In this document: piece by piece, positions 1 to 64,000 of the stretch | Position numbering within the stretch: position 1 is the first letter of the stretch | Layout: each line of letters begins with the position of its first letter | Assembly (NCBI GenBank): GCA_040387855.1 | Contig: JAZKCY010000001.1 | Location: 632,793 to 696,792, forward strand | Direction: 5' to 3' | Origin: Patescibacteria group bacterium | GTDB taxonomy: Bacteria > Patescibacteriota > Minisyncoccia > Phycocordibacterales > JAKAEA01 | Length of the DNA stretch: 64,000 bases | Notes under the pieces: model-generated | The model's database searches: none | The model's input: the letters and a program-made list of their open reading frames with translations, nothing else | Told to the model about the DNA's origin: nothing | Position numbers and translations under genes: made by a program

Positions 1-242
1 CGCGTGGATGGTTCTTCTACTTCCACCTGCATTGGTGCTCATACCCGTTTCTCGGACTATTGCTACTCACGACATTTGTGTTCCGGGGCGTGAGTACTAA
101 AGAGGACGAGGATACCGTTTCATGCATCTGGATTTGGTGGAGGAATATCCTTCACAAATTCAGTGCATACACGACGATCCTTTTCGGCCTCGCAAGCATG
201 GTCACCGGCATCGTTCTTCTTATTCAGCTCAAGCAACCCTAG
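1..242 (+). CDS. 3' end of a membrane-protein gene entering from the left window edge (partial)
   Basis: Frame +3 is open from position 3 to a TAG at 240-242 and ends in a hydrophobic segment (…ILFGLASMVTGIVLLIQLKQP). G+C is visibly higher than downstream. A weak hairpin plus T-run follows at ~225-255. Confidence 0.3.
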   Translation, partial: RGWFFYFHLHWCSYPFLGLLLLTTFVFRGVSTKEDEDTVSCIWIWWRNILHKFSAYTTILFGLASMVTGIVLLIQLKQP

Positions 243-274
243 CGGGTGCTTTTTTATTTATATATACTAGAGTC

Positions 275-598
275 ATGATTTTAATTACTCACATTATTGC
301 ATCTTTCATAGGAATTATTGGAGCATATCTTGAAGGTTATGCATTCTTCAAAAAGCTGCCTGGTGTTCAGGCTATTGCTACAAAAATAGCATGGATAGGC
401 CTTATCATTCTTTTTATCACAGGCATCTTTTTGTTTTTGGGTGATATTCCAAAATATACTCAGTCTGTTAAATTTATTTCAAACATGTCTGTATTGGCAA
501 TTCTTATAGTGAATGCACTACAAAGAAAAAGCACACGAACTGTGTGCATTTCTCTAATCTGTTGGACCTGGATTCTATTTATCGCTGTGTTCGTCTAA
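275..598 (+). CDS. small polytopic membrane protein (hypothetical)
   Basis: AT-rich part of track ORF 122-598. Uses the internal ATG at 275 and has 3-4 hydrophobic helices. No clear SD. Overlaps the convergent RR gene by 24 nt. Confidence 0.35.
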   Translation: MILITHIIASFIGIIGAYLEGYAFFKKLPGVQAIATKIAWIGLIILFITGIFLFLGDIPKYTQSVKFISNMSVLAILIVNALQRKSTRTVCISLICWTWILFIAVFV

Positions 599-973
599 TG
601 CTGTTTTAATATCCTCTATTATCTGATCGAGTCGATAATCTGCTTTTGTATAATAATTATTTACTCCTAATTTCAAGTATGAAGTTACTTTATCTTGGGT
701 TGCTGTATTTGAGACTACAAATATTGGTATATTTTTCCACGCATCATTATTCTTAAGTTTTGCAACTAGATCTAAACCATTTTCTTTACCGAGCAAATAG
801 TGATCAAGCCATATTACAGAAATATTTCCTACATCTGTGAGATACGCAATTGCTTGATCTACAGAACGTGCAGACAATACATCAAAACCTGTAATTTCAA
901 GTTTCTTTTTTATTGCTTCAAGAAGCGGACGCTCATCTTCTAGTACCAATACTGTTTTGCGTGATTCTGCCAT
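575..973 (-). CDS. single-domain response regulator (CheY-like receiver)
   Basis: Receiver hallmarks are VLVLEDE (acidic pair), IWLDHYL (phospho-Asp) and VVSN. No output domain. Confidence 0.85.
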   Translation of the reverse strand: MAESRKTVLVLEDERPLLEAIKKKLEITGFDVLSARSVDQAIAYLTDVGNISVIWLDHYLLGKENGLDLVAKLKNNDAWKNIPIFVVSNTATQDKVTSYLKLGVNNYYTKADYRLDQIIEDIKTALDEHSDK

Positions 974-988
974 AAAGATAATTATTAT

Positions 989-2842
989 TTATGATAATCC
1001 TTTGACTCCTTCTTTCTTTTTCATACCCTTAAGTGGTAATGTAACGGTAAATACTGTTCCTTTATTTTCTTCTGACTTAAAACTAATCTTACCACCTGAT
1101 TGTTCAATAATTGATTTTACTATATAAAGCCCAAGTCCGGTACCATCTGTTTCTTTTTCTCGAACATTATCTGCTCTAAATAGTTTGCTAAAAATCTTCG
1201 ATTGCTGCGCTTTTGGAATACCGTATCCTGTATCAGCTACTTTGATTTGCAAAGAAGATTTATTGTTTGAAATATCAATAGTTACATTACCTTTTGGTGG
1301 CGTATATTTGATTGCATTGGTAAGCAAATTTTGTAGCACAATGCGAATTAACTTTGGATCTAGACTTATCAACGGAATATTCTCTGCGTATTTTTTATCC
1401 ACCATTACTTCCCGTGTTTTTATCATCGGGATAAGCTCAGTAAGAAGACTTTCAGATATTTTTGTAATATCTGTTGGTTCTGGCTCGACAGCAAAAGTCC
1501 CCAAATCAATTCGAGAAACATTGAGTAATGCATTTACTAGTTCAACCATACGTTGGTTACCTGTATATATTTCTTGAATATATTGAGTTTGATCTGGAGT
1601 TAATTTTCCAGCATCTCCCGCAAGAAGCATTTCAGCATACCAATTAATAGTAGAAAGTGGAGTTCGTAATTGATGTGATGCAAGAGATACGAATTCTGTT
1701 TTTGCACGATCGATCTCTCTCTCTTTAGTAATATTCTGGGTAGTTCCTAAAAGCTTGATTGGATTATTATGTTCATCAACCACAACTTTACCCTGTGTTC
1801 GGAGCCAACGTATACTGCCATCTTTTAGATTGATTCGATACACATTGTCATAAGGAGCGTGAGTCTTAATAGCTCTTTCTACATTTTCTTGAGTAACCTT
1901 TCGATCATCTGGGTGAATAAGCTCTGTGAATGTCTCTGGTGTTAATTCTCCCCCCTCAGGTGTACGTTCATGAAGCTCAAACATCATATCCGACCAATCA
2001 AATTTATTTGTCTTAATATCCCATGCATAGTTTCCAATCTGACCAATCTTTTGAGCATCAATGAGTTCTGCATCTTTCACTTTGAGAGATTCATTTATTT
2101 TCTCAATATTAGACTTTGACTCTTCTAAATCCTCCAAAAGATTCATCATAGCTTTCTTAGTCTTCTGTAATGTTGTGTTTTGCTTTACTACCTGATCTTG
2201 ATTTGTTGAAGCTATTCGGGTCTCTTCCTGTAAATACGAATTTAATTCTTTCAGTTCTTTAGTTGTATTAATTATTTTTTTCTCAAAATTTTCCTGAATG
2301 CTTTGATAAAAATAGACAAGCAATGTCACTGCAATTAAACTTGCTACCATCTGTCGGATAACGACAAGTGGATATGCAAGTGTAATAATTTCACTTGCTT
2401 GAGCAAATGAAGCTACTATAGTAATACCTATCAACGCACCAACCCACATAATGCCGTCCTTTGTACCTCGTAGAAAAAATGCTAAAACTGGAAACGTGAA
2501 ATACCAATATATTCCAGTACCCTCAATACCTCCTGAATAAAGTAGTGATATCAAGACAAATATCATAATTCCAAGTGCACGATTTGCTGCTTGTCGAGGT
2601 TTTTTCTGGAAATGAAAAATAATTATATTAGATATTAGAAGCGCGGCAAATACTAACTCTAGTGTACCCATACTTTTTAGAGTATCTATGTGGCTTATAC
2701 CAAATATAGAAAGTGAAAGTATTCCTACAATAGAAAAAGCATTTACAAAGATAGTATGACGCTGTTCGGTGTCACTATATGTTTGTGGCAATCCATTGTG
2801 GATATATTTTTTCCACAAAGATATGAAATTGCTATATATCAT
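989..2842 (-). CDS. sensor histidine kinase (polytopic membrane anchor, coiled coil, PAS, HisKA, HATPase_c)
   Basis: N-terminal ~190 aa has 5-6 hydrophobic helices. H-box is SHQLRTPLSTI. N- and G-boxes are LLTNAIKYT and GTGLGL. Confidence 0.9.
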   Translation of the reverse strand: MIYSNFISLWKKYIHNGLPQTYSDTEQRHTIFVNAFSIVGILSLSIFGISHIDTLKSMGTLELVFAALLISNIIIFHFQKKPRQAANRALGIMIFVLISLLYSGGIEGTGIYWYFTFPVLAFFLRGTKDGIMWVGALIGITIVASFAQASEIITLAYPLVVIRQMVASLIAVTLLVYFYQSIQENFEKKIINTTKELKELNSYLQEETRIASTNQDQVVKQNTTLQKTKKAMMNLLEDLEESKSNIEKINESLKVKDAELIDAQKIGQIGNYAWDIKTNKFDWSDMMFELHERTPEGGELTPETFTELIHPDDRKVTQENVERAIKTHAPYDNVYRINLKDGSIRWLRTQGKVVVDEHNNPIKLLGTTQNITKEREIDRAKTEFVSLASHQLRTPLSTINWYAEMLLAGDAGKLTPDQTQYIQEIYTGNQRMVELVNALLNVSRIDLGTFAVEPEPTDITKISESLLTELIPMIKTREVMVDKKYAENIPLISLDPKLIRIVLQNLLTNAIKYTPPKGNVTIDISNNKSSLQIKVADTGYGIPKAQQSKIFSKLFRADNVREKETDGTGLGLYIVKSIIEQSGGKISFKSEENKGTVFTVTLPLKGMKKKEGVKGLS

Positions 2843-4131
2843 TGCTTTTTATATTTTGCTATTTCCTTCTTCAAATCAGACATTTTTAATTCACGATCGA
2901 GCATAACATTATTCAATAGCTCCAACTCGGCACTTCTATCACGCAACGAAACATTAATCTTTTCTATTTCTTCAGTTCGTTCCTTAACTTTCTTTTCTAG
3001 AGTGATATTTGCAGCATTAATCTTTTCAGACATACTATTAAACACAGCTGCTAACGTACCGATTTCATCATTACCACTAAACGGCACTTTTGCAGATGTA
3101 TCCCCAGCACCCATTTTTTCAAGAGTCTTAGTAACAATCTTTATTGGAATAAATACTTTTCGATCAATAATCCACCACAGAATGATTCCAAACACTCCTA
3201 CGATCATCGTAATATAGAATGTAAGTTGTCGTATAAGCGAATCAATATGAATAGCAGCCAAATCTTCTTTGATTGTTGCGATAGGTACAGATACAGAAAC
3301 ACGCCATTTTCTTTCAGGAGAGAGATTAACTGGCGCAGAGGCTCCCACTTTTTCTTGAGAATCAAAACCAAATCTTGTAACTTTTGATACCCCTGCTTTT
3401 ATATCGGCAATTGTTTTTTCAGGAGGTGTACCATTTGTAACCAAGCTTTGAAATTCTGGAGATGCAATATTTTTTCCAATCAGTTCTGTTTTATAGTTGT
3501 ATAAAATAGAACCATCATCATCATACAAGTTTATAAACCCATCTTTTGCAAATTGAACATTTGAAATATATTGCTGCTGAATGTCATTTAGATAAATAGC
3601 CCCTCCTAGAGTTCCTAGGAATTCTTTTTCGTCACCAAAAACAGGTACATGCACAGCAACGAGAAAGCTTGTTGCTCCAGCTGGTTTTATAGATCGGCTC
3701 ATAACAGGCTCATGAAGAGGATCTTCAAAAATTTTGGTTATGTATGGGCCCAATTTAGAAGCTTCTGTTCCAACAAGTGCTCTGTTTACTGAACACTTAA
3801 AAGTGCCGTCTGCATCCACTCGTCCCAAGTTTCCGAGTTTGGTCTTACCTCCTTCCTTAATTTGATCAAGTTTTGCATTACACTCATCGGTATCTCCATA
3901 TTTAATTTCAGGCAACTCAGAAATAAAATAAAGTTGTTTTTCAAGTGAAAGGATTTCAATTTCAATTGTTTGAGCAACCTGACTTGCAATTAGTTTTTCC
4001 TGTTCACCATAATCAGTAATGAGATTATCAGTAATCTTATTCTTTATATAATTTGATGAAATCATTCCACCAATAATAATAAGGACTATGACACTTACTG
4101 TTATTATAATAAAGAGCGTACGTTTGTTCAT
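2839..4131 (-). CDS. membrane sensor module (TM, periplasmic Cache-like domain, TM, HAMP-like linker, coiled coil) without output domain
   Basis: Hydrophobic helix at the N-terminus and again at ~aa 300 (ITMIVGVFGIILWWII). The ~270-aa extracytoplasmic segment between them is Cache-like. C-terminal is a coiled coil. Its start overlaps the downstream HK gene by 4 nt (ATGA). Confidence 0.7.
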   Translation of the reverse strand: MNKRTLFIIITVSVIVLIIIGGMISSNYIKNKITDNLITDYGEQEKLIASQVAQTIEIEILSLEKQLYFISELPEIKYGDTDECNAKLDQIKEGGKTKLGNLGRVDADGTFKCSVNRALVGTEASKLGPYITKIFEDPLHEPVMSRSIKPAGATSFLVAVHVPVFGDEKEFLGTLGGAIYLNDIQQQYISNVQFAKDGFINLYDDDGSILYNYKTELIGKNIASPEFQSLVTNGTPPEKTIADIKAGVSKVTRFGFDSQEKVGASAPVNLSPERKWRVSVSVPIATIKEDLAAIHIDSLIRQLTFYITMIVGVFGIILWWIIDRKVFIPIKIVTKTLEKMGAGDTSAKVPFSGNDEIGTLAAVFNSMSEKINAANITLEKKVKERTEEIEKINVSLRDRSAELELLNNVMLDRELKMSDLKKEIAKYKKQ

Positions 4132-4133
4132 GA

Positions 4134-5798
4134 TTACAATTCTTGGTTATAAATATTCTCTTTTGCTGGTGCAACTACGCGTAATAGTTCTTCTAAAGTA
4201 GTAATTCCATTTTTAACCTTAATCAATCCGTCATCAAACATTGAATGAGCTCCTTGTGACTTAGCCATTTTCCAGACTTCTTGAGTAGATGGACTCTTTA
4301 AAATAAGACTCTGCAATTCTGGTGTTGTATATACTATTTCAAATACAGCTATTCTTCCCTTAAAGCCTGTTGAATTACACAGTGCACATCCCTTCCCTCT
4401 ATAAAGTGTTACTGATTCATTTGAGAAATATCTTTCTGGATTATCAATAATTTTAGTAAGCTCTTGATGAGTACTTACATAGCTATATCTACATGCATCA
4501 CAAATTTTCCGAACTAATCTTTGTCCAATTACAATTTCAAGTGTTGAAGAAAGTAAGAATGGCTCTATACCCATATCTAAAAGGCGTGGAAAGGCCGTAG
4601 CAGCATCATTTGCATGAAAGGATGACAATACTAAGTGACCAGTAAGTGCTGCGTTTGCAGCTATTTCTGCTGTTTCTTTATCTCTAATTTCTCCCACCAA
4701 AATAATGTTTGGATCTTGTCGAACAATTGATCGCAACCCCTGAGCAAATGTTAGGTGACTATTCTCATTTACCTGAATATGATTTACACCTGGGATTTTA
4801 TATTCAACAGGATCTTCGATAGTTGTAACGTTTACATCAGGTCTATTGAGCATTTTTAAAATACTATAGAGCGTTGTCGTTTTTCCAGATCCAGTGGGAC
4901 CAACTGTCAAAATAAGTCCGAACGGATTTTTTGCAATCTTCATGATGAGCGCCTGATCCTCAGACGAAAGACCCAGTTCTGTAGTTGAAAGATTCTTTAC
5001 ATATTCAGACAACAAACGAATAACTATCTTTTCTCCATCAATAGTTGGCACAATAGAAATACGTAGGTCTACATTCCGATCATTATGCTTTAATCGAATA
5101 GCCCCATCTTGTGATGCAGTATGTTCATCTGTCGATAGATTTGCTCGAAGTTTTACAACACGAAGTACATTTGCATATGCGTCCTTAGGGATCTCAGCTA
5201 CTTGTTCAAGCATTCCATCTATACGGAATCGCACTCGTACAATAGTTTCTCCAGGTTCAAAGTGAATATCTGATACCTGAAATGACATAGCATCGGCTAA
5301 AATTTCTTCTATGATACTTGGAGCAACCGTCTTTTGCTTAAGAATCTCTGCAAATCGTACTTCAAGCTTTTTCTGAGATTTTAAAATAATATTCTCTATG
5401 TTTTCACTAAAAGTGTATGCATATTTTATTTTTGCTCCGGGAAAAATACGGCTAACAACCATAGGATCTAGATCCTTTGGATTATCTGTAGCAATAGTAA
5501 TCTGATTATCCTCTTTTGCGATTACTACAATATGTGAATGTCGAGCAATAGGTTCCGGTATAAGATTTATATACTCTTTAGGAACATTCTGAGGAGTTAT
5601 AGCAACAAATTCAATACCATATGATTCTGCAATGGCTTGTCCGAGCAAATCTCTTGAAAGATATTGTTCACGGATAAGGTAATCTATGAAGGAAATATTT
5701 TCTTTTTTTGCATTTAATTCAGCTTTAGTAGCATCATCAACTGAGATATAGTTTTGCTTTAAAAGAATATACTTTACATTTGCCTCATCTAATCTCAT
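4134..5798 (-). CDS. pilB: type IV pilus assembly / type II secretion ATPase (PilB/GspE family)
   Basis: Walker A is GPTGSGKTTT, with Asp and His boxes. A C-terminal tetracysteine motif (CDAC…CALC) and an N-terminal GSPII_E_N-like domain are present. Confidence 0.9.
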   Translation of the reverse strand: MRLDEANVKYILLKQNYISVDDATKAELNAKKENISFIDYLIREQYLSRDLLGQAIAESYGIEFVAITPQNVPKEYINLIPEPIARHSHIVVIAKEDNQITIATDNPKDLDPMVVSRIFPGAKIKYAYTFSENIENIILKSQKKLEVRFAEILKQKTVAPSIIEEILADAMSFQVSDIHFEPGETIVRVRFRIDGMLEQVAEIPKDAYANVLRVVKLRANLSTDEHTASQDGAIRLKHNDRNVDLRISIVPTIDGEKIVIRLLSEYVKNLSTTELGLSSEDQALIMKIAKNPFGLILTVGPTGSGKTTTLYSILKMLNRPDVNVTTIEDPVEYKIPGVNHIQVNENSHLTFAQGLRSIVRQDPNIILVGEIRDKETAEIAANAALTGHLVLSSFHANDAATAFPRLLDMGIEPFLLSSTLEIVIGQRLVRKICDACRYSYVSTHQELTKIIDNPERYFSNESVTLYRGKGCALCNSTGFKGRIAVFEIVYTTPELQSLILKSPSTQEVWKMAKSQGAHSMFDDGLIKVKNGITTLEELLRVVAPAKENIYNQEL

Positions 5799-5808
5799 GG
5801 TAAATAAA

Positions 5809-6186
5809 TTACACTACATGAAGAAACTCTTTGATTGTTTCTATTATTTTTAATAATGGCGTGTTTGATTTGATAAGATACCCCTGCGCTCCCAATTCTC
5901 TGGCTTTTTTCTCATCTTCCTGCTGACTTAAATTTGAAGTTACAAAAATAGGAGTAGTGTTACCCTTTTCCTTAAGTTCAGCAAGTACTCCAAATCCATC
6001 TTTTTTTGGAATAACAAGATCGAGCAATACAAGATCATATGAATTTGTAAGAATATGCTCTAACGCGGCTTCTCCATCATGGGCAACATCGGCATCAAAT
6101 CCAGAGCTTTTTAATTTTAATTCAAGAGCATGAGCCATTGGCTTCTCATCTTCCACAACAAGTATTTTTTTCTTTAGTTCTGACAT
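5809..6186 (-). CDS. single-domain response regulator (receiver)
   Basis: Begins MSELKKKILVVEDEKP; LVLLDL carries the phospho-Asp. The track ORF extends to 6300, but that extension overlaps a separate zinc-ribbon ORF in another frame, so I use the internal ATG at 6186. Confidence 0.8.
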   Translation of the reverse strand: MSELKKKILVVEDEKPMAHALELKLKSSGFDADVAHDGEAALEHILTNSYDLVLLDLVIPKKDGFGVLAELKEKGNTTPIFVTSNLSQQEDEKKARELGAQGYLIKSNTPLLKIIETIKEFLHVV

Positions 6187-6263
6187 GTATCGAAGTATAC
6201 CATGACGAAAACACAGTCTCGTATGAGACTGTGTATATCGTTGACTTTGATTAAAGAAATATG

Positions 6264-6431
6264 TTACGCGTGAGCTTCTTTGGCCATGCACTTCACACAA
6301 ATCTTTTGTTCAGGTCGTGTCTTAATATATTTGTTTGCACAAGCAGAGCAAACCAAAATTTCAGAACGCGTAGGCTTGTGTACCCACTTTCCATCTCGCT
6401 GAAATGTTTTTGTTGGTTGTAGTTTAAGCAT
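6264..6431 (-). CDS. 55-aa zinc-ribbon protein (CxxC-x14-CxxC)
   Basis: Hand translation gives MLKLQPTKTFQRDGKWVHKPTRSEILVCSACANKYIKTRPEQKICVKCMAKEAHA. It is absent from the ORF track (too short) and sits between the helicase and the RR on the same strand. Confidence 0.5.
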   Translation of the reverse strand: MLKLQPTKTFQRDGKWVHKPTRSEILVCSACANKYIKTRPEQKICVKCMAKEAHA

Positions 6432-6453
6432 AAACGTTATTGTTAATTAATTA

Positions 6454-7824
6454 CTAGTTATCTAAGAATGTAAGTGCAATTCCCTTCTTTCCTCCTCGTC
6501 CTGTTCGTCCAATTCGGTGAACATAATCTTCATAGGTTGCAGGAATATCGAAGTTGATCACATGTGATACACCGTTGATATCAAGACCTCGAGCAGCAAC
6601 ATCAGTTGCAACAAGAGCCTGAACTTTATTTTCTTTAAAGAGAGCAAGGGCTTTCTGTCGTCGAGACTGATTTTTATCTCCGTGAATTGATTCTGCACGA
6701 ATACCTCGTTCTTCAAGTACCTTTGAGAGCTTTTCTACTCCGTGTTTTGTACGGCCGAAAATAAGAACTTTGTTAAATTCTGGTAACTTTAAGAGTGACT
6801 GGAGTACATCGATCTTCATTTCTCCTGGTTTCAATCGAATAACGTCTTGATCAACGTTCTTTGATGTATCCTGAGTTTTAACTGAAATCTTAACAGGCTC
6901 TTTTAAGAAATCCTGGATAAGCTTTTCAATATCAGGTGAAAGTGTAGCTGAGAAGAAGAGTGTATGTCGCTGTTTTGGCATTCCGGCCATGATAAATTTC
7001 ATGTCGTTGATGAATCCCATGTCCAACATTCGATCAGCTTCATCAAGCACAATAGTCTGAAACTTAGATAGATCGATGAATTTTCTTTGGATCAAATCTT
7101 TAAGTCGTCCTGGTGTACCAATAAGGAAGTTGTGACTTCGGCGAAGATCATTGATCTGTCGGCCAATGTGAGCACCTCCCACTGCACATACTGAAAACAT
7201 TTTGAGTCCAAATGAGAACCCTCGAAATTCTTGATCAATTTGCTGAGCAAGCTCTCGTGTGGGAGCAATAATAATTACTTTCTCGTTAGGATTTAAAAGT
7301 ACTTTGTGAATAAGTGGAATAAGAAACGCTGCTGTTTTACCAGTACCAGTGTTTGCAATACCTACGATATCAGCACCTCGAAGAATATGTGGGATTGATC
7401 GGTCCTGAATAGGTGTTGGCTGTACATACCCCTTCTTTGTAATAGAAGTTTTAAGTACATCGTGGATTTTAAAATCCTGGAATGTGTGTTCAGGGACAAA
7501 GTGTTCTACCTGTTCGGTAATTACTGCTTTGTTGATAAATTTATTAGGATCAATATATTGACCCATATTTGGACGGCCACGTCGTTGACCTCCTCCATTA
7601 CCAAATCGCTGTGGGGGTCGAGAAAATCGAGATCCACTTTGTGGTCGTGATGAATAGCCTCCAGTTCGTGGAGCTGATGAATATCCAGAACTTCGCTGTG
7701 AAGATCCAGAATAACCTGGTTTTGAAAAACCTGGCTTTTGGTAACCGCCAATTCGACGGTCACTATAATTTCCTCCTCCTACACTTTTTCGTGGAGAAGA
7801 ACTTTGTGAATTTTTTTGATACAT
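6454..7824 (-). CDS. DEAD-box RNA helicase with ~90-aa N-terminal RGG/SG-rich low-complexity region
   Basis: Q-motif is FQDF…PTPIQ. Motif I is ANTGTGKT, motif II VLDEAD, motif III SAT, motif VI HRIGRTGR. The N-terminus is G/S/R/Y-rich and open in frame for 86 codons. Confidence 0.9.
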   Translation of the reverse strand: MYQKNSQSSSPRKSVGGGNYSDRRIGGYQKPGFSKPGYSGSSQRSSGYSSAPRTGGYSSRPQSGSRFSRPPQRFGNGGGQRRGRPNMGQYIDPNKFINKAVITEQVEHFVPEHTFQDFKIHDVLKTSITKKGYVQPTPIQDRSIPHILRGADIVGIANTGTGKTAAFLIPLIHKVLLNPNEKVIIIAPTRELAQQIDQEFRGFSFGLKMFSVCAVGGAHIGRQINDLRRSHNFLIGTPGRLKDLIQRKFIDLSKFQTIVLDEADRMLDMGFINDMKFIMAGMPKQRHTLFFSATLSPDIEKLIQDFLKEPVKISVKTQDTSKNVDQDVIRLKPGEMKIDVLQSLLKLPEFNKVLIFGRTKHGVEKLSKVLEERGIRAESIHGDKNQSRRQKALALFKENKVQALVATDVAARGLDINGVSHVINFDIPATYEDYVHRIGRTGRGGKKGIALTFLDN

Positions 7825-7917
7825 ATAATTAAATACAAATAGTTACTTACTAATTAAGCATGTGACACCGTAAACTACGGCCATAGTTATGAGAAGTTCG
7901 AGTTTGGCCACAAATCT

Positions 7918-7951
7918 ATAAGATAGAATGGCGAACCCGAGAGGGTTCGCC
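7918..7951 (-). terminator. intrinsic terminator downstream of the RRM gene
   Basis: Perfect 9-bp stem GGCGAACCC/GGGTTCGCC with a 4-nt loop at 7930-7951. A U-rich tract follows on the minus strand. Confidence 0.55.
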
Positions 7952-7981
7952 ACTCCTTCTCATCAACTTATGATGTGCGAT

Positions 7982-8275
7982 TTAGTTTCTCCAACCGCCG
8001 TTTCCACCTCCTCCACCTGTTCGTGGTTCTTGTGGTCGAGCTTCGTTAACAGTAAGAGTTCGTCCTTCGAATTCCTGACCGTTAAACATGTTGATAGCAG
8101 CCTGAGCTTCTTCATCTGTTGAATATTCAACGAATCCGAATCCCTTTGATTTTCCTGACATTTTGTCAATGATAATCTTAGCTGATTTTACTGATCCTGC
8201 CTTTGAAAATTCTTGTTCAAATGCAGCTTCTGTTGTGCCGTATGAAAGGCCTCCAACGTAGAGTCTTGATGCCAT
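7982..8275 (-). CDS. RRM-type RNA-binding protein with glycine-rich C-terminus
   Basis: RNP2 is LYVGGL and RNP1 is KGFGFVEY. The tail is RTGGGGGNGGWRN. Confidence 0.85.
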   Translation of the reverse strand: MASRLYVGGLSYGTTEAAFEQEFSKAGSVKSAKIIIDKMSGKSKGFGFVEYSTDEEAQAAINMFNGQEFEGRTLTVNEARPQEPRTGGGGGNGGWRN

Positions 8276-8412
8276 GTGCTTACAAATCTAGTCTTTATAA
8301 TTAAACGTAAGGTGACTAGCTTCCCTTTAGTTTCCTTTATAGAGACACTAAGAGAGATATACTTACAAAGCCATACTATACCAGAATAGCCTTTTTGTCA
8401 AGGTAAAAAGCC

Positions 8413-9522
8413 TTATTTAAAGGTTATTACTACTATCTCACTCTTTGTGCCCACACGTAATGGTGGTCCCCATGTACCAGCTCCTGAGGTTACGAGCACC
8501 TGAAGGGCTCCTAGAGGCTTAAGACCATAGTCATAGCCCTTATATACGGCTTTTGTAATAAGACTAAGTGGAAAAACCTGTGCTCTATGAGTATGTCCAG
8601 AAACCTGGAGATCTACTCCTGCTTCTTCTGCAGTCTCAAGGTTTAGAGGTACATGTTTAATAAGTAAGCTTGGTTTATCTTCTTCAAGCTTAATATCTTT
8701 AAGTATTCTCTCGAACTCAGCCTGTTTAGTAGTAGTTACATAATCAACTCCTGCAATTTGTAAGCCATCAACTTCTACTTTTTCATTATTAAGCACAGTG
8801 AAGCCAAAGCTTTTTACTGCTGCCATAAATCCTGGAGTGTCACCATATTCTTCATGATTTCCTGCTACATAAAAATGACCAAGAGGTGGCCTTAGTTCTG
8901 AAAAAGGTTTAGCAACAGAAACTGGGTCAACTTTGGGTCCATCATAAAAGTCGCCTGCATTTAAGATCAAATCTGGATTAATTTCCTGAATTTTATTTAC
9001 TACTTTTCGAGAAAATTTTACTCCGTTTACTTGACCCAAGTGCACATCAGAGATAAAGACAGCTTTTCTTCCCTTCCATGAATCTGGAAGATTAGGCAAC
9101 CACATAGTAACTTCAGTAGTTTTGATGTCTCTTGCATTAAGTAGGCCGTAAACGCCTACGAGCACGGCAATCACAATTAATACTCTACCAATGAGCAACG
9201 CTGGGATAGATGGGATTAAATAAAGAGAAACATACACAATAAGTCCATAGATAACTCCCGCTAAAAATAGATACAATAAAAAGCCCAACCACACTACAGA
9301 CATTGTATAAAACAATCGAGTCAAAAATGTATCATAATTTCTAGTGAGAATAGAAGAAACTATAAAACTAAGTGTGAGGAGAATAAATATTACTTTAAGC
9401 CACAATACTAGCTGAACATTTGTGAGCACAAAAATAGAAACGAGCGTTTTGTATGCTACGTAGTGAACCGCAAAGAGTAGTGATAGCAGTGTCGCAAAAA
9501 ACAATATAAATGACGGAATCAT
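8413..9522 (-). CDS. membrane-anchored calcineurin-like metallophosphoesterase
   Basis: N-terminal half is multi-TM. The C-terminal half carries the DVHLG, GDFYD, GNHE and GHTH motifs. Confidence 0.85.
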   Translation of the reverse strand: MIPSFILFFATLLSLLFAVHYVAYKTLVSIFVLTNVQLVLWLKVIFILLTLSFIVSSILTRNYDTFLTRLFYTMSVVWLGFLLYLFLAGVIYGLIVYVSLYLIPSIPALLIGRVLIVIAVLVGVYGLLNARDIKTTEVTMWLPNLPDSWKGRKAVFISDVHLGQVNGVKFSRKVVNKIQEINPDLILNAGDFYDGPKVDPVSVAKPFSELRPPLGHFYVAGNHEEYGDTPGFMAAVKSFGFTVLNNEKVEVDGLQIAGVDYVTTTKQAEFERILKDIKLEEDKPSLLIKHVPLNLETAEEAGVDLQVSGHTHRAQVFPLSLITKAVYKGYDYGLKPLGALQVLVTSGAGTWGPPLRVGTKSEIVVITFK

Positions 9523-9567
9523 TGGAATAGTATACGTAAAAACACATCTTTATGCTAGGATGGCCCC

Positions 9568-10839
9568 ATGGATAAGGATCTCTCAATACTATGGGACGTA
9601 GCCGTAATTGGTGGAGGCCCAGCTGGAATGATGGCAGCAGGACGCGCAGCAGAACGCGGTCTTAAAGTTATTCTTATTGAGAAAAATGATTCTCTCGGAA
9701 AAAAACTTCTTATTACCGGTGGTGGACGCTGCAATGTAACGAACGGGGAATTGGATACCCGCACCCTTCTCTCAAAATTTAAAGACAACGATAAATTTTT
9801 GTTTTCAGCATTTTCTCAATGGAGTGTACAAGAAACGTTAGACTTTTTTCATATACACAATATGGAAACAAAAGAAGAAAAAGAAAAACGAGTCTTCCCT
9901 ATTTCAAATAAATCTCAGTCAGTGTGGAATGTGCTTGTCGAAAATCTCAAAAAGCATAATGTAACTATTCTTTCTAACTCACCCGTGATAGAAATCATTC
10001 GAGATTCTGAAAAGAATACTATTTCTGGAATAAAATTAAAGAATAATAAAACTATTACTGCGCACTCATATATAGTAGCAACTGGAGGAAAATCTCGACC
10101 AGAGACAGGCTCAACAGGAGATGGCTTCGTGTGGCTCAAAAAGCTTGGCCACGATGTCATTGAGCCAGAAGCATCATTAGTGCCTATTGAAGTAGAGGAT
10201 GCGTGGGTGAAGCGTTTGCAGGGTATCTCTATGCCTGAAGTGAAGATTACTCTTTTTCAGAATGAGATAAAACAAGACGTACAAAAAGGCAAAATTCTTT
10301 TTACACACTTTGGAATCTCAGGCCCAACTGTTTTAAATATGAGTAAGGATATTAGTGAGCTTTTAAAATACGGTGAAGTAATAATCTCAGTAGATGCACT
10401 TCCTGTGTATGATCCAGGAACTCTCAATCTTAAACTCCAAGAACTTTTACGTGGCAAAGATATAAACAAGAAACTTAAAAATGTATTAGATGAAATTATA
10501 CCTGCAGCACTTGTCGTACCAGTGCTCGAACTTTCAGCAGTAAACGGCGATACAGCAAGCAATAGTGTAACGCGAGAAGAGCGTCTCCAACTGGTAAAAA
10601 CACTAAAAGACATGCGGATGCGTGCCACAGGATTACTCGGGCTTGATAAAGCGATCATAACTTCAGGGGGAGTTTCTCTTGATGAAGTAGATTTTAAAAC
10701 TATGCGCTCTCGCCTATTCTCGAATTTATACTTAATTGGAGATGTTTTAAATATAGATAGACCATCAGGTGGCTATTCTTTGCAGCTCTGTTGGACCACA
10801 GGATTTGTAGCAGGAAATTCTATTTCTTCTTCTCAATAA
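9568..10839 (+). CDS. HI0933/BaiN-family FAD-dependent flavoprotein (aminoacetone-oxidase-like)
   Basis: Dinucleotide-binding motif VAVIGGGPAGMMAA. GGGRCNVTN is diagnostic of the HI0933-like family. Confidence 0.85.
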   Translation: MDKDLSILWDVAVIGGGPAGMMAAGRAAERGLKVILIEKNDSLGKKLLITGGGRCNVTNGELDTRTLLSKFKDNDKFLFSAFSQWSVQETLDFFHIHNMETKEEKEKRVFPISNKSQSVWNVLVENLKKHNVTILSNSPVIEIIRDSEKNTISGIKLKNNKTITAHSYIVATGGKSRPETGSTGDGFVWLKKLGHDVIEPEASLVPIEVEDAWVKRLQGISMPEVKITLFQNEIKQDVQKGKILFTHFGISGPTVLNMSKDISELLKYGEVIISVDALPVYDPGTLNLKLQELLRGKDINKKLKNVLDEIIPAALVVPVLELSAVNGDTASNSVTREERLQLVKTLKDMRMRATGLLGLDKAIITSGGVSLDEVDFKTMRSRLFSNLYLIGDVLNIDRPSGGYSLQLCWTTGFVAGNSISSSQ

Positions 10840-12481
10840 AGAGTCTTGCAAAACGCACTTCTGGAAAAGACACGGTATTCTTTAATAGAGTACGTACTGA
10901 GCCCAAACTATAATCTCCTGTAGTTTTATAAGACTCATGAAATGCATCAGTAATTTTCTTAAGTAATGCAGGTTTGATATTTGCAGCTTTCAAATACTCT
11001 ATATCTATATCGTGATTATCTTCTTGCAATGTTTCTATATGACTAATGATAGTCTCAACTTTTAGGTTCCGTTCTTTTGCCATTGCCTGAAGTGACATCT
11101 TCTTTTCAAGAAGCGCTTTGGTAATAATGTGAGTTTCAACCTTAATACTTTTCTTAGTGCGCATTACAGCAGCGGCGCGTGCAAGAAATTCATCTTGCTG
11201 TTTTTGTAATTCTTTTTGATCAACTTTTGAAAGTACTTGCTGAAGCTTCTTTGATTGCTCTTGGAGTTCTTCATCAAACATAAGTACATCTTCATCAACC
11301 TCTAAAGCCTGTTCGTTGATACCTAAGAGTTTTAAACCTGATAGAGATTTGAGCCGCGACAACGCCACATATCCCATACCCTTTTCAAATGATTTTGAAA
11401 GATCAATCTCTGCAGCATCGAGAGTCATTCCCTGACTTTTGTGAATAGTAATTGCCCAGGCCAAACGAAGTGGCACTTGTTTTACTTTTGCTTTTACCTT
11501 CCCATCATCTTCAATAGTCCATTCCATGGGTTCTGCTTTAATGATTTTGCCGCTTGCAGTTTTAATTATAGGAGACGTAATTCCACACTCAATAACCGTA
11601 CCCAATGTACCGTTTACATAGCCCACATCGTAATTGTTTTTAACAAACATTACCTGAGCACCCTTTTTGAGAGTTAACACACCCGGAGCAAGACAACTAT
11701 TTTTGATAGCAGCAACCAGTACATCACGACCCTCTTCATTCATAAAATAACTCCGTGCTTCGCCTTCGGTAGCGGCAAGTTCTTGAGCATTAATACCATC
11801 TACGTCTACATTGTGAGTAAAAAGTTTGGTGGGCTTTAGATCACCAATCAGTTCAGAATTAAATCTTTTATCTAAATGTGACCGCAATACATCAGAAACA
11901 GAATTTGTTCTAATTCCATTTAGGACATCCAAGAAGGCAGTATCTGTTTGACGATATGAACCTTCGAGATAACAAATCTTTAAATTCAAATTTTTCCATG
12001 CTTCTGATTTATAAATAAATTCAGCATCTTCTTCATGTGATTTTGAAACTGGTGGCAACTGAAAAAAATCACCACACAAAACCACCTGTAGTCCTCCAAA
12101 TGGCTTATCGTTTCGTTTGAAGAACCGCGCAATCTCATCAACGAGATCTAAGCGAAAATGATGGAGCATTGATACTTCATCAATAATCAGTACTTTTGTA
12201 TTCTTAAATCTTTCCCATAAATATCTTTTTTCTTCCATTGCTTCCAAATCATAAGGAGTCAATGTATTGCGAATTCCAAGTCCAGACCATGAATGAATAG
12301 TCACACCATTCATATGACTGGCAGCAATTCCTGTTGAGGCAGTAACGGCATGAGCAATTTCATGCTTTTTTAAATACTGAATGTATTGATTGAGCACATA
12401 AGTCTTTCCACTACCGGCAGAACCTGTGAGATAGACATTATGTCCAAGTTTTAAAATGTTGAGTGCGTCTGTTTGAGTCAC
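10820..12481 (-). CDS. Pif1/RecD-like SF1 DNA helicase with C-terminal helical/HTH-like tail
   Basis: Walker A is GSAGSGKTY, with DEVSM and IHKSQGMTLD motifs. ~170 extra C-terminal residues. Confidence 0.85.
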   Translation of the reverse strand: MTQTDALNILKLGHNVYLTGSAGSGKTYVLNQYIQYLKKHEIAHAVTASTGIAASHMNGVTIHSWSGLGIRNTLTPYDLEAMEEKRYLWERFKNTKVLIIDEVSMLHHFRLDLVDEIARFFKRNDKPFGGLQVVLCGDFFQLPPVSKSHEEDAEFIYKSEAWKNLNLKICYLEGSYRQTDTAFLDVLNGIRTNSVSDVLRSHLDKRFNSELIGDLKPTKLFTHNVDVDGINAQELAATEGEARSYFMNEEGRDVLVAAIKNSCLAPGVLTLKKGAQVMFVKNNYDVGYVNGTLGTVIECGITSPIIKTASGKIIKAEPMEWTIEDDGKVKAKVKQVPLRLAWAITIHKSQGMTLDAAEIDLSKSFEKGMGYVALSRLKSLSGLKLLGINEQALEVDEDVLMFDEELQEQSKKLQQVLSKVDQKELQKQQDEFLARAAAVMRTKKSIKVETHIITKALLEKKMSLQAMAKERNLKVETIISHIETLQEDNHDIDIEYLKAANIKPALLKKITDAFHESYKTTGDYSLGSVRTLLKNTVSFPEVRFARLFIEKKK

Positions 12482-12538
12482 GGAGCTAGTATACCAGACC
12501 CAGATAAAATAAAAATAAAATCTGCTATAATCTCATGT

Positions 12539-13135
12539 ATGGAGCAGATCATCTCGCTTATCCTAACCTATAAATACGCAATTATGGTCCCGGCCGCCGT
12601 GATTGAGGGGCCAGTTCTCACCATGATATGTGGGTTTCTCTATAAAATGGGATACCTTGCTTTTATACCCACATATCTCCTACTTATGTTTGGCGATATC
12701 CTAGGAGATGTCATCTGGTACGGAATTGGATATTATGGAGGCCGCCCGTTTGTACGCAGATTTGGCAAATATTTTAGTGTTACAGAAGAAAAGATTACAA
12801 CGGTAGAAAAGTTCTTTCATACTCATTCAGATAAGATTTTAATTATTTCAAAAATTACAAACGGCTTCGGCTTTGCACTTGTAACTCTTATGACTGCTGG
12901 AATCGTTAAAATATCTTTTAAGCGCTATATGATTCTCAATACTATTGGCCAGTTTATTTGGACTGGCACACTCCTTGCACTTGGTTATTTCTTTGGTAAT
13001 GTATACGAAACAATGGATGGGATATTTGCAAAGATTTCACTTTTCGCAATGATAGCTATAGCGCTTGCATTATTCTTTGGCATTGGTAAATACATGAAAG
13101 AACGAGTAACAGCCACATCAGAAAAACCTCTATGA
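12539..13135 (+). CDS. DedA/VTT-family membrane protein
   Basis: Starts MEQIISLILTYKYAIMVPAAVIEGPV… with the typical DedA reentrant region. A TATAAT sits 7 nt upstream of this ATG. The track start at 12473 would overlap the helicase start. Confidence 0.7.
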   Translation: MEQIISLILTYKYAIMVPAAVIEGPVLTMICGFLYKMGYLAFIPTYLLLMFGDILGDVIWYGIGYYGGRPFVRRFGKYFSVTEEKITTVEKFFHTHSDKILIISKITNGFGFALVTLMTAGIVKISFKRYMILNTIGQFIWTGTLLALGYFFGNVYETMDGIFAKISLFAMIAIALALFFGIGKYMKERVTATSEKPL

Positions 13136-13845
13136 TTTCTATTATAATTCCTACATATAATGAAGAGAAAGCTATAAGCAAGATGCTCAAACATCTTACA
13201 ACTACACTTACTATTCCCTATGAAATCATAGTTACCGATGATCTTAGTACAGATACAACAGTAGAAATAGCTAAAACATTTCCGGTAAAAGTTGTAGTTA
13301 ATCCCCATAAAAAAAGCATCGGAGCAAATAGAAATTTTGGAGCAACTCATGCTCATAGTGAATATATTGCTTTTCTAGATGCTGGATGCATGATTCACAA
13401 TCCTGATCTTTTTTTCACCAAAGCTTTAGAAGCTATTAGGAATAAGAAGCTTGCAGGCCTTACCTGTTGGATAAAGGTAGCCCCAGATGTAGAAACACTT
13501 CCAGATAAAATTATTATTACACTGCTTAATTATGTTTACAGAATAAGTAATAATATACTTCATACAGGTAATGCGACTGGTAAATTTCAAATGGTTGATA
13601 AACAATCATTTGATACTATAGGAGGATACAATGAAAATCTTATTTCATGTGAAGACTTTGATATGTTTAATAGAATTTCTAAAGTAGGTCCAACATACTT
13701 TCATACAGAGCTAACGGTGTATCATGAAAATAGAAGAGCACATACATTGGGATGGCCACGCCTGCTTTGGATTTGGACAGTAGATAATATTTGGTTTATG
13801 TTATTTAAAAAATCTCATTCTAAAGAATGGAAACCCGTTCGCTAA
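13132..13845 (+). CDS. family 2 glycosyltransferase
   Basis: IIIPTYNEE, DD/DAG and ED motifs (GT-A fold). Confidence 0.8.
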   Translation: MISIIIPTYNEEKAISKMLKHLTTTLTIPYEIIVTDDLSTDTTVEIAKTFPVKVVVNPHKKSIGANRNFGATHAHSEYIAFLDAGCMIHNPDLFFTKALEAIRNKKLAGLTCWIKVAPDVETLPDKIIITLLNYVYRISNNILHTGNATGKFQMVDKQSFDTIGGYNENLISCEDFDMFNRISKVGPTYFHTELTVYHENRRAHTLGWPRLLWIWTVDNIWFMLFKKSHSKEWKPVR

Positions 13846-13853
13846 ATAATTTT

Positions 13854-14567
13854 ATGAAAATCTCACTTATTATTCCAGCATATAATGAAGAAAAATATAT
13901 TGGCCAGTGTCTCGACGCTGTGACAAAAAATGCTTGCGAGAGTCTTGCCGAAATTATTGTTGTAGATAATGCAAGTACTGATAGAACCAGCGAAATTGCA
14001 AAAAGCTTTCCAAATGTACGCGTAGTATATGAAGAGAAAAAAGGTCTTACCAAAGCTCGCCAGTGTGGATACAATCATGCTCAATCACCTATTGTGGCGT
14101 ATATAGATGCAGATACTAAAATGCCTGCTCAGTGGCTGGAACGGATTGCACAAGAGTTTGAGAACAATCAAAAAGTTGCATGTGTGAGTGGCCCATATAT
14201 TTATCATGATATACCAAAGTGGCAGCAATTTTTTGTAAAACTCTATTGGTATCTTTTGGCATATCCTATGTATCTAATAATTGGATATATGGTTGTTGGT
14301 GGAAACTTTGCCATTCGTAAAGACACTCTTATAAAAATGAATGGATTTGATACAACTATCGATTTTTATGGAGAAGATACCAATATAGCAAGAAGAGCAC
14401 ATGCTTTTGGCAAAGTGCTCTTCAAACCAAGTCTTTATATGTTTACTTCAGGGCGACGTTTTTCTGGGCAAGGGTTTATAAGTACTGGTAAAACCTATGT
14501 TATTAATTTTGTTTCTGAAGTAGTTTTAAAGAAACCTCTCACTAAAAGTTATAAAGATATTCGCTAA
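13854..14567 (+). CDS. family 2 glycosyltransferase (paralog of previous)
   Basis: ISLIIPAYNEEKYI and VVDNASTD motifs. Start placed at the internal ATG just after the upstream stop. Confidence 0.8.
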   Translation: MKISLIIPAYNEEKYIGQCLDAVTKNACESLAEIIVVDNASTDRTSEIAKSFPNVRVVYEEKKGLTKARQCGYNHAQSPIVAYIDADTKMPAQWLERIAQEFENNQKVACVSGPYIYHDIPKWQQFFVKLYWYLLAYPMYLIIGYMVVGGNFAIRKDTLIKMNGFDTTIDFYGEDTNIARRAHAFGKVLFKPSLYMFTSGRRFSGQGFISTGKTYVINFVSEVVLKKPLTKSYKDIR

Positions 14568-15625
14568 GCTTTCAACGCTTTTCGTCGCACGAGGAAGTAT
14601 GCAAGACCTCCAGTCCATGCAGCTAATGCAGTCATGAATAGCGCGATGTTTGTTGTTGAAGATCCAGTATAGGGAACCTGATTAAGATACACAGTTGTTG
14701 GTTCTTGTTGTACAGGTACATATATAGGTGTTACTACTGATGCTGTTTGCACACTTACGTTTACGCTTACACATGGATTACTATTATTTGAATTGTATAC
14801 AGATGAACATACCGTGATAACAGCATTACCTGGATTTTGTGCGCGAATGTTTAGCTCATTTCCATTCAACGATGCTGAAGCGACATAACTATTTGATGAA
14901 TTTGAAAGATAGTATGATCCAGATCCATGAAGTGTAACCGTTTGAGATTGACCTGTATTAAGACTGATATTAGTTTGACTTACATTTACCCAAGAGTTGT
15001 TGTACGGATGAGAACTTTGTACATCAACATAGATAGTTGCACATGGAGTATTGTTGTTTGAACTACATACCGTTACAGTTGCTGAACCTTGCTGTGAATA
15101 ATTTGGAGCACTAAGAGTTACTACACTACCGTTTGCATACGCATTAACTATATTAGTATTTGTATTTGAAGAAATATAAAGAGAACCTCGTGTTGAAGTA
15201 ACTGTTACTGTCTGACCTTGAGAAAGCTGCACATTATTTCTTGAGAGATTAAGTGCAGTGCTGTTGTTGTAATTATTTGTGTAATAAGGCCAGTTTACAT
15301 ACGATGATTGCTGATTGTTTACCATCGCATATACATTTGTTCCTGCAGGAATATTGTAACCATTACTACTTAATGTAGTTGAGAAATAACCATTCGCATC
15401 AGTAGTACCAATTGAATTTGTACTTGTCCATGATCCAGAGCCTGATGGCATATAATACAGATACACAGGTGCATATGAATCAGCCTGAACTGTTACTCTC
15501 ACCCAATCATTATTAATTGTGTGTACCGAAAGAGACGGGGTAATTGCACTAGCAAAATTTACAACAAATACTGACACCATCACCACAACTGCCATAATAA
15601 CCGACAATTTCTGTAATGTTTTCAT
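14564..15625 (-). CDS. secreted S/T/N-rich surface protein with two Ig-like repeats and C-terminal sorting-signal-like tail
   Basis: Signal peptide. Two ~75-aa repeats each end in TVCSS…PC…V.VQ. The C-terminus is VPYTG followed by a hydrophobic helix and RRKALKA. Confidence 0.7.
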   Translation of the reverse strand: MKTLQKLSVIMAVVVMVSVFVVNFASAITPSLSVHTINNDWVRVTVQADSYAPVYLYYMPSGSGSWTSTNSIGTTDANGYFSTTLSSNGYNIPAGTNVYAMVNNQQSSYVNWPYYTNNYNNSTALNLSRNNVQLSQGQTVTVTSTRGSLYISSNTNTNIVNAYANGSVVTLSAPNYSQQGSATVTVCSSNNNTPCATIYVDVQSSHPYNNSWVNVSQTNISLNTGQSQTVTLHGSGSYYLSNSSNSYVASASLNGNELNIRAQNPGNAVITVCSSVYNSNNSNPCVSVNVSVQTASVVTPIYVPVQQEPTTVYLNQVPYTGSSTTNIALFMTALAAWTGGLAYFLVRRKALKA

Positions 15626-15682
15626 AATGAATAATTATACACCAATCATCATTTGACATCATCTCAAAAACAGCTTGTTATG

Positions 15683-17974
15683 TTAATCCTTCTTTTTTAG
15701 AGGTAGTGTAAAACAAAATATAGAACCTTTACCCACTTCACTTTTTACCGTTAAAGTACCCTTGTGACGTTTAATAATTTGGGCACTAATATTTAATCCC
15801 AAACCAAAGCCGGAAATATTTTTTTGCTTCGAATATTCTGTTCTAAAAAATCTATCAAATACTTTTTGCTGTTCTTCTTTTGGAATCCCCTGACCAAAGT
15901 CTTCAACTTCTACAAGTATATTACCCTTGTTTTCTTTAACGCGAACTATAATCCGATCTGCCTTTGGAGAATACTTAATAGCATTAGCTAAAAGATTTGT
16001 AAGCACTTGTTCTATTCGATCTTTATCAGCACTCACCTTATGTTTTGCTAGGAGTTTATACTCAATAAGATGCGACGTTGTTGTGAGCTGAAGTGATTTT
16101 ATAATATCTCGAGCAACTTCATTCATATCAAATTGCTGATATTTAAGATCAAGCTTACCAGCATGAACCATACTCATATCAAGAAGATCATGAATGAGAT
16201 GTGAAATTCTTTCTGCTTGAGAATGAACCATACCTGCAATTTCAATGAGCTTTGGTTGATCTGAGTTCTTCGCCTGAATATTTAAAATATCAGCAAATAA
16301 TTTTAAACTAGTTATTGGGGTTTTTAATTCATGACTTGCTATACCTAAGAACAAATCTTTTTGCTGTTCTAGATTTTTACGTAATGAAATATCAATAAAT
16401 GAAGACACCATTGCATATGGTTCAGTATTGCCTTGTTCATACAATAATGTGCAGTTCACAAGAACCCATACAAGTGTTCCATCAGGCCGATATACACCCA
16501 TAACAGAATTACTCTGTGGTTGGCGAGTTCTGAGTGTTACTAGAGAAGGGCGTTCTTCTGCAGGAAATGGAGATCCATCTTCTTTAATAACTTTCCACAT
16601 AGGATCAGTGGGCAACTTACCAACAATCTGGTCATAACTTAAACCAAGTATTTCTAACGCAGCTTTATTTGCGGTTTGGACAACACCACCCATATCACTC
16701 AAAGTAATACCTTCTCCAAGCGTTGACACTACACGAGCATGATGACGTTCACTTTCTCTCAAACGTTCTTCAGTAAACTTCTTTTCAGTAATATCTATAT
16801 TAACTCCCACAACTCGCTCAGCTTTTCCTTTTTTATTGAAGAACACATCACCTTTAGCCATCAACCAACGTGTTGTTTGATTGGGTAAAATAATTCTAAA
16901 CTCAACATCATACTTGCTCTTATTTTTTAAAGCATGAGCTAGATTGTCATCAACTTTTTTTACATCCTCAGGATGAATCATTGAAACCCAATGATCATAT
17001 GATTTCTGAAATTCTCCTGGAAGCAAACCATACAATGCCTCCAACTCTGGAGTCCAAATAAGTTTATTATCTTTTATTCGCCATTCAAAAGTCCCTATCT
17101 TCCCAGCCTTTTGTGCAAGATCGAGTCGTTCCTGACTATACTGATATTCTTTGCGAGCTTGAACTTGTTCTGTAACTTCAAGACCCAAAATGATTATTGA
17201 GTCTACCTTCCCTTTTTCATCGCGCAGGGGTTGATATACAAAGTTGAAATAGGCATCTTCGAACACTCCAGTCCCGTGTCGATCAATAGATGCATAAATT
17301 TCATTTCCATATACAACTTCGCCTTCATCGTATACCCGCTCAATAAATTTAAAATATCCCTGCTTATTTAATTCAGGTACTGCGTCTCGCATTGGTTTAC
17401 CTAAAATATCTCGTTTACCCCACAACTTTTCAAACATGGGATTAAAAAGCTCTACAATGCCTTTACGTCCACGCAAAATTGCAATTAGTGCTGGTGCTTG
17501 AGTAAACACAGAATATAAACTCTGGCGAACCTCTTCTGATTTAGCTAATGCTTCACGCTCAAGGGCACGTATATGATTGTGTTCATCTACAGCTTTTTGC
17601 CGTTCTGTTCTATCACGAATTATTTCACTAAAACCAATAACCTTTCCGTGAGTATCTCTCATTGGATACAAAAACCCCTTTGCCCAAAACTTTTTTCCTC
17701 CTTTTTTAAAGTACCAGCCTTCCAGCTCTACTACTTTTTCTTTAAGGGCTTGTTTTGAGAGCTTACTAAATCCATCTTTTTGTTTATATTCTTGAGAACG
17801 CAGTGTAGATACATGCTTTCCAATAATTTCTTTTCGTTTATAAGAAAAGACTTCCTGAGCACCATCATTCCATGTCAAAATAATCCCTTCCTTTGAAACA
17901 GCAAAAACTGCATAGTTGTCGAGACTATCTACAATATCTTTATATATATTAGGCAATGCTGTAGGATCATCCAT
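15683..17974 (-). CDS. cytoplasmic multi-PAS sensor histidine kinase
   Basis: No TM segment. At least 3 PAS/PAC modules. H-box ASHELKTPITSL; N-box LANAIKYS; G-box GFGLGL. Confidence 0.9.
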   Translation of the reverse strand: MDDPTALPNIYKDIVDSLDNYAVFAVSKEGIILTWNDGAQEVFSYKRKEIIGKHVSTLRSQEYKQKDGFSKLSKQALKEKVVELEGWYFKKGGKKFWAKGFLYPMRDTHGKVIGFSEIIRDRTERQKAVDEHNHIRALEREALAKSEEVRQSLYSVFTQAPALIAILRGRKGIVELFNPMFEKLWGKRDILGKPMRDAVPELNKQGYFKFIERVYDEGEVVYGNEIYASIDRHGTGVFEDAYFNFVYQPLRDEKGKVDSIIILGLEVTEQVQARKEYQYSQERLDLAQKAGKIGTFEWRIKDNKLIWTPELEALYGLLPGEFQKSYDHWVSMIHPEDVKKVDDNLAHALKNKSKYDVEFRIILPNQTTRWLMAKGDVFFNKKGKAERVVGVNIDITEKKFTEERLRESERHHARVVSTLGEGITLSDMGGVVQTANKAALEILGLSYDQIVGKLPTDPMWKVIKEDGSPFPAEERPSLVTLRTRQPQSNSVMGVYRPDGTLVWVLVNCTLLYEQGNTEPYAMVSSFIDISLRKNLEQQKDLFLGIASHELKTPITSLKLFADILNIQAKNSDQPKLIEIAGMVHSQAERISHLIHDLLDMSMVHAGKLDLKYQQFDMNEVARDIIKSLQLTTTSHLIEYKLLAKHKVSADKDRIEQVLTNLLANAIKYSPKADRIIVRVKENKGNILVEVEDFGQGIPKEEQQKVFDRFFRTEYSKQKNISGFGLGLNISAQIIKRHKGTLTVKSEVGKGSIFCFTLPLKKKD

Positions 17975-18021
17975 AAGTTAATAGATTCTATGCCTATTTT
18001 ATGAATAAGTAAACGCTCCTT

Positions 18022-18771
18022 TTATAGCTCGATTTTGTTGAATTGGTATATACCAATGAGTACGGTAACCACTGAAACTCCAAGAAGAACTGAAATACTT
18101 ACAACTGGTGAAAAAGCACTAGCACCGCTAAATGCATATCTCATACTATCTACGCCGTATGTGAGTGGATTTACTTTCGTGATATATGAAAGTACAGCAG
18201 GTAAATTATCAACTGGGAAGAGCGCCCCTGAAAGATAGAATAATGGCTGAATAATAAAATTGAAAATTAATGGGAAACCCTGCATATCTTCAAGCCGTGC
18301 AGCAATTGCGGCTCCCAATGCTGAAAACAGAAATGAAACAAGCAACATTATCAATAGACCCACAGGAAGCATTGCCAAACTATGTGGTCGAAATCCAGCA
18401 ATAAGTGTTACAAGAAATACTAATAATCCTTGAATTGCAGCGACACTCATACCACCCAATGTTTTTCCCATAAAGATTTGAAAGCGAGATACAGGAGCAA
18501 CAAACGTTTCTTTGAGGAACCCAAATTGCTTATCCCAAATAATTTCCATTCCCGTAAAAATAGAACTAAAGAGCACCGTCATGGCAATAATACCTGGAGC
18601 GATAAACTGTATATAATCCCCTCCACCTGTGGCAGATGAATACATAGGACTTAATCCAAAACCGAAAGCAAAAAGGAAAATAACAGGCTGGCCTAGGGCG
18701 CCAATCACACTCGCCTTCTTACGAATAAATCGCTTTAACTGTCGAATCCACAAAATATATATAGCATTCAT
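18022..18771 (-). CDS. ABC-2 family transporter permease
   Basis: Six hydrophobic helices in ABC-2 layout. A 3-nt gap separates it from the upstream ATPase gene. Confidence 0.8.
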   Translation of the reverse strand: MNAIYILWIRQLKRFIRKKASVIGALGQPVIFLFAFGFGLSPMYSSATGGGDYIQFIAPGIIAMTVLFSSIFTGMEIIWDKQFGFLKETFVAPVSRFQIFMGKTLGGMSVAAIQGLLVFLVTLIAGFRPHSLAMLPVGLLIMLLVSFLFSALGAAIAARLEDMQGFPLIFNFIIQPLFYLSGALFPVDNLPAVLSYITKVNPLTYGVDSMRYAFSGASAFSPVVSISVLLGVSVVTVLIGIYQFNKIEL

Positions 18772-18776
18772 AATTT

Positions 18777-19556
18777 TTACATTTTTGAAACTCCACGTAA
18801 TGTGCCCTTACTAAAGTTTGAAGCTTCTTCTCGAATCTGATTTCCTGTTAATGCAATAAATGCATCCTCCAAATTATCTTTCCCTGCTTTCTTTCGAATT
18901 TCCTCTGGACTACCTTGAGTAATTATTTTTCCATGATCGATAATAGCAATCTTTGTTGCCATTCGTTCTACTTCTTCCATATGGTGAGTCGTAAAGAAAA
19001 TTGTAACGTTTTCTTCTTTATTTAGATTATGAATGTAATTCCAAATATGATTTCGAGTTTGAGGATCAAGACCAATTGTTGGTTCATCTAAAAAGAGCAC
19101 TTTTGGATGATGAAGCAAACCTCGAGCAATTTCCAATCGTCGCTTCATACCTCCTGAAAATGTCTTAATGAAATTATCTTTCTTATCAGTAAGCTCTACT
19201 AGTTGAAGGAGCTTTTTTATTCTATCTGTATATTGCTCTTTTGTGAGACCATACAAAATCGCATGAAATTGCATGTTTTCATAGGCAGTAAGTTCATTAT
19301 CAAGACTAGGGTCTTGAAAAACAATTCCAAATGACTTTCGAGTCATACTTGGATTTTCAGTCACATTATGACCATCAAGAAAAATCTGACCTTGTGTTGG
19401 ATGAAGCAAAGTCGTTAACATCTTAATTGTTGTAGACTTACCTGCGCCGTTTGGGCCTAAGAATGCAAAAACCTCTCCTTTTTTTACTGTAAATGACACA
19501 TCATCTACAGCAGTAAAATTACCGAACTTTTTTGTTACGTTTTTTACTTCTATCAT
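18777..19556 (-). CDS. ABC transporter ATP-binding protein
   Basis: Walker A GPNGAGKST, signature SGGMKRR, Walker B LFLDEPT. Confidence 0.9.
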   Translation of the reverse strand: MIEVKNVTKKFGNFTAVDDVSFTVKKGEVFAFLGPNGAGKSTTIKMLTTLLHPTQGQIFLDGHNVTENPSMTRKSFGIVFQDPSLDNELTAYENMQFHAILYGLTKEQYTDRIKKLLQLVELTDKKDNFIKTFSGGMKRRLEIARGLLHHPKVLFLDEPTIGLDPQTRNHIWNYIHNLNKEENVTIFFTTHHMEEVERMATKIAIIDHGKIITQGSPEEIRKKAGKDNLEDAFIALTGNQIREEASNFSKGTLRGVSKM

Positions 19557-19593
19557 AATACCTAAGAATATAACACACTCCTACAAAAAAAGG

Positions 19594-19893
19594 CTAGAAA
19601 GCCTTTAATTTTGTAACTACATCATCAACAATAGTTTTAACCTGTTCATCGTATGTAGGAATTTTTTCTTTTAAAAATGCTACAAGCCCAGAGATATCCT
19701 CATCTTCACTTATATTCTCAAGAGTATCTTTATCTTTATCTGAAAGGTTATCTAAAGCAAATTCAAAGATTTTTTCACTGACTAATTCATTCAAATGTTG
19801 AATAATCTGATCCTGTTCTTCAGTAGTAAATGAATTGATATTGAGAAGCTCAACAAGTTGGCCTCGAATTTCTGGGTTTTCGGTAGTAAGCAT
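19594..19893 (-). CDS. hypothetical acidic protein
   Basis: 99-aa ORF, E/D-rich. No motif recognised. Confidence 0.45.
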   Translation of the reverse strand: MLTTENPEIRGQLVELLNINSFTTEEQDQIIQHLNELVSEKIFEFALDNLSDKDKDTLENISEDEDISGLVAFLKEKIPTYDEQVKTIVDDVVTKLKAF

Positions 19894-19950
19894 GAGTTAT
19901 ACCCTATTTGATCATATTTGAGTTTAATGTCAAGGATTTCTTTGCTAATA

Positions 19951-20274
19951 TCATTTTTGCTCTATTTGTTTTGTTCTTTTTTCGAATTCATCAGTTTGTC
20001 TTTTTGTATCTTCTGTTTCTGCATTTAAATTTACTGCTTCTGTTGCAAAATGAGCAGTCACACCAACACCAGCTACAATTGCAGCAGCCCCCACAGCGAG
20101 AATTCGCTTATAGAATTTATAAGACTTATTCATTCTTTCAATCTTTTTAATATCAAGCTTTACTTGTTCATCATCCTTTAGTCGCGCTTCAGCTGTAGTA
20201 CGCATCTTATACTGAAGGTACGACTCTTCTTGAGGAGCTTCATTACCAAATGGATTTTCCATATTATTTACCAT
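19951..20274 (-). CDS. hypothetical single-pass membrane protein
   Basis: 107 aa with a central hydrophobic helix (ILAVGAAAIVAGVGV) and charged flanks. Confidence 0.4.
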   Translation of the reverse strand: MVNNMENPFGNEAPQEESYLQYKMRTTAEARLKDDEQVKLDIKKIERMNKSYKFYKRILAVGAAAIVAGVGVTAHFATEAVNLNAETEDTKRQTDEFEKRTKQIEQK

Positions 20275-20379
20275 GTGATGATTATATCAAGAAGTGATAT
20301 GGGTACACCAGTAGTAACCTAGGGTTTCAACACAACTTTGACACGTTTGTCTCCTGTGTCTCTAAATATTTTTGAAGCT

Positions 20380-21756
20380 TTACTTTTTTGTTCCAGCTAC
20401 AATTGTTTCTAACTCTTTAATTTTATCTTTAAGTTCACGTTCTTGGTGAAGAACAGATTGAGACTTGGTCTCTATTTCTGTAACAGAAGCATTGAATGCC
20501 TGTAATTCTTCTTGCACGGCTCCCTCTTCTACCTCTATAGCTCGAAGTTCTTTATCTTTCTGCCATCGTTGTTCTTCAACTATATGCAGATCTGATGGAT
20601 CTTTTGCTGAATGTTCTTTAAGCTCAATAGAATCAATTTCGGTTTGCATTACCTTTTCTTGTTTGTGTATTGCAGCCTCTTTATCAAGAACAACTTTCTT
20701 TTTATCCATTATATCCTTCCAATCCACTTCAAGTTTTTGACGATCAGCAAGAATTACTTTGAGTTTATCCGCCATAACTTTCAACTCTATTTCCGCCTGC
20801 AAAACCCGCTCATTCTTTTTAACTTCATCTATTGCATGTTCTACTTCCGTCTCTTGAAGCATGAGTTTAGCCTGCTCTGAATGAATATCTTGAACTTGCT
20901 TTGTAAGTGTGAGAATTGATTGGTCTATATCCCAACGTTCTTTTTCAATTCGTTGTCGTTCATCTTCCAAACTCCAGCGTTGTTGCTTTAGAGCCTTTTT
21001 TTCTTCAATAGTATCTACCTCGCTTTCTTTTAGACGTATTGCACGCACCTGCTTTTCTATATCATCTTCCTGAGCCTTCAAGGGCTGACGTTTAGCATCA
21101 ATCTCATGAAGTGATGATTCTAAAGTTGCCTGATCTGTTTCAAGTTTTTTCTGTTGATCCATGAGTGAAGTAACTTCATCTTGCAAAGAAATTTCCTTCT
21201 TTTGAAGTTTCTCCAATGGTGAAAGTTCTTTAACGGGTTCAGGTTTAGGTTCCGGTGCAACAACTTTAGGTTCAGGCTTAATTTCTTGGACAGGAGGTTC
21301 CACTTCTGTAATTGGCTCTGCTATTGGGGCCTGTTGCACTACTGGCTCAGGTGCGGCTTGTGTGGGCTGCTGTGGCTTTGCTTTATCTTTTAGACTTAAA
21401 ACAAAGTCAGCGACGCCAGATTCTCCAGTAGTGTCATCAAGATCGACAACATTATCTTTAAACTCTTGCTGTTCTGGCTTTTTATCTTTAGGATCAACTG
21501 CTTTTGGTTGCTTCATCTCTTCTCGAACAATTTGATCTCGAGGATCAATCGTTACTCCATCGGTAGTCGTATCAAAGTTACCAAAATTATTTAGATTCCT
21601 TCTATTCTGAGCCTGCTTAATAACTTCAGGATCAATTTTTGCTAATTGTTCTGGAGTCAATTGATTGTTGCGAATCAATTCTGCTATATCATCAGTGTAG
21701 GTACGCAGCTGATGAATCTCTGAAGCTGGATCTTTTTTATTATTAGATGTCGGCAT
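20380..21756 (-). CDS. proline-rich / long coiled-coil protein (hypothetical)
   Basis: 458 aa. PEPK/PEPV-rich linker at aa 130-180, then ~270 aa of heptad-like E/K/Q-rich sequence with recurring QRW/ERW motifs. Confidence 0.6.
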   Translation of the reverse strand: MPTSNNKKDPASEIHQLRTYTDDIAELIRNNQLTPEQLAKIDPEVIKQAQNRRNLNNFGNFDTTTDGVTIDPRDQIVREEMKQPKAVDPKDKKPEQQEFKDNVVDLDDTTGESGVADFVLSLKDKAKPQQPTQAAPEPVVQQAPIAEPITEVEPPVQEIKPEPKVVAPEPKPEPVKELSPLEKLQKKEISLQDEVTSLMDQQKKLETDQATLESSLHEIDAKRQPLKAQEDDIEKQVRAIRLKESEVDTIEEKKALKQQRWSLEDERQRIEKERWDIDQSILTLTKQVQDIHSEQAKLMLQETEVEHAIDEVKKNERVLQAEIELKVMADKLKVILADRQKLEVDWKDIMDKKKVVLDKEAAIHKQEKVMQTEIDSIELKEHSAKDPSDLHIVEEQRWQKDKELRAIEVEEGAVQEELQAFNASVTEIETKSQSVLHQERELKDKIKELETIVAGTKK

Positions 21757-21786
21757 ACCTAGAGTATAATCTATTTTTAGTTACAC

Positions 21787-21824
21787 AAAAAGCCCCCAAG
21801 CTTACTGTGGGGGCTTTTTATTCT
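21787..21824. terminator. bidirectional intrinsic terminator
   Basis: AAAAAGCCCCCA-agcttac-TGGGGGCTTTTT: 8-bp GC stem flanked by A/T runs. Downstream of the SPFH gene (minus strand). Confidence 0.7.
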
Positions 21825-22058
21825 TTTTACTTCTATAATCTTTACTACAATCTGGCTCTATGCATTTTCTGTTTTGGTGTGTAGCCTTTTCATTATGGGG
21901 AGATTCGCCCTTATATAGTGGATCTTGCAATTCATCCAAATTCATAGAAAGTATCTTCCGGTAATCACGTGTCATATCTACTACGACGAAGATATACCTA
22001 GTTATTACAGATACTTACATTAGAACCTATGAATGCTTTCAAAATCAACGTCAGCTAT

Positions 22059-22823
22059 TTACTCTGATTTTTTCACAATAACATCCTTAAAACCTTCAAA
22101 TGATCGGAGGATTTCAAGTGGCACCGTAAATACGACAGTGTTAGATTGATCTGATGAAATGTCATTAATGGATTGCAAAGTTCGGAGATGGAGAGCACCA
22201 GGCACAGATCCAAGTACTCTTGCTGCTTCTGCCATATTCTGAGAAGCTGCAAGTTCTCCTTCAGAATTAATAATTACCGCTCGCTTCTCTCGTTCTGCTT
22301 CTGCTTGTTTTGCAATTGTTCGTTCCATATCTGCTGGGAGACTCACATCTTTCAGTTCTACATTATTTACTTTAAGTCCCCACGCATCTGTTTCAGTATC
22401 AACAATTTCTTTAATTCGATCTGCCAATTTATCTCGGTTTGCTAAAAGCTCATCTAGGGTTACTTCACCTACGATGTTTCGCATTGTTGTTTGCGCATAC
22501 TGAGAAATTGCATAGCGAAAATCTTCTACTTCAAGAATAGCTTTCTCAGCCGACTGAACTTTATAATAAATCACTGCATTAACAGTTACAGACACGTTAT
22601 CACGAGTAATGGCTTTCTGATCAGGCACATCCACAGCTTTCACTCGCATATCTACTTTGCTATAACTCTGAAAAATAGGAATGATAATTCTCCACCCCGG
22701 CTCAAGAATTGAGGTAAATCTACCCATGGTAAATTTGAGGCCTCGCTCATACTGGTTGATCTGTCGAAGACTAATTAGAATGACTCCGACAACCACAATC
22801 AAAACGATTACTATTGGTGCCAT
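22059..22823 (-). CDS. SPFH/band-7 (stomatin/prohibitin-like) membrane protein
   Basis: N-terminal TM then an SPFH domain; the coiled-coil tail carries EAEREKRA. Confidence 0.85.
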   Translation of the reverse strand: MAPIVIVLIVVVGVILISLRQINQYERGLKFTMGRFTSILEPGWRIIIPIFQSYSKVDMRVKAVDVPDQKAITRDNVSVTVNAVIYYKVQSAEKAILEVEDFRYAISQYAQTTMRNIVGEVTLDELLANRDKLADRIKEIVDTETDAWGLKVNNVELKDVSLPADMERTIAKQAEAEREKRAVIINSEGELAASQNMAEAARVLGSVPGALHLRTLQSINDISSDQSNTVVFTVPLEILRSFEGFKDVIVKKSE

Positions 22824-22877
22824 AAATTTTTATTAATTACTTGGCCCAAGTATACCTAAATTTGATGGAAATGCACG

Positions 22878-23873
22878 CTATGCTTGTGCTTGATATGACC
22901 GAGCTGGGGTTCGTCGATAACTTGATAGTCCATGACTAACAATGAGTCCACCTCCTAGAATTCCCAATGCAGCAGCAAATGAAATGAGTGATGTACTTAC
23001 ACCCTTACTCAAGTTGTCATTAACGTTGTAGTAATCACTTGGTGCAAAATAATTCATTACTTTTTGAAGAGGAGTAAATGCAAATGCAGCAGATACTTCA
23101 GATGGAATATTTAACATTAAAGTACTATTTGAAGATTGAGGTTTTTGTGGCTCGTTTATGTTTCCAATTACTGGAGTTGTAGAACTAATTTCAGAAGTAG
23201 TTTGTGTTGTTGTTGCTAGATTTGTATACACATCAGTCGTTGTTGCTGAAGTGATTGTTGCAGCCTGTCTTTCAATTTGTACTAATGGCGCAAAAAATGT
23301 TGCAATAGGATTCTGGCGAATTATTGTTTGAATTGGAGACGGCGTTGGATTTGTAGGTGCTGGTGGTTGAACAGGAGGAACAACTACTGGTGGAGCAACA
23401 ATTACAGGATCTTCATTTTCTTCTTGTTCATCTTCCTCTTCATCCTCACTTACATTTTCTTCGTCATCAGTATCTTCAGGTACAGTTGGTTCTTCTGGTG
23501 CAGGTGGATTAGGATTTAGCACAGGCGGTATCACAACAGGGGGAATAACTACAGGAGGAATAACAATCACAGGATCTTCATTCTCCTCTTCTGGTTCTGC
23601 TGGGGGTGGTACTGGTGTTTCAGGAGTTGGTTCTGGTTCAGGTTGTGATTCAGGAATAGAGGTTTCAGTAGGAGTCTCTTGTTTATTTACTTCTTGCTTT
23701 TCTTCCTTTTTTTCTTGTTTAGCTTCTTTCTTTTCTTCCTGAGGAGTAACTGTTTCAACAGCCTCTCCATCATCTTCGTTGGCAAATACTGCAGATCCAT
23801 TTGGTACAGCGAGCACAGCAAGGAGCACAAAGCTCATAATCAGACTACCTGTTTTTTTGTTAAGCAATTTCAT
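22878..23873 (-). CDS. secreted Pro/Glu-rich protein with C-terminal membrane anchor
   Basis: Signal peptide, EK-rich, PPVVIPPVVIPPV repeats, acidic stretches. C-terminal hydrophobic segment plus RR. Confidence 0.6.
   Translation of the reverse strand: MKLLNKKTGSLIMSFVLLAVLAVPNGSAVFANEDDGEAVETVTPQEEKKEAKQEKKEEKQEVNKQETPTETSIPESQPEPEPTPETPVPPPAEPEEENEDPVIVIPPVVIPPVVIPPVLNPNPPAPEEPTVPEDTDDEENVSEDEEEDEQEENEDPVIVAPPVVVPPVQPPAPTNPTPSPIQTIIRQNPIATFFAPLVQIERQAATITSATTTDVYTNLATTTQTTSEISSTTPVIGNINEPQKPQSSNSTLMLNIPSEVSAAFAFTPLQKVMNYFAPSDYYNVNDNLSKGVSTSLISFAAALGILGGGLIVSHGLSSYRRTPARSYQAQA
23330..23600 (-). repeat. internal tandem duplication inside the Pro-rich gene
   Basis: EEENEDPVIV(I/A)PPVV(I/V)PPV occurs twice ~56 aa apart, with matching nucleotide strings (…gaggaataac…acaggatcttcattttc…). 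Confidence 0.5.
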
Positions 23874-24014
23874 CTAGTCACTGACGTAAAATTGCCATGT
23901 GAGTTACACAATTTCTACTTACATAATGAATTTTGGATTATGAAAAGCAACTCATTTGACTAATATTATTTCATATTGCATTATTTACAGCGTACTCGTA
24001 CAAAGGAGCCTTAT

Positions 24015-24512
24015 ATGTGGCGATGGATTCGTAGGGTTGTATATGTCTTCCTCTTACCCATAGGAATCGTTTTCCTCGGTTGGGAGACTAAGGACCTCAT
24101 TCGGGGTCTTAGTCGAAATCCACTTTCATGGGTCATCGTACCCTTGGCGTGGATTGGGATTGGTTTATTGGTCTACAACACCGCCAAAGTAAAGCGGAGG
24201 GTTTACTTCAAACGCAGCAAGAGCAGCGATCCCCTCAAGCATGGGTATTTCGTTAACAGGAAAAAGTCTCATCTGATCATTTTCCCGTTTTACTCCGACG
24301 AAACGGCAATCGCAGCGCTTGACCAACTGATAGCACAGGGGTTGGTGCCAGCACAAGAACGACCGTGGCTTCTTGAAGAAATTCAGAGGCTCAAGCTTCC
24401 AGAAAAGACGTGGCCAGCTGAACGTGCAAGGATTCAAGCTATGCAACACGCACTAGCCATACGTTGGCTAATAGTTGTTGGAGTTGTGAATCTGCACCAT
24501 CAAAATAACTAA
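24015..24512 (+). CDS. hypothetical membrane protein, compositionally atypical (G+C elevated)
   Basis: Strong SD AAGGAG 8 nt before the ATG at 24015. Two N-terminal TM helices. G+C is visibly higher than its neighbours. A terminator follows. Confidence 0.5.
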   Translation: MWRWIRRVVYVFLLPIGIVFLGWETKDLIRGLSRNPLSWVIVPLAWIGIGLLVYNTAKVKRRVYFKRSKSSDPLKHGYFVNRKKSHLIIFPFYSDETAIAALDQLIAQGLVPAQERPWLLEEIQRLKLPEKTWPAERARIQAMQHALAIRWLIVVGVVNLHHQNN

Positions 24513-24513
24513 A

Positions 24514-24546
24514 GCGAGACACCACCTGGTGCCTCGCATTTTTATA
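24514..24546 (+). terminator. intrinsic terminator
   Basis: GCGAGACACCACCTGGTGCCTCGC hairpin followed by ATTTTTA. Confidence 0.55.
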
Positions 24547-24569
24547 TCTTTTTATTCTAAATTTTAAAA

Positions 24570-25247
24570 TTACTTGAGAGTAATATTTTTTATTACAACA
24601 GGTTCTAATGGACGATCATTCTGATTTGTCTCTACTGCTTCTATTGCTTTTACTACATCCATTCCCTGAGTCACTTTACCAAACACTGTATGTTTACCAT
24701 CTAAAAAATTGTTATTTTTAAGATTAATAAAAAACTGACTGCCGTTTGTATTTGCTCCAGAGTTTGCCATAGCAATAGTTCCTTCATCGTTTTTATTTGT
24801 AGAGGTGATTTCATCAGCAAATTTATATCCTGGTCCCCCAGTTCCCCACATTGCCTGTTTTGAATCATCTTTTGAAAGTGGATCTCCACCTTGAATCATA
24901 AAATCTTGAATCACTCGATGAAACTTAACACCGTCATAAAAACCTGTAGATGCTAGCTTTGTAAAGTTTTCAACAGTTTGTGGAGCTTGTGAAGCAAAGA
25001 ATTCTAACGTTATATCTCCTTTATTTGTGTGTAATGTTGCATTCATAAATTTTTGTTGATTAGTTGATGATGATACTGAACTTCCAGGATTTTGCAAAGG
25101 AGTAGATGTACCATATGGCAATACTACTTCTGAGGTGTTTATACCTTGAAGTGCACTATTTTGTGGACTTTTATTTCCATATATCAACCAGATAACAACA
25201 GCACTAATAAGAAAAAGCAAAACCACAGAAAGGATCCTTTTAAACAT
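24570..25247 (-). CDS. cyclophilin-type peptidyl-prolyl cis-trans isomerase, N-terminally anchored
   Basis: FHRVIQDFMIQGGDP and GTIAMANSG…NGSQFFI motifs, with an N-terminal TM/signal. Confidence 0.9.
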   Translation of the reverse strand: MFKRILSVVLLFLISAVVIWLIYGNKSPQNSALQGINTSEVVLPYGTSTPLQNPGSSVSSSTNQQKFMNATLHTNKGDITLEFFASQAPQTVENFTKLASTGFYDGVKFHRVIQDFMIQGGDPLSKDDSKQAMWGTGGPGYKFADEITSTNKNDEGTIAMANSGANTNGSQFFINLKNNNFLDGKHTVFGKVTQGMDVVKAIEAVETNQNDRPLEPVVIKNITLK

Positions 25248-25274
25248 ATTTATTTTAAGCTAACACTATTTAAT

Positions 25275-26051
25275 TTAATCCTCTTCAGGTGGAGGTGCTT
25301 CTGCAGTTACGTGTCCCGCAAACGAAGTGTTGTAAATTTTAACATTATCAATTAATCCTGTAAAAAAATATACTGTTGGATGATCACTGTATCCTATTCG
25401 AATCGAATCTTGCCAATCAAAATTAGACATTGTATTGAGACCTTGCCCTACTTTATCACCATCAATATATAATTGATGAGGTCCTAAATTTCCTCCAAAA
25501 CTAAAGAAAGCATAGTGCCAGTTGTTGTCATTGTATGTTTTGGGTGAACAAATTGTTTCATCTGTAGCATCTCCCCAAACACGTGAACATACTGCTCCAT
25601 TTTGCATTCTAAGATTTCGATCATTACCTCCTCCATCTACTTCAAATAATCCTCCATTTAAAGCACTAGTTTTAAACCATAATCCAACACTAAACTCTGT
25701 TTCTGAAACATTCATTGGCACAGAAATAAAATTATCACTTCCATCGAGCGAAAGTGATTTACCAGCTAGGCTTGAAGTAGGAACATCTGATGAATAAACA
25801 GCTGATGTAATAGTTCCGGTGTAGACACCAGTTGTATCAACTACCGAATCATCAAAATTAAACTGTGCAAGAAGTTCATCACCACGTGCATTAAATACAG
25901 ATCGCTCAAACTGCTGAGCAGCAGCAACACGAGCTTTAATACGAGCATTATTTAGTACAACAACTACTATGCTTGATAGAACACCAATAATAGCAATGAC
26001 CACTAAAAGTTCGATGAGTGTAAATCCTCTTTTGTGTTTATTTAAAACCAT
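25275..26051 (-). CDS. type IV pilin-like protein with C-terminal LamG/ConA-like lectin domain
   Basis: N-terminus is KRGFTLIELLVVIAIIGVL (prepilin-peptidase site plus E5 helix). The C-terminal ~160 aa looks LamG-like (LSLDGSDNFISV…WHY…GLIDNVKIYN). Confidence 0.8.
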   Translation of the reverse strand: MVLNKHKRGFTLIELLVVIAIIGVLSSIVVVVLNNARIKARVAAAQQFERSVFNARGDELLAQFNFDDSVVDTTGVYTGTITSAVYSSDVPTSSLAGKSLSLDGSDNFISVPMNVSETEFSVGLWFKTSALNGGLFEVDGGGNDRNLRMQNGAVCSRVWGDATDETICSPKTYNDNNWHYAFFSFGGNLGPHQLYIDGDKVGQGLNTMSNFDWQDSIRIGYSDHPTVYFFTGLIDNVKIYNTSFAGHVTAEAPPPEED

Positions 26052-26127
26052 GTGATCTTACAATAAGATATTCTAATTATAGCAGAGCTTACTATTTAAT
26101 ACAGGTTTATACACTGGATAACTAAAA

Positions 26128-27972
26128 TTATGTACTTATAGGAATTTTAAAACAGAATGTAGTTCCCTTCTTTGAGGATGACTCCACCCAAATTTCACCC
26201 TTGTGACGAGTAATAATTTCTTTTGAAATAAAGAGTCCCAACCCTAATCCCGGAAATGTAGTTTTTGATGATAGACTACTGCGATAAAATTGATCAAATA
26301 TTCGTGGTAGATCTTGTTTTGAAATTCCAATACCAAAATCTTGAACCATACAAGTAAGATACCCAGACTTGCAAGATGTCTTAATTACTATTTTTTGAGC
26401 ATTAGGTGAATACTTTATTGCATTAGTAATAAAATTTGTTATTACCTGACCGATTCTGTCTCTATCACCCTTAACATTTTCAGATTTTGCCAACTGTAAA
26501 ACAATTTTATGATTTTCAGACATATGCTGAAGTTCATCTACTGTCTCAATAAGAAGCTCGTTGAAATCAAAAAATCCAGAATTAAACTGCATTCTTCCTG
26601 ATTGAATTTTTGTAACATCAAGCAAATCAGTAATTAGTAATGAAAGCTTATTTACCTGAAGATCCATTTTATCCATAAGCTCTGCAGCTTTCACATCACC
26701 TTTATTTAAAAACATTTTACTTAAAACCTGCCCATACATTTTGATGCTTGTTACAGGAGTTTTAAGTTCATGACTTGCGATACCAAGAAAGTCATCTTTT
26801 TGACGTTCAAATTCTTTGCTTGCAGTAATATCTTCGTGGACAAGTACAACTTCTCGGATCCTCCCTTCATCATCTTTTACAGGATATATATATGCTTGCA
26901 CCCATTTTGTTACGCTTGAAGTAACATTTTTTATTGTCTTTTCTGTTTCATATTTAATAGCAGGAATCATTGTGGCTTCACCAGAAAAGCCTTTTTGTAT
27001 ATATGGCATGACTCCAGTTTCAACCAATTGCTTATCATTGAGCATATTGTATCCTTTTAGCATATCTAGATTGAGCCCCCACAAACGCTCCCATGCTTTA
27101 TTAACCTGCAAAGTGTATCCATCAGGTGACAATATTTGTGTGCTCAGCAATGATTGCTCAATCATCATTCTATATTTACGCTCACTATCTTTAAGCATTT
27201 CTTCGGTTTTCTTTCGTTCAGAAACATCTGATGTAATTGCAACGATAGAAACTACTTTTTTATTTTCATCAAAAAGCGGCGATGCTGAAACGTTTACATG
27301 AATTTCTGATCCATCTTTCTTATATCTCACTAAGTCTTTTGAGAATGGCTTTCCCTGTAATAAACCCAGCATTAAATCCTTAAATTCCGCAGCTTTTTTC
27401 TTTTGAGGCAGTGGGAGTAATTTTCCCAGAACTTCTTCTTGAGTCCATCCAAAGATTTTTTCACATACTGGATTCCAAAGTAACACACGACCATTCACAT
27501 CGACTACATATATAGCCAGTGGTGAAGAATTAATAATTGTTTCAAGCGTACTATTTGATTGTAATAATTTCCTTTCAAATTCTTTCTGAGTAGTAATATC
27601 ACGAATTGTACTTTGTACAGCTCTCTCTCCGTTGTATTCCAAGCTTATAGATGCAAGTTCAACATCACGAATATTTCTTTTAAGCGTTACAAATTTTTCT
27701 TGAACAATATTTGATTCTGTTTTCTTACCCGCCATAAGAGCACCCATCCGCTGTTTAACAAGCTCATGGTAATCAGGATGAATAAACTTTAATACATGTT
27801 TACCCAATACTTCCTTTTGGCTCTTTGCTTGAATAAGCTGAAGCGCGGCTTGATTTGCATAGACAATAAGCCCTTTCACATGAATTGCAATAGGAAAAGG
27901 TGAGATATTTAGAAGTTCTGTATATCGCTTATCAGTTACCGGAATTTTTTGAGTACGAATCTTTTTATTCAT
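26128..27972 (-). CDS. cytoplasmic multi-PAS sensor histidine kinase
   Basis: Three PAS modules. H-box ASHELKTPVTSI; N-box ITNAIKYS; G-box GLGLGL. Confidence 0.9.
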   Translation of the reverse strand: MNKKIRTQKIPVTDKRYTELLNISPFPIAIHVKGLIVYANQAALQLIQAKSQKEVLGKHVLKFIHPDYHELVKQRMGALMAGKKTESNIVQEKFVTLKRNIRDVELASISLEYNGERAVQSTIRDITTQKEFERKLLQSNSTLETIINSSPLAIYVVDVNGRVLLWNPVCEKIFGWTQEEVLGKLLPLPQKKKAAEFKDLMLGLLQGKPFSKDLVRYKKDGSEIHVNVSASPLFDENKKVVSIVAITSDVSERKKTEEMLKDSERKYRMMIEQSLLSTQILSPDGYTLQVNKAWERLWGLNLDMLKGYNMLNDKQLVETGVMPYIQKGFSGEATMIPAIKYETEKTIKNVTSSVTKWVQAYIYPVKDDEGRIREVVLVHEDITASKEFERQKDDFLGIASHELKTPVTSIKMYGQVLSKMFLNKGDVKAAELMDKMDLQVNKLSLLITDLLDVTKIQSGRMQFNSGFFDFNELLIETVDELQHMSENHKIVLQLAKSENVKGDRDRIGQVITNFITNAIKYSPNAQKIVIKTSCKSGYLTCMVQDFGIGISKQDLPRIFDQFYRSSLSSKTTFPGLGLGLFISKEIITRHKGEIWVESSSKKGTTFCFKIPIST

Positions 27973-28034
27973 AGCAAGGATGTATGAATAATACTCGTAA
28001 TTACAAAATATTCAATGAAGTTCAGACCTCAAGC

Positions 28035-28565
28035 TTATTTCTTCTTTTTTGTAGCTTTCTTAGGTTTGATTGCTTTCTCTACAATCATTTTGAGTGTAGA
28101 TGGTGCTTGTTGAATTTCTTTAACAGATTCAGATGGTTTAGATACATCTTGTGATTTAAAGAATTTTTCAGCAAATCCAACAAGTTTATCTAGCTTTGCA
28201 TTTACAGATTCAAGCTGTCGTTTAAGCTCTAGAGTGCTTTCTGCAGGACGCTCAACACGTGTTTCCACATGAGGTGCTCGAGGTGCTTCTGATCGGTCTC
28301 GAAAATCTTTGAAATCTTTTCGTGGAGCAAAATCTCGTCGTTCGTTTCGGTCGCCGCCTCGGTCATTTCGATCATTACCTTCTCCTCCTCCCATTGTCTT
28401 AAAACAATCACGGCAGTACACAGGCTTACCATTGGTAGGCTTAAAAGGTACTTCTGTTGGTCTTCCACAATTACTACAGGTTGCCTTATGCATAGTAATT
28501 TCTGGTCGTCTGTTGTTTCCACCTTGAAAACGATTCCCTCCTCGGTCTCTGTTAAAATTTTTCAT
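28035..28565 (-). CDS. CxxC-x17-CxxC zinc-ribbon protein with R/G/D-rich low-complexity region and Lys-rich tail
   Basis: The spacing is C30-x2-C33-x17-C51-x2-C54 (CSNCGRPTEVPFKPTNGKPVYCRDC). RGG/DRN repeats follow. The C-terminus is KPKKATKKKK. Confidence 0.6.
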   Translation of the reverse strand: MKNFNRDRGGNRFQGGNNRRPEITMHKATCSNCGRPTEVPFKPTNGKPVYCRDCFKTMGGGEGNDRNDRGGDRNERRDFAPRKDFKDFRDRSEAPRAPHVETRVERPAESTLELKRQLESVNAKLDKLVGFAEKFFKSQDVSKPSESVKEIQQAPSTLKMIVEKAIKPKKATKKKK

Positions 28566-28583
28566 ATCAATATAATTAGAAGC

Positions 28584-28703
28584 TTATCTTGCTTTTTTAG
28601 CAGCCTTAGCCTGATTGCGGGCGTGCTTTATTGCGAGACGCTTTGCAGTTTTTCGAGAACGTGATGCTTTGTTCTTTGTATTTACTGAAGATCGTTTTGC
28701 CAT
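28584..28703 (-). CDS. 39-aa highly basic peptide (ribosomal-protein-like?)
   Basis: Hand translation gives MAKRSSVNTKNKASRSRKTAKRLAIKHARNQAKAAKKAR. Below the track's length threshold. No family assigned. Confidence 0.3.
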   Translation of the reverse strand: MAKRSSVNTKNKASRSRKTAKRLAIKHARNQAKAAKKAR

Positions 28704-28756
28704 AGTGTCCTACTATACCTTATTAATGAGTAAATGTATACCTTTATTGATACTAC

Positions 28757-29455
28757 CTACAAACTCAATCCAGCTTTCTGCAATTCTTCTTTTTTTACAA
28801 ACACAGGAAAGAGATCCATATTTGTTTCTCGCGTTCCATTCTTGTCATACGCAATCTGCCCCATTCGCTTACTTTCCCATCGCAATTTATTTTCAAAATC
28901 TTGCCGAGTAAAATTTCCCAAATAAGCTTCATCAGCTTGTGATTCTGGATGCTTCCAAGATGTATTTAATGTATTTGTAGAACCCAATCCTGTCTCGCGG
29001 GTAATGTGCTGACTTTTTCCAAAGGCAAGAATTGGTAGGAAAATAAAAGGTAAAAAGAGAAGTCCAAGCATAAAACCAATTCCCTTTCCAAAAGATTTAG
29101 TAAGTCCATAAATAAGTGCAATTCCAGCAAAGATACTTACAAACGGAATAAACATAAGTAATACAATCCAAATTGGTAGGCCCGAAATTCGTGACATCAC
29201 AATGAGGTTATAGATAGGAACAATACTTGCCCACCCAGGTTCTCCAGCTTTTTGAAATATTTTCCAAGTAGATACAATCATTACGATAAACACGGCAAGC
29301 ATAAATACAACCATACCAATGCTTGCTCCACCCAACCATTCTGGACACGGAACTATCTCACCATTTACACGGCATACAGTATCAGCAAGACTAACTAATG
29401 GAATAATAAAACTAGCGACAAAAACAAGTGATAATAAAAATTTCTTCATGATCAA
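28757..29455 (-). CDS. polytopic membrane protein (hypothetical)
   Basis: Signal-like N-terminus, then 4-5 TM helices, then a soluble C-terminal ~60 aa. Confidence 0.55.
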   Translation of the reverse strand: MIMKKFLLSLVFVASFIIPLVSLADTVCRVNGEIVPCPEWLGGASIGMVVFMLAVFIVMIVSTWKIFQKAGEPGWASIVPIYNLIVMSRISGLPIWIVLLMFIPFVSIFAGIALIYGLTKSFGKGIGFMLGLLFLPFIFLPILAFGKSQHITRETGLGSTNTLNTSWKHPESQADEAYLGNFTRQDFENKLRWESKRMGQIAYDKNGTRETNMDLFPVFVKKEELQKAGLSL

Positions 29456-29535
29456 ACTATTATCACACTAATTGAGTTGCTCAGCAATACGCAAATTATC
29501 TTTACAATCTTCATACAATTCCCTACACTTTACCA

Positions 29536-30531
29536 ATGATTGTGAAACGCCTCCTTGGCATTTATAAAGAACCCCAGCTATTAGTCTATAGAAGCTTTGC
29601 GAATGCTGATTTTGTATACATAACTGGACGAGTTATAGAGCAAACAAAAAAGTCATCAGCATCTTCTTCGTTGCGAAATATAGTAGCACTCGCTCGAGCA
29701 TATCTTGCACGACCGTTTAAGAATTTTGAAGTGCAGATTATTTCTGATACAGATACTCGCATTGTAAAAACAAATAAGAATGGCATCTTTGAAATTAAGC
29801 ATCCATATAAAACAGGAGAATTACTTCAAGCAAAAATCAATAATCAGATAGTCCCTATTGAAATTGCTGCTTCTATAGAAAAAGCATCGTATGGAATAAT
29901 CTCTGATGTTGATGACACTATTCTTATTTCAAATGTGACACGTGTTTTTGTTCTGCTTTATTTAGTATTTACAAAAAATGCCCACTCACGCAAACCCTTC
30001 CCTGGAGTTGCCGAGTTTTATCAAGCACTCGTACATCCTCACAATCCCATTTTTTATGTTTCCTCAACAACATGGAACCTCTACGGCATGCTTATAGAAT
30101 TTATGAGTATCAATTCTATTCCCACCGGTCCATTACTACTCAAAGAAGTTTCGAGTATTAAGGCTGTGTACACAACTTCGGGCAATCACAATCACAAACA
30201 AGAAAAAATAGAAATGATTTTGGATGTGTATCCAACCCTTCAATTCATTTTACTCGGAGACAGTGGCCAGCAAGATGTAGAGATTTATAGTGCTATCGTA
30301 AAAAAATATCCCGACAGAATTAAAGTTATTTACATTAGAGATATCAGCGTTAAAAAACATGACATCATTAAAGAAACCATACAGACAGTTGATGGCAAAG
30401 TAGATGTAGTGTTTGTGAAAACATCTGCTGAAGCTGCAGCACATGCGTTGAAACATGGCTTTATCGCATCTAAAGATGAAAAAGAAATTAAAGAAGGAGT
30501 AGCTCAAGAGGCTAACTTTTTGGGACAATAA
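29536..30531 (+). CDS. App1-like (DUF2183) phosphatase, putative phosphatidate phosphatase
   Basis: DxDxT motif in ISDVDDTILISN, followed by the GDSGQQD motif typical of App1-family lipid phosphatases. Confidence 0.7.
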   Translation: MIVKRLLGIYKEPQLLVYRSFANADFVYITGRVIEQTKKSSASSSLRNIVALARAYLARPFKNFEVQIISDTDTRIVKTNKNGIFEIKHPYKTGELLQAKINNQIVPIEIAASIEKASYGIISDVDDTILISNVTRVFVLLYLVFTKNAHSRKPFPGVAEFYQALVHPHNPIFYVSSTTWNLYGMLIEFMSINSIPTGPLLLKEVSSIKAVYTTSGNHNHKQEKIEMILDVYPTLQFILLGDSGQQDVEIYSAIVKKYPDRIKVIYIRDISVKKHDIIKETIQTVDGKVDVVFVKTSAEAAAHALKHGFIASKDEKEIKEGVAQEANFLGQ

Positions 30532-31405
30532 CCCGAAGAGATTTCGGACAGATTTTATATACAAGTGGAGCTTTCATCTTTTCTATTTCTCCATCGAGTG
30601 ATACCCACAACTTAGATCGTTTTGTTTTTATTTCTAGAGTATCCAAAGCTATTGTTGTAAATCCTGCTTTGTTTTTGATATCAGAAAACAGAGATCGAAA
30701 TCCAAGCCACAGCATTTTAAATCTTCCAATATCTTTAGCAATTGAGATATGAAGCTTCCCGGACATAAAATCTTGTCGGCCGGCTAATATATCTGTACTA
30801 CCAAAATCAAAAATATTATTCCCAATAAAAATTAGTGGGGTTTTTATTGATACTTGCTTATCATTCTTTTTTATTTCTAATTCAAGTGATGAGTAGCTTA
30901 CAAAACTTTCATAAATAGCAATAATAAACGCAGTCCACTTTTTCCAGGACAACTTTTGATATCCCACTCTTCGTTTTATGAGCTGTGTATAAAACCCCAC
31001 GCTAGAAAAGTTTACAAACTCTTTGCCATTAACTTCTGCAACATCAATATTGATAGTTTCACCAGTAATTACGGTAATAAATGCATCATTAATTGCTGTG
31101 CCAATGCCTATATGCTTGGCAAAATGATTAAACGTGCCTGCTGGAATTACAGCCAGTCGAATAGGAGTATAAATAAGATACTGAGTTAAAAGATTTACTG
31201 TTCCATCACCCCCACAAGCTATTACAGTTGTAGGTTTAAACTCCTCAAGCTTCTTTCTAAAATTTGCTCGAGTAAGCACATCCTGAATAAATGCGGTATG
31301 CACGGTAAAACCTTTTTCTTGAAGCATTTCTATTCCAGCTTCTATTTCCTGCTCACGAGCAACAAGGCCAGATTTTGAATTACGTATAAGGAGAATGGGT
31401 TCCAT
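30512..31405 (-). CDS. DAGK_cat-family lipid kinase (YegS/BmrU-like)
   Basis: Motif VIACGGDGTVN with the diacylglycerol-kinase catalytic-domain layout. Confidence 0.85.
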   Translation of the reverse strand: MEPILLIRNSKSGLVAREQEIEAGIEMLQEKGFTVHTAFIQDVLTRANFRKKLEEFKPTTVIACGGDGTVNLLTQYLIYTPIRLAVIPAGTFNHFAKHIGIGTAINDAFITVITGETINIDVAEVNGKEFVNFSSVGFYTQLIKRRVGYQKLSWKKWTAFIIAIYESFVSYSSLELEIKKNDKQVSIKTPLIFIGNNIFDFGSTDILAGRQDFMSGKLHISIAKDIGRFKMLWLGFRSLFSDIKNKAGFTTIALDTLEIKTKRSKLWVSLDGEIEKMKAPLVYKICPKSLRVIVPKS

Positions 31406-31408
31406 AGG

Positions 31409-31807
31409 TTAAGTATATGTCTTTTCTATAACCTTACCAATTATCTCTGATTTAAAATAATCTTTGAGTTCGTTGCCACTAATCCATTTATATTTACTTA
31501 ATTCCCAACTCAATTGTAATTCGAAGTCTTTAACTGTTACTAAAAATATATCTAGCTGATGTGGGATAAGCATTACGCTTTCTTTTGCTTTGTGTAAAAA
31601 TGTTACAGAAATAATATTCTCTTGCGTAATAGCAAGTTCTTCATGAAGCTCACGTACCAAAGCATGTTCAGCTGATTCTCCTTTATCAATGCCTCCTCCA
31701 GGTAGATGAAAATTAAACGGCGGCAAAGCACCTTTCACGATAAGAAAAAGCTTTGTTTCAGGATTGTAGATAAAACCACGCGCTACTTTGCGTCTTACTG
31801 AAATCAT
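31409..31807 (-). CDS. NUDIX hydrolase
   Basis: Canonical Nudix box GGGIDKGESAEHALVRELHEELAI. Confidence 0.85.
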   Translation of the reverse strand: MISVRRKVARGFIYNPETKLFLIVKGALPPFNFHLPGGGIDKGESAEHALVRELHEELAITQENIISVTFLHKAKESVMLIPHQLDIFLVTVKDFELQLSWELSKYKWISGNELKDYFKSEIIGKVIEKTYT

Positions 31808-31870
31808 AGAGTGAGTGTAAGGCTGTTTAGGTAATAAAACAACTTAAAGTATGTTTAACGCTTAAGACTA

Positions 31871-31899
31871 TTGACACAACTCATAAAATATATCAATAT
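31871..31899 (+). promoter_or_regulatory. candidate sigma70-like promoter upstream of the high-GC gene
   Basis: TTGACA at 31871-31876, a 17-nt spacer, then CAATAT; a TATACT lies just after. ~65 nt upstream of the ATG at 31966, in AT-rich host-like sequence. Confidence 0.3.
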
Positions 31900-31965
31900 A
31901 CTCTCTGGAAAGATCTGACATCGGAGCGTTTTCGATGATCAGAAAGATACGTAAGGGACGATACC

Positions 31966-32739
31966 ATGACCAAAGCCACGGCTTCAGCGTCGATTCCCAC
32001 CACCACCACTCTCAACCTCCGTGACTTCGAGGTCCCCCACCCGACCAGCCGCGACAACTTCGTCGTCAGCGTCGGCATCGGGACCAAGAGCCTCGACGAC
32101 AACGGCTTCGTGACCGACAACATGCCGTTCATCGAGCAGGTCCAGCGGCGGGCACGTCGCCACACCTCCGAGGGAGTGGCGCACGCTATCGGAGACATGA
32201 CCATCAGCTACCTCGACCGCCGCATCCGTCAGGTCGTGATCGAGGTCAAGAACACTGCCAGCCGCTTCACCCTGAAGCAGCCGAAAGTGCTCGAGCTCGA
32301 CCCACAGCCCAGCCTGCCGCAAGGGTTCGACACGTTCCGGATCGATGGCCTCTCTGTGGAGGCAGAGCTGAGCGACAACCACGTGTGCGGTGGGTACGAC
32401 GGCCAGTTCCGCTGCGACCTGAGGTATACTGCCGCCGACGGGAAGAACCGCTCCACCGCGATCACCGACGTGATCCGACGCGCCTTCCAGAGCAAGACCT
32501 ACACGGCGAGCTGCGAGCAGCTCACCCAGGGCATCGTCTACCAGGCATGCCAGGTCTTGGGCAGCCAGGGGCTCCACGTCATCGGTCGGGTCTACAACCT
32601 GACCGGCTACGCCGAGACCCACTGGAACTCCAGGCTCGTGGTACCGGAGATGCCGCGAGAGTCAACCTGTGGCGAGGTGCGCGAGTCCAAGCCGTCCAGG
32701 TCCTCGAGCTCCAGCGAACGCAGCATGAGCTGGTGCTGA
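31966..32739 (+). CDS. hypothetical protein encoded in a high-GC island (foreign composition)
   Basis: I counted 40/60 G+C at 32041-32100, against 16/60 at 601-660. SD TAAGGGA before the ATG; a host-like terminator follows. The protein is not Lys/Ile/Asn-biased like the neighbours. No motif recognised. Confidence 0.6.
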   Translation: MTKATASASIPTTTTLNLRDFEVPHPTSRDNFVVSVGIGTKSLDDNGFVTDNMPFIEQVQRRARRHTSEGVAHAIGDMTISYLDRRIRQVVIEVKNTASRFTLKQPKVLELDPQPSLPQGFDTFRIDGLSVEAELSDNHVCGGYDGQFRCDLRYTAADGKNRSTAITDVIRRAFQSKTYTASCEQLTQGIVYQACQVLGSQGLHVIGRVYNLTGYAETHWNSRLVVPEMPRESTCGEVRESKPSRSSSSSERSMSWC

Positions 32740-32777
32740 TCAGGCTCTAACGTGGACTCTTCGTTCTTCAACCCAGT

Positions 32778-32808
32778 GCGTAAGCTCCCATAGCTTATGC
32801 ATTTTTTA
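32778..32808. terminator. bidirectional intrinsic terminator
   Basis: GCGTAAGCT-cccat-AGCTTATGC 9-bp stem followed by ATTTTTTATTT. Lies between the convergent genes. Confidence 0.65.
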
Positions 32809-32809
32809 T

Positions 32810-33145
32810 TTAAAATAATTTACCACCTACTAACGCAGTATTTTTATCTGGCACACTTAATGTGACCTTCCCATTTACATCAGGAGTTCCTAGAGTAAGC
32901 ACTTCAGATTCAAATGGACCAATCTTACGTGGTGGAAAATTAACTACTCCCAACACAAGTTTCCCTATTAGCTCTTCTTTTGAATAAGTACTTACAATCT
33001 GGACAGAAGAATTTTTGATTCCTATCTCAGAGCCAAAATCTATTTTTAATTTATATGCAGGCTTCTTTGCTTCTGGGAAATCATTAACTTCTAAGATCTT
33101 TCCCACACGAATATCTAGTTTCAAAAAATCATCAATTGTTGCCAT
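32810..33145 (-). CDS. tRNA-binding domain protein (CsaA/Trbp111-like, OB fold)
   Basis: MATIDDFLKLDIRVGKILEV…KPAYKLKIDFG is typical of CsaA/EMAP-II-like tRNA-binding domains. Start moved to the internal ATG to avoid overlapping the upstream stop. Confidence 0.8.
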   Translation of the reverse strand: MATIDDFLKLDIRVGKILEVNDFPEAKKPAYKLKIDFGSEIGIKNSSVQIVSTYSKEELIGKLVLGVVNFPPRKIGPFESEVLTLGTPDVNGKVTLSVPDKNTALVGGKLF

Positions 33146-33156
33146 AAATAAGTTTG

Positions 33157-33603
33157 CTAGTTGGTATTTTTGATCTCTTGGCGTATTTCTTCCCACATTC
33201 GCCCCATATGATTTTCTCCCTTGCCATCAATTCCATCATCCCAAAATCCATCGCCAGGAGGAGGTGTAACTATATGTTTTACTATTTTCAGATCTCCTGA
33301 ATCAATAAGTGCTTGGCGTACATCCTGATGCTGATCCACTTTAAGTTTCATGATTTTTTTCATGACACCCAGTTTAAATTCAGCTTGTTTAAATTCTGGA
33401 ATTTGAAATTCTTTATATTTTGAAGAAACAGTCCAAGCTTTCACAGGGCTCTGTGCAGCTCTTATTTCATCTTTAATCTTTTGATCGGTATAACGCTCAC
33501 ATTGATATACATGTTCTACTGTGGGATATACGACAGCATCAAGTTCGATAACATGAGCTGTATATGGTGAAAAGTAAATATAAAAAATTTCTAATGGGAG
33601 CAT
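33157..33603 (-). CDS. NADAR-domain protein (YbiA-like N-glycosidase)
   Basis: YPTVEHVYQCERY and GDGFWDDGIDGKGENHMGRMW match NADAR signatures. Start moved to the second Met, leaving a 4-nt gap to the upstream CYTH stop. Confidence 0.7.
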   Translation of the reverse strand: MLPLEIFYIYFSPYTAHVIELDAVVYPTVEHVYQCERYTDQKIKDEIRAAQSPVKAWTVSSKYKEFQIPEFKQAEFKLGVMKKIMKLKVDQHQDVRQALIDSGDLKIVKHIVTPPPGDGFWDDGIDGKGENHMGRMWEEIRQEIKNTN

Positions 33604-33607
33604 AAAG

Positions 33608-34156
33608 TTACGGTAGTTTATGATCAAGATTATTTTTCAACCATACCAACGTATCATATCCATTCAATACCCGATCTTCTTTTTTTACTCCCATAGTTTG
33701 TAGGAATTCAAATAACTCATCTTGCACTTTATTAGAATCCTCATCAGTAATCTTTTCTACTTCAACAAACGAGCCCAATCCTTCTACCTCATCAAGACAA
33801 ATTTCGTAATCCAAATAATTGGTTTTCTGACGAGTCTTTTTTACCTGCACTTCCGGACGGAATCCTAGGAATGTAATAATATCCTGAAGCTGTGATGCAT
33901 CATTTACTATAATTTCTCGTTCTATAGAACTAAGCTCTTCGCCTTTTTTATAGGTAAAGATAATCTGTCCTTTTGCTTTTCGAATGCGCAGAAAAGAATC
34001 TCCTGGACTAAATTGAATAAATGGTCGATCATAATTTATAAAAATAGTATCCTCTTGAGTAACAGGTTCTGAAAGAGTGCAGCCCAAAGCAATAAGGCCT
34101 TCTTTAAGTCTTTCAAAATCTCCCACCTTTGCCTTTACTTCGATCTCTTTTTTCAT
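33608..34156 (-). CDS. CYTH-domain protein (class IV adenylyl cyclase / triphosphate tunnel metalloenzyme family)
   Basis: N-terminal ExExK (EIEVKAKV), then R.R.K.G further on, and an acidic EVEGLGSFVEVEK near the C-terminus. Confidence 0.75.
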   Translation of the reverse strand: MKKEIEVKAKVGDFERLKEGLIALGCTLSEPVTQEDTIFINYDRPFIQFSPGDSFLRIRKAKGQIIFTYKKGEELSSIEREIIVNDASQLQDIITFLGFRPEVQVKKTRQKTNYLDYEICLDEVEGLGSFVEVEKITDEDSNKVQDELFEFLQTMGVKKEDRVLNGYDTLVWLKNNLDHKLP

Positions 34157-34229
34157 GGAAGTAGTATAGCAAAATAATTCAGGTATAAAAAAAGCACAGA
34201 ATTACCCGTGCCAACAACCAACAAGAACA

Positions 34230-34925
34230 CTACAGCACGATCACCACGATGGGCACCGTCTTCTGCCACCCGATGACCAGCTTCCACCCCTTGCGGAAGC
34301 ACACCTTCGACCACGGCCCGGCCGCTCGGAGCAAGCCGTTGACAGTCGGGAACTCGTGAGCGATCGACTGCATCAGCAGCTCGTGGAGGAAAGGCTCCTC
34401 CTCGACCAGCTGGTGCATCAGATCCATCTTGCGGGATCCCAGGTGACCACGGCTGTCCAACTGCTCGTTGAGGGTGTTGAGCCGGTTGCACACCCCTCGA
34501 TAGACGCGGTAGAGCCGGCGGAGGTTCGGCGACATGACGCCGACTTCCACTTCCATGCCCATCATCTCGCGCTTAGGCCCGATGTTGATGTCGGCACCGT
34601 GCATGCGCTCGGCGACATTCTGGACCTTGTGGATCTGCGAGAGGGTGAGTTTGATGCACGTCTCCAGCGTCGCGATCTGCTCGCTGACGACCAGCGCGGT
34701 GTCGACGGATACCTGCTCGAATGGATAGCCGACGAAGTAGTTGTCGTTGGGGATGATCGTAAGGTCGACCATCCGAAACAACAACAAGGTCCGCTGTTGC
34801 CACGTGAGATTCTCCCGAAGACGCAGCAGAAGCTGATCCATCGCCTGGGTCATCACCCGCTTCCTCGGCATGAACCAGTGGGGCCTCCGTCGAGATCGGG
34901 TCTGTCTTCGCGTTTGAGTCTGCAT
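34230..34925 (-). CDS. hypothetical protein with Arg-rich N-terminus, encoded in a high-GC island
   Basis: I counted 36/60 G+C at 34561-34620. GGAGG SD 8 nt before the ATG at 34925 (MQTQTRRQTRSRRRP…). The track ORF extends to 34961 with no SD. The antisense ORF 34356-34973 has a GC-shadow composition. Confidence 0.5.
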   Translation of the reverse strand: MQTQTRRQTRSRRRPHWFMPRKRVMTQAMDQLLLRLRENLTWQQRTLLLFRMVDLTIIPNDNYFVGYPFEQVSVDTALVVSEQIATLETCIKLTLSQIHKVQNVAERMHGADINIGPKREMMGMEVEVGVMSPNLRRLYRVYRGVCNRLNTLNEQLDSRGHLGSRKMDLMHQLVEEEPFLHELLMQSIAHEFPTVNGLLRAAGPWSKVCFRKGWKLVIGWQKTVPIVVIVL

Positions 34926-35056
34926 TGCGATTCCTCCGGTTGCAGGGTTAGATTGGAACATGAGCTACGTTAGCTCAGCGGTTGAGTACGATACCATATA
35001 TATCCAACATGTCAACATGGATATATTATTGTGTCAAATTGCGATAAAATACCAAC

Positions 35057-37657
35057 ATGAATCAAGACAAGCAATCCAACACACCGTGGGCACAGGAACC
35101 ACAAGAAGTTTTCACATATTTACAAACATCAAACGAAGGAATTAGTAGTGCAGAAGCAGACAAACGAATAGAAAAGTTTGGAACCAATATTTTTCATAGC
35201 AAGGAAAAAATCAAAGTTGTTTCTATTTTTCTAAAGCAGTTTGCAAGTCCCCTCATCTTCCTGCTCTTGGGAGCTGCTGTACTTACTGCAGTACTTGGAA
35301 AGACTATTGATATGTTTGTGATTATCTTTGCAGTGTTATTCAACGCGATACTTGGATTTTATCGTGAATATCATGCTGAAAATACGCTTGATAAACTCGT
35401 TACCTATATTAAAGATCGAGCACGAGTGATACGTGACGGAAAAGAACTTGAGATTGATTCAGTGCAATTGGTGCCTGGAGATATTGTGAAGCTTTCCTAT
35501 GGAACCCGAGTCCCAGCAGATGCTCGCATTATAAGCACGAGTAATTTTCGCGTGGATGAAGCAGTGCTTACTGGTGAATCTATTCCTGTAGAAAAAGAAA
35601 CAGGAGTTGTATCTATTACTAGTGGCATTGCCGATAGAAAAAACATTGCACATGCCGGAACATTGGTCGTAGAAGGATATGCTACAGCTATTGTGTATGC
35701 AACTGGAAGTGCCACTGAGATTGGAAAAATTGCAAACATTGTTGCAAATACAGAGCGAGCTGAAACACCAATTCAAAAAGGTGTAGCAAAGCTTGGATGG
35801 TTGCTCTTTTTTGTAACGATAATTATCGTTGCTGGAATCTTTTCATTAGGGACCCTCAGAGGAGAGCCAATTCTTGAAATGCTAACCCTCTCTGCTGCGG
35901 TAGCGGTGGGTGCCGTGCCAGAAGCATTGCCAATTGCCCTTACCGTAATTCTTGCTATTGGTGCAGAACGAATTGCATCTCGAAAAGGAATTGTTCGGAA
36001 ACTTGCAGCTGCTGAAACACTAGGATCAACCACTCTTATTATGACTGATAAGACTGGAACACTCACAATGGCAGATATGCAGTTGGTTGGTATTTATACT
36101 CAGAGTCACATTCTAGAAAATACTGAAGCGCTAGAATCAAAACACTTTTCTACTGATCAAAAGAAAATTTTATCTTTAGCATTAGAAAATATTGATGTCA
36201 CTATTGAGAATCATGAAGATGCTCCATCCGAATGGAAATTCCACGGACGACCGTTTGAAATTAATATCGCTAAAGCTAGTATCGAACACAATGTGGGCCT
36301 CGAACAGCTCAAAAAGGATGTCCGTCTTGTAATTCCCTTCAACTCAACCCACAAATTCTCAGTGGCAGAAACAGATACCCAGTATATTGTTATGGGAGCT
36401 CCTGATATCCTCCTCAGACGTTCAAAAATGACTAAGGATGCATATCTCACAACAGAAACCTGGATTGATAAAGTTAGTTCAGAAGGAAAGCGTCTCATAG
36501 GTATAGCTACACTTGATAAAAAGAATTTTTCAAAGAAGATATCTACAGATGACATAGAGAATATTCATTTTATGGGAGTTATGGCTTTGTTTGATCCAAT
36601 TCGTCCTGACGTACCAGCTGCTATTAAAAAAATCCAGAGCTATGGAATCAAAATGGTAATGATTACGGGAGATCTTAAAGGAACAGCACTTGCAATCACT
36701 CGAGATTTGAAATGGAATGTTACTGAAGAGGAAGTGCTAACAGGTAGTCAGCTTCATGAAATGACTGATGAAGAACTACTTACAATAATTCCTTCGATAA
36801 AAATATTTGCTCGTGTAACTCCTGAAGATAAACTACGCATTGGTCAGCTTTATCAACGGCTTGGTGAAGTTGTTGCCATGACAGGTGACGGAGTAAATGA
36901 TGCACCCGCACTTAAAGCCATGGATATTGGTATTTCATTGGGCTCTGGAAGTGATGTGGCAAAGAGTGCTGCAGATATGGTATTGCTCGATGACAACTTT
37001 AAAACAATTAGTCTCTCAGTTGAAGAAGGACGGAAGATTCTTTCAAATATACGAAAAACATTTGTGTATCTCATGTCGAATTCACTGGATGCAATTTTTG
37101 TGATTGGAGGAAGTCTAATTATTGGATTGCCAATGCCACTAACTGCGCTTCAAATTATTTGGGTCAACTTTTTCACGGGAAGTCTTCCAGTACTCGCCTT
37201 TGCCTTTGATGAAGATCTTGATAAAAAACACACAGCAAAAACAACAGGATCAAAATTAATATTTACCAATGAAGTAACATTCATTACCTTCGGTATTGGT
37301 GTTATGAGTTCCCTGTTTTTATTCTTTATCTATTACGGTCTATTAAGATTTGGAGTAGATCTGGCACTCACTAAATCATTATTCTTTGTATGTTTCGCTT
37401 CATATATTCTTGTTGTTGCATACTCATTTAGAAGTCTCTACAATCCATTATTCTCATATCCTGTTTTCTCAAACGCTAAATTAAATATCAGCATTCTTTT
37501 TGCAGCACTATTACTTATCGGAACAGTAACAATCCCTGCGGCACGAGAAATATTTGGACTTGTAGCAATCCCACTAGTGTGGATATGGTTTATTGCAGCA
37601 TGGCTCATCCTCAATGTTCTACTTGTTGAAGGAGCAAAATACTTTATTAGAAAGTAA
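35057..37657 (+). CDS. P-type cation-transporting ATPase (P2-type, Ca2+/Mg2+-like)
   Basis: DKTGTLT phosphorylation site, TGES, MITGD and TGDGVNDAPAL motifs, 10 TM helices. Confidence 0.9.
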   Translation: MNQDKQSNTPWAQEPQEVFTYLQTSNEGISSAEADKRIEKFGTNIFHSKEKIKVVSIFLKQFASPLIFLLLGAAVLTAVLGKTIDMFVIIFAVLFNAILGFYREYHAENTLDKLVTYIKDRARVIRDGKELEIDSVQLVPGDIVKLSYGTRVPADARIISTSNFRVDEAVLTGESIPVEKETGVVSITSGIADRKNIAHAGTLVVEGYATAIVYATGSATEIGKIANIVANTERAETPIQKGVAKLGWLLFFVTIIIVAGIFSLGTLRGEPILEMLTLSAAVAVGAVPEALPIALTVILAIGAERIASRKGIVRKLAAAETLGSTTLIMTDKTGTLTMADMQLVGIYTQSHILENTEALESKHFSTDQKKILSLALENIDVTIENHEDAPSEWKFHGRPFEINIAKASIEHNVGLEQLKKDVRLVIPFNSTHKFSVAETDTQYIVMGAPDILLRRSKMTKDAYLTTETWIDKVSSEGKRLIGIATLDKKNFSKKISTDDIENIHFMGVMALFDPIRPDVPAAIKKIQSYGIKMVMITGDLKGTALAITRDLKWNVTEEEVLTGSQLHEMTDEELLTIIPSIKIFARVTPEDKLRIGQLYQRLGEVVAMTGDGVNDAPALKAMDIGISLGSGSDVAKSAADMVLLDDNFKTISLSVEEGRKILSNIRKTFVYLMSNSLDAIFVIGGSLIIGLPMPLTALQIIWVNFFTGSLPVLAFAFDEDLDKKHTAKTTGSKLIFTNEVTFITFGIGVMSSLFLFFIYYGLLRFGVDLALTKSLFFVCFASYILVVAYSFRSLYNPLFSYPVFSNAKLNISILFAALLLIGTVTIPAAREIFGLVAIPLVWIWFIAAWLILNVLLVEGAKYFIRK

Positions 37658-37665
37658 CTTAAAAC

Positions 37666-38772
37666 TTACTGTCTTCGTAGCTTAATAGAAATAAATGAGT
37701 CATCAAACACACCTTGTGATCTCACTGTTCCTGAATGATCAAAATATTGTACCTGCACAGCTATTGATGTTTCCCTGTCTTTAAATGGGTTGGGACCAAT
37801 TAATAACTTTTTTGTATAAGGACCTGTTCCTAAGGTTATTTTCTCATCGCAATTTTTTCCATCTATTGATGCGCTTTGAGATGATCCATTAATACACATA
37901 AGACTCACTTCTCGTTTACTGTATTTTGCTGGTAAGGGTCCAAATGATAGCGTTATTGATCCACCGCTTTTTTCTAGTACATAATTGTTAGCTTTCAAAA
38001 GTTCAGGGTGTGTGGGACTGGCTAGTATTTCGATCTGTTGCTGATCTTGAGCAGGAGCATCAAAGCTTTGTCCACCATAGGTGATTTTATTTTTAACGAT
38101 ATTACCCTGACTATCAAGTGCCTTTACATGCAATATCTCACCTTGATATGAGTTTTCACTTGAGTACATAGAATCTGTTTTAGGAACAATAATAGTATGA
38201 ATTGTGTTTGTTGTCGTTTCTTTTAAAAGTGTTGTTACATTTTCTGGATCGATGAGAAGTCGATTTTTATCAACCCATGAAGGTTTTGTAATACTTATTT
38301 CATATTTTACAGCGCCTTTAATAGGAGAAAACACAACAATGAATGGTTTGCCTGGTTCTAAAACCTGATCGTAATTTGGCATCGCAATTATGAGATTGAT
38401 ACTTGGATCCATGCCTTGGGCCTTTAGAGCCGCATATGCTTTTTCTAGTTCTGCTTGTGCAGAAGTTAATTCCCATGCATTTTGAGCACCTGATGAAGAA
38501 GGAGTACCAGTTGTTTTTACTTCTGTTTTAATAGATGTCGTAGTTTCTTTTTGTGAAGCTGATGTTTTTGTTGAAGTAGGAGTTGTATTTGGTGTTGTAG
38601 TAGCATTTGCCCGATCACGTAATTGAACATGCTCGGTATCAGTAGTAACTATAGGATCAACAACGGGAACATTTGTATTCTGTTTTTTTGATACATAATA
38701 TGCACCCCCACCTACAGCTATTCCGATAATAATAATTATGAGTAGTGGAGCAAATCCTTTTTGGTTTTTCAT
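37666..38772 (-). CDS. N-terminally anchored secreted protein with Thr-rich linker (hypothetical)
   Basis: TM at aa 8-28 and a T/S-rich linker, then a ~250-aa globular region. Next to a pilin-LamG gene. Confidence 0.5.
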   Translation of the reverse strand: MKNQKGFAPLLIIIIIGIAVGGGAYYVSKKQNTNVPVVDPIVTTDTEHVQLRDRANATTTPNTTPTSTKTSASQKETTTSIKTEVKTTGTPSSSGAQNAWELTSAQAELEKAYAALKAQGMDPSINLIIAMPNYDQVLEPGKPFIVVFSPIKGAVKYEISITKPSWVDKNRLLIDPENVTTLLKETTTNTIHTIIVPKTDSMYSSENSYQGEILHVKALDSQGNIVKNKITYGGQSFDAPAQDQQQIEILASPTHPELLKANNYVLEKSGGSITLSFGPLPAKYSKREVSLMCINGSSQSASIDGKNCDEKITLGTGPYTKKLLIGPNPFKDRETSIAVQVQYFDHSGTVRSQGVFDDSFISIKLRRQ

Positions 38773-38835
38773 GATAGGGATATTATCCCACTAAAAAGTA
38801 AACTCAACTATTAAGATATGCACACAATAAAAAAA

Positions 38836-39630
38836 CTAATCGTTTTGATGACCCAACGCATACAGTTTTTCTATCTCTGCAGAGTTTAAAGATCGGCTAT
38901 ATATTCTAAAACTATCAATAAGACCGTTGAAGGTTTGTCCAGAAGCATGCACTGATGAACCAATACGAAGTACTTGTGAGGGTGCAATATTTGATGTCTC
39001 AGCTTGATTGGCGCCCAATCGAGCTCCGTCAACATACAATTTCATCACTCCATTTTCGCGTGTTAATGCAAGGTTGTACCATTTCCCTGCTTCAGGACTA
39101 AAGCTGTATGAATATGCGTATTGAGTATTGATATATACCATAACAACATTTGCATTTTCTTGTCTAAAAAGAAGAGTATTTCCTCCCCATGATCCATTCT
39201 CAAAATAGGTATTCAATGAAGTGACAGAACTAAACTTAACCCAAAAATTATATGCATAATCTCCAGTACCAAAATTATAATTTGGACTATTGGGAACCTC
39301 TACATAATTTGAACCATTGAGACTTAGTGAAGATCCAGAGTTATTTGGAGTATCGCTCGAAAGACTAGCACTATATGCGACACCATTATTATTTAAACCA
39401 GAATTGTCTAAAACGCTAGATCCATCTAAGGCATCAAAATTCCATTCTCCCACAGCGTCCGCTCCTAAAGCTCTATGTAAACTCGTACTAAAAATAAGTC
39501 CTGCAGCAACTCGAGCTCTGTTTCGAGCAATATTTACTGAAGCTAAAACTATAGTAGATAAAAGACTTATTATAGAAATAACTACTAAAAGTTCTATTAG
39601 TGTAAATCCTTGTGTGCTTTTATTCTTCAT
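38836..39630 (-). CDS. type IV pilin-like protein with C-terminal LamG/ConA-like lectin domain (paralog of 25275-26051)
   Basis: N-terminus QGFTLIELLVVISIISLLSTIVLA. C-terminal has SLSLNGSNYVEVP… and FNGLIDSFRIYSRSLNSAEIEKLY. Confidence 0.8.
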   Translation of the reverse strand: MKNKSTQGFTLIELLVVISIISLLSTIVLASVNIARNRARVAAGLIFSTSLHRALGADAVGEWNFDALDGSSVLDNSGLNNNGVAYSASLSSDTPNNSGSSLSLNGSNYVEVPNSPNYNFGTGDYAYNFWVKFSSVTSLNTYFENGSWGGNTLLFRQENANVVMVYINTQYAYSYSFSPEAGKWYNLALTRENGVMKLYVDGARLGANQAETSNIAPSQVLRIGSSVHASGQTFNGLIDSFRIYSRSLNSAEIEKLYALGHQND

Positions 39631-39635
39631 ACTAT

Positions 39636-39926
39636 TTATGGCCTATAGTCTGGAACCTTAATACTTTCGACTGAACTGGTGGCAGGATCAATCATTATTG
39701 GAGAATTATTTGAGCGACTCGGAAATACATATACATACAAAACTACGAGTGCAGCTATAAAGAAAGATACAGAAATGCTGAGTAGCATAAAATAGGCATG
39801 TTTTTGATGCTTTACTATTCCTTTCTTTGTAAGCCAGTGCACCATTTGTGGAGTTTGAGGTGCGCCCAATATTGTTCGAGATTGAAACCGTGTTACATCT
39901 TCTGGTTCATCAAATTCTACACTCAT
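39636..39926 (-). CDS. small membrane protein (hypothetical)
   Basis: 96 aa with one hydrophobic helix (LLSISVSFFIAALVVLYVYVF). The gene sits 10 bp downstream of the pilin gene on the same strand. Confidence 0.4.
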   Translation of the reverse strand: MSVEFDEPEDVTRFQSRTILGAPQTPQMVHWLTKKGIVKHQKHAYFMLLSISVSFFIAALVVLYVYVFPSRSNNSPIMIDPATSSVESIKVPDYRP

Positions 39927-39945
39927 AAAATCAGTATACTATATG

Positions 39946-40302
39946 CTATGTGTTTTTTGCTATAAGTGCATCAAGTTTTATGAGATCGAATGGCTTTGGC
40001 AAGTATGCACTTGCTCCATACTTATCAGCGATAGCTTTTCCATCTTTACTAGCTGTTACTACTATTACAGGAATATCTTTTGTTTCATCTGAAGCTTTTA
40101 ATTTTTGTAATACTTGTTCACCGTTTAAGATAGGCATCCATAAATCAAGTAAAACTATATCGGGTTTTTCCTCCTTAATTTTTGCGAATATTTCTAGGCT
40201 GTGAAGTACTGGTATCACTTTATAACCATGTAGGTCTAATACAATAGAAATTGAGTCAAGGATTCCCTCATCATCATCACAGACCATGACACATTTTTTC
40301 AT
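39946..40302 (-). CDS. single-domain response regulator (receiver)
   Basis: VMVCDDDEG acidic pocket and IVLLDLWMP phospho-Asp. It starts right at the HK stop. Confidence 0.85.
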   Translation of the reverse strand: MKKCVMVCDDDEGILDSISIVLDLHGYKVIPVLHSLEIFAKIKEEKPDIVLLDLWMPILNGEQVLQKLKASDETKDIPVIVVTASKDGKAIADKYGASAYLPKPFDLIKLDALIAKNT

Positions 40303-41844
40303 TTAATTATTGTTTAACGGAATAGTAAAGCTAAATGTAGATCCTTTGCCTGGCTCGCTATCAACCCATAGATGTCCTCCATGTCTCACTACGATTTGCT
40401 CACTTATATACAATCCAATGCCCATACCAGCAAACTGTTTTTGAGCATCCTCAACTCTGAAAAATCGCTCAAACAATTTCTGCTGATCTTTTTTATTAAT
40501 ACCAATTCCCTGATCAGTGACCATTATTTTTAGGTAATCACTCACACGTGATGCATGAACCACCACATCCTTTCCATTGGGAGAATACTTGATTGCATTA
40601 TTTAATAAATTGTTGAGCACCATTTCCAATCTTTCTTTATCTCCATTAACTTTCAAATTGAGATCACCTGAATACTTGATTGTATGGTGCTTTGCTGCTG
40701 ACTGAACAAGATCAATGGATTCTTTAATCATCTGGTTAACATCAAATTCAGCATATTTGTATTCTATTTTACCCGCCTGAATCTTAGACACATCTAGTAA
40801 ATCGCTGATAAGACTTTCAAGCTTTTTTAATGAAACATTCGTTTTCTCAATAATCTCTAAGTTTTTCTCTGTAGTACTCTTCTTACTTTTAATAAGAATT
40901 TCTAATACTTGCAGATACGCTTTAATACTTGTTACTGGTGTCTTGAGTTCATGACTTGCAATACTGAGAAAATCATCTTTTCTAATTTGAACTTCTCGCA
41001 ATTCTGTAATGTCCTCAATAGCTAACAAGATTATCTCTTCTGCATTCTCCAATGCCTCAATTTGTCGGGCATTCAAAAGCATCACTTTCTTTCCAATCTG
41101 AGGGAAATTGTGTTCTACCTCAAAATTCTCAAACGGATTCTGCTCAGGTAGGATCTTTTCAAACAGATCTCTCAAGGCTTTTATATCCCACTGTCCGTTA
41201 CCAAGTTTAAATATATTTACACCGACAGTTTCTTCCTTTGAAACCTTAAATGTACTGTAAAAGTACTTATTTGCTGAGATTACGTTTAGTGATTTATCCA
41301 GCACGAGCAAGCTCTCACGCATTGTTTCAAAAATACCTGTGAGAAATGCTTCACTTTCTTTCAAGTTTTGAGTTCCGTCAGCTACTCTTTTCTCTAAAGA
41401 TTCACGTTCATTTTTTAATGCTGCCTCAGCTTTTTTCCGACGAGTAATATCATTTTGAACCCCAATAAAGTGGGTAATATCGCCTTTTTTATTTCGGACT
41501 GGAGACATCATAAGCTCATTCCAAAATAATGAGCCATCCTTTTTATAGTTTCTTAATTCCACTTTGCAATCAATACCTTTTTCAATTGATTCTCGCAAAA
41601 TTCTTCGAGCTTCTTGATCTCGATCATCTCCTTGAAGGAATCTACAATTCCTTCCTATTATTTCGTCACGTGTATATCCACTAATAAATTCAAAGGCTCG
41701 ATTACAGAAAATAATTGGATTGTCTGGCTGAAGGCAATCTGTAATTACAATTCCGTTTGTAGTTGCATCTACTGCATTAATGAGTAAATTAAGATTTGAA
41801 GTAACATCAATTTTATGAATTGAAGCCTGTTTAATATTTTTCAT
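40303..41844 (-). CDS. cytoplasmic PAS sensor histidine kinase
   Basis: Two PAS modules. H-box ASHELKTPVTSI; N-box LNNAIKYS; G-box GMGIGL. Confidence 0.9.
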   Translation of the reverse strand: MKNIKQASIHKIDVTSNLNLLINAVDATTNGIVITDCLQPDNPIIFCNRAFEFISGYTRDEIIGRNCRFLQGDDRDQEARRILRESIEKGIDCKVELRNYKKDGSLFWNELMMSPVRNKKGDITHFIGVQNDITRRKKAEAALKNERESLEKRVADGTQNLKESEAFLTGIFETMRESLLVLDKSLNVISANKYFYSTFKVSKEETVGVNIFKLGNGQWDIKALRDLFEKILPEQNPFENFEVEHNFPQIGKKVMLLNARQIEALENAEEIILLAIEDITELREVQIRKDDFLSIASHELKTPVTSIKAYLQVLEILIKSKKSTTEKNLEIIEKTNVSLKKLESLISDLLDVSKIQAGKIEYKYAEFDVNQMIKESIDLVQSAAKHHTIKYSGDLNLKVNGDKERLEMVLNNLLNNAIKYSPNGKDVVVHASRVSDYLKIMVTDQGIGINKKDQQKLFERFFRVEDAQKQFAGMGIGLYISEQIVVRHGGHLWVDSEPGKGSTFSFTIPLNNN

Positions 41845-41958
41845 AGGTAGAATTCTTAAGGATTAAATCAACTCTGTATAAGAATACATAGGTTACTTAA
41901 GTAAGCTATCTAAATATTGACGATGACTCTTCTATTCTCTTTCATGTATAGCTATCTA

Positions 41959-43764
41959 CTATTTTTGAAACCATGAATACTTGGGCCTGTCAAAACTTTG
42001 AGCAAATTCTTCTTCTGTTTTAACAAATGCTTTTTCTAATTCTTCATTTCCATCAATAAAATACACAAAATCCAATTCTCTATTTTCAGTACCTCTTTCA
42101 GCGCTATATTTCTTTACCATATCTGTAGGTGAGATAATCTTTCTTCCAGATGTCATTCTTAATTCAAAGTGCAACCCTTTTTTTGTTCCTATAGGTTGAT
42201 ACGCATCATACACAAGCTCAGAGCATACCAATTCGTCTCGTGTTTCAAAATCAAAATTATAATCATAGGGCTTTCCGTAGTTTTCAAATGCTCTCATAAC
42301 AGAATCAAATGTATCTTTCTTACTAAGCCGAGGTCTTAGTACACCCAAATAATCAGCACGAGCTGATTGTTCTAAGGACTGAAGAATAATACCTGGGGAT
42401 TTACCCTCTATAACTGAATACTTGAAATTATCTTTATCTACTTCTTTTAATTGCTTGAGTAGTTTTGGATGTTCTTGTGCTAAAAGTTGTTCTACATTTT
42501 GGTATTCACCCATTGGAAAAAGATCAGCAAAGTGAGCATTCATATCCTCGAGAGTTCCCACATACAAAGCTGCATGTGCCCAGAAGCCAGGAATCCCCAC
42601 ATTACTTGCATACCAATTTCGTCGTTGGACCATAATATCCCCTGGCTGCATTTCTTTTTTAAGTTCAGCAATCTGTTCTAGGGTAATAAATTTTTCATGT
42701 CGAGAAGATAGATATGAATCCCCCATCATATTTGCAACATTTTTCTGAACTGGAAACCATAGGTTTGATAACTCTTTTTCCAAACTATACCGCTGTTCTT
42801 TTGCTGCTTTAACGGTTGTATTAAAAATATTACTCAAGAGATATGCATAGCTCTTTTCAGCTTCCTCAGTAAGCACTATATATCCTTCGTTTAAGTTCTT
42901 TTCAGAAAGAGTGAGATTTAAAAGAGAAATATAGAATCTCCCCATATTTCTTCTTACAAAACTATCGGAACTAAAAAATCTATCGAGAACGTCATCATAT
43001 GAATCTTTAGCTCCAAATACTGGAGAATACTCATTTAGTTGTTTTATCACAACATTATTATCATCAACTGTATCTATAAGTTTATGAAAAATCTCAAACT
43101 TTTTTATATACAACGAGTATGCAATTCCAAAAGACTGCGCGTGATCTTTGGGATGACTAAAAACACTTATGCGATTAAAATATTTGTGAATATCAGTATT
43201 TTTTTCTGATTCCATTGCTACAGATAAGAACAAATTCCACTTATTTTGAAGCTGAATTCTATCATCTGCTGTTAAAACTGATTTCTTTAGAATGGGATCC
43301 TGAATCAAATCATCTGCAGCCAATTCTAAGTTGTCGAGAAGCACCGTAGCTATTTCCACATCGTTTTCTATGAGTTCGTGTCGTTCTTCTACACTTAATG
43401 CTTCAAACGGATTGCCAGAATATGGAATAACCGTCCATGCGATATATACGCAAAAAAGTACAACCAAAACTATAGCTATAACTAACTTATACTGGAATAT
43501 AATATTTTTTGTTTTTCTAAATATTTTAGATTTAGAAACTTTTTGTCGATCAAATAAAAATGCTTTTATGAGATAGCGAAGTGCTATAAGCAAAAATACT
43601 ACAGATACGATAAAGTGAAATGGATATAAGAGCTTGAGCCCAGCACAAGCAGCAGCCAATCCAAATGAGATAGCAGCAATGGTCAACGATAAAAGCACTT
43701 TCTTTTTGTGTTTCAGAAAGTGATTTTTGAGTGTAACTATTTCTTGCTGCGAATGCTTTGCCAC
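41959..43764 (-). CDS. membrane protein with C-terminal YiiX-like permuted papain-fold (NlpC/P60 superfamily) domain
   Basis: N-terminal 3-4 TM helices. C-terminal has GDIMVQRRNW…HAALYVG and CSELVYDAY (Cys in a YiiX-like context). Confidence 0.6.
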   Translation of the reverse strand: MAKHSQQEIVTLKNHFLKHKKKVLLSLTIAAISFGLAAACAGLKLLYPFHFIVSVVFLLIALRYLIKAFLFDRQKVSKSKIFRKTKNIIFQYKLVIAIVLVVLFCVYIAWTVIPYSGNPFEALSVEERHELIENDVEIATVLLDNLELAADDLIQDPILKKSVLTADDRIQLQNKWNLFLSVAMESEKNTDIHKYFNRISVFSHPKDHAQSFGIAYSLYIKKFEIFHKLIDTVDDNNVVIKQLNEYSPVFGAKDSYDDVLDRFFSSDSFVRRNMGRFYISLLNLTLSEKNLNEGYIVLTEEAEKSYAYLLSNIFNTTVKAAKEQRYSLEKELSNLWFPVQKNVANMMGDSYLSSRHEKFITLEQIAELKKEMQPGDIMVQRRNWYASNVGIPGFWAHAALYVGTLEDMNAHFADLFPMGEYQNVEQLLAQEHPKLLKQLKEVDKDNFKYSVIEGKSPGIILQSLEQSARADYLGVLRPRLSKKDTFDSVMRAFENYGKPYDYNFDFETRDELVCSELVYDAYQPIGTKKGLHFELRMTSGRKIISPTDMVKKYSAERGTENRELDFVYFIDGNEELEKAFVKTEEEFAQSFDRPKYSWFQK

Positions 43765-43768
43765 ACTA

Positions 43769-44179
43769 TTAATTGCCCTCTACGTATTTTTTAAAATTAT
43801 CTAAGAATCCTTGCCATCCTGATCTTTGGAGTTCCTCAGTATTTTCATTTTCCATTTCAAATTCCTGTACTATTTTTACAGAATCACCTACTTGTTCAAA
43901 ATCAACGGTGACTGTTCTTCCGTCATCAATTGTATAATCAAGCTTAGTTGGTGCAATTACTTTTGTATAAACACCAGAGAAATCAAACCCTGGAGATCCA
44001 TCTCTTGGGGCCATATATGTTAAAAATCTTCCTCCCTCTTTCAAATCATTTGTTTTAGATGTTGCACCCCAATCATCAGAAGCAAATGCCCAATGTGGAA
44101 TATGTTCTGCCCCATTCCAATATTCCCAGACTTTTTCTGGACTAGCATGTACTGTCGTTTCTATTTTTATTTTTTGCAT
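43769..44179 (-). CDS. SRPBCC/AHSA1-domain protein (activator-of-Hsp90-ATPase-like)
   Basis: VHASPEKVWEYWNGAEHIPHWAF matches the AHSA1/START-like fold signature. Confidence 0.75.
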   Translation of the reverse strand: MQKIKIETTVHASPEKVWEYWNGAEHIPHWAFASDDWGATSKTNDLKEGGRFLTYMAPRDGSPGFDFSGVYTKVIAPTKLDYTIDDGRTVTVDFEQVGDSVKIVQEFEMENENTEELQRSGWQGFLDNFKKYVEGN

Positions 44180-44209
44180 AGTGAAATAATTATATCAAAT
44201 GTATTTATT

Positions 44210-44764
44210 CTATCTCTTTTCAAACGCCATCATAAACATTCCAGGTGATTCAACTATTTCAGTTTTCTTTAGCACATCTTTAAGAAATAATTCTATAATT
44301 TCTTTTGCCTTAGATACTTCAGTTCTATCTTCCACATCTATTTCAGCCTCAGTAAAAAATCGCATACTAGGAGAGTGATCAAACTTTACACTATCTATAG
44401 TTAGGCTTATGGGAGTGCTTTGGTATTCTCCAGCAAACCATTCTCTATCTTTTATTATTTTTATAGCATCAGGATATTGTGCTATCACAGATTTAAATTC
44501 TGGTTCTGTAACTTCATGTTCATTCTCTCTTCGAGCCGGTTGATCATCTACAATTTCCCAAATCTTTTCTGTATAAATATATTTCCCTGCTTCCTCTCGG
44601 TAGCGCTTTAAATCATATCCCTTATATTGAGACTTTTTAGCTTCAATATAATAGTCATTTTGTGGAGTCATACCCTTAGCAACAAAACCTCGCGCTTTAA
44701 ATTCAGCAATGAGATTTTCTTTGTCTTCTGCAGTAAGCTCTACTTTTAGTTCAACTTCGTACAT
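44210..44764 (-). CDS. CYTH-domain protein (second paralog)
   Basis: Begins MYEVELKVELT (ExExK) and has an acidic EAEIDVED near the C-terminus. The track ORF runs to 44851, but that extension lies in the foreign high-GC segment and overlaps the ABC gene. Confidence 0.65.
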   Translation of the reverse strand: MYEVELKVELTAEDKENLIAEFKARGFVAKGMTPQNDYYIEAKKSQYKGYDLKRYREEAGKYIYTEKIWEIVDDQPARRENEHEVTEPEFKSVIAQYPDAIKIIKDREWFAGEYQSTPISLTIDSVKFDHSPSMRFFTEAEIDVEDRTEVSKAKEIIELFLKDVLKKTEIVESPGMFMMAFEKR

Positions 44765-44808
44765 ATATAAATCATAGCATAAAAAAAGAGCATCACGAGG
44801 ATGCTCTG

Positions 44809-46602
44809 TTACCCTACCACTTCCGTGGGTTGGGTGTTGTACTGCTGCCACAACACTAAGAATTCAGGACACGTACGGATGAGCTGTGCCAACGTGCCGG
44901 TAGCGACCAATTGCCCCTCATGAAAGAAGTGAATCACATCAAACATGTGGAGTAGGTGCAGCCGATGAATTGACGAGATCACCGTCTTATCCAAGAACGC
45001 GTTGAAGATGTTGGTGTACACCTTCTTCTCTGTAGCCGTATCCAAGCTCGATGTGGGTTCATCGAGTAGCACGACCTCCTTGTCGTGACAGGCCAGGAGC
45101 CCGCGTGCAAGCGCCAGGCGCTGCTTTTGGCCACCTGAGAGATTGACTCCGCGCTCCTTGAGGGACGAATCTAGTCCTTTCGGCAACAAAGCGGCAACAT
45201 CGGTGAAGCACGCCATGTCGGTGTAACGACGGACCAAGTCCGAATCGTACTCCGCACCGAGGGTGATGTTTTCAATCACCGTCGTCCCAAAGATGTCGGG
45301 ATCCTGCGGCAAAAGTCCAATTGCTCGGCAAATGCCATCAAACCCGTCTTCGATTTCGTGATCATCCACAAAGAGTTTCAAGCTCTGCGGACGATGGAGA
45401 CCTCGTACGACTTTGAGCAATGTCGACTTGCCGCTTCCACTTGCTCCCACAAGTGCAACGCGCGACCCACGTGTGATGTCGAACGCTACATTTGCCAAGT
45501 GTAGTCCCGTACCATTATCTGCGTACGAGAAGTTGAGATCCCTCACTTCCATGCGTTGCCAATCCTTTCGCAACACATGGTTAGCAAGGTTATCTTCTTT
45601 GAAGTCGTCAGCCACTTCCTCGGCATTCGCGATGCGTGATGTTCCCACCACGACATCTTTGTACATGCCGGTGAAGCGAAAGAAAACTTCGCTCATTTCA
45701 TCCAAGTACTTGATGAGGATGTAGACCGTGCCCACGAGCACTGCCTTCGGTGTTTCCATATGCTGCCAAACGTACAGCCCCAAGACAAGCATTGTCATGG
45801 CGGCGGTACAGAAGGTAGTAAGGAACCACTTTATCTCGTTAAGCGTTGTGTTCCGCTTAAAGAGATCATACGGCTTGTCGACCCTGTGACAGATCGCCTC
45901 GAACACCAGTCGCTCAACGCGCAGAATGATCACGGTTGCAATGTTTGAGATTGTGTCAAAAACATTCTCCGAAATCTCGTTCTCTGCTTTGTTGAGTTTC
46001 CGATATTGAGGGATCATCACTCGATCGAACTTGATCGTGAAGAATATGGACAGACACATCATTCCGACGACGATTGGAATCGACATCGGAAAAAAGTATC
46101 CGAGCATAATGAAACTCCCCACGAGCTGTATGAAGGCATAGACGATCTGGAACGACATCGACGAAAACTGATAGAGTGCCGAAGCACCTTTTTCAATCTT
46201 GTCGATGGTGTCGCCAGAGTGATGCTCCACATGCCATTCCAATGGCAGGGTCATCGTGCCTTTGAGCAAGTACTTCCGGTAGTTCGCACGGGACTTAAAC
46301 GCATTCAGGGTTTCCCAAACGCGCGCAGGACCGTGAAAAGCCCAGAAGACCATCTTGGTCACAAACATCCACACCAACAACTTGATGAGTGTGGGCATGC
46401 TGTCGACGGTGATTCCCTCAGCCTGGATCTCATTCATGATCTTCGCCCCCAACAGAGGCAAGAAAAAGAGCATGATCGAGATCGCAATGATGAAGAAGCC
46501 CCAGTACAGGGCCACACTCTTGCGGTTGCCCGCTGAGTAGTGCCACGTCTTCCAGAACAGGTACACGAACGGATTTCCGTTCCTGTGAGGCTTCTTGAAC
46601 AT
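44809..46602 (-). CDS. fused TMD-NBD ABC exporter, high-GC (foreign composition)
   Basis: Six N-terminal TM helices. Walker A GASGSGKST, signature LSGGQKQRLALARGL, Walker B VVLLDEPTSSLD. I counted 40/60 G+C at 45061-45120. AAAGGA SD upstream of the ATG. Confidence 0.85.
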   Translation of the reverse strand: MFKKPHRNGNPFVYLFWKTWHYSAGNRKSVALYWGFFIIAISIMLFFLPLLGAKIMNEIQAEGITVDSMPTLIKLLVWMFVTKMVFWAFHGPARVWETLNAFKSRANYRKYLLKGTMTLPLEWHVEHHSGDTIDKIEKGASALYQFSSMSFQIVYAFIQLVGSFIMLGYFFPMSIPIVVGMMCLSIFFTIKFDRVMIPQYRKLNKAENEISENVFDTISNIATVIILRVERLVFEAICHRVDKPYDLFKRNTTLNEIKWFLTTFCTAAMTMLVLGLYVWQHMETPKAVLVGTVYILIKYLDEMSEVFFRFTGMYKDVVVGTSRIANAEEVADDFKEDNLANHVLRKDWQRMEVRDLNFSYADNGTGLHLANVAFDITRGSRVALVGASGSGKSTLLKVVRGLHRPQSLKLFVDDHEIEDGFDGICRAIGLLPQDPDIFGTTVIENITLGAEYDSDLVRRYTDMACFTDVAALLPKGLDSSLKERGVNLSGGQKQRLALARGLLACHDKEVVLLDEPTSSLDTATEKKVYTNIFNAFLDKTVISSIHRLHLLHMFDVIHFFHEGQLVATGTLAQLIRTCPEFLVLWQQYNTQPTEVVG

Positions 46603-46648
46603 TCGAGATTCCTTTCGAGATGCGTGTTATATGGCTATGGTAAAGAAC

Positions 46649-46678
46649 AAAACATCATGCCGGGTGGCATGATGTTTT
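46649..46678. repeat. perfect 13-bp inverted repeat in the 254-bp spacer upstream of the ABC exporter
   Basis: AAAACATCATGCC-gggt-GGCATGATGTTTT. A half-site-like copy TAAAACATCATACC lies ~65 nt downstream. A second 8-bp inverted repeat ATTTGATT…AATCAAAT lies in between. Confidence 0.6.
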
Positions 46679-46856
46679 AAAAATTTGATTTAATGGGAGA
46701 AATCAAATACTTAAAACATCATACCTGTTTAAAAGAAAGAGCGCATAAATACCACCCACGGCCTTTCGTGGATTGGTAGAACTATTTCGATTAAACATGT
46801 TTGATGTCATGATATTGAAACAATACCACACATTAGTACAACATGCAAGCACCAAA

Positions 46857-47249
46857 TTAAAGATATGTCCACTCCCCGTCCAAATAGTTTGCTATATGAT
46901 TTCCCGTGGTTGGCATTCCATCAACATCATATTCAACCGTGTGAATTGAGGCAGCAAAACGGCATCCTGGTGCCACCTTCGCATTAGGATCTTTATAATC
47001 ATTTTTTGCCTTTTGATAACTATATTCAGTCTTGCTACCATCCTCGTTTATTACTTCTACTTCATAAAAGCTCAAACCAGCATCGTCAGTTTTTGTTCGC
47101 AGTTCAGTATATTTCTTACCCTGCAAAAGAGTACCAAATACACTTCTTATTTCTTCAATACTGGGAAACTTTTCTGCATTTTCTTCAACTCGATTCCAGT
47201 TAGTTTCAAAATTATCAGTCATGAATTTTAATATTATTATATTCCACAC
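46857..47249 (-). CDS. hypothetical protein
   Basis: 130-aa ORF that overlaps the upstream gene's stop by 13 nt. No motif. Confidence 0.4.
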   Translation of the reverse strand: MWNIIILKFMTDNFETNWNRVEENAEKFPSIEEIRSVFGTLLQGKKYTELRTKTDDAGLSFYEVEVINEDGSKTEYSYQKAKNDYKDPNAKVAPGCRFAASIHTVEYDVDGMPTTGNHIANYLDGEWTYL

Positions 47250-47677
47250 TTAGCATTCACTGTCACATCCCCCACATTTGAAGCTGTAATAGTATAACCA
47301 AAACAAGTAGTTGGTATATAGGTCAGAGAGTAAAATGTCTTACCATCTTTAATTTCTGTTTTTACCTCTTCCAAAACCCTATGCCAATTCACTTTAGAAT
47401 TTTGATCTTTAAAATTATCTAATCTCAAAACATTATTTTCATTGTTATCTTTAAGTAAGAATTCTCTTTCTTTCAAGAATGTAACAAAATGCTCTTTAGA
47501 TTTTATATTGATGCTAATTTTGTAAGTAAAGACAGAAGCATTCTGTGATGTCTCAACAGACCGTGGGGTGTTCTCAATAAATGTCTCTTGATATGTGATA
47601 TAAATACCCACACTTACAGCTAGCACTGCACATAAAGATAAGATAATAGGAGCAAAACGATGTTGAAGTAATTTCAT
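47237..47677 (-). CDS. hypothetical secreted/anchored protein
   Basis: N-terminal hydrophobic helix; 146 aa. Confidence 0.45.
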   Translation of the reverse strand: MKLLQHRFAPIILSLCAVLAVSVGIYITYQETFIENTPRSVETSQNASVFTYKISINIKSKEHFVTFLKEREFLLKDNNENNVLRLDNFKDQNSKVNWHRVLEEVKTEIKDGKTFYSLTYIPTTCFGYTITASNVGDVTVNAKCGI

Positions 47678-47682
47678 AGATT

Positions 47683-48147
47683 CTAATTATACCCAAAAAT
47701 CGCCCCTTTTATTCTTTTTAGTAAATGATCAACATCTCTTTTAGTCTTAAGTGTAATTCCAAATCGTGTTGAAGTATTTTCAAGCAACGTCTGCATGCCC
47801 TCTTTTCCGAGCACTGCAGAATTTGAGGCAGCATTGCCCGTAAAGACAAGCTTAAAGTTCTTCATAGAATACTCCCCCTGAGCAGTAGTAACATTTGTAA
47901 AATCGATTGCAATAAGATTTGGATATACTTTCATGAGTGCAAACCCATCAACTCCCCCATCTAAACCCAATTTTTCGTAGTCTTTGAGCGAAGATTTCAC
48001 TCCTGCTGTTATTGATTCAACAAAGTATGCATGCAAAGATTCAGGACTTTCTGTAACTTGCGGCGCATCTGGTTGGTTGAGCAGTAGTGTTGCGCCCACA
48101 CAAAAAACAGCAACGACTAAAACTATACCAATCCAAAGTTTCTTCAT
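47683..48147 (-). CDS. hypothetical secreted protein
   Basis: Signal peptide MKKLWIGIVLVVAVFCVGA; 154 aa. Confidence 0.45.
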   Translation of the reverse strand: MKKLWIGIVLVVAVFCVGATLLLNQPDAPQVTESPESLHAYFVESITAGVKSSLKDYEKLGLDGGVDGFALMKVYPNLIAIDFTNVTTAQGEYSMKNFKLVFTGNAASNSAVLGKEGMQTLLENTSTRFGITLKTKRDVDHLLKRIKGAIFGYN

Positions 48148-48165
48148 CCTAGGATTGTATCACCT

Positions 48166-49041
48166 TTAGGCAATTCCATCGCCACCAGTTACTCCATATA
48201 TTTCTCCTGTAATATAGCTCGCTTCATCTGATGCCAAAAGCACATACACAGGTGCTAGTTCGACTGGTTGACCAGGTCGACCAAATGCAGACTTTTCTCC
48301 AAATTGTTTTAATTTTTCCGGAGGTGAGGCATGAGTATTGAGTGGTGACCAAATAGGTCCTGGGGCCACAGCATTTACGCGAATACCTTTTTCTATCAAC
48401 TGTTCTGCAAGACCTTTTGTGAGAGCTACAAATCCCCCCTTACTTGCAGCATACGGCAGCAAAATAAAAGATGGGTCATATGCCTGAATAGAAACTGTAT
48501 TTATAATTGATCCACCAGGTTTCATATACTTTAAAGCAGCCTGAGATAGCAAAAATGGTGCAATAACATTTATACGATATATTTCTGCAAAGTCATTTCC
48601 TGTAAGTACATCAATACTTTTAAAATATTTTTGTAAAGCAGCATTGTTTACTAAAACATCTAATTTTCTTAATTCTTCATGTGTATGCTCAACAAGCTTT
48701 TTACAAAAAGATTCATCTGCTAAATCACCAGGAATTCCAATAGCTTTATGTCCTAATGCTTTTAGCACATCCAATGTTTCTTGTGCATCAACTTCTTCTT
48801 CTGGTACATACGAAATCACCACATCAGCTCCCTCTTTTGCAAAAGCCACAGCTACAGCACGACCAATACCAGAGTCTCCTCCAGTAATGAGCGCCGCTTT
48901 CCCCGCCAATCGTCCTGAGCCTTTATATGAATCTTTTCCATAGTCAGGCTTAGTTACCATATCTGATTCTAAACCCGGATAATTTTGCGGTTTTTCATTT
49001 TTGCCTGGCTTTGGGAATTTTTCTTTTGGATCAGTTTGCAT
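48166..49041 (-). CDS. SDR-family oxidoreductase
   Basis: TGGDSGIGRA (TGxxxGxG), NNAA, and YAASKGG (YxxxK). Confidence 0.9.
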   Translation of the reverse strand: MQTDPKEKFPKPGKNEKPQNYPGLESDMVTKPDYGKDSYKGSGRLAGKAALITGGDSGIGRAVAVAFAKEGADVVISYVPEEEVDAQETLDVLKALGHKAIGIPGDLADESFCKKLVEHTHEELRKLDVLVNNAALQKYFKSIDVLTGNDFAEIYRINVIAPFLLSQAALKYMKPGGSIINTVSIQAYDPSFILLPYAASKGGFVALTKGLAEQLIEKGIRVNAVAPGPIWSPLNTHASPPEKLKQFGEKSAFGRPGQPVELAPVYVLLASDEASYITGEIYGVTGGDGIA

Positions 49042-49107
49042 AAATAAAAGTGTATCTAAATGAATACACTTTTATCGACGAATAGTATGAAATTAAATTA
49101 CAAATAA

Positions 49108-50010
49108 TTATGAGTTGTATGCTTTCTCTAGTGTAGCAATATCAAACTTTTTCATTTTAAGAAATGCTTGAGTTACTCTATCTATTTGTTCTTGTGTACC
49201 TTGTGTCATCATAGTGTCTAATGCTGTTGAGGTTACCTGCCATGAAAGTCCAAATTTATCTTTAAGCCAGCCACACTGCTCAGCTTCTGGAACAGCAGAT
49301 AGTTTCTGCCAATAATAATCTATCTCTTCTTGTGTATCACATGGAATCATAAGTGAAACACCTTCATTAAATATAAATTCATGAGATCGAGCACTATCCA
49401 TAGCAGCGAGCCATGTATTCATAATAAAAAAGTCTGCGTACATGAGTGTCCCTTCTTTATCAGGCTCCATACCTGCAGGATAACGCGCGGTAGTTCCTCG
49501 TTTTCCATCTTTAAATACTGAAGTATAAAAATCAATTGCCTCTTCAGCTTTTCCAGCCACTGTATTTGCATACATGATAGAAGGAGTTACAAACGGTCGT
49601 TTTTCTCCATCTGGATTTGTTAGCATCAATTGCCATGAGACTCCATACTTGTCTTGTACCCAACCATACCATTTGCTATGAGGATATTCTTGGAGTGGCA
49701 TAAGTGCGTTTCCTCCATCAATTAAGTGCGCCCACAAAGTATTCAATCGTTCTTCAGCATCTGGCCAAACTGATGGATCAAAATTGAGGAGAAACGAAAC
49801 AGAAGGATTAATTTTAAAATATGGTCCAGCACTGATACTCATAAATGGCTGACCTTCTATTTCAAATGACACGATATCGCAATCTCCTGAAGGAGTATTC
49901 CGCAGTTGCGAAACTGTATTGATCTTTGAATTTGGAAAAATAGATATATAAAACTCTGCAGCTTCTTTAGCTTGAGTATCAAACCAAAGGTGTGGGGTTA
50001 TCTTTTGCAT
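49108..50010 (-). CDS. two-domain VOC/PhnB-like (3-demethylubiquinone-9 3-methyltransferase-domain) protein
   Basis: ITPHLWFDTQAKEAAEFYISIF is typical of the PhnB/VOC N-terminus. The domain is repeated, giving ~300 aa. Confidence 0.8.
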   Translation of the reverse strand: MQKITPHLWFDTQAKEAAEFYISIFPNSKINTVSQLRNTPSGDCDIVSFEIEGQPFMSISAGPYFKINPSVSFLLNFDPSVWPDAEERLNTLWAHLIDGGNALMPLQEYPHSKWYGWVQDKYGVSWQLMLTNPDGEKRPFVTPSIMYANTVAGKAEEAIDFYTSVFKDGKRGTTARYPAGMEPDKEGTLMYADFFIMNTWLAAMDSARSHEFIFNEGVSLMIPCDTQEEIDYYWQKLSAVPEAEQCGWLKDKFGLSWQVTSTALDTMMTQGTQEQIDRVTQAFLKMKKFDIATLEKAYNS

Positions 50011-50025
50011 AAAAATTATTTATTA

Positions 50026-50568
50026 TTACTCTGCACAAAATACACGGACAATATCATCACTATCATAGGCATTGATTGCACTTTTATTTGGTCCTGCAGA
50101 ATGCACGACACTCACAATCTGCCCACTATATGCTTCACAGCCAGCTTGGGTAGAACATGTATAATCTGAATCAAATATATACGAGCTACCCCATGGGTCA
50201 AGCGGTATCCTCGATATATAAGGCCCATTCCAATTTGGAAAGTTGCCATCTGTTTCATCAACTCCTGCTGCCGCTAAATCAACATAAAGTTCATTGCCGT
50301 TACCGTTGCATGCGCCGTTACATACACATTCTGTTTCCTGTAATTTTGTTGAACCAACCGTAGGTATGAACCCAGTATCAAGGGCTAATGTTTTTATCGC
50401 ATTACTTATCTGAAAGAGTTCAGCTTTTACTTTTGTTACTCTTGCTTTTTGCCGAGCACTATTCAAACTCCCCAACACAACAGCACTAAGTGTGCCGATA
50501 ATAGCAATCACGACTAAGAGTTCGATTAAAGTAAAACCTGAACTTTTTTTGTGAAGACTCATGTACAA
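50026..50568 (-). CDS. type IV pilin-like protein (Cys-rich C-terminal domain)
   Basis: N-terminus SSGFTLIELLVVIAIIGTLSAVVLG. C-terminal carries CVCNGACNGNGN and two more Cys. Confidence 0.75.
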   Translation of the reverse strand: MYMSLHKKSSGFTLIELLVVIAIIGTLSAVVLGSLNSARQKARVTKVKAELFQISNAIKTLALDTGFIPTVGSTKLQETECVCNGACNGNGNELYVDLAAAGVDETDGNFPNWNGPYISRIPLDPWGSSYIFDSDYTCSTQAGCEAYSGQIVSVVHSAGPNKSAINAYDSDDIVRVFCAE

Positions 50569-50601
50569 CTAATCATATCAGATGATTAATTAAATACACT
50601 G

Positions 50602-51165
50602 TTAATAAAACTTTTTTCCTTCTTTCAACATTTCTAAAATAGCAGCCATTCTTTTTGCTCGAGTCTCAGGCTTTTTTGCAGTACTCAATCGAAAAGCTAT
50701 CGCATATGTATTTGTTTTGTTAAGCGTTAAAAAAAACTCATATGTTTTTGCATCTTTTTTTATCTCGTTCAAAAAGTCTTCAGGCAATACAGTATTCTTT
50801 GGCGAATCATATGCAGCATCCCATCGTCCATCTTTCTGTGCTGCTTCCACCTGTGCTAGTCCTTCAGGTTTCATCCTGTTTTCTTTAATGAGCCGTGCAA
50901 TATGTTCACGATTTACCTTAGACCATAATCCCTTAGCTCGTCGAGGTCCAAATCGTTGGAGATATGATTCGGCATCATAGCTTTTCTTAACACTATCAAT
51001 CCATCCATAGCACAGACACACATCAAGTGCTTCAGCATAGGTGATAGTCTTTTTCCCTGATGCTTTTTTAAATATGCGAATAAACAGAGCCGGTGCTTTA
51101 GTGTGATTTTTATCAAGCCACGTTTCAAATGCTTTTTGCGTTGTAAAAGATTTAATATCTTCCAT
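50602..51165 (-). CDS. YdeI/OmpD-associated family protein
   Basis: LCYGWIDSVKKSYDAESYLQRFGPRRAKGLWS matches the YdeI-family core. Confidence 0.7.
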   Translation of the reverse strand: MEDIKSFTTQKAFETWLDKNHTKAPALFIRIFKKASGKKTITYAEALDVCLCYGWIDSVKKSYDAESYLQRFGPRRAKGLWSKVNREHIARLIKENRMKPEGLAQVEAAQKDGRWDAAYDSPKNTVLPEDFLNEIKKDAKTYEFFLTLNKTNTYAIAFRLSTAKKPETRAKRMAAILEMLKEGKKFY

Positions 51166-51168
51166 TGT

Positions 51169-51558
51169 TTACTTCAGCCGTTCTAGCTTCCCTTTTCGTT
51201 TTACAATATTTTTATAATCCCACTGGATATCTTCAGCTTTCTTGAGCCATCGTTTCAAATCTTTTTTATTGATCTGATCTAGAGATGTATACCGTGCATC
51301 AGCAGCTTTAAAGCTTCCTTCATCATTCAAACCTTCTTCTTCAAAACTTTGCCCACTCCAAAATAGTAGCCGCACTGAATCCTTCAATTTGCTATAGCCT
51401 ACAACAGGATTGCCATCCAAAAACCATACAGGATGACCATGCCACACTTTATTTTCAGCTTGAGGAAGCGCGCTTAATATTTCTTGTGCAAGTGTTTCGC
51501 AAATATCTTTATCTTCTTTTAATAGAGCCTTGTTATAAATTTGAATATCTTTATGCAT
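51169..51558 (-). CDS. DUF1801 (YdhG-like) domain protein
   Basis: Begins MHKDIQIYNKALLKEDKDICETL…; pairing with YdeI is common. The track's extension to 51663 overlaps the upstream gene. Confidence 0.6.
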   Translation of the reverse strand: MHKDIQIYNKALLKEDKDICETLAQEILSALPQAENKVWHGHPVWFLDGNPVVGYSKLKDSVRLLFWSGQSFEEEGLNDEGSFKAADARYTSLDQINKKDLKRWLKKAEDIQWDYKNIVKRKGKLERLK

Positions 51559-51569
51559 ATATTGGTATA

Positions 51570-52457
51570 TTACGACTGTACTATAACAGGCATTCCAATA
51601 TCTGCCCAACGATAGAGTCTTTCTGCAACTTCTGGTGGAAGGTTCACACAACCATGTGACCATTGTTCACCAAATTTATTATGCCAATAGGCACCATGAA
51701 TGACAGCTCCATCAGTTGTAAAATAAAGATCCCATGGCACTCCAGGGAGATCATAATACTGACTACTAATATCGGGAATAGGACCTTGCATATATCTACT
51801 AGGTGTCTTTCTAAAGACAAAAAATGTACCCCGCGGTGTGAGCATTGTCTCTAAACCTGATGAAACAGGTTCCTCCATAAATAATTCAGCACCATCGTAG
51901 GCATAGAGCTTTTGTTCTGAAAGATCAACGACAATGCGTTTGGTTGTTGTGGTACTTACTGTTGCTGTATTTAAATCTCCTACATCAGTAAATACCTGCA
52001 CAGAATCAGATTCAGCAACATATAGATCACCTTCCATTCGTTCTGGATAGCGAATCCATGTAGATTTGAAATCGATTTTATACCAAGTAAGACCATCTGA
52101 AACAACACTATCGGCAACTCTAAGCACCATTCCATCTCGCAGCTTCAATACAGATGGAAATTCAGTACCTGGTCCCGATCGCATATTTACGCAGGATCCT
52201 TCACTCTTCCAATCACACCCATTATGTATCTTTATATAGGTAAATACTGGTGGTGGAGGTACTACTGGAGCTGGTGGCTCAGGCGGAGTAACTTCAATAG
52301 GTACAGAGATATCAGCTGCTATTGCATGCTGTGTCTGAGTCTGTTTCGTTAGATCTGATATTTTACCGTATGTATTATGATGCAAAATGATTCCACTCAC
52401 AGTAAGTATCGTTAATACTACTGAACAGATAAAACCATATTTTGACCACGTATCCAT
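51570..52457 (-). CDS. L,D-transpeptidase (YkuD) with N-terminal anchor and SH3b-like domain
   Basis: Catalytic motif HGAYWHN…WSHGCVNLP. TM at the N-terminus. Confidence 0.8.
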   Translation of the reverse strand: MDTWSKYGFICSVVLTILTVSGIILHHNTYGKISDLTKQTQTQHAIAADISVPIEVTPPEPPAPVVPPPPVFTYIKIHNGCDWKSEGSCVNMRSGPGTEFPSVLKLRDGMVLRVADSVVSDGLTWYKIDFKSTWIRYPERMEGDLYVAESDSVQVFTDVGDLNTATVSTTTTKRIVVDLSEQKLYAYDGAELFMEEPVSSGLETMLTPRGTFFVFRKTPSRYMQGPIPDISSQYYDLPGVPWDLYFTTDGAVIHGAYWHNKFGEQWSHGCVNLPPEVAERLYRWADIGMPVIVQS

Positions 52458-52530
52458 AATTGATAATAAAAAGATTGTTTAAGATTTAAGATAAGTATGC
52501 CAAATTTATTTTAATATGTATACTTTAGCT

Positions 52531-53067
52531 ATGAAATACGTTGCCCTACTCCGCGGGATTAATGTCGGTGGAAACAACAAAGTTGAGATGTCACGGCTTA
52601 AAAAGCTGTTTGAAAGCATGGGTTATACCAATGTCCTTACGTACATTAATTCCGGTAATATTATCTTTGAAACAAAAGGCACTACTGAAGCTCTAGCTAA
52701 GACTATTGATGCTGCAATAGAAAAAGAATTCAAAATCCCAGTAACTGTCGTCGTGCGTACCCAAAAAGAAATAGAAAAGCTTGATGATGCAGTACCGGCA
52801 ACTTGGGTCAATGATGAGAGTATGAAAACAGATATTATGTTTTTATGGAAAGAATTTGATTCTAAAGATGTAGTAAAGCAGCTTACTATTAAGCCGGATA
52901 TAGATGATGTGAAATACCTTCCTGGCGCAATAGTATGGCGAGTAGATAAAAATAAAGTTACCAAAAGCGGACTTATGAAAATAGTTGGCACAGAACTCTA
53001 TAAAAAGATGACAATACGCAATGTGAATACATTGCATAAGTTGAAAATGTTGATGGAGGATAAATAG
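52531..53067 (+). CDS. DUF1697 domain protein
   Basis: Begins MKYVALLRGINVGGNNKVEM, the DUF1697 N-terminal signature. Confidence 0.75.
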   Translation: MKYVALLRGINVGGNNKVEMSRLKKLFESMGYTNVLTYINSGNIIFETKGTTEALAKTIDAAIEKEFKIPVTVVVRTQKEIEKLDDAVPATWVNDESMKTDIMFLWKEFDSKDVVKQLTIKPDIDDVKYLPGAIVWRVDKNKVTKSGLMKIVGTELYKKMTIRNVNTLHKLKMLMEDK

Positions 53068-53078
53068 TAAAAATTCTA

Positions 53079-53519
53079 TTACGAATTTCTAATTTCTAAA
53101 TATTCCTGTACACCCTTTAGCCATCCCCCTTTAAAATATTCTTCTGGCTTAAATGTTTTTATATCAGCCCAGAGCATTTCAACATGTCGTTCCGAAAGTT
53201 GTACGTCGCCACTTTTCCATGTGGCAGGATAACCAATGGCAAATATTCTTACTGTTGGATTTCCTTCAGTTGCTTCTACTCGTTCATGTCTTAGAAACAC
53301 TAAGGGTTTTTCTAATTCATATGCAAGATTACTGCCCACTTCCTGAGACATCTTTCTTGCAATAATGCTTTCGAAAGGAGCATCAAATTCATCTTTCTTA
53401 ATTCTTCCCCCAGGCAAATCCCAATCACCAAAATTATCTTTCATGACCAAAAACTTTCCATCCTTTTCTAGGAAAACCTTTACTGCTACAAAATATGTAT
53501 CTTTTTCTTGAATGCTCAT
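53079..53519 (-). CDS. NUDIX-like hydrolase (divergent Nudix box)
   Basis: DLPGGRIKKDEFDAPFESIIARKMSQEVG approximates GX5EX7REUXEEXGU. Confidence 0.55.
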   Translation of the reverse strand: MSIQEKDTYFVAVKVFLEKDGKFLVMKDNFGDWDLPGGRIKKDEFDAPFESIIARKMSQEVGSNLAYELEKPLVFLRHERVEATEGNPTVRIFAIGYPATWKSGDVQLSERHVEMLWADIKTFKPEEYFKGGWLKGVQEYLEIRNS

Positions 53520-53558
53520 ATATAGTATTAAGACTATTTTTAGTCTATTATAGCTTAC

Positions 53559-54020
53559 ATGATATACAATGTCCCTGGTATTGGCGAGATGGAATTAAAG
53601 ACGCTCATTCTTGATTTGAATGGGACTCTTACTGTAAAAGGAATAATTCCTGAAGGCGTTAAAGTACGGCTCACGACTCTCAAATCACAAGGATATCGAA
53701 TTCTATTTTTCACTGGAAATACACGTAACAATGCAGATGAGATTGCTACATCTCTTGGTATTGAATGGATTCTTGCCGAGAGCGGTGTAGCAAAACGTGA
53801 TGAAGCATTGAAAATAGATCCTAAAACTTGTGTTTCTATTGGCAATGGGCAGATCGATCTTGAACTTATGAAAGTTGTTAAACTCCGCATAGTTACCCTC
53901 CAATCCGAAGGAGTGCATGTGCAGACTCTTTTAAACTCCGACATTGTTATTCCTTCCATCACTGATGCACTTGATCTTCTCATTGATCCAGCAACATTAA
54001 TCGCGACAATGAGAAAGTAA
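53559..54020 (+). CDS. HAD-superfamily hydrolase-like protein
   Basis: LILDLNGTLT (DxDxT-like) and a later GNGQID. Confidence 0.5.
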   Translation: MIYNVPGIGEMELKTLILDLNGTLTVKGIIPEGVKVRLTTLKSQGYRILFFTGNTRNNADEIATSLGIEWILAESGVAKRDEALKIDPKTCVSIGNGQIDLELMKVVKLRIVTLQSEGVHVQTLLNSDIVIPSITDALDLLIDPATLIATMRK

Positions 54021-54027
54021 TTTAAAC

Positions 54028-54062
54028 AAAAACCTCGCCATAACTATGCCGAGGTTTTTGTT
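54028..54062. terminator. bidirectional intrinsic terminator
   Basis: AAAACCTCG…CGAGGTTTT stem with a 12-nt loop, followed by TGTTT. Lies between convergent genes. Confidence 0.6.
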
Positions 54063-54081
54063 TGTATCTAAAGTAAATAAA

Positions 54082-54426
54082 TTATTTACTTACTGTTGAT
54101 GTAGCGGTTGTTGTTGCAACTGCTGAAGTAGATGTTGCCATCATGCTTGTACTTGTTGCAGTCATCATAGTTGATGTTGCTGCTTGCCCTGAGCCTGTCG
54201 AAAGGGTGCTTGTCGCTACATTTGGAAGTGTTGTTCCTGCATTTAATAATACAACTCCACTGTTTGCATGAATATCTACAGGAAGACGTAGAGCTTCTGC
54301 GGCGGTATTTGCAGTTACGGTTGCGAAGTTTCCTGAGGTATTGATATAACCGTAAGTTGCTGCAAATGAATATGCAGGAAGTGCAAACACTGCTGCCACT
54401 ACTATTGCGATCATTAATTTCTTCAT
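54082..54426 (-). CDS. secreted Thr/Ala/Ser-rich protein
   Basis: Signal peptide MKKLMIAIVVAAVFALPAYSFA, followed by a TST/ATS-rich low-complexity tail. Confidence 0.5.
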   Translation of the reverse strand: MKKLMIAIVVAAVFALPAYSFAATYGYINTSGNFATVTANTAAEALRLPVDIHANSGVVLLNAGTTLPNVATSTLSTGSGQAATSTMMTATSTSMMATSTSAVATTTATSTVSK

Positions 54427-54495
54427 GTGTATTCTAATTATGTGTAATGCTTTACTCTACTATACTAGCACTATGACGAACTACAAAATTGTTAC

Positions 54496-55152
54496 TTACA
54501 AATTACGTACCTCTACCAATTCTTTATCCTTCAACTGAAATTTTTTGATCTGTCGTAAAAGTTTTTCTGCACTTTTCCAATCACCAGAACTATAAAAAGA
54601 ACTTGAAGTGATATATACAAATCCTTTTTCAATTACAACTTTTTCTAAAACTGTAGCATTACCTCCAGACCATCCAGAAATAGTATCTGGAGTTCTAAAA
54701 TTCTCAACTGATTCCCCTGTTTTGTCTTGATTGTTGAGTACAAGTCGCAAACCATAAGCACAATCACCCTTAGTACATGAGCTCACCCACACAAGAGCAT
54801 CAGCATACTTATCATTATTTAAATCACCTTTATAGATAGCATCGATTTTATTGAATCCATTATCAACAGCTACTCCATATATAGTATTCCCCTGTGCATC
54901 TTGTTGAGTAAGATACTGATACTTTGCTCTGTTTTGAGAAATGAGCCCAATGTTTAAAGCATCTACAATCTGTTGATCTGTGAGATCGGTCATGTCAGTA
55001 ATTTCTATCGAACTAAGAACTCCTTCTGTATCGGAGGTTGAAGAATTTACAGAATTTATTTTTGTAGAAAGATACACACTCGCAGATATTGCAACAATAG
55101 TTATTACGATAATACTTACTACTCGTATAAAACCTTTTTCATACTTTCTCAT
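54496..55152 (-). CDS. N-terminally anchored hypothetical protein
   Basis: TM helix at aa 10-30 (VVSIIVITIVAISASVYL) then a ~180-aa domain with CTKGDC. Confidence 0.45.
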   Translation of the reverse strand: MRKYEKGFIRVVSIIVITIVAISASVYLSTKINSVNSSTSDTEGVLSSIEITDMTDLTDQQIVDALNIGLISQNRAKYQYLTQQDAQGNTIYGVAVDNGFNKIDAIYKGDLNNDKYADALVWVSSCTKGDCAYGLRLVLNNQDKTGESVENFRTPDTISGWSGGNATVLEKVVIEKGFVYITSSSFYSSGDWKSAEKLLRQIKKFQLKDKELVEVRNL

Positions 55153-55257
55153 GATTCTTTTAGTATCTCATTAAAAATAAAACACGGCTATACGTATGTG
55201 CACATAGTATGGGAATAAAAATCCCCGGGTCTTGGTAGGCTCGGAGGGTACATATTG

Positions 55258-55986
55258 CTACACAGTCACGAGATCACTCCCCACAAGCTCGGTAGCTTCG
55301 TCGGCTAGCACACTCACGGCGCTTGCCGGTGCGTACCGAATGAGGATGAGCTCGTATGCGCAGCCGGATGTCACGAAGGCATCGTCCACGGGCATCACGG
55401 CTTCGACGTCTTGGTACCTTTCGTGATTGCGAGGAAGCGGCGGCTTCTGGGCTTTGCGAGCCCACTCGTCGATTGTCTCGCGGAACACGGCGATGACGAT
55501 GGTGCCCACAGCAGTCGTCTCACGAAACATCCTTGCAACGTGTGACTGCTGATTGCCCTTGGCGACAAACGGTATGAGCGTGCGTTTTTTGCGCCAGCCC
55601 TTCACCGTCCCGCCGTTTTCTTCGCCAACGTTGAAGATGTAGTTGGCTGTGTCGTCCCAGCAGACCGCTGAGTCAACATCTTCATACACGGGCACGATCT
55701 CGCTGTCGCTCACCGACAAGCCGTCGACGCCCATCGAGCACTGGTGGCTCGCAACAGGATCGATGACGCCGATCACAATCTCAAACTGCTCGCCCTGCTC
55801 GAGAGGGATGTAGCGGAAGTACCTATCCGCATCTCGGGGCCCGATTCCCACCACATCAGCGAGAGCCTTTGGTTGGAAAAATCTCACCTTGCGTACAGGA
55901 TCGCCACGCGCAGTGACAACGTTGATTCCCACGGTGATGAGATCACCGCGAAATACATCGGTGCCATTGGGGTTGCTTGTGTTCAC
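55258..55986 (-). CDS. hypothetical protein encoded in a high-GC island (GTG start)
   Basis: I counted 37/60 G+C at 55441-55500. GTG start is preceded by an AGGAG SD 7 nt upstream. No motif recognised. Confidence 0.5.
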   Translation of the reverse strand: MNTSNPNGTDVFRGDLITVGINVVTARGDPVRKVRFFQPKALADVVGIGPRDADRYFRYIPLEQGEQFEIVIGVIDPVASHQCSMGVDGLSVSDSEIVPVYEDVDSAVCWDDTANYIFNVGEENGGTVKGWRKKRTLIPFVAKGNQQSHVARMFRETTAVGTIVIAVFRETIDEWARKAQKPPLPRNHERYQDVEAVMPVDDAFVTSGCAYELILIRYAPASAVSVLADEATELVGSDLVTV

Positions 55987-56090
55987 GAAGCACTCCTGCC
56001 CGGTAGGGCTGTAAGAGATATAAGAGGCAACAATGGATGAACAAACTCACTACCATAAGTATGACAAATATGGTTGAGCGGCACAATCAT

Positions 56091-56537
56091 TTACTCACAT
56101 CCCCATCCATCATTGTCTCGGTCAAGATCAAATTCATCATAGCCGAGTACCTGTACTTTCCCAGTATAATTTGGTCCATTGCCTGATCCGCTTCTACAAT
56201 CATAATCCCCGGCGCCAATTTTCAAACATCCAGAATAATTTGTATTACATACAGGTTCTGATTTCGGTTCAGGTGGAGGAACTGGTTTTGGAGTCGGTGC
56301 AGGAGTTGGAGTAGGTACTGGTGTAGATTCAGGTTTTGCTACGGATTGAGCAACAGGTTTAACTTCTGGTGGTATTGCTGGCTCCTTTTTTACTTCAGGT
56401 GTTTTTTCTGCAGCCTGATTCTGAAAAGGCATCACTACAGCTGCTGGCTGAGGTGATTGGACTGCTGAGGTATCTGACATTCCAGCCATTACAACAAACG
56501 CACCAATGATTCCTGCTCCAATAAGTAGTTTTTTCAT
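56091..56537 (-). CDS. secreted Pro-rich protein with C-terminal Excalibur calcium-binding domain
   Basis: Signal peptide, PTPTPAPTPKPVPPP linker, then CNTNYSGC…DYDC…DRDNDGWGCE (the Excalibur DxDxDGxxCE loop). Confidence 0.7.
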   Translation of the reverse strand: MKKLLIGAGIIGAFVVMAGMSDTSAVQSPQPAAVVMPFQNQAAEKTPEVKKEPAIPPEVKPVAQSVAKPESTPVPTPTPAPTPKPVPPPEPKSEPVCNTNYSGCLKIGAGDYDCRSGSGNGPNYTGKVQVLGYDEFDLDRDNDGWGCE

Positions 56538-56546
56538 ACAAAGACT

Positions 56547-58109
56547 TTATCTCGAATTTAAATTTCTTTTAAAATATTCTCTAAGATCAGGATCAACTAT
56601 ATATACATATGTACCTAGAATACCTCGAGTTAATAATGTCTTATAAATATTAATCACATATCTTTTTAACTCTTCAGGATCATTTACCCCTCTATGTCCA
56701 TTTGTATCGTGATATTTATTTTTATTAACAGATATTTCTTTTCTTACTGAGTCATAATATATTTCTGGACCAATAATCACACCTGTGTAATTTAAATCAT
56801 ACCCTTGAATTGTATGAATACATCCCACCTCATTAATTGAGTTCTTTGAATTAACCCAATCATGAATTTGAGAATTCCAAAATAGTTTAGTGTTCTCAAT
56901 TACAATATCAGGAATACCTTTATTAGTTTTTGAAATCCACCTCCAGGCATACCCTGCAACTAATCTACTTATCTGATGCTCTTTATCTTTCTCTTTAATA
57001 TCCTCAACCATCTTATCTAGATCATCATATATCTTGAAATCATAATCTGAAAAATTAGCTTTTACATCTACTTTTGCTTCTAATAATTTATCAATGAAGT
57101 CTATGTACTCTTGTCCCCCTTTTACTCTCATCTGTGTCTTCAATTCAAAGCTGATTGGATTTGTTTTAAGCACTTTTGTCATTGAGACATCTGAAGGACG
57201 TACTGATTGCCGCTCATCATAAAAAAGCACAACATGTTTTGCTGATTGGACTATCCAATCGAGTTCTGTGCCTTCATTGTCCAATCCCAACTTTCTATTT
57301 GTGGCGTCAAAGCTTCCATAATTTGGAATGTTTTTTCTCTGACGTAACCGGTGGGTTTCATCTACAACTACTATGTCATATTGCTTTTGAGTTATTTCAT
57401 TAGGGCCTATCACCATTGATGAATCGAGACCAGGAATACTTCTAAACACTTTTTTGAGTGTTTGTCTTAATGAGGTCATTGCAATCACTATAGCAACATT
57501 TGTATTTCCAAGTTCAACAAGTCTTTTTATAAGAAAAGTAGCTAGAATTGTTTTACCTGTACCTGGTCCGCCATGAATAATATAAGTTTGCTTTTTATCT
57601 TCCTTGAAATACTCAAGGAGCTTCATCGCTATTAAATACTGATCATCGGTAAGTGTTTTATATGGTGAGTATTTAAAAATATCGCTATTTCTAATTTGAA
57701 GAAGATCGTTTTTTGCTAGCTTTTTTTCCTGAAGTGTCTTCCACAAAAGTTCAAATTTGGTTTTATATCTTTCTCTATCAAAATAATCATGATTCTGAAG
57801 ACCTGCATTTCCATTTTGTAGAATGTACTGTCCATCAGCAACCATATATTCAATGAGAGAAGATTCAGTATCTAGAGTTGCAGACTTGTTAAACTCATCA
57901 TCAGATATGATATGAATTTTATTTAATTGTTTTCTACTTTGATTATCTAAATGTTGTTTAGTACGACTATATACGCGAACGGTCTCACCGACATAGAGTT
58001 CTTTTCCATTTTCTATAAGATACACTACAGGCCAGCCACTTCCATACTTGGAGGTGCGTATTGTTTCAACTCCAGCTTGATCAAAAGGAAATGTCTTTAT
58101 GTCAGACAT
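56547..58109 (-). CDS. GIY-YIG nuclease domain fused to DUF2075 / Schlafen-like P-loop ATPase
   Basis: The N-terminus VVYLIENGKELYVGETVRVYSRTKQH is a GIY-YIG core. The central region has GGPGTGKT (Walker A) and VVVDETHRL (DExH-like Walker B), in the DUF2075 arrangement. Confidence 0.8.
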   Translation of the reverse strand: MSDIKTFPFDQAGVETIRTSKYGSGWPVVYLIENGKELYVGETVRVYSRTKQHLDNQSRKQLNKIHIISDDEFNKSATLDTESSLIEYMVADGQYILQNGNAGLQNHDYFDRERYKTKFELLWKTLQEKKLAKNDLLQIRNSDIFKYSPYKTLTDDQYLIAMKLLEYFKEDKKQTYIIHGGPGTGKTILATFLIKRLVELGNTNVAIVIAMTSLRQTLKKVFRSIPGLDSSMVIGPNEITQKQYDIVVVDETHRLRQRKNIPNYGSFDATNRKLGLDNEGTELDWIVQSAKHVVLFYDERQSVRPSDVSMTKVLKTNPISFELKTQMRVKGGQEYIDFIDKLLEAKVDVKANFSDYDFKIYDDLDKMVEDIKEKDKEHQISRLVAGYAWRWISKTNKGIPDIVIENTKLFWNSQIHDWVNSKNSINEVGCIHTIQGYDLNYTGVIIGPEIYYDSVRKEISVNKNKYHDTNGHRGVNDPEELKRYVINIYKTLLTRGILGTYVYIVDPDLREYFKRNLNSR

Positions 58110-58112
58110 ATA

Positions 58113-58460
58113 TTAAAGCTTAGTATACTTATCGGATTTTCCTTTTGCTTTTTCTACAGAATACTTTGCTTCATTCTGCTTCATTTTTTCCTCAAACAGT
58201 TTTTTAATATCTAAACCTAGATCATGTGACATTAGAAGCACCCAATACAATACATCAGCAAGCTCTTCACCGACTTTATCTTTATTCTCCACAAGATAAT
58301 TTTCAATATCACCTTCTTTTTTCCATTGGAAATGTTCTAGTACTTCTGTTGCTTCCAGAACAAGTGAGAGCGCCATGTCTTTTGCATTATGAAATTGCTT
58401 CCAGTCTCTTTTGTCTCTAAAGTCAACTATTCTTTTTGTTAAATCCTTAATTTCAGACAT
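58113..58460 (-). CDS. MazG-like all-alpha NTP pyrophosphohydrolase
   Basis: ALSLVLEATEVLEHFQW and ELADVLYWVLLMSHDLGLD match the small MazG/NTP-PPase family. Its stop lies 3 nt before the downstream start. Confidence 0.75.
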   Translation of the reverse strand: MSEIKDLTKRIVDFRDKRDWKQFHNAKDMALSLVLEATEVLEHFQWKKEGDIENYLVENKDKVGEELADVLYWVLLMSHDLGLDIKKLFEEKMKQNEAKYSVEKAKGKSDKYTKL

Positions 58461-58549
58461 ATTTATATAAACTTATCTATAAGCCTATACCTTCTAAAGA
58501 AAAAATCAATTATTTCTAAAGTCTTCGCGAAGTCACAAGGTACCTGTCC

Positions 58550-59233
58550 CTATTTTCCAACTTCAAATACATTTGGCCATTGTCTAAGTTCGCTTGTTGT
58601 TTCACCATAAAAAATATTAAATTTTTCAATAATTTCTCGTACATGAACATGTAGGAATTGCGGCTGATTTTTAAGACTGTTTCTAGGTAATGTTAAAGCA
58701 AATACTTGGGGCTCGCTAAGACTTGTGACATTCATATCACTATTAACAAAAGAATGTTTGTGAGCATTTGCTATATCATTTAATATCTCCAAAAATGAAA
58801 TGTGCCCGGAATATTTTGATTTTATATTCCTCGCTAATTGAGAGGGCTCATTAATTAGTGCTCCTATGCAATCAACCTTCAGGATGTCAGGAAATTCTTC
58901 ATTAGCAATATAAAAGTCTTTTATATAAAGCAGTGATATGAGTTCATCTGTTGTTCTCTTTAGCCAAAAAGTAATTTCATCACTAAGAGAGTGATCGTTT
59001 ATCGGATTATATGATATAAAATCACTTGATGTTAATTCAATCAGATTTCTCTCATGCCATTCATTCAAAACTGTTATTTTTATATTAATAAGATCTAGCC
59101 TCTGTAAAATTTTAGAGACTTTTAATGTTAAATTTCCATAGGGTGTATTTGGAGGAAGATAAAATAAATGACTATTACTTATGGTTGGCTGATCATATGG
59201 ACGTTTGCCGTTATTTATAAAAGGTATTGGCAT
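58550..59233 (-). CDS. hypothetical protein
   Basis: 227 aa, no TM, no motif. Same strand and tightly spaced within the block. Confidence 0.45.
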   Translation of the reverse strand: MPIPFINNGKRPYDQPTISNSHLFYLPPNTPYGNLTLKVSKILQRLDLINIKITVLNEWHERNLIELTSSDFISYNPINDHSLSDEITFWLKRTTDELISLLYIKDFYIANEEFPDILKVDCIGALINEPSQLARNIKSKYSGHISFLEILNDIANAHKHSFVNSDMNVTSLSEPQVFALTLPRNSLKNQPQFLHVHVREIIEKFNIFYGETTSELRQWPNVFEVGK

Positions 59234-59246
59234 TTTAAGTTATATT

Positions 59247-59573
59247 TTATGATATTGGAAAGTCCAACTGTTCCTCAGGTATACCTATTGATTTACCGTA
59301 CTCCACAGCATCACTCCATGTAGACTTATCTGAATACTTTATCCAGAATATTTTGTTCTTATAGATAACGCAGACATCATCTTTTCCCTCTTCCCATGCG
59401 TGAACATACCATGGACCTTCAACAAGACTTTTTGAGATTAGTTCTATCTGTTCTTTTTCAATAAGAACATCATGTAATATCCATGAACCGGCTCTTCGAG
59501 TATTCAGAATGTTTACGGAGTCTAAAAAAGATTTATCAGTCAAACTGCTTTCTATGATTGAGGATTTAAACAT
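59247..59573 (-). CDS. hypothetical protein
   Basis: 108 aa, Trp-rich (GPWYVHAWEEG…IFWIKY…STWSDAVEYG). No family assigned. Confidence 0.45.
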   Translation of the reverse strand: MFKSSIIESSLTDKSFLDSVNILNTRRAGSWILHDVLIEKEQIELISKSLVEGPWYVHAWEEGKDDVCVIYKNKIFWIKYSDKSTWSDAVEYGKSIGIPEEQLDFPIS

Positions 59574-59586
59574 ATTTGGATTTTAT

Positions 59587-60648
59587 CTAACCTAAAAACT
59601 CAACTTCAAAAACATGATGACTATAAGGGTAACCTGAGTCATTTTTTATGAATCCTGTATTTACAACACTAATCTTTGCTTTCATGTAACTCAATGCTTT
59701 TCTTACAATATACAGACCAATACCTGATCCATTTTTACTTATTTCGCTTTTAATACCATTTTTTATATTTCTTCCTTGTCTATTTTCTAGAAATATAATT
59801 TCTTCTTCATCTTTTTCAATTGAGACACTGTCCATTGAAATTGATATTTTCTTTTGTTTCAATGCTAAATCTCCAGAAATATCTATTGTAGTATCATTTA
59901 ACACATACTTACATGCATTATCGAGGATCTGCCAAATCGCAGCATTAAACAAACTATGAACAATATTTATTTTATTTCGATCGCTGTTTTGAAGATTTAT
60001 TCTAATATCAACATTCTTTTTTTTAAGTTCATCAATAAAAGGATTGGTTAAACGATACAATGCTCTTTCGATATTTGTAGGCAATAATGTGCCAGTATTA
60101 TCAGCATATCCTCCAATGATTCTAAGTGTTTCAATTTGTGCATCTAAATCAATTGCTCTATGTGACATCTGGCATACATCATCTGCAGCTGCACTTGTAT
60201 TTTCCTCGATTCTTCGTTTAACTTCTCTAGTAAATTCAGCATAGGGTCTAGCTCTTGCCTTATCAGAAATTAAACGTACAAAATTATTTTTGAATCTATT
60301 TTGAAACTTTATTAAATTATGTGAAAATCTCCTAATAATTGCGTCAAATGATTGTCTTTGACCAACTTCAATTTCCTTAAATTTTGGAATTAAACTTAAA
60401 TAAATACTACAAGCTCTTTGGATTGCTTTACTGCCTTGAAATAAGTCAGCATTCTCATCAACTATTAGCTGAATTGAACCATTTGCATTTTCTCTAAAAG
60501 CATTTTTTAAACCTTTCTGAGAAAAATTTTCTCGATTGTTTTTACTAAAAATATCAGGCAAAAGATCTAACTGACCGTGTCTTGCCACAATATTTCCTTT
60601 AAAATTTCGTAACTCATAAAAAATAATTCCTTCACTATTTTGATTCAT
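59587..60648 (-). CDS. histidine-kinase-like ATPase with novel N-terminal region (atypical HK)
   Basis: The C-terminal has an N-box-like HSLFNAAIWQILDNACKY and a G-box GSGIGLYIVRKAL. A possible HisKA_2-like H-box is SHRAIDLDAQ. The N-terminal 200 aa is unassigned; no TM. Confidence 0.6.
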   Translation of the reverse strand: MNQNSEGIIFYELRNFKGNIVARHGQLDLLPDIFSKNNRENFSQKGLKNAFRENANGSIQLIVDENADLFQGSKAIQRACSIYLSLIPKFKEIEVGQRQSFDAIIRRFSHNLIKFQNRFKNNFVRLISDKARARPYAEFTREVKRRIEENTSAAADDVCQMSHRAIDLDAQIETLRIIGGYADNTGTLLPTNIERALYRLTNPFIDELKKKNVDIRINLQNSDRNKINIVHSLFNAAIWQILDNACKYVLNDTTIDISGDLALKQKKISISMDSVSIEKDEEEIIFLENRQGRNIKNGIKSEISKNGSGIGLYIVRKALSYMKAKISVVNTGFIKNDSGYPYSHHVFEVEFLG

Positions 60649-61141
60649 ATTTTTTTATAGCTGCTACCTCAATTTGGTCAATATAAACATACGGATCTGA
60701 ATGTTTGTCAATCCATGCATTCGCGAATGAATGAAATTCATGTCCTGGAATATAACCAGCATGCCCAGAATAAAATATGAGAAATTTTTCTGGATATCTG
60801 CTCTTTATTTTTTTTAGCAAACCGATTCCCTCTTCTGATGGGGTTAGGATTTTACCCACTCCGATGTAATCCATAAATATGATGTCAGCATTTTTTATAT
60901 CTTCTGAATCAAAATTAGTCACATCTTTTATTTGCTGAACATTCCATCCTGCACCTCTAATAATATTCAATCTCGTAGAAAAATCTTCATCATCAACAAA
61001 TAATACCTTTGTTGAACGTTTGATTTCTTCAATTGATGGTATCTTTTTTTTAGTTAAAACTTTTTTTAACCAATTTCCAGTTTTGTCCATTCCTACACCA
61101 ATAAATACTCCCGCCAGCTTTGTAGCTGCAATTTCCCACAT
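60635..61141 (-). CDS. receiver-like (REC-fold) protein with ~45-aa N-terminal extension
   Basis: KVLFVDDED (acidic pair), IIFMDY (candidate phospho-Asp), LIFYSGHA, WIDK. It overlaps the HK-like gene by 14 nt. Confidence 0.5.
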   Translation of the reverse strand: MWEIAATKLAGVFIGVGMDKTGNWLKKVLTKKKIPSIEEIKRSTKVLFVDDEDFSTRLNIIRGAGWNVQQIKDVTNFDSEDIKNADIIFMDYIGVGKILTPSEEGIGLLKKIKSRYPEKFLIFYSGHAGYIPGHEFHSFANAWIDKHSDPYVYIDQIEVAAIKKYESK

Positions 61142-61171
61142 GGTGATTTATATTATTCTATTCTTACTATG

Positions 61172-61242
61172 CTGCGGGACTAGGACTCGAACCTAGATAC
61201 TCAGGACCAAAACCTGATGTCCTACCATTAGACGATCCCGCA
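61172..61242 (-). tRNA. tRNA-Gln: tRNA-Gln (anticodon UUG)
   Basis: Hand-folded cloverleaf. Acceptor TGCGGGA/TCCCGCA with U1:A72 and G73 discriminator; D-stem GTCT/GGAC; anticodon stem TCAGG/CCTGA with loop TTTTGGT; T-stem CTAGG/CCTAG with loop TTCGAGT. No encoded CCA. Confidence 0.85.
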
Positions 61243-61377
61243 ATCTTGTCCCGCAAAGTCCTGCACCATAGGTGTAGGACGAAGTGGGATGTGTTCCAAA
61301 GATACTACAGTTTATGCCTTATTTCAATAGACAAACTGTGCTATTGTAATATTACGAAGAATCTAGCGTATATATCA

Positions 61378-61941
61378 ATGGAATTCCTATATACCAACAA
61401 AAAGATCAACAGCCTTGCTGCAGCCTTCAAAGATGGTGACCAACGAGCTGCTGAGAAGCTTTTCAACTATTTCTACCCCGCTATCTTTAGATACATCCGC
61501 TCCCGCCTTACCGACAAGGAAGCAACAGCAGATGTAGCTCAAGATGTCTTTCTGAAACTGGCAAAATCGATTGTTCTCTATGACGCAGCTAAAGGAAATT
61601 TTAGTACATGGTTTTGGCAAATTGCCCGCAACACCTTTACCGATCATTTGAGATCATTGCAGCGAGATCATTCACAGAGTGAGACTCAGCTTGATATTGC
61701 TCTCGATAGTATGGAAGCAAGTTTGGACAATACCGAAAGTGTGAGAGAACGAATGACCGAAGTAAAAGAAATCATTCAAGAGTTTTCGGAAGAAGATCAA
61801 GAACTATTTAGACTTCGGTATATCGCCGAATTATCGTTTGAAGAAATTGCTGAGCTCACTGATAGGACCGAGAATGCACTGAGAGTTTCACTCCATCGAA
61901 TCCGCGAAAAAATCAAAAAAGAATATGATAAAAAAGATTAA
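61378..61941 (+). CDS. ECF-type sigma-70 family RNA polymerase sigma factor
   Basis: Region 2 is LFNYFYPAIFRYIRSRL…DVAQDVFLKL. Region 4 is ELFRLRYIAELSFEEIAELTDRTENALRVSLHR. Start taken at MEFLYTN. Confidence 0.8.
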   Translation: MEFLYTNKKINSLAAAFKDGDQRAAEKLFNYFYPAIFRYIRSRLTDKEATADVAQDVFLKLAKSIVLYDAAKGNFSTWFWQIARNTFTDHLRSLQRDHSQSETQLDIALDSMEASLDNTESVRERMTEVKEIIQEFSEEDQELFRLRYIAELSFEEIAELTDRTENALRVSLHRIREKIKKEYDKKD

Positions 61942-62803
61942 CAACTACATACAGGATCGAAAGATCACCCGCCGCGCAAAGCGAGATTTAAACCCTTCGA
62001 AAGAGGCGATGAATCATGCGCGATTGGCGTTTATGGGCGAAGTTACCGAGCGCTTCCCTTTTGCTATGAAGTCTACACCTAAAGCGACACATCACTATGC
62101 CCGCTTTGCTATTGCTGGAGTTGTTGCAATTCTTCTCATAAACAGTGGAGCTGTGATGTATGCTGATACTACTAATGTAGATGCAGAACATCCGCTCTAC
62201 TCATTTAAGCTTGTTGCTGAGAAAGTGCAGGTTCTTGCTTCATCTGAAGAAAAACGTGCAGAGCTTGAATTGAAATTTGCTGAGCGACGAATGGTTGAAA
62301 TTGAAGTTGAAGAACAATATACCGAAATGCCACAAGAGGCACGAGAGAAAAAGAAGATAATGCTTCAGGCACAGCTTGAAAAGCATATGGTAAATGCCGA
62401 GCGATTTATTGCTATGAAGCAAGCAAAGCGAGGTAATGTTGGAATTGCAGCTACTTCTACTATTTCAGTTACTGCTACATCTACCCATTCGACTTCCTCG
62501 ACTGCGCTCGCAACAAGCACCTCAGGGCAAGCTGCAACTTCTACTTTAAAGTCAGAGATTAAAACTCTTATTAAAGAAATAAAAGAAACTTCTAAAGAAC
62601 AAAAAGAAGATATTAAAGAAAAGCGAGAAGCAGCTAAAGATGCTTTGAAAGCAAGTACGTCTACATCAATTACTGCTGAAGTAAAAACATCTGAGTGTAA
62701 AAAGTTTGAAGATGTGGAAAAGCAAATTAATAAGCTTTCTACTCGAAAAAGCCTTCAGATCAATACAAAACTCGACAATATTATCAAATACTGTCAAGAC
62801 TAA
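61925..62803 (+). CDS. anti-sigma-factor-like single-pass membrane protein with coiled-coil/low-complexity C-terminal region
   Basis: Overlaps the sigma gene by 17 nt. Short cytoplasmic N-terminus, then a TM (FAIAGVVAILLINSGAVMYA), then a long EK-rich and ST-rich region. Confidence 0.5.
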   Translation: MIKKINNYIQDRKITRRAKRDLNPSKEAMNHARLAFMGEVTERFPFAMKSTPKATHHYARFAIAGVVAILLINSGAVMYADTTNVDAEHPLYSFKLVAEKVQVLASSEEKRAELELKFAERRMVEIEVEEQYTEMPQEAREKKKIMLQAQLEKHMVNAERFIAMKQAKRGNVGIAATSTISVTATSTHSTSSTALATSTSGQAATSTLKSEIKTLIKEIKETSKEQKEDIKEKREAAKDALKASTSTSITAEVKTSECKKFEDVEKQINKLSTRKSLQINTKLDNIIKYCQD

Positions 62804-62888
62804 TACTCCCTGAGTCTGCTACGTATATATAAGCAGAGATCACATGGTCTCTTCACATCAGTCACGATTATCTTTAACTTATATACGT

Positions 62889-63581
62889 ATGAAAAATTCA
62901 GCTAAAATTGGTTCAGTACTCGCGCTTACCGTTGTTCTTCTTACAGGAAGTTCAGCATATGCACACACAGGAACTACAACTCCAAAAACAGGGACTGCGA
63001 AGTTCTTCTCAAAGTTACATATCAACGGTCTTGGTAAAACAAACATCGTTGGATCGGTAACTGCCGTATCTGCAACTGGATTTACTGTAGCTTCACAAGG
63101 AGGCTCATGGACTATTAAGACTGATTCTAATACTCACTTCACTGTAAAGAATGGAGCAAACCAAGTGAAAGTTGGTGATACCGTGATGGTATATGGAACT
63201 GTTTCAACAACAGAGACTATGACTATCGTTGCTTCAAAAATTGAAAACAAGACACTCAAGACAACGATGAAACTCGAAAAGAAAGCTGCCCACGAAAACA
63301 AAAAAGAAATTAAGCAGAGTCTTAAAGAATTGAAAAAGCATATGTTATCACTATTTAGCTTCGGTACGGTGCAAAGTGTCGGAACTAATTCCCTCACCCT
63401 CAAGTCTCAGAATGGTGCAACATATGATATAAAAACTTCATCAACAACAGAGACATATAAAAAAGATTGGACTGCAACTTCAACCTCAGCAATCAAAGCA
63501 AATCATCAGATTCACGTGTACGGAACAAAGACAGGAACGACAACAATCGATGCGTCTATCATTCACGACTTATCTCTCTAA
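62889..63581 (+). CDS. secreted protein with two DUF5666-like beta-rich repeats
   Basis: Signal peptide MKNSAKIGSVLALTVVLLTGSSAYA. Two ~65-aa repeats (GSVTAVSATGFTVAS…VYGTVS and GTVQSVGTNSLTLKS…VYGTKT). Confidence 0.55.
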   Translation: MKNSAKIGSVLALTVVLLTGSSAYAHTGTTTPKTGTAKFFSKLHINGLGKTNIVGSVTAVSATGFTVASQGGSWTIKTDSNTHFTVKNGANQVKVGDTVMVYGTVSTTETMTIVASKIENKTLKTTMKLEKKAAHENKKEIKQSLKELKKHMLSLFSFGTVQSVGTNSLTLKSQNGATYDIKTSSTTETYKKDWTATSTSAIKANHQIHVYGTKTGTTTIDASIIHDLSL

Positions 63582-63603
63582 GTATCTCTCATACGTAAAA
63601 TAC

Positions 63604-63635
63604 AAAAAGCCCTGAGTTAAATCAGGGCTTTTTGT
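63604..63635. terminator. bidirectional intrinsic terminator
   Basis: AAAAAGCCCTGA-gttaaa-TCAGGGCTTTTT, between convergent genes. Confidence 0.7.
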
Positions 63636-63654
63636 ATGGCTTATATATAAGATG

Positions 63655-64000
63655 TTATGCCGTGCTTAGTGAAATGAGAGCAAGTTCAAATGGCAATTCA
63701 CTTATTGGAGAGAACCGAGCAAGATCCTGAGCTTTCAAAAATTCTAATACTGCTTTTGAGGTAATGCCTGTATCTTTCTTTGCAGCGAGGACTTTCATCC
63801 AACTAAAATCTTCTCCTGAAAATTCATCTTCTATCATTTTGTCCATGTCTGGACTGTACTTGAGCAATAAAATAGATCGGAGTTTGTGGAGCACAAGCTT
63901 TGAGAAAATAGCCATGTCTACATTTTGATCCACTGCAGATCTCAAAGCTTTCAATCCAGATGAAGCATCTTTTGTATCTATAGCTGCTACCACATCATTA
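63655..64000 (-). CDS. 3' portion of a gene continuing beyond the right edge (possibly DNA polymerase III clamp-loader subunit C-terminal domain)
   Basis: Open to the window edge. The helical C-terminal …SSGLKALRSAVDQNVDMAIFSKLVLHKLRSILLLK… resembles delta/tau C-domains only weakly. Confidence 0.3.
   Translation of the reverse strand, partial: NDVVAAIDTKDASSGLKALRSAVDQNVDMAIFSKLVLHKLRSILLLKYSPDMDKMIEDEFSGEDFSWMKVLAAKKDTGITSKAVLEFLKAQDLARFSPISELPFELALISLSTA

Follow-up and report, generated by a model that had tools for sequence, protein, structure and literature searches.

How do single GC-rich genes come to lie scattered through the AT-rich genome of a small bacterium? This question is raised by a 64-kb stretch of DNA (hereafter "the window", i.e., the whole stretch that was analysed) from a Paceibacteria-like, non-Saccharibacteria genome of ca. 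1 Mb and ca. 36% GC. An earlier note had described six GC-rich patches in AT-rich surroundings, and our measurements bear this out. The patches have 48-61% G+C compared to a background of 36.1 +/- 3.5% in the 64-kb window (z=3.3-7.2 relative to 191 background windows of 300 nt with a mean of 36.1%, a standard deviation of 3.5%, and a maximum of 45%), and their GC3 is just as atypical (z=5.4-14.1) for a host with a GC3 of 0.251 +/- 0.045 (maximum 0.40; n=67 genes). The background, given in that note as 27-35%, had to be corrected to 36%. Every one of the six patches comprises a single coding gene, with that of patch F truncated at the window edge:

Patch F, 1-245 (50.2% GC, z=4.1, GC3 0.64), plus strand: 1..242, 3' end of a membrane-protein gene (79 codons, frame 3) that extends past the left edge, stop codon at 240-242.
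Patch E, 24015-24512 (47.6% GC, z=3.3, GC3 0.49), plus strand: unit 24003..24512 with Shine-Dalgarno AAGGAG (24003-24008), then a 165-aa membrane-protein gene (24015-24512).
Patch A, 31901-32810 (61.2% GC, z=7.2, GC3 0.88), plus strand: unit 31901..32810 with 60-nt 5' region, Shine-Dalgarno TAAGGGA (31952-31958), 257-aa gene (31966-32739), and terminator hairpin (32775-32803).
Patch B, 34171-35010 (57.0% GC, z=6.0, GC3 0.83), minus strand: unit 34193..35015 with predicted promoter, Shine-Dalgarno GGAGG (34933-34937), 231-aa gene (34925-34230), and terminator (34212-34193).
Patch C, 44771-46640 (50.6% GC, z=4.2, GC3 0.67), minus strand: 44787..46602, gene for a predicted 597-aa ABC exporter (46602-44809) and terminator (44807-44787).
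Patch C leader, 46603..46800, minus strand: AT-rich, holds Shine-Dalgarno AAAGGA (46610-46615).
Patch D, 55181-56060 (55.8% GC, z=5.7, GC3 0.69), minus strand: unit 55190..56075 with non-coding block (56075-55987), Shine-Dalgarno AGGAG (55993-55997), 242-aa gene with GTG start codon (55986-55258), and then a 3' hairpin region.

Codon usage and oligonucleotide composition are foreign as well. The relative synonymous codon usage (RSCU) of the patches correlates with that of the host at r=-0.72 to 0.00, with patches A (r=-0.66) and B (r=-0.72) being outright anticorrelated, while single host genes reach r=0.74-0.83. Tetranucleotide profiles give r=-0.50 to +0.25 for the patches compared to 0.84 for chunks of the host. 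Composition changes abruptly at the edges of the patches, within tens of bases, and the patches occupy intergenic spacers without disrupting any host gene; together, they make up 8.2% of the window, ca. 10 times the density seen at comparable loci of relatives. One listed open reading frame (122-598) has to be corrected, as it combines the 3' part of foreign gene F with a host gene beginning at 275.

The ribosome-binding sites are of donor type, too. All five complete foreign genes carry a Shine-Dalgarno motif at a spacing of 6-9 nt from the start codon, and a GGAG/GAGG/AGGA core is present in 4/5 of them but in merely 2/67 host genes (Fisher p=7e-5), in line with the earlier claim that each patch has a canonical site of a kind mostly absent from host genes. 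The fifth complete gene, that of patch A, has TAAGGGA instead of the core. Most host genes look leaderless; a literature search on leaderless translation in CPR bacteria returned nothing relevant.

We consider it likely that an AT-rich, ca. 1-Mb Paceibacteria-like Patescibacterium acquired the patches recently and independently of one another, each as a self-contained unit with a single gene. This agrees with the earlier proposal of several independent acquisitions of single genes from higher-GC donors, given the foreign composition and codon usage and the reproducible junctions described below. Atypical GC, GC3, and codon usage are said to mark recent arrivals in the work of Lawrence and Ochman on islets and amelioration, and the gradation of GC3 from 0.88 to 0.49 seen here, as in such compositional islets, could reflect different donors or different ages.

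What do these units encode? No Pfam or NCBIfam family was found for the genes of A, B, D, E, and F, PDB sequence profiles gave no match, and PADLOC revealed no defence match for A, B, D, or E. The product of patch A is probably a T-fold (tunnelling-fold) protein, a class recognized by a beta-beta-alpha-alpha-beta-beta fold and by superposition on DHNA, PTPS, GCH-I, QueF, or urate oxidase. For patch D, the AlphaFold model has a pLDDT of 49.5, and Foldseek found no meaningful match to it. The gene of patch B is called at 203 aa by NCBI and at 231 aa here; its predicted promoter is sigma-70-like (TTGACA-16-TGnTATCGT, 35015-34988), and predicted promoters and terminators flank A, B, and C. Alignments with relatives contain many invariant columns for A (36% identity to P0002), B (30% for P0134/P0135), and D (51% to P0004), which marks these as real genes under constraint. 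A reading of the patches as structured RNA was rejected because they show three-base periodicity and conserved protein families and have no Rfam match at gathering thresholds. The window also holds an AT-rich defence island next to tRNA-Gln, and patch D is situated at its edge.

The product of the patch C gene matches Pfam families PF00664 (ABC_membrane; 56.6 bits, cut-off 28) and then PF00005 (ABC_tran; 84.8 bits, cut-off 25), as expected for an ABC exporter composed of a half-transporter with fused transmembrane and nucleotide-binding domains, while no NCBIfam equivalog threshold was reached. The leader upstream is conserved in the homologous loci L076 and L077 (65% identical) and is a candidate transcription attenuator: it is predicted to fold either into an antiterminator-like hairpin (46725-46666) or into a terminator-like one (46679-46648), which exclude each other and have the segment AAAACATCATGCC in common. 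Four compensatory pairs, which come from just two distinct sequences, are seen in this leader, and it matches no Rfam family. For both C (score 64; null maximum 27) and D (72; null maximum 23), the non-coding DNA upstream can be aligned with its counterpart at homologues from other genomes, and the ca. 90-nt block upstream of the D gene is conserved with locus L003.

Patch C also has an evident affiliation. All its named relatives belong to Zambryskibacteria, Paceibacterota, or Patescibacteria (55-66% identity), and these comparisons clearly point to a Patescibacterial origin, though the donor itself is unsampled since the best relative is just 66% identical. The other genes are near-orphans: among 1.8-5.8 billion proteins, A has one relative, B has two, and D has two to three, and a metagenome scan for relatives of B yielded one locus. 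These few relatives lie in AT-rich contigs that are probably CPR, judging by gene content alone, and they are usually GC-elevated within their own contigs as well. B, C, and D have GC-elevated homologues elsewhere, while the distant D relative P0005 shows no such elevation in its own genome. The relatives of B are found on a contig of 41-43% GC, CPR-like judging by its gene content, and in a metagenome-assembled genome labelled 'bacterium'; the sole relative of A is on a contig of 54% GC on which every gene has a GC3 of 0.56-0.74. Taxonomic assignment of the foreign proteins, the check proposed earlier, succeeded for C; the one to three relatives of A, B, and D include no named high-GC taxon, and none of A, B, D, E, and F could be traced to a donor. 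When the flanking P-type ATPase was used to scan species-representative genomes for related loci, the best of 65 was 68% identical and none had the neighbouring genes; an empty-site allele was not recovered, so that insertion is inferred from composition rather than observed.

Composition nevertheless constrains the donors. According to a rough regression (GC3 = 1.89*GC - 0.43, our own approximation), GC-richer Patescibacteria of ca. 55-59% GC would suffice as donors of C and, by composition, of D and F. Patch E implies a donor of ca. 49% GC, and A and B alone imply one of ca. 65-70%, so that two or three donor compositions are needed at a minimum. Sampled Patescibacteria with a genome GC of 0.54-0.57 have a median GC3 of 0.60-0.68 (0.68 being the maximum among sampled loci).

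An alternative suggested in the earlier note is that an episymbiont took genes from its high-GC physical host, e.g., an actinobacterium; this would apply to A and B at least. High-GC foreign genes would be the expected signature of host-to-episymbiont transfer, and the GC3 of A and B (0.83-0.88) exceeds the median of every sampled Patescibacteria locus. The two patches also resemble each other (r=0.71 for tetranucleotides, r=0.76 for RSCU) and are spaced by 1.4 kb, consistent with one donor of ca. 65-70% GC, and the 54% GC contig of A's relative would fit as well. However, no actinobacterial or other named high-GC taxon appears in the annotation of the relatives of A, B, and D, those of B are in the 41-43% GC CPR-like contig and the genome labelled 'bacterium', and C is clearly Patescibacterial. 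The organism itself is Paceibacteria-like, and we know of no established actinobacterial hosts of Paceibacteria. Composition by itself names no taxon, and the patches alone do not reveal the organism's host. We thus regard a physical host as the source of A and B as unlikely, and the specific suggestion of an actinobacterial donor finds no backing in these data.

The patches could also derive from mobile elements, as remnants or cargo (e.g., prophage morons, integron-like cassettes, or a decayed island). Phage morons and integron cassettes are likewise single-gene units between resident genes that often bring along a promoter and a terminator, and the position of patch D beside the defence island and tRNA-Gln as well as the presence of homologous cassettes with conserved leaders in other genomes would fit such an origin. 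Yet Pfam gave no match to an integrase, a transposase, a recombinase, or a phage structural protein in the 64-kb window, be it among the open reading frames that were scanned or in the precomputed annotation of the Logan gene tables. Target-site duplications and terminal inverted repeats are absent from all patch borders, just as the earlier note had seen no integrase, transposase, or direct repeat next to the patches, and attC-like repeats are missing, too. Searches with A, B, and D by tblastn in INPHARED and PLSDB and profile-guided scans of IMG/VR gave no match, and the sole scoring PHROGs family is a generic ABC transporter, for C. Unlike morons or integron cassettes, the patches have no phage context, integrase, attC, or array but are scattered. 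Unlike classical genomic islands with several genes, each islet holds one gene, and A, B, C, and E lack a tRNA-adjacent integration site, integrase, and flanking repeats. A mobile-element origin therefore appears quite improbable.

Another concern, also raised in the earlier note, is that fragments of GC-rich organisms were misjoined to a Patescibacteria contig, given that the source is a metagenome-assembled genome. All patches lie on a single contig of 981,549 bp, which leaves binning out of the question. To assess assembly, we used Logan contigs of run SRR26324620, which were built by another assembler and are independent in method but not in data, since the reads are probably the same set as those of the source assembly. 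These contigs reproduce 10/10 junctions of the complete patches A-E at 100% identity (both of E in L075, those of A in L075 and L073, both of B in L073, those of C in L074 and L079, and both of D in L002). Within A, they are interrupted between 32510 and 32736, and within C between 45090 and 45744; low coverage or variation at these points might be the reason. Chimerism would moreover require two joins per patch, placed exactly in an intergenic spacer with intact neighbours and around a complete gene with ribosome-binding site and terminator, and homologues of B, C, and D occur as GC-elevated single genes in AT-rich contigs of other samples. The junctions are thus real, and chimerism is very unlikely. 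Native genes of unusual composition shaped by selection or biased gene conversion are scarcely credible, even if the GC-elevated homologues of B, C, and D could indicate a family property, because amino-acid content cannot explain a GC3 of 0.67-0.88 in a genome with 0.25, the boundaries are sharp, the Shine-Dalgarno sites are alien to the leaderless host architecture, the families are very sparse, and D relative P0005 is not GC-elevated.

Under the preferred reading of recent single-gene acquisitions, the patches would have arrived as expression units of ca. 0.5-2 kb composed of leader or promoter, donor Shine-Dalgarno, coding sequence, and terminator. Entry may have occurred by natural transformation with DNA uptake via type IV pilus and competence machinery, followed by integration through illegitimate recombination, with selection then maintaining the genes. 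The recipient would have gained a presumably inducible ABC exporter (C), a putative T-fold protein (A), and membrane proteins (E and F), with B and D being of no assigned function. Genes for part of the type IV pilus and competence machinery lie in the window, and this machinery is found widely across the phylum.

The literature already documents the transfer of single genes in Patescibacteria, for the most part within the phylum, and the window is a clear and striking further example. In groundwater Patescibacteria, 83% of individually transferred genes, ABC transporters included, come from other Patescibacteria, as much as 13% of the genome length has been ascribed to horizontal transfer, and competence and pili have been proposed as the route (PMC12455944). 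The 8.2% of foreign DNA and the ABC exporter of Patescibacterial origin match this picture. However, that study by its own account did not capture very recent events (mean donor-recipient divergence of 24%; PMC12455944), while the patches have not yet drifted hostward in composition (GC3 up to 0.88 vs. 0.25) and can be resolved into leader, Shine-Dalgarno, coding sequence, and terminator. The window shares an ultra-small CPR recipient with the host-to-episymbiont transfer from Actinobacteria hosts to Saccharibacteria (e.g., PMC7427843), but differs in its Paceibacteria-like organism and in that no actinobacterial homologue turned up for any patch.

Innovation in the tiny Patescibacteria genomes is considered to stem mainly from horizontal transfer. 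Very recent transfers are rarely caught because metagenome assemblies break there; the window catches five or six such events at base resolution and with donor composition intact. The patches thereby show that what moves is a single gene together with the regulatory DNA that belongs to it, and that mobility genes are absent. Foreign genes led by Shine-Dalgarno sites amid host genes that nearly all appear leaderless raise the testable question of how they are translated. A more far-reaching idea, which we regard as doubtful, is that A and B were taken from the physical host of this Paceibacterium and that self-contained cassettes may be the unit of exchange among CPR bacteria via transformation. 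If true, such cassettes would be exchanged even into recipients with leaderless, Shine-Dalgarno-free genes, and unameliorated single-gene islets could act as a genomic pointer to the hosts of uncultured Paceibacteria.

The 64,000 nucleotides (37.5% G+C overall) carry six GC-rich patches; profiling GC with a sliding window and scanning it against a threshold recovered all of them at the earlier note's coordinates. Compared with a background of 191 windows of 300 nt (mean G+C 36.1%, sd 3.5%, maximum 45%), the patches and the genes in them are as follows.

Patches of elevated G+C and their genes
31901-32810, patch A, G+C 61.2%, z 7.2; gene 31966-32739, plus strand, GC3 0.88
34171-35010, patch B, G+C 57.0%, z 6.0; gene 34925-34230, minus strand, GC3 0.83
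55181-56060, patch D, G+C 55.8%, z 5.7; gene 55986-55258, minus strand, GC3 0.69
44771-46640, patch C, G+C 50.6%, z 4.2; gene 46602-44809, minus strand, GC3 0.67
1-245, patch F, G+C 50.2%, z 4.1; 3' end of a gene cut by the window edge, GC3 0.64
24015-24512, patch E, G+C 47.6%, z 3.3; gene on the plus strand, GC3 0.49

Each patch holds one coding gene with strongly enriched third-position GC (GC3), while the 67 host genes have a GC3 of 0.251 +/- 0.045 with a maximum of 0.40, and foreign DNA makes up 8.2% of the bases. In codon usage, A and B correlate negatively with the host (r=-0.66 and r=-0.72, respectively; host genes of comparable length reach 0.74-0.83), and the two resemble each other in tetranucleotides (r=0.71) and relative synonymous codon usage (RSCU, r=0.76). 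Rare homologues align to A, B, and D at 25-52% identity with numerous invariant columns, so these ORFs are real genes. Patch C encodes an ABC exporter with fused transmembrane and ATPase parts, E and F encode small membrane proteins, the B protein is helical with an arginine-rich N-terminus, and the D protein is beta-rich. Strong GC3 outliers number four in this 64-kb window and about four in ca. 700 kb of the relatives' loci, i.e., they are some ten-fold denser here by a crude comparison in which the greedy ORF caller overlooked at least one known outlier pair.

Binning or assembly chimerism had been raised as an alternative source of this mosaic. We therefore turned to contigs built by a different assembler (Logan, run SRR26324620), located by exact-protein look-ups and 100% identical to the window.

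Logan contigs matching the window
21409-32510, contig L075
32736-40992, contig L073
40975-45090, contig L074
45744-51228, contig L079
51199-61199, contig L002

Between them, the five contigs span the two junctions of each complete patch (A to E), though they probably derive from the same reads and are independent in method only. The Logan assembly breaks inside A (32510-32736) and inside C (45090-45744), not at patch borders, and neither A nor C has a full-length protein in its gene index; low coverage or variable sequence inside the two genes may account for this. Moreover, every patch lies exactly in an intergenic spacer, with intact neighbors on both sides and, within it, a single complete gene that has a terminator of its own; chimerism would require ten such coincidences. 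The alternative is thus not borne out, and the patches are real acquisitions.

The acquired genes also stand apart in how translation starts. Ahead of 4 of the 5 complete foreign genes stands a GGAG/GAGG/AGGA core, 6-9 nt from the start codon, with TAAGGGA in its place in the fifth, A, while it precedes only 2 of the 67 host genes (Fisher p=7e-5). This confirms the earlier observation that Shine-Dalgarno sites mark the patches and are mostly missing from host genes, and indicates that the foreign genes retain donor translation signals. Instead, 37 of the 67 host genes (e.g., 33608-34156, 8413-9522, 10820-12481, and 47237-47677) show a TANNNT (-10-like) hexamer ending 4-10 nt (mode 6) ahead of the start codon, a leaderless-transcript architecture which suggests that the mRNAs of this Patescibacterium are largely leaderless. 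At the left edge, the ORF at 122-598 is a read-through artefact: it joins the tail of F, the foreign membrane-protein gene, to a host gene that likewise codes for a membrane protein and truly starts at the ATG at 275, 6 nt past a TATACT box.

Non-coding DNA has traveled with at least some of these genes. The roughly 90 nt that precede D align with the DNA before its 51%-identical homologue, and upstream of C an AT-rich leader of about 170 nt is conserved with a 65%-identical homologue found on two contigs (L076 and L077).

Conserved upstream elements of patches D and C
55987-56075, minus strand, conserved block upstream of D (contig L003, 218-306)
46603-46800, minus strand, leader of C (L076, 3700-3898; L077, 537-735)
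46725-46666, minus strand, antiterminator-like long stem in the C leader
46679-46648, minus strand, terminator-like stem in the C leader, followed by a T-run

The core of the D block, ATATTTG[T/G]CATACTTATGGTAGT(C)GAGTTTGTT, differs over its 40 nt by one substitution and one single-base indel and so has diverged less than the coding sequence, and a search for structure in the block gave nothing convincing. In the C leader, two mutually exclusive hairpins are predicted that share the segment AAAACATCATGCC, and their pairs are maintained by compensatory base changes between the two genomes compared. The leader matches no Rfam family; it is a candidate attenuator, and the exporter is probably under attenuation control. 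Patch B has a predicted near-consensus promoter with an extended -10 element as well as a terminator, and A and C end in predicted terminator hairpins. Conserved leaders, promoter, and terminators together show that the unit of transfer is a self-contained expression cassette. Its extent is underestimated by GC content alone because the regulatory DNA of the cassettes is AT-rich.

An actinobacterial host as donor, as the earlier note had proposed, is unsupported, since none of the relatives found for A, B, C, or D is annotated as actinobacterial, and for C it is contradicted. The best 120 of roughly 4,000 relatives of C are 55-66% identical, and all those with an organism name are Patescibacteria (Zambryskibacteria, Paceibacterota, or "Patescibacteria group"). 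Retrieved Patescibacteria loci reach a genome GC of 57% and a median GC3 of 0.68, and the GC3 of C, D, and F (0.64-0.69) matches their upper range. A and B exceed the median of every such locus, and from a rough regression we infer a donor of about 65-70% GC. Relatives of both are scarce: A has one among 5.8 billion proteins (36% identical, on a 3.3-kb contig where every gene has a GC3 of 0.56-0.74) and B has two among 1.84 billion cluster representatives. One of the latter comes from a MAG labelled only "bacterium", and the other, on a contig of 42.7% GC, adjoins genes that we read from ORF translations as HD-domain, NUDIX-like, and DUF1761-like. For D, the relatives are one of 51% identity on a 1.1-kb contig and others of 25% on contigs of 45% GC that carry LTD, PKD, and RmuC genes. 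The differing GC3 classes argue for separate events rather than one, in line with the earlier proposal of several independent single-gene acquisitions.

In other AT-rich contigs, homologues of B, C, and D likewise have a higher GC3 than their neighbors (0.54 vs. about 0.35, 0.57 vs. about 0.28, and 0.53 vs. 0.43), and one locus, L076, has four interleaved GC3-rich genes.

Single or interleaved GC3-rich genes in contigs with B, C, or D homologues
3260-7259 of contig L076
2955-4402 of contig L078
307-1026 of contig L003
7694-8905 of contig L004

The mosaic pattern thus recurs in other genomes, several of which the B, C, and D families seem to visit as circulating foreign DNA; these genomes are probably of CPR bacteria, as judged from gene content only.

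The resident genome has the gene content of a typical small-genome CPR bacterium plus numerous two-component sensors, and its flanking P-type ATPase has its best matches (61-68%) in MAGs of Paceibacterota, Nomurabacteria, and other Patescibacteria. Just upstream of a related P-type ATPase, on contig L012, a GC-rich (59%) stretch without long ORF (8951-9500) may be a non-coding RNA. For a genome of ca. 1 Mb, PAS/Cache/HAMP sensor histidine kinases and response regulators are unusually dense (989-2842, 2839-4131, 15683-17974, 26128-27972, 40303-41844, 575-973, 5809-6300, and 39946-40302). Separately, an AT-rich island (28-33% GC; 56547-61141) with patch D at its edge adjoins tRNA-Gln (61171-61242) and carries candidate defense genes.

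Candidate defense genes of the AT-rich island
56547-58109, Nhi/AbiO-like SLFN-group-3 (DUF2075) helicase
58113-58460, MazG-like protein
59587-60648, PDC-M43B
60635-61141, PDC-M43A

As the earlier note had it, no integrase, transposase, or direct repeat flanks the patches: in the scanned window ORFs and the precomputed Pfam annotation of the Logan tables, integrases, transposases, recombinases, and phage structural proteins are all absent, comparison of the patch borders revealed neither direct nor inverted repeats, and no relative of A, B, or D turned up in INPHARED, IMG/VR, or PLSDB. The window thus presents self-contained cassettes of foreign and several different donor compositions, set cleanly between genes and free of mobile-element machinery. 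Natural transformation could have brought in the donor DNA, illegitimate recombination would then have integrated it, and selection would have retained the acquired genes. The window has genes for a type IV pilus ATPase and for several pilins, and the route that PMC12455944 proposes for the phylum is competence.

The earlier interpretation was therefore partly right, in that the acquisitions are real, multiple, and independent. They are a further example of an already known kind of transfer, not a new kind. The window fits the picture drawn by a survey of horizontal gene transfer in Patescibacteria, in which very recent events went undetected (PMC12455944), and adds unusually fresh examples to it. 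The value of the case lies in the recency of the events, in the anatomy of the cassettes, and in their contrast with a leaderless host without Shine-Dalgarno sites.

Follow-up and report, generated by a model that had tools for sequence, protein, structure and literature searches.

Seven minus-strand ORFs had been described in the window, that is, the entire 64-kb stretch of DNA analysed here, and all of them were present with the domains stated for them (Pfam). In gene order, they encode a DEAD-box RNA helicase, a 55-aa zinc-ribbon-like protein, a response regulator (RR1), a PilB/GspE-family ATPase, a membrane co-sensor, a histidine kinase (HK) and a second response regulator (RR2), with intergenic gaps of 22, 77, 10, 2, −4 (an ATGA overlap) and 15 nt. 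The co-directional run around PilB is nine genes long rather than seven, the minus strand carries 60 of the 74 window ORFs (81%), and same-strand gaps in the window have a median of 20 nt and are ≤78 nt in 81% of cases; the co-directionality and tight spacing of the PilB-region genes are genomic background and not above chance. The features of this locus described below all lie on the minus strand.

The pilus assembly ATPase (PilB, 4134..5798) is an intact protein of 554 aa with T2SSE (385.5 bits) and MshEN (29.9 bits) domains. Its catalytic and zinc motifs are all intact, comprising Walker A (G300–T307), the Asp box (328), Walker B (368), the His box (386) and CxxC at 433 and 471. Among solved structures it comes closest to the extension ATPases PilF and PilB, and it scores under the NCBIfam equivalog cut-offs of both PilB and GspE. 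The RLGxx...Q motif, which we take to be the c-di-GMP motif of MshEN domains, was visible by inspection in the Alicyclobacillus PilB (L079) and absent by the same inspection from the window PilB and its CPR relatives, and no PilZ, GGDEF or EAL genes were detected in Pfam scans of the window ORFs.

Both receivers maintain their Asp, Thr and Lys residues, and no output domain was found by Pfam on either. RR1 (5809..6186, 125 aa; Response_reg, 78.6 bits) lies 10 nt upstream of PilB and harbors the acidic pair E12–D13, the phospho-acceptor D56, T83 and K106. The correct start codon is the ATG at 6186, which yields the 125 aa of NCBI MES2437076.1, against which the TTG start at 6300 of the mechanical ORF is too long. 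RR2 (575..973, 132 aa; Response_reg, 49.7 bits) has the phospho-acceptor position D57 and is 71% identical to the post-kinase REC of L082 and 40% to the L008 counterpart, but only 33% to RR1; the two receivers belong to different orthogroups, and that of RR1 is marked by an alpha4-beta5 signature of strong conservation, NLSQEED...LGA..Y.VKSNTP, which sets it apart from RR2. Since RR1 and RR2 are both REC-only, control must go via protein contacts and not via DNA binding.

The co-sensor (2839..4131) consists of a TM, an extracytoplasmic dCache_1 domain, a second TM, a HAMP domain and a coiled coil, with hydrophobic segments at about 1–19 and 299–317, and contains no kinase or other output domain according to Pfam. 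The histidine kinase (989..2842), whose start overlaps the co-sensor stop by 4 nt, contains a MASE6 membrane domain, a coiled coil, PAS_3, HisKA and HATPase_c, with intact boxes (H-box SHQLRTP with H390, N box 505, G1 537, G2 567). Its core is 77% identical to the HK of L082 and 61% to that of L083, while the L082 kinase, a single fused protein, matches co-sensor residues 1–412 in its N-terminal part at 45% identity and is thus a natural fusion of a window-type sensor and kinase core. The split sensor proposed in the initial annotation is genuine: one gene of the sister genome L082 aligns to both halves, and a stand-alone sensor and kinase pair was also observed in the outgroups L085 and L008, as well as in L086.

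Upstream of this group, the helicase (6454..7824; DEAD 159 bits, Helicase_C 114 bits) has an RG-rich N-terminal tail and the motifs GTGKT, DEAD, SAT and HRIGR, and the zinc-ribbon-like ORF (6264..6431; CxxC-x13-CxxC) has no Pfam or PHROG match and is annotated in the Logan assembly but carries no NCBI accession. No DEAD-box helicase was found upstream of REC-PilB in the relatives examined, and no zinc-ribbon homologue beside REC-PilB in any of them; both are neighbours outside the conserved module. Within the 77 nt that separate the zinc-ribbon gene from RR1 lies a perfect 10-bp hairpin, ACACAGUCUC-AUAC-GAGACUGUGU followed by UUU (6211..6234), and this gap folds at −21.5 kcal/mol (z −4.88), with none of 200 shuffles being as stable. 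This hairpin, missed by the terminator scan because its T-run is short, is possibly a weak terminator, attenuator or processing site that sets the RR1-PilB unit apart from that of the helicase. A terminator-like hairpin with a T-run, GCACACAGTTCGTGTGC TTTTTCTTTG (531..547), was detected by the scan 28 nt past the RR2 stop (−14.9 kcal/mol, z −3.0) and is probably the 3′ end of the RR1-to-RR2 unit.

The initial annotation had noted that no pilC, pilM or pilT accompanies pilB, and this holds for the entire 64 kb. Searches with phmmer, using family members from relatives, revealed no PilC, PilM, PilT-like ATPase or c4 homologue in the window, Pfam scans of the remaining window ORFs revealed no T2SSF, PilM_2, Peptidase_A24 or second T2SSE, and no pilD was found in the window. 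Nor does pilC lie immediately outside it: the same contig in another assembly (L001) reaches 1.17 kb past the window start and adds no more than a membrane protein, MsrA and another, truncated gene of 99 aa without recorded Pfam data. The three scattered pilin-like genes were recovered as lone prepilins with canonical prepilin signals, all on the minus strand. The first (50026..50568) is GspG-like, with a GFTLIELLVV motif, N_methyl and T2SSG matches and a GspG model score of 72 bits, under the cut-off, and is a candidate substrate of the PilB machine. The other two carry a Laminin_G_3 domain, lectin-like in the one at 38836..39630, which is downstream of a further HK (40303–41844) and REC (39946–40302); the one at 25275..26051 directly follows another PAS histidine kinase (26128–27972).

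Comparison of synteny in related genomes revealed that the linkage of PilB to signalling genes is evolutionarily conserved. Of 21 loci of the closest PilB relatives (48–57% identity, from many CPR classes), 20 have a REC-only RR1 orthologue immediately before PilB. Among the 15 closest GTDB relatives, 14 have a same-strand RR1 orthologue shortly before PilB, as do L082, L083, L085, L086, L087 and L088; L007 was counted via a tandem HK-REC pair 534 nt upstream, its adjoining REC being on the opposite strand. RR1 orthologues (43–66% identity) directly precede PilB in L082, L083, L085 and L008, as well as in L002–L013, L015 and L016. The REC and PilB genes of relatives are at most 69 nt apart and overlap by up to 14 nt, L087 (235 nt) excepted, and such loci span Parcu-, Wolfe-, Falkow-, Nomura-, Gracili-, Berkel-, Doudna- and Magasanikbacteria. 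RR1 is the conserved partner gene of this PilB subfamily, and RR1-PilB the tightest conserved pair of the locus, a pairing that the initial annotation had missed.

The usual order in relatives is REC-PilB-PilC-minor pilins-c4-pilin-(sensor)-HK(-REC), with PilC (T2SSF), N_methyl pilins, c4, pilin and HK as the conserved downstream order, while more distant members keep the TCS in a shuffled position (HK-REC-PilB or PilB-HK-REC-PilC). PilC directly follows PilB in 65 of 78 loci and is at most three genes away in 70 of 78, and the loci without PilC near PilB include exactly the window clade. The nearest relatives of the window PilB are those of L082 and L083 (66% and 60% identity); in a neighbour-joining tree without support values the three are monophyletic and sister to the REC-PilB-PilC clade, with ordinary branch lengths like those of PilC-linked relatives. 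Since this clade no longer has pilC and the pilins in the interval from PilB to the kinase and retains REC-PilB-HK, the arrangement is derived and not a new design. The ancestral unit is a Com-like type IV pilus operon conserved across many CPR/Patescibacteria classes, which comprises REC, PilB, PilC, three minor pilins, a c4 of about 140 aa, one or two pilins, an optional stand-alone extracytoplasmic sensor, HK and often a second REC. The pilC-to-pilin block was lost or moved away in the window lineage, and PilB thereby came to adjoin the sensor and kinase, so the PilB inside a TCS represents a trimmed ancestral pilus operon rather than a purpose-built architecture, a point that had also escaped notice.

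As one joint reading that includes this ancestry, we consider it fairly probable that the functional unit comprises five genes, not seven (RR1, PilB, the dCache/HAMP co-sensor, HK and RR2; 6186 down to 575), and acts as a cut-down pilus operon. The dCache domain would bind an external ligand, and the co-sensor would modulate the membrane kinase through the HAMP domain and coiled coil. We infer that this kinase phosphorylates both REC-only regulators and that RR1~P binds PilB, possibly at the N-terminal MshEN-like domain lacking the c-di-GMP motif, which would switch pilus assembly on or off post-translationally. RR2 may drain or compete for phosphate, or carry a second output; an action of RR1~P on PilB with RR2 as the sink, as in PixG/PixH or PilG/PilH, is most likely by analogy. 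PilB would have to rely on a PilC platform and pilins from other places in the 981-kb genome, three lone pilins being in the window, and an active pilus machine is assumed. Attachment or DNA uptake, as suggested in the initial annotation, may be the output so controlled. The locus thereby yields a testable idea of pilus control in ultra-small CPR/Patescibacteria.

Control might instead be indirect, at the level of expression, with the TCS genes placed in the pilus operon for co-expression or autoregulation, like PilS-PilR, and the RECs passing phosphate to an unlinked DNA-binding regulator or other target without touching PilB. Regulation of pilin transcription by a TCS is the most frequent known connection (PMC6058289), the position of the kinase in the operon is variable, and no natural REC-PilB fusion was present among the 120 best matches to a chimeric RR1+PilB query; the two further HK(-REC)-pilin pairs in the window also suggest a general HK-pilin association that is not motor-specific. 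However, no Hpt protein or DNA-binding regulator was found in or near the unit at the roughly 25 loci examined, and all four REC proteins in the window are output-less. The RR1-PilB adjacency is moreover the most invariant of all, with frames often overlapping or near-touching, and was kept even after pilC and the pilins had left. We regard indirect control as rather unlikely.

It is more doubtful still that PilB is an orphan that builds no pilus for want of PilC and pilins, and either decays or serves the TCS as a signalling or other ATPase. PilC, PilM and PilD are missing from the 16-kb L083 contig as they are from the 64 kb, the L083 PilB frame has an in-frame TAG after codon 36, and a signalling role of Myxococcus xanthus PilB in EPS regulation is documented (PMC5544727). 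Yet no ATPase or zinc motif is impaired, three diverged genomes retain the protein at 60–66% identity with the branch lengths noted above, and lone pilins with canonical signals are at hand; several pilus loci are usual in CPR genomes (PMC12206443), which makes a PilC elsewhere plausible. A single seven-gene operon functionally coupling the helicase and zinc ribbon to the PilB module is very improbable: the genes share a strand and are spaced by 22 and 77 nt, and the sequence directly before RR1 showed no convincing sigma-70-like promoter, so that read-through from the helicase unit is possible, but strand and spacing are background, a very stable hairpin occupies the 77-nt gap, and neither gene adjoins REC-PilB in any relative, the two closest included. 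Of the initial proposal, the linkage of PilB to a signalling module stands and is conserved in relatives, while the seven genes are not one conserved unit.

Among known systems, the ancestral CPR operon resembles Gram-positive ComG (comGA-GG) in combining an ATPase and a platform protein with a series of small pilins, with no PilT, PilN/O or secretin, though ComGA, ComGB and ComG pilin models score under cut-offs; the comG operon, unlike the CPR operon, has no receiver or kinase, and the window keeps only the ATPase of this set. Cultivated Saccharibacteria (TM7x, loci T4P-1 and T4P-2) also have pilus machinery of the CPR type, in which pilB and pilC are accompanied by several dispersed pilin loci, orphan pilins among them; their pili are required for binding to the host and for motility (PMC12206443), a paper with no occurrence of a response regulator or kinase. 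In contrast to the window PilB, the saccharibacterial PilBs (36–38% identity) form a separate clade without REC/HK neighbours, with PilM directly after PilC.

A kinase and response regulator in or near the pilus cluster are likewise seen in PilS-PilR beside pilB/pilC/pilA (Pseudomonas, Myxococcus, Geobacter); however, PilR is an NtrC-type sigma-54 activator of pilin transcription (PMC6058289), whereas the window regulators have no AAA+ or HTH domain by Pfam. As in c-di-GMP control through MshEN or the FimX-PilZ complex, input to the motor may pass through the N-terminal region of the ATPase, and the window PilB keeps an MshEN-type N-domain, yet it differs from c-di-GMP-controlled PilB-family ATPases in the missing motif and partner genes. 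Two single-domain regulators also characterise Pil-Chp of Pseudomonas aeruginosa (ChpA, PilG, PilH), where an antagonistic CheY-like pair controls type IV pilus extension/retraction and cell polarisation (PMC10519157; review PMC11656802); that pathway, unlike the window, is chemosensory (CheA/MCP) and proteobacterial, is not encoded next to pilB, and has an output mediated in part by cAMP and in part by polar localisation. Functionally, the kinase, RR1/RR2 and PilB of the window have their best analogue in Synechocystis Tax1 (PixL, PixG, PixH, PilB1), which likewise has one kinase and two receivers without DNA-binding output, and in which the extension ATPase PilB1 is bound by PixG only when phosphorylated and PixH counteracts (PMC11181946). 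Tax1 differs in its CheA-type kinase, MCP-like photoreceptor, CheW and the PATAN domain of PixG, while the window combines a classical HisKA kinase, a dCache/HAMP co-sensor and a bare REC as RR1, with the genes placed inside the pilus operon.

ORF calling and Pfam searches recovered all seven of the minus-strand genes named in the initial annotation, with the domains claimed for them, in the window of this low-GC (37.5%) Patescibacteria (CPR) genome. They comprise a DEAD-box helicase (6454-7824), a 55-aa zinc-ribbon-like ORF with a CxxC...CxxC pattern and without a Pfam or PHROG match (6264-6431), a REC-only response regulator of 125 aa (RR1, 5809-6186), PilB with T2SSE and MshEN domains (4134-5798), a 430-aa dCache_1 and HAMP protein without a kinase domain (2839-4131), a MASE6-PAS-HisKA-HATPase kinase (989-2842) and a second REC-only regulator of 132 aa (RR2, 575-973). 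The window PilB has the same sequence as NCBI MES2437075.1, a 'MAG: GspE/PulE family protein [Patescibacteria group bacterium]' whose contig measures 981,549 bp. RR1 starts at the ATG at 6186, which gives 125 aa in agreement with NCBI and all homologues; its start is not the upstream TTG of the mechanical ORF. The shared strand and short gaps first read as signs of an operon are at background level: 81% of the window ORFs lie on the minus strand, same-strand gaps have a median of 20 nt and are ≤78 nt in 81% of cases, and the co-directional run containing PilB extends to nine genes. Operon status was thus not deduced from shared strand, which is uninformative against such a background.

The linkage of PilB to signalling genes was instead assessed by synteny, using 80 loci with PilB relatives (one genome per GTDB species) and seven contigs of the best protein-database matches. 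In 14 of the 15 closest GTDB loci (48–56% identity), which belong to Parcu-, Wolfe-, Falkow-, Nomura-, Gracili- and Berkelbacteria, PilB is closely preceded on its own strand by a receiver orthologous to RR1 (100–136 bits); locus L007 was counted through a tandem HK-REC (histidine kinase and receiver) pair 534 nt upstream, its adjacent REC being on the opposite strand. An RR1-type REC likewise precedes PilB in the loci of the two nearest relatives (L082 and L083), in that of the next one (L085), and in L086 (14-nt overlap), L087 (235-nt gap) and L088. Downstream of PilB the order established by clustering and Pfam is fixed, with PilC (T2SSF, sometimes with an SH3 domain), three N_methyl pilins, the ~140-aa family c4, one or two further pilins and a histidine kinase, which sometimes follows a stand-alone extracytoplasmic sensor and is sometimes followed by a second REC. 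Of 78 loci, 65 have PilC as the next gene downstream of PilB, and 70 have it no more than three genes away. More distant members (~40% identity) add PilM and carry the two-component genes elsewhere, as HK-REC-PilB or PilB-HK-REC-PilC, and the canonical Saccharibacteria PilB clade (36–38% identity) has no REC or HK neighbours. The REC-PilB linkage is shown to be very tight and ancient, and the association of PilB with signalling genes proposed for the window is kept across many CPR classes.

Several further features of these loci were noted. In 17 of 23 clustered loci, family c4 (L002 14192-14647, L085 15747-16151 and equivalents) occupies a fixed place behind the third minor pilin. It matched no Pfam or NCBIfam model and is possibly a divergent minor pilin or a component of pilus assembly that has escaped recognition. 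In the Doudnabacteria pilin cluster of L087 (15918-17694), a gene matching 23S_rRNA_IVP/bAvd, the family of the diversity-generating retroelement (DGR) accessory protein, occurs next to an LVIVD-repeat protein and pilins, and a DGR may diversify a pilus-associated adhesin there. In L083 (4920-5033), and also in L084, an in-frame TAG follows PilB codon 36 with an ATG immediately after it, and the L083 PilB was called as 36 aa plus 517 aa, the longer product being without the first N-domain helices. This feature, common to two assemblies, may reflect either an error or a true nonsense mutation followed by restart.

No T2SSF (PilC) homologue was detected in the 64-kb window or in the 1.17 kb past its start, as read from the same contig in another assembly. 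Queries for PilC, PilM, PilB/PilT-like ATPases and c4 taken from relatives gave no phmmer match in the window, and Pfam found no T2SSF, PilM_2, Peptidase_A24 (prepilin peptidase) or second T2SSE domain in its other ORFs. The reported lack of pilC, pilM and pilT beside pilB thus extends to the whole window, and pilC does not lie immediately outside it at that end. The same PilC-less layout was observed in the closest PilB relatives, with P0002 (66% identity, L082) arranged as REC-PilB-HK-REC-REC and P0003 (60% identity, L083 and L084) as REC-PilB-HK, so that the receiver-motor-kinase trio persists in at least three diverged genomes. The full operon is retained in P0004 (57% identity, L085), which comes next in relatedness. 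The window PilB, P0002 and P0003 form one clade with unremarkable branch lengths, sister to the REC-PilB-PilC group. This position indicates that the window arrangement was derived by removal of the pilC-to-pilin block, and we consider it very probable that REC-PilB-HK descends from an operon already bracketed by signalling genes. The retained PilB may work as an active motor for scattered pilins or, less probably, be an orphaned or re-purposed ATPase.

The three pilin-like genes noticed elsewhere in the window were confirmed as lone prepilins, each with a (K/R/Q)GFTLIELLVV class III signal (G|FTLIE) and an N_methyl match. Two minus-strand units combine such a prepilin with a kinase. In the first, a PAS kinase (26128-27972) immediately precedes a Laminin_G_3 prepilin (25275-26051); the second (37666-41844) consists of a PAS kinase (40303-41844), a bare REC (39946-40302), a 96-aa membrane protein, a Laminin_G_3 prepilin (38836-39630) and a 368-aa protein. 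Since a Laminin_G_3 pilin stands just before the operon's kinase in L088, these two units may be dispersed fragments of the ancestral operon.

The helicase and the zinc ribbon do not belong to the unit as had been proposed, for neither adjoins REC-PilB in any relative examined, the closest two included. Within the 77 nt that precede RR1, a perfect 10-bp hairpin occurs with UUU after it (−21.5 kcal/mol, z −4.9), and a terminator-like hairpin with a T-run (547-531) follows RR2. Given the unconserved position of the two upstream genes and the hairpins at both ends, RR1 to RR2 were taken as the unit; transcripts of the helicase genes may read through into RR1, but this is not needed. A promoter scan returned fewer sigma-70-like sites than shuffled sequences, with none convincing upstream of RR1. 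The helicase itself, with its ~100-aa RG/SG-rich N-terminus, is one of a set of RNA-binding proteins in the window whose tails are rich in Arg and Gly. The others are an RRM protein (7982-8275), which has the tail GGGGNGG, and a protein (28035-28565) in which RG-rich segments flank a treble-clef zinc finger (zf_Tbcl_2).

The PilB retained in this unit scored 385.5 bits for T2SSE (PF00437) against a cut-off of 24.9, with intact Walker A (GPTGSGKT at 300), Asp box (EDPVE at 328), Walker B (VGEIRD at 368) and His box (TGHLV at 386) motifs. It also carries the C-terminal tetracysteine zinc motif (CDAC at 433, CALC at 471), which extension ATPases typically have and PilT lacks. Among solved proteins, the extension ATPases PilF and PilB match it best (~336–346 bits), with PilT at ~100 bits. 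On sequence grounds, the protein is shown to be an intact extension-type ATPase. Its scores fall below the equivalog cut-offs of TIGR02538 (PilB, 473.6 vs 675.65) and TIGR02533 (GspE, 463.8 vs 630.25) and below that of the ComGA model (254.6 vs 300), so PilB/GspE-family assembly ATPase is the safe label; within that family, none of the models tells a T4P assignment from a T2SS or Com one.

The catalytic motifs of the signalling proteins are intact too. The kinase, of the classical HisKA kind, scored 61.6 bits for HisKA and 103 bits for HATPase_c, with H390 and the N (505), G1 (537) and G2 (567) boxes intact, and both receivers keep the phosphorylatable position (RR1 D56, RR2 D57), the acidic pair, T/S and K. 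Pfam detected the receiver domain alone in RR1 and RR2, with no DNA-binding or enzymatic output; all four of the receivers detected in the window (4/4) are bare. RR1 and RR2 share 33% identity and have separate orthologues at the same positions in L082 and L008, and RR1 orthologues contain a strongly conserved alpha4-beta5 stretch, NLSQEED...LGA..Y.VKSNTP. The 430-aa sensor is laid out as TM, dCache, TM, HAMP and coiled coil, and its stop overlaps the start of the kinase (ATGA). That the two are a frameshifted pseudogene of one gene was rejected, because the kinase begins with a five-TM MASE6 domain of its own and the pair recurs in L085 and L008; the split sensor recognised at the outset is thus a real two-gene pair. 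The operon of L085 ends with a dCache/HAMP protein and then a MASE3-PAS kinase, the same split as in the window. In L082, a single 573-aa kinase (dCache_1, TM, HisKA, HATPase_c) covers both window proteins, with 45% identity to sensor residues 1–412 and 77% to the kinase core (residues 377–617), and this natural fusion argues, from sequence comparison, that the window sensor and kinase act in one pathway. L086 (16190-19392) also has a split sensor, in which a CHASE-PAS membrane protein lacking a kinase domain precedes a soluble PAS-HisKA-HATPase kinase and a REC; pairing of a stand-alone extracytoplasmic sensor with a separate kinase seems to be a recurrent trait of this type of CPR pilus operon.

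A signal route can be proposed in which an external ligand would act through the dCache/CHASE sensor and the kinase on a bare receiver and through it on the PilB motor. The kinase would phosphorylate both receivers, RR1~P would bind PilB and gate pilus assembly, and RR2 might be a phosphate sink or a second output. Taken as a whole, a trimmed pilus operon with receiver control of PilB is the best explanation, and we hold it with moderate confidence; for direct contact between RR1 and PilB we would put the chances at about even. Speaking against direct binding, no natural REC-PilB fusion occurred among the best 120 matches when 5.8 billion proteins were searched with an RR1+PilB chimera, a query expected to rank any such fusion of the close subfamily near the top. 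The N-domain of PilB has an MshEN fold (29.9 bits), and c-di-GMP was weighed as its input. The MshEN motif for this ligand is a tandem RLGxx(L/V/I)(L/V/I)xxG(L/V/I)(L/V/I)xxxx(L/V/I)xxxLxxQ. It was not found in the window N-domain, where KLGDLL.../RLGEII...Q of the Alicyclobacillus homologue (L079), in which the motif can be seen, correspond to VKYILL.../SFIDYL...S in the alignment, and c-di-GMP input to the window PilB was rejected accordingly. An MshEN-like domain without the motif is a candidate docking site for RR1, which we offer as speculation. Receiver control of PilB might be extended to a wider scheme, which we consider unlikely, in which a dedicated RR1-family receiver replaced c-di-GMP as the N-domain ligand of a PilB subfamily across much of CPR, the sensor kinase gates the motor directly and post-translationally with the second receiver as a sink, and the window lineage kept the trio as a self-contained signalling module after the remainder of the operon left. 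If this were true, either the motor would be shared by scattered pilin sets with their own kinases, or PilB would have gained its own signalling role.

Further parts of the window differ in composition from the native genes. Three sharply bounded single-gene islands (31901-32801, 34181-34981 and 55201-56041) have 58–64% GC against 37.5% for the genome, and an ABC transporter island (44809-46602) has 51%. Their GC3 values are 0.88, 0.83, 0.69 and 0.67, respectively, compared with 0.21–0.26 in native genes, which marks them as genuine coding genes whose codon usage is foreign. The three ~250-aa island proteins are mutually dissimilar and had no Pfam, PHROG or PADLOC match, and no Rfam family matched the islands, the single Rfam hit in the window being a tRNA. 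They are near-ORFans, one having a lone homologue (36% identity) encoded on a contig of 54% GC, and another two distant matches among 1.84 billion representatives; the islands may be recent transfers from high-GC donors. A defence-like island (56547-61242) next to tRNA-Gln (61171-61242) encodes a Schlafen-type helicase (56547-58109) that has a GIY-YIG-like N-terminus and fits the Nhi and AbiO models of PADLOC, a MazG-like protein (58113-58460) and two genes that correspond to PDC-M43, a PADLOC candidate system (HATPase-like B component, 59587-60648; A component, 60635-61141).

CPR/Patescibacteria are mostly uncultured episymbionts with few transcription factors, and we know of no account of how they time pilus extension. 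A conserved receiver-pilB pair with an operon-closing sensor kinase, present in many CPR classes, offers a concrete and testable control circuit. The window lineage is a natural experiment in which the structural genes have left the locus and the receiver-motor-kinase trio is retained, and this retention argues that receiver, motor and kinase are the functional core. These bacteria require their pili to find and bind hosts (PMC12206443).

Among known systems, the nearest precedent for the mechanism proposed here is Tax1 of Synechocystis, in which PilB1 is bound only by phosphorylated PixG and PixH opposes (PMC11181946); PilG/PilH in Pseudomonas is a second (PMC10519157). The window system would work like Pil-Chp/Tax1 but is not a member of that family, since no CheA (Hpt, CheW-like) or CheW domain was found by Pfam in any window ORF scanned, the kinase is of HisKA type, and the sensor ends after HAMP and the coiled coil with no MCPsignal domain. 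It is likewise not PilS-PilR, as an NtrC-type regulator is absent, with no Sigma54_activat or HTH_8 domain detected by Pfam in RR1, RR2 or any neighbour. We found no description of the REC-PilB pairing in CPR in the literature covered, including a review of PilB cofactors (PMC11656802) and a study of Saccharibacteria pili (PMC12206443); this coverage is incomplete and a prior description is possible. The ancestral CPR operon resembles a minimal pilus operon of ComG type with a receiver placed in front and a kinase behind. Receiver-mediated control of a pilus motor is the known kind to which the system would belong, and its new element is the CPR REC-PilB operon form, of which the window carries a further derived, stripped-down version.

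Follow-up and report, generated by a model that had tools for sequence, protein, structure and literature searches.

Within the 64,000-nt window analysed here, part of a 981-kb Patescibacteria contig, an open reading frame on the plus strand (31966–32739) encodes a protein of 257 residues plus stop that is identical to NCBI MES2437103.1 (locus tag V4519_03745). The gene lies in intergenic DNA, with a NUDIX gene on one side and a tRNA-binding-domain gene on the other, and the genes around it (DAG kinase, APP1 phosphatase, NUDIX, tRNA_bind, NADAR, CYTH and P-type ATPase) are of ordinary cellular types and share the composition of the host. At 64.1% G+C, the ORF is the maximum among all 774-nt windows of the stretch (mean 0.375, sd 0.05), and likelihood change points delimit an unstranded compositional island, hereafter island A, at 31975–32790 (G+C 0.37, 0.635 and 0.33 before, within and after), 28 percentage points above its surroundings. 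The 67% G+C that an earlier note on this DNA had counted in a 60-nt sample is a fair figure, as such samples inside the ORF span 0.57–0.73, but its host value of about 27% belongs to the AT-rich tail and is not typical: the background of the window is 36% G+C, with 60-nt samples ranging from 0.25 to 0.48 (5th–95th percentile).

The G+C content by codon position of the 257-aa ORF (0.57/0.48/0.88) is that of a real high-GC coding frame. Codon usage, a comparison proposed in the earlier note, is foreign: GC3 is 0.88 compared with a host median of 0.252 (IQR 0.22–0.29; 73 genes), and the relative synonymous codon usage of the gene is anticorrelated with that of host genes (r = −0.44). The long antisense ORFs of island A are shadow frames, as had been supposed, since the 212-aa one shows codon-position G+C of 0.89/0.44/0.60. 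No direct or inverted repeats of note flank the island, nor do convincing target-site duplications or terminal inverted repeats. Two further single-gene GC-rich islands (B and C), with unrelated ORFs and the same composition anomaly, lie within the window. Islands A, B and C showed no similarity when compared as possible paralogues, and none of the GC-rich ORFs adjoining homologues of the island A gene is related to B or C.

The gene is bracketed by expression signals. A sigma-70-type promoter-like element (31871–31899, plus strand) comprises a −35 box TTGACA (31871–31876), 95 nt upstream of the ATG at 31966, a 17-nt spacer and a −10 box CAATAT (31894–31899). The TTGACA-N17-CAATAT element previously described in AT-rich DNA upstream of the gene is present, but the match of its −10 box to the consensus is weak (3 of 6 positions), and the promoter scan tool passed over the site, reporting instead a weaker TTAAGA-N16-TAAAAT at 31862–31889. 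The −35 box is informative here because the window contains 3.5-fold fewer copies of TTGACA than expected (16 observed, 55.5 ± 8.3 expected) and half of the copies (8/16) fall in intergenic DNA, which makes up ~5% of the window. Upstream of homologues of the gene, TTGAC occurs within 150 nt at 8/8 cellular loci versus 0/4 phage-like loci, and the full pattern TTGACN-N16–18-NANNNT at 6/8 cellular loci versus 3% of shuffles. The 5′ leader (31900–31965, plus strand) has an intermediate G+C content of about 45–49% and holds the Shine–Dalgarno-like AAGGGA (31953–31958) 7 nt before the ATG, in agreement with the earlier note. The idea that the leader contains a riboswitch or another known RNA was dropped, as no Rfam family matched at E ≤ 10 and its hairpin is of shuffle-like stability (z −0.9).

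Downstream, an intrinsic terminator (32775–32809, plus strand) starts 36 nt after the ORF and consists of a 12-bp stem with a 5-nt loop (32775–32803) followed by a U-tract, the sequence after the hairpin being UUUUUUAUUU. Its predicted stability (−14.5 kcal/mol, z −6.7) was equalled by 0/200 shuffles, which bears out the clean stem-loop and T-run terminator described before. The U-tract abuts the stop codon (32810) of the convergent tRNA-binding gene, and read on the minus strand the hairpin has no U-run after it. A hairpin with a T-run, judged by eye, lies 3′ of the homologous gene at 7/8 cellular loci.

Searches of Pfam (none at E ≤ 0.01), NCBIfam, PHROGs, PADLOC and PDB sequences with the island A protein returned no meaningful match. 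Matches to a PHROG tail terminator (E 0.21) and a PDB Zn-ATPase (E 1) were taken as chance, and a profile of the family searched against the PDB gave Iml3/CENP-L as its sole match (E 0.055), while a larger profile matched none. The protein had been said to match nothing recognisable, a statement that holds for these sequence collections but not for the fold. An AlphaFold2 monomer model (pLDDT 84.6) has as its best full-length Foldseek match the bimodular QueF (4iqi/3s19; E 4.5e-4, 251 columns), and it displays the T-fold module arrangement β-β-α-α-β-β, with a four-stranded antiparallel sheet and two helices on one face, in two modules, as in type II QueF. The model and sequence together indicate that the island A protein is a bimodular T-fold protein.

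The N-terminal module (residues about 13–105; 32002–32280, plus strand), delimited by secondary structure (β-β-α-α-β-β) and profile comparison, retains an LDDNGFVTDN loop (residues 43–52) and Arg86, with G47, V49 and R86 as invariant columns, and carries neither the Cys loop nor the Ser-Cys-Glu motif of its partner. Its profile aligns with a single-domain family profile at an hhalign probability of 99.3% (E 1e-20), indicating an internal duplication, and residues 9–116 match a single-domain homologue by tblastn (E 7e-6). The C-terminal module (residues about 123–244; 32332–32697, plus strand), recognised from conserved residues and the structure model, contains the invariant Cys141 (VCGGYDG loop), Ser182-Cys183-Glu184 at the start of helix α-2, Gly214 and Trp220. 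A Ser/Arg-rich, low-confidence tail (residues 245–257; 32698–32736, plus strand; pLDDT <50 for residues 246–257) ends in the near-invariant Cys257. T-fold proteins oligomerise into a β-barrel tunnel, and in T-fold enzymes a conserved Glu or Gln anchors the purine or pterin substrate at the module interface; the invariant Glu184, at the N-terminus of helix α-2 of the C-module, may be the counterpart of this residue in our own reading, rather than from a superposition.

The family comprises ~100 homologues (74 cluster representatives at E ≤ 1e-3; 101 sequences collected overall) and does not fall within the T-fold enzymes that it most resembles. Like QueF of V. cholerae (4iqi/3bp1), the island A protein has two tandem T-fold modules in a chain of about 257–259 aa, with a conserved Cys and a Glu at a helix start in both. 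Unlike QueF, with which identity is ~10%, the family carries an additional invariant Cys beside the Glu, as well as a C-terminal Cys, and its loci lack queuosine-pathway neighbours; the QueF motif E(S/L)K(S/A)hK(L/Y)(Y/F/W) is found in 0/101 members. A T-fold module is also shared with QueD/PTPS (COG0720, PF01242), and PF01242 is the commonest weak Pfam match (5/60 relatives, best E 0.0074). The tool hhalign aligns Cys141 with the catalytic Cys27 of E. coli QueD and GFV with GWII, at a probability of just 14%, and by our own reading of the sequences both present the order Cys loop, G-aromatic-V-x-D loop and x-S/T-x-E helix start. QueD/PTPS is, however, defined by a CxxxHGH zinc motif supplying two Zn-binding His and the catalytic Cys (PMC10516641), and CxxxHGH or HGH occurs in 0/101 members, with no Pfam match reaching the gathering score. 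Dihydroneopterin aldolase and FolX epimerase (FolB family) are more distant, at 9–18% identity with a weak FolB Pfam match in 1/60 members, and no FolB match was seen to carry the Cys plus Ser-Cys-Glu signature.

The residues that set the family apart are widely kept: [AGS]SCE occurs in 98/101 members, CG[GNTW] in 91/101 and a Cys as last residue in 85/101 (65/79 in a smaller set). As judged from sequence, this appears to be an undescribed family whose own signature is Cys141, Ser-Cys-Glu182–184 and the near-invariant C-terminal Cys. A group of ~100 members that lacked any Pfam, NCBIfam or PDB sequence match is thus placed in the T-fold superfamily, and its fold and conserved residues suggest a putative enzymatic role; the combination of Cys loop, Ser-Cys-Glu and terminal Cys fits no characterised T-fold enzyme and offers a concrete target for enzymology. 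Conservation also bears on whether the ORF is a functionless captured fragment, open merely because GC-rich DNA has few stops and on its way to being lost. GC-rich DNA does keep long ORFs open by chance, antisense and alternative frames of the island likewise yield ORFs of 88–212 aa, and the codon usage is opposite to that of the host. Yet every invariant or near-invariant residue is intact (G47, V49, R86, C141, S182, C183, E184, G214, W220 and C257), the structure is modelled with high confidence, the periodicity of GC3 singles out the annotated frame, promoter, Shine–Dalgarno sequence and strong terminator are all in place, and intact, partly ameliorated copies elsewhere imply long retention, so that we consider such a fragment rather unlikely.

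Members of the family occur in two compositional settings. Their compositionally native homes are contigs of 54–62% GC, in which the gene matches its surroundings; several of these contigs (about 58–61% GC) appear phage-like on the strength of their gene content. Two ~95-kb contigs of 61% GC (L021 and L022; family gene GC3 0.80–0.83) encode a sigma factor, DNA polB, a RecA-like protein and Metallophos, all on one strand, L015/L020 an HNH endonuclease together with PHROG matches, and L005–L007 an exonuclease of phrog_69. The family was absent from INPHARED phages and PLSDB plasmids (tblastn) and from our scans of IMG/VR, and a first JGI metagenome scan gave no match to the island A protein, nor did a contig look-up by its exact sequence. 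At 7 of the 8 cellular loci, other Patescibacteria included, the family gene is instead a GC-rich single-gene island. Its GC3 is 0.77 at L019 (neighbours 0.33–0.57), 0.64 in a member of Parcubacteria (L008; neighbours 0.28–0.41), 0.53 at both L009 and L010 (neighbours 0.11–0.26 and 0.16–0.35, respectively) and 0.52 at a locus recovered in two separate assemblies (L011 and L012; neighbours 0.26–0.30), while the copy at L018 is nearly host-like in composition. A comparison of 16 loci revealed no conserved partner gene or operon partner.

The island-type loci come from independent NCBI, JGI, ENA and Logan assemblies. The recurrence of islands of the same family in other low-GC genomes and independent assemblies argues against a one-off assembly chimera, in which assembly or binning contamination would have spliced a 0.8-kb GC-rich piece of another organism into the Patescibacteria contig. 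The abrupt change in composition and the origin of the sequence as a MAG would suit such an artefact. However, the foreign segment coincides precisely with a single gene unit, the host genes to its left and right are intact and host-type signals stand at either end, two more single-gene islands lie in the same window, one family locus was assembled twice, and a chimeric join normally yields a single breakpoint, not a gene-sized insert inside a contig of this length; a chimera is accordingly barely credible.

The same series of loci can be read in another way, namely that the gene is a long-term resident whose high GC is maintained, for instance by a GC-biased process or by selection acting at the DNA or mRNA level. 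The family gene is indeed GC-richer than its host at all cellular loci but one, no copy in our set is below 50% GC, and several have an intermediate GC3 of 0.52–0.64. These intermediate values fit an amelioration series, L018 has a nearly host-like copy, and the GC excess lies at synonymous third positions; the unrelated ORFs of islands B and C are anomalous in the same way, which speaks for import and not for a property of the island A gene, and the sole close Patescibacteria genome at hand is without synteny here. We therefore regard long residence as distinctly unlikely. Acquisition from a high-GC donor, as the earlier note proposed, is supported by codon usage, by the native homes of 54–62% GC and by the parallel islands. 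That the arrival was recent is a reading of composition alone, since neither an empty site nor a sister genome was found: the nearest genomes (L002 and L003) share only the DAGK–APP1 pair (58–62% identity; DAGK 61–62%), with no further synteny.

The anatomy of island A recalls the phage moron of Juhala and Hendrix, an independent transcription unit within a phage genome with its own promoter and terminator and a deviant GC content (PMC3594210). Like a moron, island A holds one gene, equipped with a promoter and a factor-independent terminator of its own, whose GC content departs from that of the neighbouring genes, and the family is otherwise known from phage-like contigs; unlike a moron, island A has cellular housekeeping-type genes on either side, in a Patescibacteria chromosome and not in a phage or prophage. 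These likenesses, and the presence of a Schlafen-type helicase near island C, would favour a true moron forming part of a prophage, defence island or larger mobile element. The neighbours are nevertheless cellular and of host composition, the genes scanned include no integrase, capsid or terminase, flanking repeats are missing and PADLOC and PHROGs gave no meaningful match, all of which makes membership of such an element very improbable. A classical genomic island or integrative element carries an integrase or transposase, an adjacent tRNA gene and flanking direct repeats. This assignment was rejected for island A, a single gene without significant flanking repeats and far from the sole tRNA gene of the window (61172–61242). 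A known anti-phage defence protein was also rejected, as no PADLOC-DB HMM matched at E ≤ 1, a result that extends to the proteins of islands B and C and to two homologues.

Taken together, the evidence makes it probable that island A is a horizontally acquired, self-contained cassette encoding a phage-linked T-fold enzyme. The cassette would consist of the sigma-70-type promoter, the short leader with its Shine–Dalgarno sequence, the GC-rich ORF and the intrinsic terminator, and its source may have been a phage-like element of ~58–61% GC or the GC-rich host of such an element. Entry could plausibly have been by natural transformation, with integration by illegitimate recombination, and recent enough for codon usage to be still unameliorated. 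Natural competence is known in Saccharibacteria, and the com genes are conserved throughout the CPR (PMC10633639). Like other T-fold enzymes, the protein would assemble into a barrel with active sites at the module interfaces, each putatively built from Cys141 and Cys183-Glu184 of the C-module, the GFVTDN loop of the N-module and the flexible tail bringing in Cys257, and it may work alone on a purine- or pterin-like heterocycle.

A fuller reading, to which we attach a small but appreciable chance, is that the family represents a new T-fold enzyme that acts on its own and originated in phages, and that ultra-small Patescibacteria have captured it repeatedly as a complete promoter-gene-terminator cassette, perhaps favouring certain sites, for example beside the tRNA-binding gene. 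The Cys/Cys-Glu pocket and swinging C-terminal Cys would then serve as a Cys3-type metal site or provide a resolving thiol, and the substrate would be a purine-, deazapurine- or pterin-like metabolite with a role in phage–host conflict. If so, a path would come to light by which genes pass into CPR genomes from GC-rich phages or from the bacteria that carry the epibionts.

Returning to the self-contained cassette, island A is a case of gene capture and not a new kind of system. By itself it is ordinary, foreign genes being already known in Patescibacteria, where hundreds of individual transfer events were documented across 125 genomes, mostly within the phylum and older (3.9–34.5% divergence) (PMC12455944). 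Island A resembles these transfers in that a streamlined Patescibacteria genome carries a foreign gene, and differs from them in that the gene is unameliorated and its donor had a very different composition. The recurrent GC-rich single-gene unit constitutes a small natural series for the study of gene flow and amelioration in epibiotic bacteria, perhaps usable to infer the GC class of the epibionts' hosts or of the phages of those hosts. The depletion and intergenic bias of TTGACA in the window further suggest that the canonical −35 box is in use by the host Patescibacterium, a promoter signal that can be read from sequence.

Island A, a GC-rich single-gene patch of the window, contains an ORF (31966–32739, + strand) of 64.1% G+C, encoding a 257-aa protein with the same sequence as NCBI MES2437103.1 (hypothetical protein V4519_03745 from a Patescibacteria group bacterium MAG), which is encoded on a 981,549-bp contig. 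Average G+C of the window is 37.5% (36.2% without the GC-rich patches), and the ORF has the maximum value among all 774-nt windows (mean 0.375, sd 0.05). The 67% counted in one 60-nt sample by the earlier note is a fair figure, as 60-nt samples of the island range from 0.57 to 0.73, whereas its host value of 27% represents only the AT-rich tail of the samples outside the islands (0.25, 0.37 and 0.48 at the 5th, 50th and 95th percentiles). Likelihood change points at 31975 and 32790 delimit a GC-rich block consisting of the ORF and its 3′ UTR as far as the terminator stem, with the 66-nt leader presenting intermediate GC. The annotated frame has GC values of 0.57/0.48/0.88 at codon positions 1/2/3, compared with a median GC3 of 0.252 (IQR 0.22–0.29) for the 73 genes of the window. 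Long antisense ORFs had been dismissed as artefacts, in agreement with the shadow-frame signature (0.89/0.44/0.60) of the 212-aa antisense ORF. The neighbours on one side (DUF5684, APP1 phosphatase, DAG kinase and NUDIX) and on the other (tRNA_bind, NADAR, CYTH and P-type ATPase) have host composition, with no phage-like genes in the surrounding stretch and no repeats flanking the island.

The expression signals described in the earlier note can all be read in the sequence: a promoter-like element (TTGACA at 31871–31876, a 17-nt spacer and CAATAT at 31894–31899, + strand), a Shine-Dalgarno-like AAGGGA 7 nt upstream of the ATG on the same strand, and a terminator (32775–32803, +) with a 12-bp stem and a 5-nt loop followed by UUUUUUAUUU (−14.5 kcal/mol, z −6.7), which adjoins the stop codon (32810) of a convergent tRNA-binding-domain gene. 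The −10 box is weak, matching 3/6 consensus positions, and a consensus promoter scan did not call this site, calling instead a weaker TTAAGA-N16-TAAAAT (31862–31889). TTGACA is nevertheless an informative motif in the host genome, being approximately 3.5-fold under-represented in the window (16 copies vs 55.5 ± 8.3 expected from shuffles), with 8 of the 16 copies falling in the intergenic ~5% and several of these standing ahead of good −10 boxes upstream of host genes. This depletion and intergenic placement suggest that promoters of the Patescibacterium rely on a canonical −35 box, which has been purged from coding DNA. The leader has no Rfam match and its hairpin is not unusual. Island A has a foreign composition and forms an intact, self-contained unit.

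Among 5.8 billion proteins, a word-indexed search retrieved a single homologue (P0002, 36% identity), while a HMMER scan covering all 1.84 billion cluster representatives with a two-sequence profile recovered 74 proteins at E ≤ 1e-3; two additional profile searches brought the family to 101 sequences. Most members are single-domain proteins of 140–190 aa aligning to the C-terminal half of the island A protein, and about 14 share its two-domain architecture. The family was not found in INPHARED, IMG/VR or PLSDB. Its members occur in two settings, at home in GC-rich contigs that are phage-like by gene content and recurring as islands in low-GC genomes. The first setting includes two contigs of ~95 kb (L021 and L022; 61% GC, family gene GC3 0.80–0.83), which encode on one strand a sigma-70 region-2 protein, DNA polymerase B, a RecA-like protein and a metallophosphatase among many unannotated ORFs, L015/L020 (21.7 kb; 58% GC) with an HNH endonuclease, two PHROG families and a GNAT, and three contigs of 29–70 kb (L005–L007; 58% GC) with the exonuclease phrog_69 and a 360-aa adenylosuccinate-synthase-like gene. 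These three longer groups have nothing in common except the family gene; the short contigs L001, L013, L014, L016 and L017 range from 54 to 62% GC. At L005 13282–13714 (and in L006) the adenylosuccinate-synthase-like protein, short and reminiscent of phage PurZ in its size, lies beside a PD-(D/E)XK nuclease on the same contig as the homologue P0076.

At the cellular loci (low- or mid-GC), the GC3 of the family gene was compared with that of its neighbours: 0.77 vs 0.33–0.57 at L019, whose protein is also found on a 553-kb NCBI contig, 0.64 vs 0.28–0.41 at L008 (Candidatus Parcubacteria), 0.53 vs 0.11–0.26 at L009, 0.53 vs 0.16–0.35 at L010, 0.52 vs 0.26–0.30 at L011/L012 (one locus in two assemblies) and 0.61 vs about 0.41–0.62 at L018. 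The neighbours are different at every cellular locus, and comparison of 16 loci revealed no conserved partner gene. TTGAC lies within 150 nt upstream of the family gene in 8/8 cellular loci vs 0/4 phage-like loci, the fuller TTGACN-N16–18-NANNNT in 6/8 cellular loci vs 3% of shuffles, and a hairpin with T-run, scored by eye, follows the gene in 7/8. The GC-rich contig L001 (54% GC) has an AT-rich TTGACT-N16-TATAAT patch ahead of its family gene, so the promoter may have been carried along with the gene rather than supplied by the host. The tRNA_bind gene of the window (32810–33196) is orthologous to L008 3523–4032 (56% identity), and a T-fold family member lies 0–3 genes from it in both, although the architectures differ (257-aa bimodular in the window, 176-aa single-domain in L008); the vicinity of tRNA_bind may be a hotspot for insertion. 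In L008 and L001, DUF1801 genes are found nearby.

The AlphaFold2 model of the island A protein (14 homologues in the alignment; pLDDT 84.6, pTM 0.83) predicts two beta-beta-alpha-alpha-beta-beta modules (residues about 13–105 and 123–221) and, after them, a short helix and a tail modelled with low confidence. Its top full-length Foldseek match is the bimodular QueF of V. cholerae, with viral T-fold proteins matching only distantly. Sequence comparison shows the N-terminal module to be a degenerate version of the family domain (hhalign probability 99.3%, E 1e-20; tblastn E 7e-6), which retains the LDxxGFVTDN loop but no longer has either the Cys loop or Ser-Cys-Glu. The GFV loop is in turn lost from the C-terminal module, where Cys141 (VCGGYDG) and Ser182-Cys183-Glu184 are retained. 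Single-domain members hold the full set of motifs within one module. Other bimodular T-fold enzymes form their active sites across module interfaces, an arrangement that this complementary loss would fit by analogy. Across the family, [AGS]SCE is present in 98/101 members and CG[GNTW] in 91/101, and 85/101 end in Cys after a charged tail of variable length. Bimodular QueF is closest to the island A protein in architecture, but the QueF motif is absent from all 101 members, which rejects QueF membership. QueD/PTPS is closest in motif order, a low-probability hhalign alignment pairing Cys141 with QueD Cys27 and GFV with GWII, and weak Pfam matches are most often to PF01242 (PTPS; 5/60 members, best E 0.0074). 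QueD/PTPS membership was also rejected, as the zinc motif CxxxHGH that defines QueD (PMC10516641) occurs in 0/101 members and hhalign against E. coli QueD (query checked against 4ntm, E 1.7e-84) reached a probability of only 14%. Given this likeness of fold and the missing motifs, the family is assigned to the T-fold superfamily, outside all its characterised families. Positions 170–218 of family profile A2 weakly match yeast Iml3/CENP-L ('SCE.LA.G...YN.TG.A', E 0.055), probably by chance. In the proposed function, Glu184 would bind a planar purine- or pterin-like substrate, Cys141 and Cys183 would serve catalysis or metal binding, and Cys257 could reach the active site via the flexible tail; the absence of a conserved partner gene makes it most likely that the protein works by itself.

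That the family is native to GC-rich phage-like contigs supports the earlier reading of island A as an acquisition from a high-GC donor. Its DNA may have come from such an element, or from the GC-rich host of that phage, entering the Patescibacteria cell via transformation and integrating without a dedicated recombinase. Saccharibacteria have been shown to be naturally competent, and the com genes show conservation throughout the CPR (PMC10633639). The GC3 spread of the cellular copies, from 0.88 down to 0.52, would then reflect successive stages of amelioration, the window copy being one of the youngest. The cassette shares its own promoter, its own terminator and deviant GC with phage morons (PMC3594210), but unlike a moron it does not lie within the genome of a phage. 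For Patescibacteria, the import of genes has been documented on a large scale, with transfers mostly within the phylum and older (PMC12455944); island A is an ordinary kind of event, and its protein is a novel variant inside a known fold superfamily, with an unusual pattern of recurring capture.

The window contains two further GC-rich single-gene patches, whose proteins are unrelated to each other and to that of island A. Island B (34189–34991; ORF 34230–34961, − strand; 243 aa, GC 0.60, GC3 0.83) resembles island A in anatomy, with TTGACA boxes upstream (35015 and 35037) and a hairpin and T-run downstream (34212–34193), and its protein has no match in Pfam, NCBIfam, PHROGs, PADLOC or phage genomes. 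Island C (55206–56032; ORF 55258–55986, −; 242 aa, GTG start, GC 0.58, GC3 0.69) has no family match and no called promoter- or terminator-like site; a Schlafen group-3 helicase gene (56547–58109) lies just past its upstream neighbour (56091–56537). Codon usage is alike among the three islands (RSCU r 0.52–0.77) and unlike that of the host (r −0.14 to −0.44). An ABC exporter (ABC_membrane and ABC_tran; 44809–46602, −; 51% GC) with GC3 far above the host (0.67) is probably another imported gene, and a 178-aa ORF without Pfam match (23976–24512, +; GC 0.47, GC3 0.49) is a milder outlier. Both CYTH-domain genes of the window lie directly downstream of a GC-rich foreign gene on the same strand (33608–34156, −, with island B; 44210–44851, −, with the ABC exporter), which may be coincidence or a favoured insertion context. 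A single tRNA gene (61172–61242, −; 61.2 bits) is the window's only Rfam match at gathering score. The sole synteny with the nearest genomes (L002 and L003) is the DAG kinase–APP1 phosphatase pair (58–62% identity), which in L003 (10001–11888) has GC of about 0.31–0.42 vs mostly 0.41–0.55 in its surroundings and may therefore itself be mobile among Patescibacteria.
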